DNA of 63,053 nt, filler included, from Octopus bimaculoides (Eukaryota), in assembly GCF_001194135.2 (NCBI RefSeq). It is 4 parts of 3 records of this genome, joined end to end, with 100 filler letters (N's around TTAATTAATTAA, not from the genome) between each part and the next. Parts side by side here need not be neighbours in the genome. Positions count along the whole stretch, not along the records: positions 1 to 11,346 come from NC_068987.1; positions 11,447 to 42,153 come from NC_068999.1; positions 42,254 to 61,781 come from NC_068987.1; 1 more part is not named here. The stretch is one strand, 5' to 3'. A program made the translations under genes and the position numbers. The notes under the pieces are model-generated. The model ran no database searches. It had not been told where the DNA came from and saw nothing but the letters and a program-made list of their open reading frames with translations. Numbering within the stretch: position 1 is the first letter of the stretch; each line of letters opens with the position of its first letter. This document shows positions 1 to 63,053 of this stretch, one piece after another.

Positions 1-205
1 AAAACAAACACGTAATTTTCTTATGGTTTCTTAAACATTCTCTAGAACAACACTATGTACAAATCCAAATATATGGTACCCTAGGCATAACACCTACATG
101 AACTTCTAACTTGTTGTCTCTTGAGGTCTCTGGGTGAGACTTGGATCCAACTTGTACAAATGCAAAACAAAAGTCAAACATAAAATAATAATAATAATAA
201 TAATA
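1..205 (+). mobile_element. 3' UTR of an R4/Dong-like non-LTR retrotransposon ending in an (AAT)n tail
   Basis: Non-coding segment ending ...GAGGTCTCTGGGTGAGACTTGG...CAAAAGTCAAACATAAAAT(AAT)n. It resembles, from memory, a common octopus LINE 3' end, and Dong-type elements target TAA repeats. No ORF lies in the window, so the clade is not verified. Confidence 0.4.
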
Positions 206-365
206 ACAACAATATCGAAAAATACCTTAGGAATGAGAACCCAGGTTCGAAATTTCCCGAAGACCCCTGATGAAGGCTGGAGGGTATATCAGCCGAAACG
301 TTGTGTTAATAACAAACAAGATGAGGACAAATATCCGTCAAATATATATAATGTAAATAATGTAA
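206..365 (+). mobile_element. 3' half of a tRNA-headed SINE carrying a hammerhead-like tail
   Basis: Closely matches 50590-50746 (+) and the reverse complement of 50165-50330 (AATACCTT.GGAATGA.AACCCAGGTTCGAAATTTCCC...GATGAGGACAAATATCCGTC). Confidence 0.85.
262..307 (+). ncRNA. Minimal type I hammerhead ribozyme motif (PLE-type, palindromic stem III)
   Basis: GACCC-CTGATGA-A-GGCTG/CAGCC (stem II)-GAAA-C-GT-T-GTGTT. Stem I is GACCC/GTGTT with 1 mismatch. The AACGTT palindrome replaces stem III and the putative cleavage triplet is GUU. Confidence 0.6.
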
Positions 366-814
366 AAATGTAATGATTTAATATTGGCAACATATACAAA
401 AAGAAAAAAAAGGAAGAATTAAGAAATGGTTTTTGAATTCAGTATGAAAAGATGTCGTCTGCTCAGAGTTAATTGAGCGGAAGTAAAGATGTTCGCCGTT
501 GTTACTGGTTGAATTTAGAAATGTTAAGATATTGGTATACGTTTAGAATAAAATATACAGATTTAATAATGGTCTAGCATCAACGAATTTGGTTTTTTCA
601 ACGGAAAGAAAGAAAATACCAAATACAACAATAATTTGCTTTGAATACACTTCAATATGAATTATAAATATTGTCAATTTCCCCCCTTAGTAATCGATGG
701 CATGTTCGTTGCTGTTACCTTCATGGCTTCATAACCATACCATATGCAATGTCAACGATATATTTAAGTTAATGTAGTTTTGATGTTTTGCGTGCATACA
801 AAATTTGCATGTAT

Positions 815-920
<106 letters not shown>

Positions 921-1016
921 TATATGTATATAATATGTATGTATATTATATGTATGTATATGAATATGTAAATGAGTATGATTGTGGGTGTGTGAGGGTC
1001 TATTTATATAGATATA

Positions 1017-1867
1017 TGTGGTCTGATCAGTAAGTATCCGGACTGTTGCTATAGTAATGAAGCTAAAGCACACAGAATAAAGCCGTTTGGTACAGATTGA
1101 CCTTGAACCCTGCTATGCATGCGCACTTTAACATTCTAGCTTACGTCCGCTGTTTACAGCAGTGCTTAGAAGGAAGGTGTGTAGCGCGTGTTCGTCGCAT
1201 TGACCATGACAGAGAAAGTTGAGCAGAGAATCTGCATCAAATTTTGCCAAAAGCTTGGCGATACCTGCTCAGTTTTCAAAAAGTTTTCATCGTTCTCGAC
1301 AAAATCAAGGGGATCTTGTGCAACTGAAACCCAAGTGTCTTTTTGGTCAGCTGAAAGCAGTTTTGACACAAACTTGGCAGACATACGTCTCATACCTAAA
1401 TCTTCAGTGATAACGGACTGAACTCAACTGTAACTAATCTGGACATCCTCTGATAACTCACAGATGGTGATTCAACGATTTCCCCTCACAGTTGCACGCA
1501 CATCTGCGATGTTTTTATCAGTTCTGCTGGTTGCAGGTCTTCCAGAACGTTCATCAAAATCAACTTTTTTCGGCCATCTTGGAAACGTCTAAACGACTCG
1601 TGCACTTGTGTGTGACTCATGCACTTTCTGTAACTTTGTGTAGACCTTTGAGCAGGTATTGTCATGACAGCTTTTTCTGTCATGGTCAATGCGACGATCA
1701 CACGCTACATACATTCCTTCCAAGCACTGCTGTAAACAGTGGAAGTGAGCTAGAACGTTAAAACTTAGTGCGCATGCACAGCAGAGTTCAAGGTTAATCT
1801 TTGCCAAGCGGCTTTACTCTACTTTGTTACTATGACAATAGTTCGGATACTTATTGATCAGACCTCG
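1017..1867. mobile_element. Non-autonomous mariner derivative built from two 5' ends (foldback)
   Basis: TA-flanked TIRs TGTGGTCTGATCAGTAAGTATCCG and CGGATACTTATTGATCAGACCTCG. The + arm encodes MTEKVEQRICIKFCQKLGDTCS. The - arm encodes the mariner N-terminus ...RRFQDGR..DERSGRP...EDLGMRRMSAKFVSKLLS...FLK. No catalytic domain is present. Confidence 0.85.
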
Positions 1868-2300
1868 TATATTCGTATCATTAGGATTAAAGAAATATCG
1901 TTGGTACCCCACAATTATTTCGTGTTATGTCAAGTAACAAACAGATCACGCGAACAACTTACCATAAGTTTGAACACGTCAATTACTACAAATTTCTTAT
2001 ATCAGATGTGTTTCTTTACACCTTTTCTTTATCCAAAAAGTAGGCAGTATTAGAAGGACTTCTATAATGTTGTAAGTTTCTTGTCCACACACATTTACAT
2101 ATAACCATAAAATTGACTGTAAACCGAGTCAACGAATTAAAGGTTGTAAATCAAAAGGTGTTGAATTGTTTAGTTAACGTTTGTTGTTAAGAAATTATGG
2201 TGAAGTTTTGCCCGCCAAAACATCTCTGTGATAAGTGTTTTACAAAAAGGTGGAGTGCTGATAACGTATGACACTACTAGTTGTGATCTACAGAAATTTA

Positions 2301-3010
2301 TCTTATAATAAAAGAAATGTTTCTCTGCCCGTCCGCCTGTCGGTCAAACGCTGTTTCACTGATTTCGGAGAATTAATAGTGGTAATGTATTTTGGTAATT
2401 TTTTTCCTTTTTCTTGCTACTTCTGAAAATTTCGATATATTCTATTACGACGTCATGGTTCGCCGATTTCCATTACAAATACGTGGTTGATGATTGTCAA
2501 GTAATCTATTTGAAGAAACGGAATAAAAAAGCAGCCATCTTTCGCTTTAGGTATGCATAAAAGCGAGATTAAAAAACGAAAGAAAATTAGGTCGAGAATA
2601 TACATAAATAACTTTGGCTCTCTTAAGTAAGCAAAACGCCTGAATGCCTAAAAGTAGATTATTAAACGTCATTATAATACATTCTGTTTAACAGCATCGC
2701 TTAGTTAACTTACGAATCATCGTAGAAAATAAAATGTTTCTTATAAAGAGATACGCGTAAAATTTGATAATTGACAGCTCATTTCGTAGAGTAAAAAAAA
2801 TATATATAATTTGAAAGTTTACGGAAGACAACTTACTAATTTATGAATGGAGTTGTTTGTCCGATCAAATGAATGCATGTATAAGGGTACAGTTAACTAA
2901 ATGATGCTGTCGAGAAATAAAAACAAAAATTTATAATAATAATCTACATTTAAATATCTATTCATTTCACTTACTCAGAATAACCAAGTCTATTTTTCTA
3001 CATTCCTAGC
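2301..3010 (+). mobile_element. Possible non-autonomous Helitron-like element (5' end)
   Basis: A|TCTTATAATAAAAG...TCTCTGCCCGTCCGCCTGTC resembles Helitron 5' ends. The 3' CTAG/hairpin was not confidently located, so the right boundary is a guess. Confidence 0.25.
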
Positions 3011-3245
3011 TTCATTTTCTAAAGTGAAAGATCACCTCAAGAACATTGAATTTCTTTACGCTGCATATGTGAATGCAACGTCAGGGAAAATAAGTTTTGT
3101 GTTCTGTTTTTGGTCAAAGGATTTCTTTTCCTCGCACACCACCGAAAAAATAGCCATGAATATTTCAGTCTCAAATATAACAAGTTGTGTAATGAAAAGA
3201 TGCGGAGACTGGAAGGAAGAGAACGGTAATAATAATGACGAAGGT

Positions 3246-3307
3246 AGCACGCCGGGCAAAATACTTAGCGGCATTTCGCCCGCATTCACGTTCTGAGTTC
3301 AAATTCC
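3246..3307 (+). mobile_element. tRNA-derived SINE head fragment
   Basis: AGCACGCCGGGCAAAATACTTAGCGGCATTTCG...TTCTGAGTTCAAATTCC, with a B-box-like GTTCAAATTCC. Degenerate reverse copies lie near 39550-39620. Confidence 0.7.
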
Positions 3308-3678
3308 TATTTCGATTTATTGAATGCAATTCATTCTACCTCTTGAAACTACTTATTTCTGAGATGGGTAAACTATTGTATCCCACTCCTCCACAAAACC
3401 CTTCAGTCATTTAAGCAATTCTGCTTTTTTAAGGTAAATATATTATCTTCCACTTAAATATTTGCCGATATATGACTATTATGATTTTTTTTTTATGTCA
3501 TGAAAATATTCTTTATGATGATTAAAGATAATTCCTTGAAACTTATTTGTGTATACGTGAAGTTTTGATCAAGATATTTCACTGAGATGTTGATAATATT
3601 GTGGAGAAAATTATATAAAAAATTCCCAATGACAGTCATCGCCCACCACAAATACTAAAAATATGCGCACATATCATA

Positions 3679-3716
3679 GGCGCAGGAGTGACTGTGTGAT
3701 AAGAAGCTTGCTTCCC
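3679..3716 (+). mobile_element. Truncated tRNA-derived SINE head
   Basis: GGCGCAGGAGTGACTGTGTGATAAGAAGCTTGCTTCCC matches the head of the SINE family seen at 13432-13850 and in reverse at 23690-23760. It stops abruptly. Confidence 0.6.
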
Positions 3717-3822
3717 GCGCATGCGTCGGTCTATTCGCTGTGTTGATTTTTGACGAGACGGACGGAATTTTTTGAGCTGCTTGGCAGCGGTTTGTCGGTG
3801 AGTGTTGTACCGGTGGAAAGGA

Positions 3823-4716
3823 ATGTATTCGGACCTTAGTGAGTATGAACTGTCCTCAGTGGAGGAAGAGCTCGTTAAGGCGGTAAATAGAATGAACGAG
3901 CATTTGGAAAGAGTAAAGAGTTTTTCTGAGGCTGCAGAGCTGAAGAAAATGGAGGTGGACCTAGCCGGGCTGAACGAGCTGTGTAAGATGACACAGAAGG
4001 TGGGCGGTGACGTAAAGTTATTACCCCCGAAAAGGGTCATGGAAAATATGGAAAGGAAGACCATTATCTACAAGGTGTACTCAGTGGAGAGTAGGAAGGT
4101 GGAGCGGATGGAGATGGAAAAAGTAGAAAAAGCTTTGAAGGGGCTTTCGAAGGAAGTGACATACATAGCAAAAGGAAATGGATATGGGACGGTGGTTGTC
4201 CAGTTTAGGACAGCGGAGGAGGCAAAGAGGTTGGTGAATGCAGCTGTAAAAATGGAGAAAGTAGTACTTCTATCCACGTACCTTGGAAGAAAGACTTCTA
4301 AGGTGAGTGTAGAAGGAATCCCATCCGATATAGAAGTGGCTTGGGTTGCGGCAGCCGTCCTCGTTGGTAGTGAGGAGGAGGTGGCTGTCCTCCAAGCCAC
4401 AGAGATGGAGGAAGGGGGATATAGAGGAAAAAAAAAAACATTGGAAATCATCATACAAGCGGAGGCGAAACAATTGGAAAATTTGGCGGAGACGGTGACG
4501 TTGGGAGAAATAGTTTTGAGAGTATGGGTAGAGGGTAGAGTTCCACGATGCTTTAAATGTGGCCAAAAAGGCCACATTCGAGCTCACTGCCCTCTACAGA
4601 GGAAAACGACAGAAGAAGCGGTGCTGGAGACGGAGGAGAAAAAGGAAGAAGTACAGATTGATGGAAGGAACAAGAAGGATGAATGGACAGTGACAGAGAA
4701 TAAAAGGAAGAAGTGA
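3823..4716 (+). CDS. Retrotransposon ORF1/gag-like protein with RRM-like segment and CCHC zinc knuckle (Tx1/L1-like)
   Basis: Uninterrupted ORF of about 297 codons from ATG 3823. It has a C-X2-C-X4-H-X4-C knuckle (RCFKCGQKGHIRAHC), a GYGTVVVQF RRM-like strand, and a K/E-rich tail. ORF2 is not visible because a gap starts at 4802. Confidence 0.75.
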   Translation: MYSDLSEYELSSVEEELVKAVNRMNEHLERVKSFSEAAELKKMEVDLAGLNELCKMTQKVGGDVKLLPPKRVMENMERKTIIYKVYSVESRKVERMEMEKVEKALKGLSKEVTYIAKGNGYGTVVVQFRTAEEAKRLVNAAVKMEKVVLLSTYLGRKTSKVSVEGIPSDIEVAWVAAAVLVGSEEEVAVLQATEMEEGGYRGKKKTLEIIIQAEAKQLENLAETVTLGEIVLRVWVEGRVPRCFKCGQKGHIRAHCPLQRKTTEEAVLETEEKKEEVQIDGRNKKDEWTVTENKRKK

Positions 4717-4902
4717 AAGAAGAGGAAGATCAGTTAGTGTGATGTGGTATTCCAGACCAACTCTATCCCACCCAAGACCACTCAGACATACCCTCCCCAT
4801 ANNNNNNNNNNNNNNNNNNNNNNNNNNNNNNNNNNNNNNNNNNNNNNNNNNNNNNNNNNNNNNNNNNNNNNNNNNNNNNNNNNNNNNNNNNNNNNNNNNN
4901 NA

Positions 4903-7098
4903 TCATTGCTGAATTTCCAATCTGATTCATCTAATAATGCTAAACAGAAGAAAATTGCGAACGAAGTTTCGCAGCTCAAGGGAGGTTTTGCAAAGTCTTT
5001 GACATCCTCATTGGATGATCTTGGACAGGTCGACTGTCAACCAGTGCAGCCAGTTCTAGCGAAGTTTGATCCAAAAATTTATGGAAATCAGAGACGTGAC
5101 TTCTCGTTAAGCTGGTATACTGGCCGTCCATGATTAGAGTATTCTCTTTCAAAGAAATCCCTGTTTTGTTTTGCTTGTCGGCACTTTAATATTTCTGCTC
5201 AAGCTGATACTTGTTTTATTAAAAATGGATATTGTAATTGGCATCATGCAAAAGAAAAAAACAAAGGTTTAAATAAGCACGCAAACTCTGCATCCCATAT
5301 CCAAGCTATGGTAACATGAAAGGAATGCCAACAGCGTTTATCCACAACAACATCCATGTCTTCAAATCTTGGAAAACGATCAGTTGAGCAAAAACCGTTA
5401 TTATATCAGTTCCATTGTTGATATTGTTCATTTTCTTTGTGCAAACGAATTGCCTTTTCGAGGAAACGAAAATGAAGCTTTTCGGGATCTTTATTCGGAA
5501 GATGACACGCAGCCTTGTGGTCTTTTCATGAAATTATTCCTGTACACATTAGAGAAAGACTCAAAGCTAATGGAATGTTACAGCACGATTCCAAAAAATG
5601 CGACCTCAGCAGCAATGCAAAACGAAATCATCGAATTGTTGAGAAGACACACTGTCAGCCTCGTGGTTGATGAAATAAAATGTTCTGATGTTCCTTATTT
5701 TACGCTGAAATGTGACGGAACGCGTGATTTGAGTAATACTGAAAATCTTGCAATTGTTATTAGGTACTTGAAAAACGGCAGGGTCCTGGAAAAGTTAGCT
5801 GCGATGCCAACTACTCAACATTATGATGCTGAAACATTGGCCGACTTGATAATTAAGGATTTAACCAACCTTTGCATTGACCCAAAGCGTATGTTGTCAC
5901 AATGCTATGATGGTGCTTCTGTGATGTCTGGCAAAATAGGTGGCGTGCAAAGAAAGATTCAGAATCGACTTGAGAAAGATATACCCTATGTTCATTGCCT
6001 TTCCATCTTGTCGTGGTTAACACAATAAAGCGGATTCCGGAGTTAGCTACGTTCTTCGACACCTTTAATATTCTTCATAATTTTATTAAACGACCAAAGA
6101 TAGCTAGTCTTTGCAAAGGATTGAAGTTGCCACGTTTTATGGAGCATAGGTGGTTGGGTCATTTCACTGCCATTGCTTCTGTAATAGAAAATCCCTCCGA
6201 AATTGTTGGTTCGCTAACAGAATGCACAGATTCGTCAGATTCAAAAACGTGTATAGAGGCAACTGGAATTTTACATCAATTTCGTTCCCCAAAGTTTGTT
6301 TTTCTAGCCCTTGTTCTTAGCAAATTTCTGAATATAATTAGACCAGTATACAAACAGCTTCAGAGTCACAAATGTGATATATACCATGGCCTTGGGCTTC
6401 TTAAGATTGCCAAGATTGAAATAGCCAAACTAAGAAACTCTTTAATATTTGATGAGATTCTAAAACAAATGAGTCAATTTAATATTATTGTGGAACGCAT
6501 ACGTCGAAAAGCTTGCGAGTCCCGACGTTTTTCAGATTATGTTGTTGAAGCCCTGATACCATCACAAGTTGACTGGATAACCTTTCACCGCAAAATTTAT
6601 TTCGCGATCATCGACGGAAGCTTGGGAGAGCTAGATAATAGATTTTCAGAGCAAAACGATAGTATATATTCTTCCTTGGCAAGTTTACTACCAACGTCCG
6701 AGACATTTTTGAATTTTGATGCTTTAAAACCTTTGAGCAATTTAGTTAATTGTGATAAATCGGCCTTACTTTCTGAACTTACTGTAGCTAAAGCATACAT
6801 TTCCAAACAAAATATGATGACACTGCTTAATATTTTGGGATCTTTACGTATTGTACAGGATGCCTTTCCAAATATTTATCTTTAGTATGGTGCAGCATTA
6901 ACATTTGGATCTAGCACAGCTACATGTGAATCATCGTTTTCGACGCTAACTCGAATTATGACACCCTTTCGACGAAATATGAAGCACCAGCGAAAATCAA
7001 GCCTCGTGATACTTGCTTCCCTTAGTAAATACAAATCAAGTATAGGCAAGGACGATTTTCTTAATTTTTTACCTTGCGCTGCCGTAGATTGCAGTTGA
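4903..7098 (+). pseudogene. hAT-family transposase (ZMYM1-like: TTF zinc finger, DUF4371-like region, C-terminal dimerisation domain), degraded
   Basis: FSLSWY...LEYS..K.SLFCFAC (TTF ZnF), FL..NELPFRG, YFTLKCDGTRDLS, SQCYDGASVMSG, YVHC, and TATCESSFSTL (hATC-like). There are several stops (e.g. TGA near 5131 and 5317, TAG 6883) and frameshifts near 5370 and 6000. Confidence 0.9.
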
Positions 7099-8268
7099 AT
7101 TAAATAAATGTAACCTGATTTTATTTTGTGTTCTGAATTTTTTGAGAGACTTGTGTCGTACAGTTCTCGTACGACATAATAAAATAATACATTAAGTCCG
7201 TTTAAGAAATAGTACTAGATATTTGTCCGCTCACCAGTACTACTCGAACTTCCGAGTCGACACATTGCTCATGAGCTGTCGGGTCAAGGCCGACCTACCG
7301 TCAACCCATTGGCATTACTCCATTATATTTATCCTGGTGGACTAATCCATCCGTTCTACCTTGGGGTGTTCTATTTCGACACAACAGAGACATAATCAAA
7401 TTTTATAAACAGTACGGTTTTTAGAGTTCTGTTCAGCAGGGCTAATACAAAAGACCCTTAGGAAAAAAGTCCCCTAAGACAAAAGCCCCTCAAACAAACC
7501 CCCCCATAATTAAAGTGTGAAAGTGTTTTTTTTCACAACCACGGTTTCCGTTTTTGAAATTATATAAAAATAATGTTTAAAGATTTGGCTGTTATGTCTA
7601 GCATGTGAAAAGACCTTTTAGGCTTAACTATGTGCTTATTGAAAATCATTAAAAAAAATATTGGAGTCGATACATTCGACTAAAAATTCTTCGAGGTGAT
7701 GCCCCAGCATGGCCTCAGTTTAATGATTCCAACAAGTAAAATGAAAATAAAAACGAAATATATGAGAAGTTTTGACCAGGCTAGGCGTCAAGAAATGTGA
7801 GAAAAAAAAAAAACGAAAAAAATAACCGAAAGATATAAGCATGGGGCTTTTGTCCACTTTCACACNNNNNNNNNNNNNNNNNNNNNNNNNNNNNNNNNNN
7901 NNNNNNNNNNNNNNNNNNNNNNNNNNNNNNNNNNNNNNNNNNNNNNNNNNNNNNNNNNNNNNNNNNNNNNNNNNNNNNNNNNNNNNNNNNNNNNNNNNNN
8001 NNNNNNNNNNNNNNNNNNNNNNNNNNNNNNNNNNNNNNNNNNNNNNNNNNNNNNNNNNNNNNNNNNNNNNNNNNNNNNNNNNNNNNNNNNNNNNNNNNNN
8101 NNNNNNNNNNNNNNNNNNNNNNNNNNNNNNNNNNNNNNNNNNNNNNNNNNNNNNNNNNNNNNNNNNNNNNNNNNNNNNNNNNNNNNNNNNNNNNNNNNNN
8201 NNNNNNNNNNNNNNNNNNNNNNNNNNNNNNNNNNNNNNNNNNNNNNNNNNNNNNNNNNNNNNNNNNNN

Positions 8269-8309
<41 letters not shown>

Positions 8310-8311
<2 letters not shown>

Positions 8312-8520
8312 TTGTATGTCTGTGTTTGTCCCCCTACCATTGCTTGACAACCGATGCTGGTGTATTTACGTCCTCATAACTTAGCGGTTCGGCCACACAA
8401 AGCGATAGAATAAGTACTGCGCTTACAGAAAATAAGTCCTGAGGTCGATTTGTTTGACTAAAGGCGGTGCTCCAGCATGGCCACAGTCAAACGACTGAAA
8501 CAAATAAAAAATAAAAGAAT
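8310..8520 (+). mobile_element. SINE body and tail (GGCGGTGCTCCAGCATGGCC.CAGTC family)
   Basis: Recurs in reverse at 16383-16570, 23445-23620, 38745-38950, 42995-43215 and 57520-57655. It ends in an (AATAAA)-like tail. Confidence 0.8.
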
Positions 8521-9270
8521 ATCCACAAATGTGAGAGGATGTATATGGTTGCCCAACCTGCTAAAATTAGCAGCTAAGTCTCCTTCAAATAATCTTAAAC
8601 AAAATCGAAATGATCAAAAGAGAACCTTGACTAGGAACGCTGTTTACGGACAAGACATCTAAGTAAATTCAAATATTGTTCTATGCATAGACTGAGCTTA
8701 CAGAATATGAAATAAAATATTTTTGAAGTAAACATTTTTAGTTAAACAATATTAAAAGATTATTTATTAAGCCTTTGCTGAGAAAGACAACCACAAGTTC
8801 AATAATATATCTAATCAAAAAGTGCATAATATAATGAAAATTTTTCTGAAAATGAAAATAGAGGTAAAGTTAATAACAATCTAATTTTTCCATAGACTCG
8901 TTGTATTTAAACTGAATATATTTTATATTAATAGTAGTCTTTTGAGTGGACAAACAATTTAAATTAAAAATCTTTACTATCTTGCTGTAGGCAAAGTGAC
9001 GAGGATAGGTTTGATAAGATATTAAAAGCAGAAAAAATTTCAGTTATTTGGTATCTGCGAACATCATTTAGCTAGCATTAGAGAAAACGGAACAATAACA
9101 ATCACGTAACTAAATGAAATGTTATCAAGGTGAGATAACATCACAGATAAAAACATTCGAGGATATTAAGATAACATTCTAAAAATGCATATGTTCATAT
9201 ATGAACATGTTTGTATATATTTTATATATCTATATCTGTCTGCCTGTGTCTGTATATTTATCTTCATATG

Positions 9271-9302
<32 letters not shown>

Positions 9303-9384
9303 CCTGTATGTGTTTGTATGTGAGTGTGTGTGAGTGTGCGTGTGTGTACATGTGTGTATGTATATATATATATATGTGTATATA

Positions 9385-9451
<67 letters not shown>

Positions 9452-9512
9452 AAATGATGTGTTATAACACTATTCCACATAAACAAAACAGCCATACCAA
9501 CAATCCAACATG

Positions 9513-9571
9513 CCTTCATCATCAGCTGCCCCACGGATATCATTATGGTTTCGATACCTGGGCAGTACCAT
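9513..9571 (-). ncRNA. Candidate non-circularly permuted hammerhead ribozyme (family A)
   Basis: Minus strand: ATGGT-A-CTGCCC-A-GGTATC-GAA-ACCAT-13 nt-GGGCAG-CTGATGA-T-GAAGGC. P3 is ATGGT/ACCAT, P1 is CTGCCC/GGGCAG, and P2 pairs at 4 of 6 positions. Confidence 0.6.
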
Positions 9572-10244
9572 TCAATCTGGCAGTGTCAACAGCACTAAAA
9601 GAAGTGTTGTTTGGGAACAAACATACAAAAAAAAAAACACAACTTACAAACACATTTATCCTTTGTACAGCAGTATTCAATCTAAATATAGGCAGGATTA
9701 AACACTAACTTTAAAATTAAACTACAACAAGAAACAATCTATGTACATCTGTATTGGTATTAATAGTAAACCTACAATAACTAAATTATATACTAAATAG
9801 CGACCAATATTTAAGTCCATACAAATAATAATCCTACTAGTCTTCCATAATTAGTACTATAATAAAAGAAAGTGAAAGCTTTATTTCAATTCTCTCCAAA
9901 ACAAAACACGATTGAATTTAATTTAACGAATAATATAATAACTTCTGAGTGAAATACATTATTTCATAATTCAAAAGTTAATAATAAGAACACTACATAC
10001 TCTGAATATATTTTACCCTTACAAGCTATAATGTAAACTTATCAGTTACTAATAGGAACATTGAATTTATTAAATAGGAACTAATAAAAGTATACTTGTA
10101 ATTAACTATTATTATAAAACTTTGCTACGAATAAAGCTAAATTAAAACTGCTTAAAACTTACATGTCTTTTTCAAAACACATGGTTCCATCACTTCTAGA
10201 ACCTAAAAGATTATCTTAACTATAGATGACGTAGTACGTAACTA

Positions 10245-10545
10245 CTACTTCCTCAATTGTCTCAAACAATATCGGTGACGTAGTAAGCAAATAACTTGAG
10301 TCATAAACATACCAAATCTGTACAAATATTTGCTAAGTTGAAGACTAGATACTACCCCATATTTATTTAAAATTTCAAGTCTCTCACCTAAGCAGTGATG
10401 AAAAGTTTTAACCAATTTATCATATCTATACCCTTGTTTTATTAAATGTCTTAACAGTTTATTTATTCTATACAAAAATTTATTAGCATTATTAATAGTA
10501 GTACTATATCTGACTATTTGCCTTGCAAAAGCACCATCTATATAT
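10245..10545 (-). pseudogene. Penelope-like element (Naiad-like) RT C-terminal fragment
   Basis: GAFARQIVRYSTTINNANKFLYRINKLLRHLIKQGYRYDKLVKTF resembles the PLE thumb pattern (Q-L-I-R-Y...L..QGY....L...F) typical of Naiad-like elements. It is 5'-truncated. Confidence 0.6.
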
Positions 10546-11346
10546 ATATAGCTGAGTTTGTGAGTGTGTGTGTATGTGTATCCAATTCATACATTTACAC
10601 AATTCCAAATTTCTTGAATGAAACAATCGGAATTAATATTCTAAATACCATAACCTAGGTAACTGCGTCATTTTTTCCGTCAAAATCAATCACAGTTACC
10701 AATAAAATCCATTAAACTGCGCAAAATAAAATTCCCCCCTCTAATAAAACCTAAATTTCCTCTTCCTACGACCTTTACAAATCCTTTCAACTCCTACTTT
10801 CTCTTATGAACGTTTATGAACGATAACTCTTACTTTCTCTTATGCATACTAAGTCATAGATTAAACTTTTGTTTTAGTTACGCTGTATGTAAACAAACAA
10901 GTTTGTTTTTCGAAGCGTTGAAATGTACGGTAATACAAGTAGAAAGATAGATTTTATTCAACGCATACATACTGAACAGTATACATATAAGGGATAAAAT
11001 CCTTTTTTCTTTTTAAAAGCATCTATTACACTATTTTCCTTTTGTTTCTTGACTCCCGTAAGGCGTCTCAGAACATTCACGCTTTAGTTTGACCGACAGG
11101 ACTACGTTACACTAATTATATGTAAACCAACGAATTCAATTACAAATACATTTTCTGTTTCAAAACGCTACCAATATAAATGGATGCTTCATTACTATTT
11201 ATATGTTTCAACTACAAAACATAATATCGGCCTGAAATACACATGAGCAGCTTCCATTTCCAACTTTGTTAACTACACACCCTTTCGTACGGTATTTTTC
11301 AATCCGAAACCATACGTTGCTCTTATTTTCTTCATCACATTCCTTA
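10537..11346 (+). mobile_element. Possible non-autonomous Helitron-like element abutting the PLE fragment
   Basis: A|TCTATATATATATAGCTGAGTTTGTGAGTGTGTGTG is a typical Helitron-like 5' end. The 3' end is lost at the scaffold join. Confidence 0.35.
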
Positions 11347-11446
11347 NNNNNNNNNNNNNNNNNNNNNNNNNNNNNNNNNNNNNNNNNNNNTTAATTAATT
11401 AANNNNNNNNNNNNNNNNNNNNNNNNNNNNNNNNNNNNNNNNNNNN
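11347..11446. other. Artificial scaffold-join linker
   Basis: Exactly 44 N + TTAATTAATTAA (stops in all six frames) + 44 N. It is identical at 42154-42253 and 61782-61881. Confidence 0.95.
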
Positions 11447-12244
11447 TATATATATAGTCACACATTTATTTATTAAAGGAATATACCTTGTATAGCAATT
11501 AGGGTAAAGAATTATGAGTTATGTGAGGAACGAATATATATATATATATACATAGATATATATATATGTGTGTGTGTGTGTGCCCACACACATTCATACT
11601 CACACATACACAATACACACACACACCTGCTCTCATATATTTCAAAAGGTAGTACAGAAGTTCAACAAAGAATTTTTCAGGAAAAAGTGTAAAAATATAA
11701 ACACATTGAATCCCTTCGTGAGTGGATGATTGGATGTTGCTAGAGCAGTTTTGGCACCAATGACCAAATTGCTCAACATGGCCATATCTGCAGCATGGAG
11801 CTGCCAGAGTAAGGATGAGAGGATAAGAAAATCAAAAAAGGATAGGATATTCATGGATGATAAGAGTAAAAGTCCTGAAGAAACTGAACCAAGGTCTAAG
11901 GGGTGAAATCCCTGGAAATGTAAAGAGATGGACATGGACAAAAGTTGTTTTGAGTGGGAGGTAACTTTTGAAAGGGAAAAATATATGAAGAATTAGTTTT
12001 CGATGCCTGTGTAAAAATTGGAGGGTAGATGGGGAGTTGCAGAGAGGGAAAGGGGATGGAAAGAGAGGAAGAGAATGGGATGGAAAGAAATAGGAGAGAG
12101 TGAGAAGGGAGGGAATATAAAGGGCAAAACATTTTGAACTTCAAAAGACATATGAGTAGAGGCTAAGAGCCAGAGAAAGAGAAGGAGAGACAGAAAGAGT
12201 AGTAAGGAAAGTGAAGGAAGGAGATAGATAGATAGATAGAGAGG

Positions 12245-12291
<47 letters not shown>

Positions 12292-13431
12292 TCTTAGAAA
12301 ATCTGAGTAAAGTCAAAGGGAGGAACAGAAAGAGAGGGTAAGATTGTGAGAGTTGAAGTAGATTTGATCAAATTCAAAAACAGAGAGTAAGGTAGCGAAA
12401 GAGCCAGTCAGACAAACAGACAGACAGACAGACAAGTTTTCAATATGATCTGGAGGAGAATGGTGTTCAAGAATGCTTGTAAAATTTAAGAGCATTGTGC
12501 AAACAACTCACTTAGCTCTTCTAGAATGAGCAATAATTATGAAATTTAAGACCATTGTGGAAGCAACTCACTTAACTTCCACAGAATGTTCTGGTCGGCA
12601 GCAATGAAAGATTTGATTACCGAATACATAACTTACATTGCACAATATCCTTACAGCGCATTCTATGTTAAACAATTATTACAATAATGTAGAATACGTT
12701 CCAATTCATTTGTACACTATCACATAGTAATCTGGGAGCCTTTTCTCAATGTGCTTCTTGAAATTAAGAAGGCACTGGATAATGAAGTTATTAGCTGCAT
12801 AGATTTCTTTTCACTAGGAACACTGTCAAAGCACACCAAGGACACAGTGTGTAGTTAATCAAATATAATCACAACTCTATAATTGTTGAGAATGGGAATG
12901 AATTAATGAGTTTCCTTGTGACCAACTGAGAGAATCATAGTTTGTATTCCTCATACTGTTGTTGTTCTTGTTTGAATTTAGGCAAGTTCTTTGATTAATA
13001 GCATTCGAACCATAACCTTCACATTTTTGTTTTTCCACACATAATGTATCGCGGATTACATTATCTAACGTGTCCTGTATTCTTCAGACAGTATTGTGTG
13101 ATTTATAATGGAAATTTGTCTGTTATTTCTTGTGAGTTGAATGAATGATGGCTCTTTATTTTGCATCTTACCAACAAAGGAATGTTCAAAATGGTAGCCA
13201 AATCTCCCTCAAATTATATCCTGCAACCTTAAGGAAGAAAATGCAGATAATATATTCATGTGTAGGCAAAATGACATGATGGCCATGGATGGAGAGATCA
13301 GGGCTAACTTGGAGTCTAAATCACAAAAATATCAAGAGGAGTCATAAGATGATGATGCTGTCAGGTTGTAAGACTTGCTTGAAATAGTAATCAAACTTAC
13401 TCAAATCACATCCTAGAAAGGAAGGTGCAAG

Positions 13432-13850
13432 CATGGCTTTGTGGTTAATAAGTTTGCTTCCAAACTACATAGTTTCAGGTTCAATCCTCCTGCATGGCTG
13501 CTTGGGAAAGTGTTTCCTTTTATACCCTTGGTCTGACCTTGGGCTGTAGTAGAAGCTTTGAGTGGATTTAGTAGATGGAAATTGAAAGAAGCCTGTTGTG
13601 TGTATGTGTGTGTGAGTGTATATTTGTCTTCTTGACATCATGTGATAGTTGTAAACGAGTGTCACTGTCATAGAAGCAGTGTCATTTATTTCCGATACCC
13701 TGCAGAAACACGTCTGGTGTTGGTTGAATATTACCTCACTTGGAAACAGGTGAAGGTTGGCCATAGCAAGGGAATCTGGATATAGAAAATCTGCCACAGT
13801 GAACTCCATCTGATCTATGCAAGCATGGAAAAGTCAGCATTAATATAATG
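13432..13850 (+). mobile_element. Full-length, CpG-decayed tRNA-derived SINE with RTE-like 3' tail
   Basis: Head GTGGTTAATAAGTTTGCTTCC...GGTTCAATCC, central TTGGGAAAGTG...GAGTGGATTTAGTAGATGGAAATTGAAAGAAGCC, and tail ...ATGCAAGCATGGAAAAGT. Confidence 0.75.
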
Positions 13851-14873
13851 TTGATCATTCAGATGTTTATAAGCAGTAATTTACTCTGCCTTTAGTATTT
13901 TAGTACTATTTTCTCCACCTTGATTTGCAAATATACGATCATATATGTGTGTATATATATATACACACAGGCATATTATACATACATACATACATATATT
14001 TAGTTTTAAATAAATTGGGAAAATGTACAAATTACATTTCTCTACTCTTTGTGCTTGTTTAATCCTGAAAACACCTGCTTTCTTCCGTTGTATCATTCAT
14101 GGCTGCGATAGTATACTATGGACTACAACAGCCCATATACTTCTCTCACTGCAAGCACAACAGAAATACAGCACCATAAATGATATAATCCAATTTTTTC
14201 ATTAATTCCATCCATTGTAGAAATATTATATCCCAGACTATGTTATGCAATTTTGTATTGTCTTGAGATTACTTATTGTTAAAATGATTACCATTTTCCA
14301 TACTATTAGCATTGCCCTTAGAGATTTAAGTTCTTTGAATATCTATATTTCTTTAATGTCTTGATCCATTTAGGTCTACTTTTGTCAGCTTATTCTTGGA
14401 TGTGTACACAGCACAGATGAGTGGATAAATGCATTTACAACTCTTTGCTTATAAATAAATTTTCTTGGTCCGTATCACATCTCTGTAGTCTCTGTAGCTT
14501 TTACATATCCAGGAATAATAAAACTCCATGTAACAAAGATGAAATTGATCAAAATGAATGTAAGCGTAGTTAATGTTATAAATGTATTCTATCTCTAATA
14601 AAGACAGACTTAATAGTTTGAAAATTATAATTCATCATCCAATTTATTTTTTCCCTTTTGTAAGATATTACATTGTGTTTTGAGTGGTATTTGGTTACTA
14701 TGTGTCAAGGAACTGTGCACTCCCTCACCCCTATGAACATGATATGTACAGAGTGGTGAGGTTTTGCTGGACATTATTGAGTTTACATTTTGATCAATTG
14801 AAATACTCCAACAGACAAAGCAGATGAAAGTGTAAACTCGCTTTATTGTAAAACAAACATGCCTTATTATCAA

Positions 14874-14928
14874 TAATGTTTGGTTGTTTTATAATATATT
14901 TAATACATTATAAAACAACCAAACATTA
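14874..14928. repeat. Perfect 22-bp inverted repeat with 11-nt loop
   Basis: TAATGTTTGGTTGTTTTATAAT / ATTATAAAACAACCAAACATTA. Confidence 0.9.
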
Positions 14929-15191
14929 ATATATTAAACCAGGGTGTCTTGGATAAAACTACCCCTATAAGAGGTTTAAGTATCCTCATAGTATATATGT
15001 GTGTGTGTGTGTATATGTATGTATTTATGTAAACATATGTATTTGCATGTGGTCCTACCTATGACAGCATGGAAAATGGATGTTAAATGATTTCTATATG
15101 TGTATATACATAAACATATTAAAAATAAAATATATGCCTGTGCACACACACATATGATTTATGTATTTGTAAGTATAATATATATACACAC

Positions 15192-15225
<34 letters not shown>

Positions 15226-15449
15226 ATATATATANNNNNNNNNNNNNNNNNNNNNNNNNNNNNNNNNNNNNNNNNNNNNNNNNNNNNNNNNNNNNNNNNN
15301 NNNNNNNNNNNNNNNNNNNNNNNNNNNNNNNNNNNNNNNNNNNNNNNNNNNNNNNNNNNNNNNNNNNNNNNNNNNNNNNNNNNNNNNNNNNNNNNNNNNN
15401 NNNNNNNNNNNNNNNNNNNNNNNNNNNNNNNNNNNNNNNNNNNNNNNNN

Positions 15450-15506
<57 letters not shown>

Positions 15507-16019
15507 TTTATGTTAGAAAATACTTTTTCATTAAACAGAAATGAAATTCAAGTAAACTAACAACATCAACAAGAAATATAGAAATCTAATACAGTTGTTT
15601 CTTCTAAAAACAAATCATAGAAAACTATACAAAACAAATCATAGATTCCTTCATATGCAGAATTATATCTGTTATCTATCCTTGTAGAACATTTTTAATT
15701 TTTCTTCAAAACAAACAAAAGAAAATCCTGAATATATTTAAATGTTTTTTTTTTCTTCTTACCAAATAATAATTTCGTGAATATATTTATTTTGCCTTGG
15801 AAGAAGCCAGTTTTTAAATGGAAGTGTTATATTCACTGATATTCTTCTGTTAATCATCAGCATTGTCCTTGTCATCATCATCTTCATTTATTTTTTAACA
15901 TCCGTCTTCCATGTTGATATTCGTTGGCTGTTTTGACAGGGTCTGACAAGTTGGAGCCAATATGTCTTGCCATGATGTTTGCTCTCGCTTGGCCTCTATG
16001 GCTGGATGCTCTTCCTCTT

Positions 16020-16330
16020 TTGCCAAGGAATTTCAACCTTGTTTCGTGGTCTGTTACCACAACAGCTCCTTTATAGGATCCAGTTAGCTCAAGACATCAT
16101 GAGGAGGAACCATGTCTGGTTTCGGCCTCTACTCCTCTACCGTTTTGACGTGGCGGGGCCTCCCCTTTCGGAGGTGTCTTCAGCTCTGGTGTTGGGTGCA
16201 TGTCTTCTTTCTTCTATTCCCTGGCCTCTTCGATGTAGCATCAACGAGTGTCAGCGTCCGACTGACTGTCTTGTGAAATTCCCCTTTTTATACCTGCTGC
16301 TAGGCTCCAGCAGGCTGCCCCAGCAAGTTG
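16020..16330 (-). mobile_element. PLE pseudo-LTR-like repeat (same family as 36442-37020) with a degenerate permuted hammerhead at 16090-16142
   Basis: Reverse complement aligns to 36442-36700 and 36836-37020. It has TATAAAA upstream, and the core is mutated to CTCATGA. Confidence 0.8.
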
Positions 16331-16809
16331 TCATTGGCTTCACAGCGATATGATACAGAGTTAACTCCCATGGAGATTTAAGACTGAAATATTCTTTTAC
16401 TTGTTTCTAATACTAGACTTTGACCATGCTGGAGCGCTACCTGAAAGGCTTTGCTCAAGGAAATTGTACTTACTTTTCACTCTGCCACTTATAGTATAAA
16501 TTGTCATCTTGGAATATAAACAAACCAGCATTGGTTGTTAATCAGTAGGAGAACATTCACACATACAGACACACACATGTACACTCACTCACACACATGC
16601 ATATATGCATGAATGTCTGTGCTTATGTATAAATATGTGTATGGTTTCTTTTTTAGTATATATATATATATATATATATATAAAACCAATTTAGCGTTAA
16701 AGTGAAAGATTACTCAATACTTGTTAGCAAAGTACATATTAACTTTTGCTAAGTAAAAGTTGATAGTAACTTTGAATTTTCAGCTTGCTTTGCCTTCATC
16801 AGACTGTAA

Positions 16810-16898
<89 letters not shown>

Positions 16899-17367
16899 GT
16901 GTGTATGTGTGTGTGTGTGTGTGATCTAGACATTGACCTTACAACAAACACGAGTTGTTTTGATGAATCTTGACACTTTGTTTGATGTTGGAATACGTTT
17001 ATATTGAATATGATTTGACCTGTGTAAATATGGTTAACAACATATTTATACAGGTCAGAATTTATGAAGAATAATAGAGATGCTTCAGGCAGAACACGAC
17101 AAAAAACTAAAGACATAATTCAACTTTGAAGAAAGTTACGGAAGTTTGTAAAATGTTCAGTCAGTCAGACGAATAAGTAAATAATTATACTGAGAGTTAT
17201 ATTAGTATTATACTAACATATAATCATAACACTAGTACGACCAATGCATAAGAAAAAGGGAGAATTTAAGGAGAAATTCTCATTCAAAATACTTTCCCTA
17301 ATGTGTGTCTTGTTAATTAGTTAAAATCTGTTCTCATCATTATGTTGCTCAGTTAATAAAATCATAT

Positions 17368-17404
<37 letters not shown>

Positions 17405-20400
17405 CACACACATTTTTAATTTGTTTGAAGAAGAGACAGTTCAAATAGATCTTTGTACTGAATGAAATGCTTTGTACAAGATGAGGTAGATATACAGAAT
17501 ATTGACTATTTTTTTTTTTATAAGTGAAAATGCTTTCATTGTTACATTCTCCTGTTGATAAAATTATGTGTCTTATGTGTGTGTGAAATAAACATCAGAG
17601 ACACACTTGGCCTCCTGCAGTAAGTGTAGGAGCTCCTCAGAGGTTTTGCAAGCCCTTCTAAATCAATCACATTACTGGAAGCCCCTCTCTATCATCAGTT
17701 GGTGTCTCCTGGTCACAAATGTTTCACCCCTTAGTCAGTTTGCTTCACCTGAGTGGGGCAGCGAGGACTAAAGAGAGACAGATGAAGTAGATTTTTATTG
17801 ATTTAAAATATTTTGAAGATGAGCTTGTTACAGAATATACACCCTGATGTCTAGAATACACCCACCTGTTATAGAATATATACCCTGATATCTAGAATAT
17901 ACCCACTTGTTATACTGTTCATTTTAGTAAAGAATAAATAAATCATTTGTTTTTTTACACTGTATAATGAAAGAGTAACATCAATTCCTTAAATTAAAAT
18001 TGAGCTGTAGCTCATAGCTGACATAACTTTAATTAGTAATGATACAGTCAATAACTAATTAAAACAGACGAAATAATATATTTTCAGTAATTATTTGAAG
18101 AATGATTGTTGGATATTTTGGGGAAATATATGATAGTTTAATTTAAATCATTGTAATAAGGCGTATTTTTTTAATAAATAAAAAGAAAACTAATTATTAA
18201 GATATATAATTAAAATATTTTACAGAAAACAATTAACTGTATTATTTCCTCTTTGATATTATGATTGTTAATGTCTCACAGTTTTTGAAAAGAAAAAAAT
18301 AAATATATTTTACCCAAGCATAAACGGTAGATGCAGGGTCCTTTTGAGTTGAGTATCCTGTACATTTTGGTTGTATCCTGATCGATAACTGGAAAGAATT
18401 TATTATTAAAATAAATTTCTTAAGAAGTTTACATGAGAGTGATATAGAAAGAAATGATTTATGATATTTAGGGGCCAAAGTTGTAAGATCTGGTTGTTCT
18501 ATTGAGTAAAAATAATTTATTGGTCTATAAATAAATATGTTAAATATAACATTTTTTTCTTAGGTTTGTTCTCATAATCTGGTCATTCATTCTTCAGAAT
18601 AACATCCACCTGTAAAATTTCCACTTGCTGAAATTTTACCACAAATATCCTTTTTGTAAAAGTAAATCCTTTGTATTAATCAACCTCCTGGACCTACATT
18701 CCTATCTACCCTTACACACCTACCCGTGTGCCTGCCTACCTTCTTACCTACCTATCTACCTGCTTACCAACATACATACATGCATGCATACATAATACCT
18801 ATCTACCATCTTATCCACCTGTATGCATACACACCTATCTACCTACCTACCTACATAACTACTAACCAATCTACCTGTCTATTCTTTACCTGCCAACTTA
18901 CCCACCTAGCAGTCGACCCCATACCATTCTGAAAGGGCTGAGCACTGTACCTTTCATTTACAGAAGCTAATTAATTAAAAACGGTATAAAAGAATATTAA
19001 GTTTCATAATCTGCAGTGAATATGCATTGCATTTGTAAAATGGCATTTAAAATATTTAATAATTTACCTTCAGCAGTTAATGATGAATAAATGAGAGAAA
19101 TTTAATTGAAAGGAATATAGGAAAAATTGCAGTAAGAAATTTTGGCATGAATTCTAAATTGACAGGAATGAAACCATAATTGTTAATAATTTCATTAAAA
19201 ATAAATTTCAATTTCTTCTTTAATTGCACTTGTCAACTTTTCTCAATTTACTTGTTGCTAAGAATGAAGCTATTTTCTATGTGCATATTCAGAAATTATC
19301 ACAATTTTGCACCTTTTTTTCTTTTCCCTTCATAGAAAATTGTTGACTAAACATTATTTCTAAAGAATTCCTGTGAAAAATAGATTTTTAGCACTTGCAG
19401 GAAAGGATAGGATTTTAAGGGAAGTGTTAAAGCTACCGAATACACTGCAGTAATTGACTGATTGGCACTGTTTTGTGTATGATGAAGGATATTCTTTAGA
19501 GCCAACTGGTGTAGCAGGTCTATGCTATGATTTGAACCAGGGACTTGCTGTTTCTGATCAGGAAATGGTAAGAAAAATCTAACTTTCAAATAATGATGTC
19601 ACCATAAATCTTCTCAATTAGATTTGTTTTGTAGTCTAAAAGACCTTAGAACCAACAAGGAAACAAGCCGGATGAGCGATCTTGCAGAGGATGGATGCAA
19701 TCATGCATTAAGTTAGGTGATATCAGTTGTTGTTCAAGCAGATATGCCAATGTGAACCGTCTTGAAGACAAATTATCGAAATTGTCACTGACTGGCAGCA
19801 AACACTGCTGTTCATTTCTAACCCCTCCTTCTCTTTTCCTCTCAATCTAGATCTTTCTCTCATTTACATATAAACACTCTTTTGCTCCCCCACTGGATGG
19901 TCATGTCCAATGTAATCTCTTAACAATAACAATGTGATGAACCAAAATCAATGGCTTTCCTTTCATCCATTCAATTCATTGTTACTGAGGTAACAACACA
20001 CATTCATTTCTTATTGTTACACTGACAGTGTTCACAACCGTATATCTTTAAAGGGGAAAATGATGCGGTGTCACCCCTTTCCTTCAGTGACATGAGCTAG
20101 CACTTCAAGAGAGTGATAAAAATAATTGCTCAAGTCTCTCCTGCTTTAGGGAAAATTGAAGACAGGATGGAAAATTGGAAGCCTGTCATTCTAAAAACAG
20201 AATACTTCCAGCTGACTTATTCATTTTGCTATTCATATTTCACAATCAAGATCCTACTCAGTTCCAGTGAACCCTCCTCTGCATTCTTTAGGATGAGTTT
20301 GCTGATCTTAGGAGATCAAAGGTTGGCAGAGCAACAGCGAAACATGCTATTTCCACTATTGATATTTGGTATTGCTCAAAGTACCCCATGGTCTCAACTG

Positions 20401-20816
20401 TAATGAATGAAATGCAAATGAATGAAATGCAAAACTGACTCAAGGAAGCATCAACAATCAGGATGTAATGACTACACACACTAGCGTACACGTGCACTTA
20501 ACATGCACATTCTCTCAGAGAGAGAGAGAGAGAGAGAGAATTTGGAGAAAAGTAACAAAGTTGTAAGCATGTAGTTGGAGCAGTAGATGGCCAGAAGGAA
20601 ATTCTGTTGAAGATGATCAGATAGAGAGAGAGAAACTAAAATATTATTTTGCTATTTTATTTTATCAGTCATAAAGAATCAGAAATTCTTGGTGATTTCA
20701 TGAATAATATTTAAATATTGTAAAAGTTAGATGGTTTGGCTGATAAACATTTTGCTAAATCTATAGTTAAATGTTAAATGTGTATCTGTAATAAAAATGT
20801 AGTGGAGCGAGAGAGA

Positions 20817-20847
<31 letters not shown>

Positions 20848-21410
20848 CATGTGTGTGTTTCCATACACTTTAAATCACAGGTCCAACTCAAATGAGATGG
20901 GCTTCTATCCAGTTCTATCCAGTTCCTTCCTTCTCAGTTTCCTTTGTATTGGTTTAAGTTGGTCCAAGGCCAAAATGTTGTACTGCAGGATTGAACTAGG
21001 GACCTAATCATCCAGCCATACTGTTCCTATATTGGATGCTCTGCATCTGAAAAGCAAAGACAAAAAATGGTCACAGGTGAATCAAATATGAAGAATTACC
21101 CAGAATTCAACAACTGCAACTCTGGTCTGAGCAAATTACCGATTCTCTATAATGAGAGTTAAAATAAAACAAAAGGAAAAGTTATATTCCAAAGCAATTT
21201 GTGTGAGATGGTGGTGGTGGTGGTGGTGGTGGTGGTGAGGTGGGTGAGCTGTTTTCTCTTGTCTGGAAACATGCAGCTTTTTTTGTTTTTTTTTTTGGTT
21301 TCTTATGGAATTTTGTAAAATACTAAAATTATTGCTTTAAACAGCATTTCAAAATATTGGGAAGGAAATGCTACATATGTATGCATATTTATTAACTGGA
21401 ATTTGATAAT

Positions 21411-21441
<31 letters not shown>

Positions 21442-22136
21442 TTCATTTCTAACTTGTGTGTACAAATAAACTTATTTCTGAAACTTCTTTCTCTTTACAT
21501 AAATTTGATAAGAATCTTTTACAATTCTTTAGAGAATAAAAAGAACCAAACCAATGCCACCACCAACCTCTTCATCTGACTCACTTTGCATGGAAATGTA
21601 TATGCATGTGCATGAGTAGACATACATGTGTGTGCATATACATGCATGTGTTTATATATACATGTGCATGTGTTTGGGTGTGTATGTGCATATATATATA
21701 TATACATGCATATGTACACATACATACACACATACATACTATGCGTGTGTAAAACAGACATTTCCTTCAGCATAAAAAAACTTTTTTAAGTTATTAATGA
21801 GAAAGTAACGTTTGTGAAAATATGAAGAAATTTCTCTTTTCATGCTGCTTATATGATATTCTGTGAGAAATTGGGTGGGGGTGGAGGGGGGACATAACAA
21901 CAACAACATCAACAACAAAAACAGCAAGAATTAAAAATCAAAAATGATAGAAATAAACAACAAAAGTTTTACTTATTTTATAATTGTTTATATTCCTGTG
22001 TTGTTTTCTGAGTATTTTCTATCTATGTGGTTATATATATATAAATGCAAGTATATTGGTATATCTATCTATCTATCTACTAAAAATACATACATACATA
22101 CATATATATATATATATACACACATGCATCTATCTA

Positions 22137-22177
<41 letters not shown>

Positions 22178-22187
22178 NNNNNNNNNN

Positions 22188-22224
<37 letters not shown>

Positions 22225-23235
22225 CATCTGTCTACCTATATCTATCTACACACACATTCACCCTGTGGAAGAAAAAGAGAGTGAGTAGGAATGGAGGTGG
22301 TTGGCAGTGGGCAACAGACAAAAATAGCTTATATTTATATTTCAAGTGAAAGAAATTAAAAGTTGTATTAATCTTTAAAATCTATAACAAAGAATAGTCA
22401 CTTTTACTTGTTGTTTGCATATACGCATGTTTATTGCCATTGTTGTCAGCATCGTTGTTCATTTTTGCTTTTCTTCAAATGTCTTCTTTTTTGAAACTAA
22501 ATACCAGCGAATATTTCAACAAAGCATAATGCTTAAATCATTGCTTTATTTTAGTCATAAAAATGAGAAAAGAGATTTGAAATCTAATCCATTATTTATA
22601 ATGATTACTGAGTTAAGATATATGCTGTTGTATATTTGTGTGTAGACATTAAGATAGTGTTGTGAGTTTATATAATAGGATTGCAACACTGTGCATGGAA
22701 AAGGAAATAAGCCTTAAGTAGGAACATCCGAGCATATTCTTCTTTATTTTATGATATTACAATTATCTTCTATGCAAAAGGCTAAATGACATTTGCTTGT
22801 TTGTTGTTTCAGCATTTCTGTTACATTTTGAGAATACTGAATGTGAAAGTAGTGACAGTGCTGAGAGTAGAACAAGATAAAAGTATCATAAAAGCAGGTG
22901 GATTTAGACAGATAAATGTATAGACGTGGGTGAGGGCTGATGGTGTAGGATGGAGAGAGAACGAGAGAAATATTTATCAGTCAGTAGCAAGAATGTTGAT
23001 GAAGCTGGCAGTGAGGCAATTAGCGAATGAAGAAGAAGGGAGTTATGAAATCTGAGTGAGAAAGAAAGATTTCGTGAAGAAAGGTTGGAGGTTGAAACGC
23101 AGAGCCTCACAATGTAGCAGGGCAATTAGAGAGGTAACAGGATAAAATAACAGATCTATATATNNNNNNNNNNNNNNNNNNNNNNNNNNNNNNNNNNNNN
23201 NNNNNNNNNNNNNNNNNNNNNNNNNNNNNNNNNNN

Positions 23236-23285
<50 letters not shown>

Positions 23286-23444
23286 ATATAGCATATAGCA
23301 GAGAGATTGTCAGAGGGATGGCCATGCATGATGTCTAATGTAAACGTCCTTCTTCCTGAAGAGGATTGTGCTTGATTGTTTGTGTACTGCTATTTATTGT
23401 TAGGTTTGCATTTGAGATATATTTCTGCGTATTCCTTTTATCAT

Positions 23445-23760
23445 TCAATTGTGTAAGTCATTAGACTGCAGCCATGCTATGGCACCACATTTTTGTTTTG
23501 TAAGCCTCGTACTTATTCTATAGGTCTTTTTTTGGGGGGCTGAAGCGCTAAGAAACAGAGACATAAACACACCAAGACTGGTTGTCAAATGGTAGAAAAA
23601 CACAAAGACACACACACATACAACGAGCTTCTTTCAGTATGCATTTAGCAAATCCACTTGCAAGACTTTGGTCGGCCCAGGGCTATAGTAGAAGACACTT
23701 GCCCAAGGTGCCATGCAGTGGGACTGAACCTGGAACCATGTGGTTGGGAATGAACTACTT
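23445..23760 (-). mobile_element. Composite SINE fragments (two families)
   Basis: GCAGCCATGCT...CACACCAAGACTGGTTGTCAA is followed by GCTATAGTAGAAGACACTTGCCCAAGGTGCCATGCAGTGGGACTGAACC, which is the reverse of a tRNA-derived head. Confidence 0.75.
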
Positions 23761-23943
23761 GATTTCTGTGTATCATAATTGTTTCTAATATAATACATAT
23801 TCTGCAACCTTGCCTATCCCAAGGTTGATGTTCCTTGTCGTACTACACTGGATTCTGGGGCGAAGGAAGAAACCCACTGCTGAGCTCAGGTTTTGGTTGT
23901 GTGTTGTGCATGTACTTGTGCATCCATATGTATATGTATATAT

Positions 23944-24220
23944 AATCATCATCATCATCGTTTAACGTCCGCCTTCCATGCTAGCATGGGTTGGACGATT
24001 TGACTGAAGACTGGTGAAACCAGATGGCAACACCAGCCTCCAATCTGATTTGGCAGAGTTTCTACAGCTGGATGNNNNNNNNNNCACCAGCCTCCAATCT
24101 GATTTGGCAGAGTTTCTACAGCTGGATGCCCTTCCTAATGCCAACCACTCAGAGAGTGTAGTGGGTGCTTTTACGTGTCACTCGCACGAAGGCCAGTCAG
24201 GCGGTACTGGCAACGGCTGT
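23944..24220 (-). mobile_element. RTE-type 3' end (SINE or LINE tail) with (CAT)n terminus
   Basis: CATCATCATCGTTTAACGTCCGCCTTCCATGCTAGCATGGGTTGGAC...GGATGCCCTTCCTAATGCCAACC. Related copies lie at 28332-28660, 15870-15960 and 24318-24370. Confidence 0.75.
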
Positions 24221-24258
24221 ACATACATATGTGAGTATATAATTAAAGCATGTCTGTA

Positions 24259-24299
<41 letters not shown>

Positions 24300-50589: not shown

Positions 50590-50746
50590 CAACATCGAAA
50601 AATACCTTGGGAATGAAAACCCAGGTTCGAAATTTCCCCAAGATATCTGAAGAAGACTGGAGAGTATATCAGCCGAAACGTTGTGTTAACAACAAACAAG
50701 ATGAGGACAAATATCCGTCGAATGTAAATAACGTAAATAATGTATA
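50420..50746 (+). mobile_element. tRNA-headed SINE with hammerhead-like tail (right arm)
   Basis: TAGTGGTTACGGGCGCGGGCTACTAACCTCAAGATTCCGAGTTCGATTTC-(AAC/AAT)n-tail containing GATAT-CTGAAGA-A-GACTG/CAGCC-GAAAC-GTT-GTGTT at 50642-50687. Confidence 0.85.
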
Positions 50747-51774
50747 CTGTCAATTAGTTAAACGATTCCTATAGGGACTAATTAAACCCCAATAAAATTT
50801 ATTCGAAGATAAATTCTTGGAGTCCTATGCAGAAATAATGCACACGATTCTCAGACCATAGCAAACGAGTCTAGATACCAGATTTTTATAAATGGTTTAG
50901 TTACTGGAAGACTCATAGCGATCAGGACCTTTCAAGTAGTCGAAAAAGAAGTATCTTTGACAACTGAAACTTGAATTAGAATACCTGCAATGGTGTGGAA
51001 TTCTACTAAAGGTATCCAAGAGGCCAGATGGTGGAGTATCAAATCGGGTAAGAAGCAACAGATTAAGTTTACCATCAAGTAACAAGAACTATCTACCCAA
51101 CAGGTTTCTTTATATTTTCAGTCGATCAGATTTAATTACAATGATTTTGGTCAATTTAAGGAGGTGATATTAGATGGTACTTACCCAAAGTACCACGTAC
51201 TGAGATTGATCCCGAAACAGAATAACTACAAAGCGAATATCTTACACAGAGCTACGCCTAAAAAATAAATAATTTATACAACTCTTCCAAGGCTTGAATT
51301 GAACTTTTGTATTCACAGAGCAAAATTTTTCTCTAGTGACGCGGCAGTTATTCTTCATGGTTAGATTGATTGAGGCATGAAGAAGAAAATGTCCTGCGCA
51401 GAGATATATGAAAATGTCTGGTTGCAGATTAAAAATTATTGACTCCACTAAGCTGGTAAATCAATACCTTAGCCACTCAACTATTTAAGCGAACCAGGAA
51501 CATACATATTAGCTTTGATTCATAAATATTAGTACACATTTATACACACATCATACGTACATACATATTCATTCACACACACATGCACAGCAAGACAGTC
51601 AGACAGACAGACCCCCCCCCCCCACACACACAGAGCACAGAAATACAATATCTCATTCCGAGAATCATGCATCATTTTATTCACACACATTCACAAATAC
51701 ACAAAGACATATTTCCAGATTCATGCAACACTCTTTGTCTTCTGTTTATCTGCTTTTTCTTCTTTCACCCCCTT

Positions 51775-51948
51775 CTCTCTCTCCCCGTCTCTCTTTCACT
51801 CTCTCTACTCTCTCCTCTCTCTTTCCTCTCTCTCTCCCCGTCTCTCTTTCACTCTCTCTACTCTCTCCCCTCTCTTTCCTCTCTCTCTCTCCCCGTCTCT
51901 CTTTCACTCTCTCTACTCTCTCCCCTCTCTTTCCTCTCTCTCTCTCTT
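51775..51948. repeat. CT-rich minisatellite, about 54-bp unit x3
   Basis: CCCCGTCTCTCTTTCACTCTCTCTACTC recurs at about 51783, 51836 and 51891. Confidence 0.9.
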
Positions 51949-52260
51949 ACACAAACACACACACACACAGACATACACACACATGCACACGCGCCTACAC
52001 GCACAGGCACGTGCTCAGAGATATGCTTAGTTATACACGAAGCATACACGTGTATATGAGCAAGTAGAGGCGCACAAGAAAATGTGCGCACGTGTGCAGT
52101 GTTTCCTTCTTCCGTCAATGACACGAGGCAAATGGCCTCTGGTCCTCGTGATCAGCCATTAAAATTTTGCTAGCTTGATCATTTCGTTTGGTGTATATTG
52201 TTTGTGTTCACTAGCAATGGTTTGTCTGCTCGCTAGTGACTTCTGTTAGAATGTGTGATG

Positions 52261-52345
<85 letters not shown>

Positions 52346-52775
52346 AGAGTAAGTTAAGTGTGTATGAGTGTGTGTGTATGTGTATGTGAATGAGTGAATG
52401 TATGTGAGCGTATGTGTGAGTGAGTGTGTGTGTGTGCGTGTGTGAATGAACGATGCTTGCTTAGTGCTGGATTAGTTGGCAGCGAAAGGAAATTCAGTCA
52501 AACGCTGGCCAAACGCATTTCCTTTGACCTATTGACTCAGCATTAGTAAACGACACACGACTTAACAGCACGCAATTGGTTCCAGGAGATTCAGCTTACA
52601 CCTTCATTAGATGGTTTGGCAGCTTTTGCATCTAGACTATAGAGGCATAACGGATAATAAAGTCTTCTCTTTCTCATTTTCTTTCATATCCCTTCAGCGT
52701 GCTCTCTGTCCCTCTATAATTTTATCAACATACAAATTACACCGCAATATACACGTACAGACATAACCATTTTCA

Positions 52776-52822
<47 letters not shown>

Positions 52823-52964
52823 AGATAATACTCGAACACACATGCATATGTATGTATGTAAGTATATCTGTCTGTCAGTCTGTCTGTCTATCTATCTATC
52901 TATCTGTCTATCGATCTGAATGTCAGTCGGTCTATCTATTTTTACAGATATATATATATATATA

Positions 52965-52997
<33 letters not shown>

Positions 52998-53336
52998 ATG
53001 TGTTTNNNNNNNNNNNNNNNNNNNNNNNNNNNNNNNNNNNNNNNNNNNNNNNNNNNNNNNNNNNNNNNNNNNNNNNNNNNNNNNNNNNNNNNNNNNNNNN
53101 NNNNNNNNNNNNNNNNNNNNNNNNNNNNNNNNNNNNNNNNNNNNNNNNNNNNNNNNNNNNNNNNNNNNNNNNNNNNNNNNNNNNNNNNNNNNNNNNNNNN
53201 NNNNNNNNNNNNNNNNNNNNNNNNNNNNNNNNNNNNNNNNNNNNNNNNNNNNNNNNNNNNNNNNNNNNNNNNNNNNNNNNNNNNNNNNNNNNNNNNNTGC
53301 GTGTGTGAGTGTGCGTGTGTGAGTGTGCGTGTGTGA

Positions 53337-53386
<50 letters not shown>

Positions 53387-53418
53387 CTGCATATATGTGT
53401 ACATCGCTGATCTCGTAT

Positions 53419-53852
53419 AGAGAAAAACAACCTGTTTTAAATCTCTGAGTGAGAGATATACAGTAACAGTATGAAATAGTAATGTTTATATGCCAACAGA
53501 ACGTGGCAGTCCTGTAAAGGGCCATGTTACTGTTGTTATAGCCCCAGAAAAACATATTTTTCAGCTGGCTATCGACACACAATTTGTGTTTGTATAGTAT
53601 TCGCAAGGGAGGTCATCGCTCCCATCTCTAGCCTTACGTGATACTCACAGACCCGGGTTTCTGGGTGATAAACTGTCCTCAGTGTAACATAATCACAGGC
53701 TAGTGACAAAAGCTTTCTCCACTTGCAAATGCTATGTATTTTTAAGCGAAATCGTATATAGGACTGCCATGTTCTGCTGGCATATAAACATTACTATTTC
53801 GTACTGTTTCTGTATATCTCACATTCATAGATTTAAAACAAGTTGTTTCTCT
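53419..53852. mobile_element. MITE-like foldback with about 97-bp inverted arms
   Basis: 53419-53516 is the reverse complement (with scattered mismatches) of 53757-53852. The interior contains a repeat shared with 62045-62215. Confidence 0.8.
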
Positions 53853-53893
53853 CTCTCTTTCTCTCTCTCTCTGTCTCTCTCTCTCTCTCTGTC

Positions 53894-53996
<103 letters not shown>

Positions 53997-54321
53997 GTAT
54001 ATATATATATACACACACACACATATGTATATATATATNNNNNNNNNNNNNNNNNNNNNNNNNNNNNNNNNNNNNNNNNNNNNNNNNNNNNNNNNNNNNN
54101 NNNNNNNNNNNNNNNNNNNNNNNNNNNNNNNNNNNNNNNNNNNNNNNNNNNNNNNNNNNNNNNNNNNNNNNNNNNNNNNNNNNNNNNNNNNNNNNNNNNN
54201 NNNNNNNNNNNNNNNNNNNNNNNNNNNNNNNNNNNNNNNNNNNNNNNNNNNNNNNNNNNNNNNNNNNNNNNNNNNNNNNNNNNNNNNNNNNNNNNNNNNN
54301 NNNNNNNNNNNNNNNNNNNNN

Positions 54322-54368
<47 letters not shown>

Positions 54369-54393
54369 ATATATATATATATATATGCATATA

Positions 54394-55578
54394 CAGAGTG
54401 CGAGGAATAAATTATCACCATGTTATATTTTTCATTTCACGCATGCGCATCGTTTGATTTTTATTTTGTCTGCTACACAGTAGAGTGGGGTCATCTGTTA
54501 GATAACCAGCATCATGACAGAGTTCACTCTGCCAGAGATTTGGAAACGAGATGCTGTACTGCTTGGCATTCGTGGCGGAAGATCCAAAACGAACATTCTG
54601 AGTATGAAGGTACGGCAACTTGGAAAACTCACTCTGATCGTTCTGATAAGAACTCTTAAATTTGTTAGTGAGATCCAGACCATGATTGATAACGATCCCT
54701 TCAAGTTAATCAGGTCCATCACCAGGGACATGGGGGTGTCGGAGTTTCTAATCAGGCAGGTAATGCAGGAAAACATTCGGTATTCCTCATACGAGATGAG
54801 AAAGGGTCAATTTTTTAAATTCCAAGTCATCAAGGACAATTAGAAAGACCGCGCTATGAAGCTTTTGAACAAACTCAAGCATCCCCTCCGACCGAACACG
54901 CTTTGGTTTTACTCAGGCGAGAAAAATTTCTGCCAGGATCAGATGGTGAATACATAGAAAAGCAGTTGGCATGCGATGTCCTCAAAACGCGTACCGAGAG
55001 TGATAAAATTGAAACAGTCAGTTAACATCATGGTGTTTGGAGTGATCACTAGTGATGGTGACGTTATGCCTCCATTCATCTTCCCACACAACCTCTCACT
55101 GAGGACGGAAGCTTACATCACTTGCCTGGAGGAGATAGTGCTGCTTTGGGTCAAGATGATGGCTGTTGCAAGGTCCGATGTCTGGCAACAGGACTCTGCA
55201 CCCTGCCACACAAACAGGAGAACCGAGTCATATCTGTCAAACAATTTCTGCGACAACATCACCCATAACATCTAGCCACCTAACTCCCAAGACTGCAACC
55301 CCCTTGATTATTGTGTGTGGGGCCCAGTTGAGCGAGAGACCAATAAAACTCCTTGTAACACCAAAGATGGACTGAAGGATTATGGCAGCATTCACAAATT
55401 TAAAGAAGATGAGCGTACAGAAGAGTTGCAGGAGATTCCGAAGTGGTCTGAAGTCCGTGGCTGAAACCAATGGCGATTTTATTGAATAAATTTACTATTT
55501 AGTATTTCAAGATATTTTCATGTAGTCAGTGTTATTTTCATTTTTGCGTAATTTAGACAATTAATTCACCTTACTCTG
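54394..55578 (+). mobile_element. maT/DD37D (Tc1/mariner superfamily) element with degraded transposase
   Basis: TA|CAGAGT...ACTCTG|TA ends. Motifs are WFYSGEK, IMVFGVITSDG, WQQDSAPCH and PPNSQDCNPLDY, with 37 residues between QQD and PLD. Stops and frameshifts are present. Confidence 0.85.
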
Positions 55579-55663
55579 TATATATAAATTATATGCTCAC
55601 ATTTACCTTCGTCTTAACATTTATAACACATCAATGCAGACTGATACGATTTTACGCGAGTTG

Positions 55664-55707
<44 letters not shown>

Positions 55708-55708
55708 A

Positions 55709-55745
<37 letters not shown>

Positions 55746-55825
55746 GTCTATCTATATTGATAGAAATGGTAAGACAACAAAAGAATGAAGGAGGCCTCGA
55801 TATTATGTAAATAGAGGAATCTATC

Positions 55826-56061
55826 TGTAAATATAATATGTGACAATTATTAGGTAGCCATGATAAAACTCCGAGTTTCGGATGTCGGGCGTAAATCCAC
55901 GCCGGCATCTCTTCAGTTATCGGGCCATCCAAAAAAAAAAAAAAATTCTATGAAAATGACCGTTAAACAAAGGGGAGATGCCGGCGTGCGTTTCCGCCCC
56001 GACATCCGAAACACGGAGTTTTATCATGGCTACCGAATAACTGTCACATATTATATTTACA
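55826..56061. mobile_element. 236-bp MITE-like palindrome with about 86-bp arms
   Basis: TGTAAATATAATATGTGACAATTATTAGGTAGCCATGATAAAACTCCG...GCCGGCATCTC pairs with GAGATGCCGGC...CGGAGTTTTATCATGGCTACCGAATAACTGTCACATATTATATTTACA. No clear TSD. Confidence 0.85.
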
Positions 56062-56299
56062 CCCCCCACACCCACCCACACACATATATATATATATATA
56101 TATATAAACTAATCGATTTGCAATTTTCCATGTTTTCCAGACAAGATGTCCGGCCATACTGACACCAGCTTTTCTAAGAATCAGTGAAAAGCCCTTTGAG
56201 ATATTTAGCTAGAAAAAGACAAGCTGAAATCGTTTTGTGCCAGCCTCACCATATCTTCCCGACTAAGCAATGTTGAGAGAGCTAAGAACATCCAAACCT

Positions 56300-57200
56300 T
56301 CAGCGATGATACCAACATTCATTCTCTGACTTCCATCTTTAAAGTCTTTTCAAGAACCGTAAAAAGTATTGTGAATAAGTTTGAGAAAGAAGGAACAGTG
56401 GAGGGGAAAACTGGATCAGGAGGTTATATTCGCAAAGGGATCGTCATTTCAATCTGGAGCTGAAAAGATCAATCTGAAGAGATCCAACTCAATCCATAAG
56501 ACGCTTGGAGTCTCAGCAATGAAAGTTCAAAGAGCGGTGACAGAAGACTTGTAAATGAAATCGTACGTGAGACCTGTGAGGCACCTTGTAACTCCAGGAC
56601 AAAATGTTAGAAGATTGGAGAGGGCAAAGATCATCTTGAACAAAATGAGACATAAGCCTGGAGTGATATTTTACACCGATAAGAATTTCACTCAATATAA
56701 GCACACAAACAGAATCAACAATCAAGTTCTGGCTTCAGATACTGACAGGGGACAAAAATGACATTTTCAGGTGGAACAAAAAAAAACCCTACCAATGTGA
56801 TGATTTTCGCCTGCATGGCCTCTGATGGTAAGAAGATGTTATTGATCATGGTTGAGAAAGCTGAGAGACTGACAGGAATTTGCTATGTTCAGGTTTAGAA
56901 AGACGTAAAGACCTGGATTCTTTCCGAATATTTCGAGGCAAGAGACGAGGGCAACCCAAATAAGATCGTTACGGACTTCAAGTTTAAATTCCAGCAAGAC
57001 GAAGCTCCTTGTGACACAGGTGCAGTAGATGAATTTGGAGACAGGGTTTGGGATAAGGACACTTGGTCTCTTTCATCACCTGATTTGAACTCTATAGACT
57101 TAAGTATCTGGAATGAACTAGACTGAAAAGCTCGTGAGAAGCCCCACAGTAACCGGCAAGCCCTCAAAACCTCCTAATAAAACTGTAAGCGTCCTTTCGA
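56300..57200 (+). pseudogene. Second maT/DD37D-like transposase relic
   Basis: VNKFEKEGTVEGKTGSGG, MKSYVRPVRHLVT..Q...RLERAK.ILN, VMIFACMASDGKKM, FQQDEAPC and SSPDLNSID. Confidence 0.7.
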
Positions 57201-57655
57201 ACTTTATTCCAATCCTGCATGAGATCCCAATCATGCGCTATGGTTAATTATTTCTGAAAATATTATTTTAGTCTATGATTTACTTCATCACGATTATTCT
57301 AGTGATGGCAGAGAGTAATCAATGTTATTCTTGCTCAAAATAGAGTCCAATAGGGTTAGAAAAACGTCTCATAATTCCATTAACTTATCTTTAAGAATTA
57401 CTGAGATACAAATGTTCGAAGTTGAATCTAAAGTTTCGACAATTTTGCTGGTACCCAGTATATATCTACACACACACGCGCGCGTGCACACATTTTTCTT
57501 TTCTTTTTTCTTTTACTTCTTTCAGACATTAGACTTCAGCCATGCTGGAGCATCGTCTTCAGTCGAACAAATCGACCCCTGGACTTATTCTTTGGAAGTC
57601 TAGTACTTATTGTATCGGTCTGTTTTGCGAAACCGCCAACTTACGAGGACGTAAT

Positions 57656-58444
57656 GCTCTTCCATTTATCTGGTAGACGTGCAAGGCCCACTTCCGAAAT
57701 TCACTTGTCCGTGAGGAAAAATTCTCCTCCAGTACTATTCTGACCTCATTTGCATCATGTTTTTTCTGTCCAAATGATTTTGAAGACTGCAGAATAAATA
57801 ATAATCAGATAGGGTAATGTGCAGCGAATATGGAGTGTGAGACATCGTTTTCCATTGAAACTGCTCCGGCCTTTGAAATGTTATCCTCGTTTACGTGGCC
57901 GAGCTTTAAGTTGATGGAAGAACAGCTTTCGTCTTGCAACCAAAGATGCATGTTTTTCTTCTAGCGCAAGTGTCGATAAGGAACTAGCTTCTGAGCTAGT
58001 TTCTGAACAATTAGGATAGGATGTGTTCCACCAGGATTTGCAGGACGTTCCCGTTGAGCTCTACAATTCTTCCAGGACGTGGTTCGTCTTCTAGGCTGTA
58101 GTTTTCGGCGCGGAATTTCTGGAACCACTATTGACCCTGGCTTACGCTTACTGTCCGATCCGCATATACTGCATTAATATTCCTTGCACTTTCCGTTGCG
58201 TTGTTGCCTTTTTTGAACACATAAAGCAAAATATGCCGAATATGTTCCTTTGCGACTTCTATTATAGCTTTGAAAAATAACTGTTAAAATCGAATTACAC
58301 TCTTCAAAACTTGCACTAAGAATAACGACAAGGTAAAATTAATATCTGCTGCTTAAGCAAGATGATGCAGGTTGTTTATCCCGTACCACTCCGACTTTTA
58401 GTTCATACAATTGAAAAAACCGCATTACTTATGGGATGACCCAA
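57656..58444 (-). mobile_element. Mariner element with internally deleted transposase
   Basis: 5' TIR TA|TTGGGTCATCCCATAAGTAATGC. Translation gives EHIRHILLYVFKKGNNATESARNINAVY...WFQKFRAENYSLEDEPRPGR and C-terminal GLARLPDKWK. Confidence 0.85.
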
Positions 58445-59669
58445 TACACACACNNNNNNNNNNNNNNNNNNNNNNNNNNNNNNNNNNNNNNNNNNNNNNN
58501 NNNNNNNNNNNNNNNNNNNNNNNNNNNNNNNNNNNNNNNNNNNNNNNNNNNNNNNNNNNNNNNNNNNNNNNNNNNNNNNNNNNNNNNNNNNNNNNNNNNN
58601 NNNNNNNNNNNNNNNNNNNNNNNNNNNNNNNNNNNNNNNNNNNNNNNNNNNNNNNNNNNNNNNNNNNNNNNNNNNNNNNNNNNNNNNNNNNNNNNNNNNN
58701 NNNNNNNNNNNNNNNNNNNNNNNNNNNNNNNNNNNNNNNNNNNNNNNNNNNNNNNNNNNNNNNNNNNNNNNNNNNNNNNNNNNNNNNNNNNNNNNNNNNN
58801 NNNNNNNNNNNNNNNNNNNNNNNNNNNNNNNNNNNNNNNNNNNNNNNNNNNNNNNNNNNNNNNNNNNNNNNNNNNNNNNNNNNNNNNNNNNNNNNNNNNN
58901 NNNNNNNNNNNNNNNNNNNNNNNNNNNNNNNNNNNNNNNNNNNNNNNNNNNNNNNNNNNNNNNNNNNNNNNNNNNNNNNNNNNNNNNNNNNNNNNNNNNN
59001 NNNNNNNNNNNNNNNATATATATATATATATATATAGGTTATCGTTAAAATTAAAGTTTTGACAGGATATATTAAAATGTAGTATCCAAACCCTGTTATG
59101 AGCATGTTCCTAGTAGTATGACTTCAGAGCACGTTCACTTCACACGGCTATCTGGCATCATCCGCGGTACTGTACTTTAGTTGCTGGATCTATATATACA
59201 TACAGAATAAGAATGCGCATCATAATTATTAAGATATAACCTACTTGGAAAAGAATGCGTGACGTTCGATGCACTCTCTTATTTTATCTCTTTTCTGTCT
59301 ATCTATATCCCTCTCTTGTATTCTTCCTTGGTGTTTTTCTCTCCCACCCTTTCCCTATTCTTCTCCTCTACCCTTCACCATTCCCTCTCTCTCTTACTCT
59401 TCCTCTTGACTCGTTGCTCACACGTAACCAACGACATTTCTCTCTTTCTTCCACTTCTTTCCCAAAGACAAGACGTACTTTTATCTGTTTCTTCTCAAAG
59501 CTCGTTTTTCCAGCGTTCACCAATTCACATCGTCTTTGCTTAATAGCACTCACCGTTTGTTTTTACTGTTTTTCTCTTACTGTCCTATTTTTGTTACCAC
59601 TTTCACCTTCCGCAAAAAACCCCAAAATTTTATTTAATTTGCTTTGCGGCAAGAACTGTTTTAACGAAG

Positions 59670-59734
59670 TCGTGTATTATCCTTTACCTTCGAAACGCGG
59701 AGTAGATAAAACAGGGGACAACTGATGACGGGAA
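59670..59734 (+). ncRNA. Candidate non-circularly permuted hammerhead ribozyme (family C)
   Basis: TCGTGT-A-TTATCCTTT-A-CCTTC-GAA-ACGCGG-12 nt-AGGGGACAA-CTGATGA-C-GGGAA. P3 has 6 bp (2 G-U), P1 pairs at 8 of 9 positions, and P2 has 3 bp. Confidence 0.6.
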
Positions 59735-59946
59735 TGTTCTTTATGTTGCATATCTCGTTTCTCTATTTTTTTCGTTGTTCAAAAAAAGTTCGTTTTCTAT
59801 GCTTTTGTTTTTGTCTTCTCGTTTCTCATTTTGTCTACGTTTTTCGATGTCCTGTACCCATATATGCATGTATATATACATATATTTGTAGATAATAAAA
59901 CTTACAGGCAAGACTAGTGAAAATTACAGAAATAAATACAAAGATT

Positions 59947-60013
59947 ATCCGTAGACAACGTTTCGAAATTAATATTTCCTTACTGAAGATATCTGTTTCT
60001 CTTCAGTACGGAC
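59947..60013 (-). ncRNA. Canonical minimal type I hammerhead ribozyme (GUC)
   Basis: Minus strand: GTCCGTA-CTGAAGA-GAAA...TTTC-GAAA-C-GTT-G-TC-TACGGAT. P1 has 7 bp, P2 has 4 bp, and P3 has 2 bp with the AACGTT palindrome. Predicted cut is between 59954 and 59953. Confidence 0.75.
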
Positions 60014-60167
60014 TGCCAAAGAAATATAATTTCCAGAATCATGTACTAGTTGTTCCCAACGAGTGAAGAACATGCACATGGTTCTATTAATTATATAGAG
60101 TAAGATTCAAACGTCTTTGTTTTGGCGCGCTAAATCCGGAAATATCTCTGCAGAAAATAATTTCCGC

Positions 60168-60436
60168 ATAAGGTGTGAAGGGTGCCACAAAGACTACATA
60201 GGGCAAACTAGTCTACCCTCAGAGATAGGATGACAGTCCACCGCCAACAATTGAGGGACCCCACTACAAAACAGATACCACTTAGTGGCCAATTGGATCT
60301 CTGTACACAAAAAAGTCCCCCAAATTCCTAGTTTTTTCCACTGTACCAATGCCCAGACAACACCACTGACCAAACACGTATAAATTATGAAAATATACTT
60401 ATTCAAAAATACAGACCACAATTCAACATACTTTAA
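60168..60436 (+). pseudogene. Penelope-like element GIY-YIG endonuclease remnant
   Basis: IRCEGCHKDYIGQTSL / LRDRMTVHRQQLRD...IPLSGQLDLC / ...RINYENILIQKYRPQFN*. It has two frameshifts. Confidence 0.85.
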
Positions 60437-61736
60437 CATACCCCTCAGGTACGCATACCCAACAAACACTCACAGAAATACAATGCAAACCTTCTGCACA
60501 AACACACACACACATACAAATACACACACGCACAAACAAACACACACACATACAAATACACACGCACAAACACAATATCCCTACGCTCGAGCACAAGCCC
60601 ATACACATTCCAAGAAAAAACACATACATATATACACATGCAATATGATTCTAGTAATCTTAACCAACACTCACAGACACACACACGCGCATACACACAT
60701 ACATAAACACGTACATGTACACACCTACAAACACCACCCTGACAATTACAAGACACACTCACACAAACACGCCCACACATACACAGATACACACAGAAAC
60801 ACGGAAATACAACACAACCCCCTACACACGCATATATACACACATATGTATACACACACACAAACACAATATACCCGCTCCTCAGTAAAAAATCACACAC
60901 ACACACACACACAAAGAAAATACATAAACATATATACACGCAGTACAATCCCAACAATCACAACACTCACAGACACACACATACACACACACACAAACGC
61001 ACACACACAATAACACACATCACCCTGACAAATACAAGACACATAGACACAACCACAGAAACACACCCACACATATACACACACATTGCACAAACAATAC
61101 AAACAAAGCAATCACAATAATACACTCGAACCACACAGAATAATAACATACACACTTGCACTCACACGTACATACACACACACACACTTCGCCACAACAA
61201 ATATAGCACACACACATGTGCACACACACACCCGAAAACTACATAGAATACACCCACATATATACACACATACAAACGCATACTCAGTACAAACATGCAC
61301 AGCACGTACACACTCACACATACACACCATACGGATAAACGTAACACACGGACACACCCAACACACTCACACATACACACATACATATGCACCCTCACAC
61401 ACACATACAGTTGCACACAAACACTCACACACACACACACACCACCCGGGCAATTATAACAACACAAACATACTCAGACAGAGGCACAAACATACACACA
61501 CACATACACACACACAGACGCAAGCATACACACACGCGAACGAACACATACACACGCATGCGCACATACAGAACCCTGACAAATACAACTCACACACATA
61601 CACACACACACACACTAGCGTTCACACATATACACGTACCATCCTGCTAAATATGAAACACACACATACACAGATCCATACACACGCCACACTGAACTCT
61701 AAAACCAATCAAAAACAACCCTCACACACAAAGACA

Positions 61737-61781
<45 letters not shown>
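60437..61781. repeat. CA-rich low-complexity tract with a degenerate ~290-bp higher-order periodicity
   Basis: Anchors recur at 60572/60866 (CACAATAT.CC..CGCTC) and at 60733/61019/61571 (CCCTGACAA.TACAA). Confidence 0.7.
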
Positions 61782-61881
61782 NNNNNNNNNNNNNNNNNNN
61801 NNNNNNNNNNNNNNNNNNNNNNNNNTTAATTAATTAANNNNNNNNNNNNNNNNNNNNNNNNNNNNNNNNNNNNNNNNNNNN
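61782..61881. other. Artificial scaffold-join linker
   Basis: 44 N + TTAATTAATTAA + 44 N. Confidence 0.95.
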
Positions 61882-62044
61882 GCGCTCGACAGCCGATGAC
61901 CTTGGTGAGAGAGAAAAACCTGGCAATTCTTATATCTTCTTTTCCAGTGGCATTCTTCACTGATATTGAAAAGGTGAAAACAAGTAATGTTAATTCTCTA
62001 AATGAAGTATTAACAGTAACTGCACGATAAAGTGTAGTATATTG

Positions 62045-62215
62045 CCACTTAAGTGTGGCTGACCCCTAGGGGTGGATGTTACTGTTGCTTTTAGCCCCAG
62101 GAGGACATCTCCTCCAGCTGGCTTATCGACACACGACTGTGTCCTGTTTGCCAAGGGAGTTATCCCTCTCACCACGGCCAGCAGCACGAACGTATCCGGA
62201 TTTCAGGGTTATTTC
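62045..62215 (+). repeat. Dispersed repeat shared with 53517-53690
   Basis: ATGTTACTGTTG.T.TAGCCCCAG...CAGCTGGCT.ATCGACACAC...CAAGGGAG. Confidence 0.75.
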
Positions 62216-62387
62216 CCATATATATATGTACAAACATACATACACATATATATACATAAATACATATACATATATATACCTATATATATATATACACACA
62301 CACATATATATACATATATGGCACCTCACACCTACTCTGAAGATGGTGAAGGATTTGCACGCATCTTTTCCCAGGCAAACTCAAGCA

Positions 62388-62744
62388 ATTATTCAAGCTA
62401 AGGGTAGCCACACGAAATATTAAAAATGTACAGTAACTTTTCGAAATGAACATAATGTAATAAATCTTCATTATAGACATTTTTCTGTTTTTAAAACTGT
62501 ATCTTGATTGGTTTATGTGAGGTGGGCCGAAAACTTTTGCACGGCCATTTTTGGTGGTCGTCTCTCATCTTTCCCTCTCATTCAGAACCCCTACTACAGA
62601 ATATAATGATTGAGCATGGAAAGGATTCCAACAGAGCAATGTTCCTTCTGTAAAAAAACAAAATGCGAAACATCCACTCGTAAGTTGGCAATTAGTAGAA
62701 ATTTACAATAGTTTCAAGTAGTCGAAGACTTTTGCACGGAACTG
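62388..62744. mobile_element. Tc1-like terminal fragment with repeated subterminal motif
   Basis: Ends GTCGAAGACTTTTGCACGGAACTG|TA. An internal copy CCGAAAACTTTTGCACGG at about 62527 is IR/DR-like. Confidence 0.6.
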
Positions 62745-62748
62745 TATA

Positions 62749-62803
<55 letters not shown>

Positions 62804-63053
62804 ATAAGAGCTTATCTTAATTTTCCTCTACATATGTTCTGTATGTTCTAACCAGTAACACTACTAAGTACAGTGGCAGATGAACCACTATACAGGAAGT
62901 CGACTGGATAAAGATAATCAACGTGGAGCTCTAAATCATAGTATAGTAGTCTCTAACTATAGTCTCTAATTATTCTCTAACTATTCACACAGTGTTTGTT
63001 TGTAGAAATAGCAATGCTTGCTTTGTGTGTATGGCGGGGTGTCAGTTGACACG

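Follow-up and report, generated by a model that had tools for sequence, protein, structure and literature searches.

Predicted core-opened hammerhead ribozymes at the 3' ends of Naiad Penelope-like retrotransposons

Hammerhead-like motifs in the Octopus bimaculoides window

Five hammerhead-like motifs from three repeat families lie in the window, the whole 63,053-nucleotide stretch of Octopus bimaculoides DNA (GCF_001194135.2) analysed here (Table 1). All are present where a preliminary description had placed them, at 9513-9571 (-), 16090-16142 (-), 36629-36681 (+), 36908-36960 (+) and 59670-59734 (+), and P1, P3, the GUA triplet and the order of cleavage site, GAAA and CUGAUGA (S-G-C) read as described there. 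These coordinates hold the motifs but miss helices P0 and P5, the full motif starting about 45-65 nt farther 5'. S-G-C cores occur three times in the window versus 0.03 times per window in 100 local dinucleotide shuffles, in agreement with the proposed non-circularly permuted hammerhead arrangement, and the core-opened (split) form had no matches in dinucleotide shuffles. The hammerhead core (CUGANGA, GAAA and a NUH triplet) is found in three of the five window copies and in 17 of 52 Naiad loci gathered by protein homology. The claim that all window motifs follow GAAAC ... CUGAUGA fails at 16090-16142 (CUCAUGA) and 36908-36960 (AAAA). As predicted ribozymes, the window copies are decaying relics, two of the five being core-mutated.

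Table 1. Positions of the repeat elements, predicted ribozymes and their helices in the window (fractions, paired positions)
Feature	Position	Strand	Remark
5'-truncated Naiad Penelope-like element (RT ORF end and 3' UTR)	9446..10541, ends approximate	-	(TA)n on both sides
Naiad RT ORF, C-terminal 97 codons	10248..10538	-	phmmer: 13 proteins at E<=0.001
Family 1 core-opened hammerhead	9513..9617	-	core intact; predicted cut after A9566
Family 1 P0	9617-12:9518-13	-	4/6, weak
Family 1 P5	9611-08:9591-88 and 9606-03:9596-93	-	
Family 1 P2	9587-82:9558-53	-	5/6; 6/6 in published consensus (by eye)
Family 1 P4	9579-75:9538-34	-	4/5; 5/5 in published consensus (by eye)
Family 1 P3 and P1	within 9513..9617	-	P3 5/5, P1 6/6
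Family 2 repeat copy, ~305 nt	16025..16330	-	no ORF attached
Family 2 ribozyme copy, G5 changed (CUCAUGA)	16087..16184	-	presumed inactive; P0 9/10, P5 4/5, P2 5/6, P4 6/7, P3 3/4, P1 7/7
Family 2 partial tandem	36442..37025	+	unit 36442-36697, 140 nt unique, second partial unit 36838-37025
Family 2 ribozyme copy, intact core	36587..36684	+	predicted cut after A36633
P0 of 36587..36684	36587-96:36675-84	+	10/10
P5 of 36587..36684	36597-601:36606-10	+	5/5
P2 of 36587..36684	36611-16:36642-47	+	4/6, damaged
P4 of 36587..36684	36618-24:36655-61	+	6/7
P3 and P1 of 36587..36684		+	P3 4/4, P1 7/7
Family 2 ribozyme copy, G12 changed to A (AAAA for GAAA)	36865..36963	+	presumed inactive; P0 9/10, P5 5/5, P4 7/7, P3 4/4, P1 7/7
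P2 of 36865..36963	36890-95:36921-26	+	6/6
Family 3 core-opened hammerhead, decayed copy	59606..59732	+	core intact; predicted cut after A59676
Family 3 P0	59606-09:59729-32	+	3/4
Family 3 P5	59610-16:59643-49	+	7/7
Family 3 P2	59650-54:59687-91	+	3/5; 5/5 with family majority letters
Family 3 P4	59658-63:59707-12	+	6/6
Family 3 P3 and P1	within 59606..59732	+	P3 6/6, P1 8/9

Relationship of the three families to Naiad elements

A truncated Naiad Penelope-like element ends, on its 3' side, in the motif at 9513-9571. The 3' end of this element matches the Naiad_Obim/Naiad_Ovul consensus, and the copy is collinear with the Naiad 3' end, 5'-truncated and embedded in (TA)n. No other Naiad-like protein remnant lies close to a motif; this one drew 64 tblastn matches. 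Its RT tail belongs to no Pfam family, and another homologous-protein search gave nothing for it, unlike phmmer. The N-terminal GIY-YIG and the DKA motif ahead of the RT are present in related loci, the window copy being too truncated to include them. Together with the 17 Naiad-locus matches, family 1 bears out the suspected link to Penelope-like elements (PLEs) and narrows it to Naiads. An alternative partner for the family 1 11.x strand, the P3'-P1' linker, was discarded, this linker being P4 in homologues.

For the intact-core copy of family 2, a nested fold recovered P0, P5, P3 and part of P4. The fragment 36629-36681 is without the true P2 strand, the 5' strand of P4 and P0/P5, so a negative cleavage outcome on it would be meaningless. 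The second partial unit of the tandem carries a tail of ~48 nt, and, set against section 6 of PMC8557442, the tandem resembles a pseudo-LTR. Reading family 2 canonically, through a GAAAC farther downstream (about 37004), failed on inspection by eye, since neither an intact core nor a P1 to match was seen. In family 3, the majority letters of run X2 bring back the upstream P2, P0 and P1. Position 59729 is A in over 99% of the depth of this run, contrary to the pyrimidine previously assigned before the P2 strand. The family 3 motifs do not occur in the Naiad consensi of Craig et al.

The three families had been called unrelated, which is probably incorrect, since family 1 is a Naiad_Obim/Ovul end and the family 2 core, close to identical with that of Naiad_Plae, has identical blocks of 8, 11, 13 and 14 bases in common with it (by eye). 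It is possible, if unlikely, that families 2 and 3 are instead other elements (retrozyme-like repeats or another retroelement) that have the ribozyme from Naiads or independently. Neither family has a Naiad ORF remnant beside it within the window, family 2 is a short unit of ~305 nt in partial tandem and family 3 is highly repeated (4224 contigs in run X2). However, besides the Naiad_Plae identities, Naiad insertions are typically heavily 5'-truncated (PMC8557442), and the motif was not found among 46 viral-contig loci matching the core pattern. The full-core viral loci had G-S-C order (type II-like), none with an upstream site, and a search of viral contigs for Naiad RT gave no confirmed case.

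Strand order and layout of the motif

From 5' to 3', the motif begins with P0(5'), the P5 hairpin, a P2 strand with G10.1 first, 0-2 nt (usually G) and P4(5'). It continues through a short bulge, P3(16.x), H17 followed by the cleavage site, P1(1.x), 1-6 nt and P2(11.x), and ends with GAAA, P3(15.x), P4(3'), P1(2.x), CUGANGA and P0(3'). The strand preceding GAAA pairs with an upstream strand, the source of G10.1, and the CUGAUGA tail opens a new helix, P0, abutting the P5 hairpin, whose end is G10.1. P1 and P2 are pseudoknots. Helices I, II and III abut the core and covary, with G10.1-C11.1 and A15.1-U16.1, helix II being formed only with the upstream strand. P4 has 6-15 bp in 15 of 15 loci and 4-7 bp in the window copies. 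The order is S-G-C throughout the window and locus matches, and the cyclic C-G-S order of types I-III is not found in them. As a predicted secondary structure, this layout corresponds to the ring shared by type-SGC and type-CSG (Eckert 2023), with its opening now between A9 and G10.1.

Among the 150 of 175 Rfam matches listed for the window, none was a hammerhead and none lay at the motifs, nearly all being miRNA models on microsatellites; no hammerhead was matched in L009 or L024 either. Nested folding z-scores of the window copies were modest (-0.3 to -1.9), and several MFE folds depart from the model.

Pairing and covariation in Naiad loci found by protein homology

The 52 loci were gathered by Naiad protein homology alone (out-of-sample) and scanned with all six block orders allowed and the P2 partner free, the core and an H17 other than G being required. 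This order-free scan gave 17 matches, all in sense orientation, 3' of the RT and S-G-C, with a G-initiated upstream P2 in 16. Of the 41 loci with at least 250 nt on the 3' side of the RT match, 24 gave no match. Bivalve Naiad 3' ends showed no core at the places viewed.

In 15 distinct loci, which include related pairs, the upstream P2 is paired at 88 of 90 positions, a raw count inflated by finding the 10.x strand via pairing, with G10.1-C11.1 in 15/15 and several pair types at positions 2-6. P1 (86/90) and P3 (67/75) are likewise paired. The upstream score of a locus's own 11.x hexamer was 16.7 versus 12.1 for foreign hexamers and 8-9 for control windows. P0 and P5 fit 14 of the 15 loci, 13 of these 14 leaving 0-2 bases unpaired at the junction, and P0 of at least 4 bp is formed in 13/15 loci versus 59/210 with swapped tails; it was not found in L024. 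Because MAFFT misaligned the 5' half of the whole motif, anchored counts and a shorter alignment were used, several rows of the latter still being misaligned. Blind MAFFT alignment gave 89% pairing with 51 double changes (0/500 shuffles), and slid controls 32-49%. These comparisons establish, for the predicted structure, the strand order, all helices, the invariant core and the sense-strand site 3' of the Naiad RT.

Other ribozyme types occur within Naiads. Six nematode consensi have a type-CSG layout by eye. L001-L003 hold a twister-P5-like motif (E 1.3e-4) in their 3' UTR, its score of 28.7 being below the Rfam gathering value of 37.6, and in the locus tree (31 of 52 loci, with L034 and L049 left out) these loci are relatives of the core-opened carriers L004 and L005. 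The 'twister' tree labels of L015, L027 and L007 were given by eye only: the first two had no twister match in Rfam and the L007 motif no match at all. One Naiad lineage appears to carry a twister-like motif in place of the hammerhead, and such an exchange with an unrelated ribozyme class among close relatives would suggest that selection acts on cleavage and not on one particular shape.

All 15 loci agree in every catalytic position and in G10.1-C11.1 and A15.1-U16.1 (the scan itself required the core), and the variation at position 7 and H17 is of the kind found in active hammerheads (the scan required H17 not to be G). With the apparent exchange of ribozyme class, this conservation makes it quite improbable that the fold is real but does not self-cleave efficiently, being bound by the RT/endonuclease for template recognition or priming, or cleaving only with protein or as a dimer, even though many PLE-type hammerheads are poor as monomers, eight of nine retrozyme dimers showed no cleavage (10.64898/2026.07.22.740005), SGC rates are slow and the motif is missing from many Naiad loci. 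A plain type-SGC hammerhead, as drawn in the preliminary description with P2 right after CUGAUGA and the upstream pairing as an inhibitory alternative fold, is very improbable: 4-5 of 6 pairs are drawable in that register in window families 1 and 2, and L030 and L041 look SGC-like by eye with block C whole, but the register pairs at a chance level of 26-28/90 in the 15 loci, places a G at 10.1 in no more than 1-4 of them and is abolished by the family 3 majority base, the tail covaries with P0 instead, and the SGC descriptor of Eckert et al. matched none of the 52 loci and, by inspection, no window copy.

Proposed mechanism and significance

We consider it likely that the motifs are copies of a predicted self-cleaving hammerhead in the 3' UTR or pseudo-LTR of Naiad PLEs, those in the window probably being remnants of such a self-cutting RNA at the element tail. 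With less confidence, we favour the broader view that Naiads across several animal phyla carry an active hammerhead topology beyond the six published block orders, with the SGC ring opened in the catalytic strand and a four-way A9/G10.1 junction, accompanied by CSG, SGC and twister ribozymes in the clade.

The three-dimensional core and the G12/G8 acid-base chemistry would be as in any hammerhead, with the cut after H17. No RNA ends were seen in the contigs, a type of data that does not show such ends. P0 and P5 would stack on each other and, together with P2 and the G12-A9 stack, make up a near-perfect four-way junction, and through this junction G10.1 would be delivered from upstream. P4 would hold the distal ends of P1 and P2 and be the main replacement of the loop I-loop II contact, a role earlier given to a 1-nt crossover; this linker spans 1-6 nt across Naiad loci. 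As has been suggested for hammerheads of other PLEs, cleavage would cut tandem or read-through transcripts to give Naiad RNA of unit length. Most speculatively, the ends would stay paired after the cut by P0, P2, P4 and P3 (about 25 bp), versus P1 alone in type I, and lasting pairing might clamp the monomer ends and favour circularisation or re-ligation.

This reading offers an answer to the Naiad puzzle: hammerheads would have seemed to be missing from a very successful clade because searches took the canonical order for granted. Non-circularly permuted ribozymes, a feature of rare viroid-like RNAs, would now also belong to the high-copy repeats of animal genomes; Naiads would be their main genomic reservoir, from which the two orphan CSG ribozymes may perhaps have come. 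For ribozyme engineering, a helical insertion occurring naturally at A9/G10.1 would offer a new place at which aptamers or strand displacement could exert control.

Comparison with known systems

The S-G-C order is that of type-SGC of Eckert et al. 2023 (PMC10085705), the study that the preliminary description had cited for non-circularly permuted hammerheads. Type-SGC (HRIMA-1 and variants) was found only in metatranscriptomes and in no genome of a known organism, and CSG-1 and CSG-2 came from soil DNA metagenomes. Both openings cleave in vitro, SGC slowly and the CSG ribozymes at 0.004-0.03/min. In type-SGC, no more than 1-2 inserted bases separate CUGAnGA from the stem II strand after it, and the count of 'six possible permutations' assumed this connection to be unbroken; a chain opening inside the CUGAnGA/stem II block would remove its basis. 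We found no counterpart in print for a layout with shuffled strands and two extra core-entering helices, nor in the literature a tested hammerhead with helices between A9 and G10.1; Weinberg 2015 (PMC4509812) is cited in PMC13725137 for hammerhead variants 'containing additional helices'. A junction at A9/G10.1 could distort the catalytic core.

Type-SGC and the Naiad motif share the order of site, GAAA and CUGANGA, a short P1-P2 linker, the core and a fourth helix ('I', here P4) joining the post-10.x strand to the P3'-P1' strand. In type-SGC, 10.x directly follows CUGAUGA(U) and the ends lie outside P3/helix I, whereas the Naiad motif has both 10.x and the P4 strand 5' of the site, a P4 continuous with P3 on either strand, P0/P5 inserted between A9 and G10.1, and a location in animal retrotransposon DNA. 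Type-CSG shares the ring with its 10.x-helix I-P3 link and similar helix and linker lengths, but its opening lies after P3' and leaves block C whole, whereas the window form has no break there and is interrupted within block C instead.

Type I hammerheads occur in pseudo-LTRs of canonical PLEs (Penelope/Poseidon, Neptune, Nematis and Hydra; Cervera and de la Pena 2014, as cited in PMC8557442 and PMC6765202). They share with the Naiad motif the sense strand, a position near the 3' end, the catalytic core and a presumed role in tandem-transcript processing, but they have C-G-S order and often a short P3; the Naiad motif differs in its non-circular order, the two pseudoknots in its core and its total of five to six helices. 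Craig et al. 2021 (PMC8557442) reported no canonical HHR in Naiads, together with unexplained 'HHR_core/half_core' flags, Ovul included. Their Naiads share the (TA)n target and 5' truncation with family 1, and the layout described here gives these flags a full predicted secondary structure.

Hammerhead cores in the window

The hammerhead feature is real, but it was misdrawn in the preliminary description and is more unusual than that drawing. The five motif positions reported there were confirmed, and an order-free descriptor found three complete cores, all with the claimed order of cleavage site, GAAA and CUGAUGA, versus 0.03 per window in 100 local dinucleotide shuffles. The window DNA is rich in microsatellites and includes 5709 N. 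The core said to be shared by all five motifs is intact in three of them and mutated in the other two. Among the matches listed from an Rfam search of the window (150 of 175), nothing fell at the motifs. The type I hammerhead near family 3 and the GIY-YIG-like reading beside it are the remnant of a separate, canonical Penelope-like element (PLE).

Coordinates of motifs and other elements (window positions, unless a protein-fetched locus, L, is named)
Feature	Position	Strand	Remarks
Motif, family 1	9513-9571	-	
Motif, family 2	16090-16142	-	
Motif, family 2	36629-36681	+	
Motif, family 2	36908-36960	+	
Motif, family 3	59670-59734	+	
Complete hammerhead core	9525	-	order-free descriptor
Complete hammerhead core	36668	+	order-free descriptor
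Complete hammerhead core	59722	+	order-free descriptor
Core mutant, CUCAUGA	16103		
Core mutant, AAAA replacing GAAA	36927		
RT tail, 97 codons	10248-10538		upstream of family 1 motif, same strand
Family 2 tail	36977-37025	+	5-bp hairpin, then GAAAC
Family 2 tail	16025-16073	-	5-bp hairpin, then GAAAC
Canonical type I hammerhead	59945-60016	-	250 nt from family 3, opposite strand
Broken GIY-YIG-like reading	60100-60390	+	adjoins type I hammerhead (by eye)
Repeat family with canonical-order hammerhead-like cores	207-366, 50174-50333, 50587-50744, about 62337		partial degeneracy; one inverted pair among the copies
Broken RT of canonical PLE, DKG motif	44800-46000	+	weakly matched by Naiad proteins
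Gag-like ORF with zinc knuckle; transposase-like fragments with DUF4371	3802-4716 and 5315-6885	+	
Twister-P5-like motif	L001:3076-3135		3' UTR
Twister-P5-like motif	L002:3014-3073		3' UTR
Twister-P5-like motif	L003:22-81 and 3771-3830		3' UTR / terminal repeat
G+C-rich motif	L006:1330-1500		
G+C-rich motif	L007:2510-2700		
SGC-like motif	L030:4600-4740		block C apparently whole (by eye, with mismatches)
SGC-like motif	L041:2390-2530		block C apparently whole (by eye, with mismatches)

Family 1 is a Naiad tail with an upstream P2

The family 1 motif and its RT tail lie in a piece of 1.1 kb overall with (TA)n runs on either side. The motif together with its flanking sequence corresponds to the 3' terminus of two consensi, Naiad_Obim and Naiad_Ovul, in the available parts of the Craig et al. 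supplement (PMC8557442), Naiads being a PLE clade. A cephalopod is therefore the probable host. Against the published consensus, family 1 has one mismatch in P2 and one in P4, and its P0 is weak. The accessible text of that paper describes Naiads as lacking canonical hammerheads, with some holding a 'core' or 'half core' that matches no descriptor, and flags Ovul as such.

P2 had been drawn between the strand preceding GAAA and the strand right after CUGAUGA-Y. In the available consensi, inspected by eye, these two strands are not paired; the strand before GAAA pairs with an upstream strand that starts with G and lies ~20-25 nt from the cleavage site. The corresponding model runs P0 (5' strand), P5 hairpin, P2 strand from G10.1, P4 (5' strand), P3, H17, P1, P2, GAAA, P3', P4 (3' strand), P1', CUGANGA and P0 (3' strand). 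We call it core-opened, as a ring of the blocks S (cleavage site), G (GAAA) and C (CUGANGA) in SGC/CSG order, opened between A9 and G10.1. The upstream P2 with P4, P0 and P5 was seen by eye in at least 11 of 54 Naiad records in the available supplement: Amil, Aacu, Anas, Movir-2, Plae, Obim, Ovul and four nameless records (parts 8, 9, 19 and 25), the first of which (part 8) has its 5' portion cut off. By eye, at least six nematode records (parts 13-16) end in a complete type-CSG hammerhead with a helix I of 8-12 bp. These counts are lower bounds, as three of the four core heptamers were searched, the commonest was viewed at 55 of 62 places, and line-broken matches were missed. Among the places viewed in the available parts, no motif was seen at bivalve Naiad 3' ends.

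Test in protein-fetched loci

Starting from the RT tail, a protein collection was assembled, 42 proteins were aligned, and 52 loci were fetched on protein similarity alone, about five of them distant matches and possibly non-Naiad. Most long ORFs in these loci have an N-terminal GIY-YIG plus a DKA motif. With all six block orders admitted and the P2 partner left free, a scan found 17 matches, every one on the sense strand, in S-G-C order and 117-1900 nt beyond the RT match on its 3' side. In 16 of them P2 forms with an upstream strand starting with G and is 5-7 bp long; the register drawn previously gives no more than 1 bp there. A stricter, split-form descriptor returned 15 sense and no antisense matches, and none in 20 shuffles of the locus set. 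Two further loci hold a core-opened motif, one cut off before CUGAUGA (L013) and one decayed (L037).

In the 15 loci remaining after removal of a duplicate (L047) and the exception (L041), the upstream P2 is paired in 88 of 90 cells, compared with 28/90 or 26/90 for the earlier P2. G10.1-C11.1 is present in 15/15, and positions 2-6 show two to four pair types each. P1 (86/90 cells) and P3 (67/75) are also paired, and P4 spans 6-15 bp in every locus. Because the 10.x strand had been located by pairing, a foreign-hexamer control was run, which gave 16.7 for own hexamers, 12.1 for foreign ones and 8.3-9.1 for own hexamers in other windows. When 18 rows were aligned blind with MAFFT, several of them misaligned and some from closely related loci, 89% of cells were paired and 51 double changes were counted, versus 32-49% paired for slid partners; none of 500 alignment shuffles scored as high, a figure inflated by relatedness.

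P0 and P5 could be fitted jointly in 14 of 15 loci (L024 excepted), with the three junction gaps summing to 0-2 nt in 13 of 14; a cruder fit with P5 placed first worked in 10/15. P0 reaches at least 4 bp in 13/15 loci versus 59/210 with swapped tails. Pseudoknot-free folding recovered P3 in 11/15 and P4 in 12/15 loci, with z from +1.0 to -6.0.

Families 2 and 3

Family 2 agrees with the model in P0 (9-10/10), P5 (4-5/5) and P4 (6-7/7). Its P2 is complete (6/6) in the copy mutated at G12, one pair short (5/6) in the copy mutated at G5 and two short (4/6) where the core is intact. By eye, its core shares identical blocks of 8-14 bases with the available Naiad_Plae sequence. The family 2 tail resembles one half of another hammerhead, of canonical type, whose core is not intact.

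Family 3 at first appeared off-model, a purine-rich upstream P2 strand being expected. Contigs of four sequencing runs were aligned on 59480-59850 (4224 contigs in run X2), and majority letters were scored position by position, without linkage between changes. With these letters (percentages of depth among the rows listed), P2 becomes 5/5 (59650, 98%; 59654, 74%), P0 becomes 4/4 Watson-Crick (59608, 93%; 59729, >99%) and P1 is repaired (59679, 96%). H17 is A or C in the aligned contigs. The majority letter at 59729 (>99%) eliminates the 'Y' previously placed after CUGAUGA.

No Naiad ORF remnant was found beside family 2 or 3 in the window, so their attachment to Naiads is only inferred. All window copies are relics, given their mutated cores and mismatched helices.

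Other Naiad 3' ends

L001-L003, which have identical RTs and group with the core-opened carriers L004/L005 in the tree, contain a twister-P5-like motif in the hammerhead's stead (28.7 bits, under the Rfam cut-off of 37.6). Twister-like motifs seen by eye in L015 and L027 had no Rfam twister match. L006, L007, L017, L019 and L052 have neither hammerhead nor twister; their 3' UTRs share G+C-rich, structured-looking motifs, which gave no Rfam match and are candidates for further or unknown ribozymes. L052, whose contig was binned with an archaeal genome, has a full Naiad ORF and is probably eukaryotic contamination. A clade of Naiad-like ORFs (L029, L030, L032, L038 and protein P0004) carries a C-terminal ubiquitin-specific protease domain behind the RT (Pfam UCH, E 1e-25 to 1e-47).

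Proposed mechanism

The core-opened motif is a predicted ribozyme that would work like a hammerhead. The SGC/CSG ring would be opened at a new place, with the chain ends exiting via P0 at the A9/G10.1 step. P0, P5, A9 and G10.1 abut with almost no linker, which suggests that P0/P5, P2 and the G12-A9 stack may form a four-way junction. Hammerheads cut after H17, and on this established chemistry the same cut is predicted here. If the parallel with other PLEs holds, this cut would release RNA of unit length from tandem transcripts. The cleaved products would, in contrast to type I, remain paired over ~25 bp, which might, speculatively, favour circularisation. Several observations count against the proposal. 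In the accessible part of a recent preprint (10.64898/2026.07.22.740005), no cleavage was obtained with eight of nine retrozyme dimers. The order-free scan gave no match in 24 of the 41 loci whose 3' flank is 250 nt or longer, and the motif was not seen at the bivalve Naiad 3' ends viewed. The twister-P5-like motif in close kin of core-opened carriers is a hint on the function of the core-opened tail.

Comparison with known hammerhead types

In the accessible text of Eckert et al. (PMC10085705), hammerheads consist of blocks C, G and S, taken as uninterruptible, with six orders counted. The S-G-C order is type-SGC, found in metatranscriptomes only, in which helix 'I' links stems I and II and cleavage proceeds at 0.007-0.19/min. 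Variants with additional helices are credited to Weinberg 2015 in the available part of PMC13725137. Neither a link between Naiads and permuted hammerheads nor an opening at A9/G10.1 is reported in the literature covered, mostly outside subscription papers, including the accessible portions of Perreault 2011, Forgia 2023, PMC13725137 and a 2019 review.

The core-opened form has the same ring as type-SGC and type-CSG, but falls outside type-SGC on block C. In type-SGC the 10.x and P4 strands follow the core, whereas in the core-opened form both have moved 5' and run into P3. By inspection, no window copy fits the Eckert SGC descriptor, and a plain SGC descriptor had no match in the 52 loci. The SGC-like L030 and L041 form a clade of their own in the tree, and a spider-region record in the available supplement of PMC8557442 (part 17) is also SGC-like with block C apparently whole. 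Type-CSG is known from two sequences only in the accessible text of Eckert et al.; these, CSG-1/2 of soil DNA, are similar in spacing to the nematode Naiad CSG forms seen in the available records and may themselves be Naiad tails.
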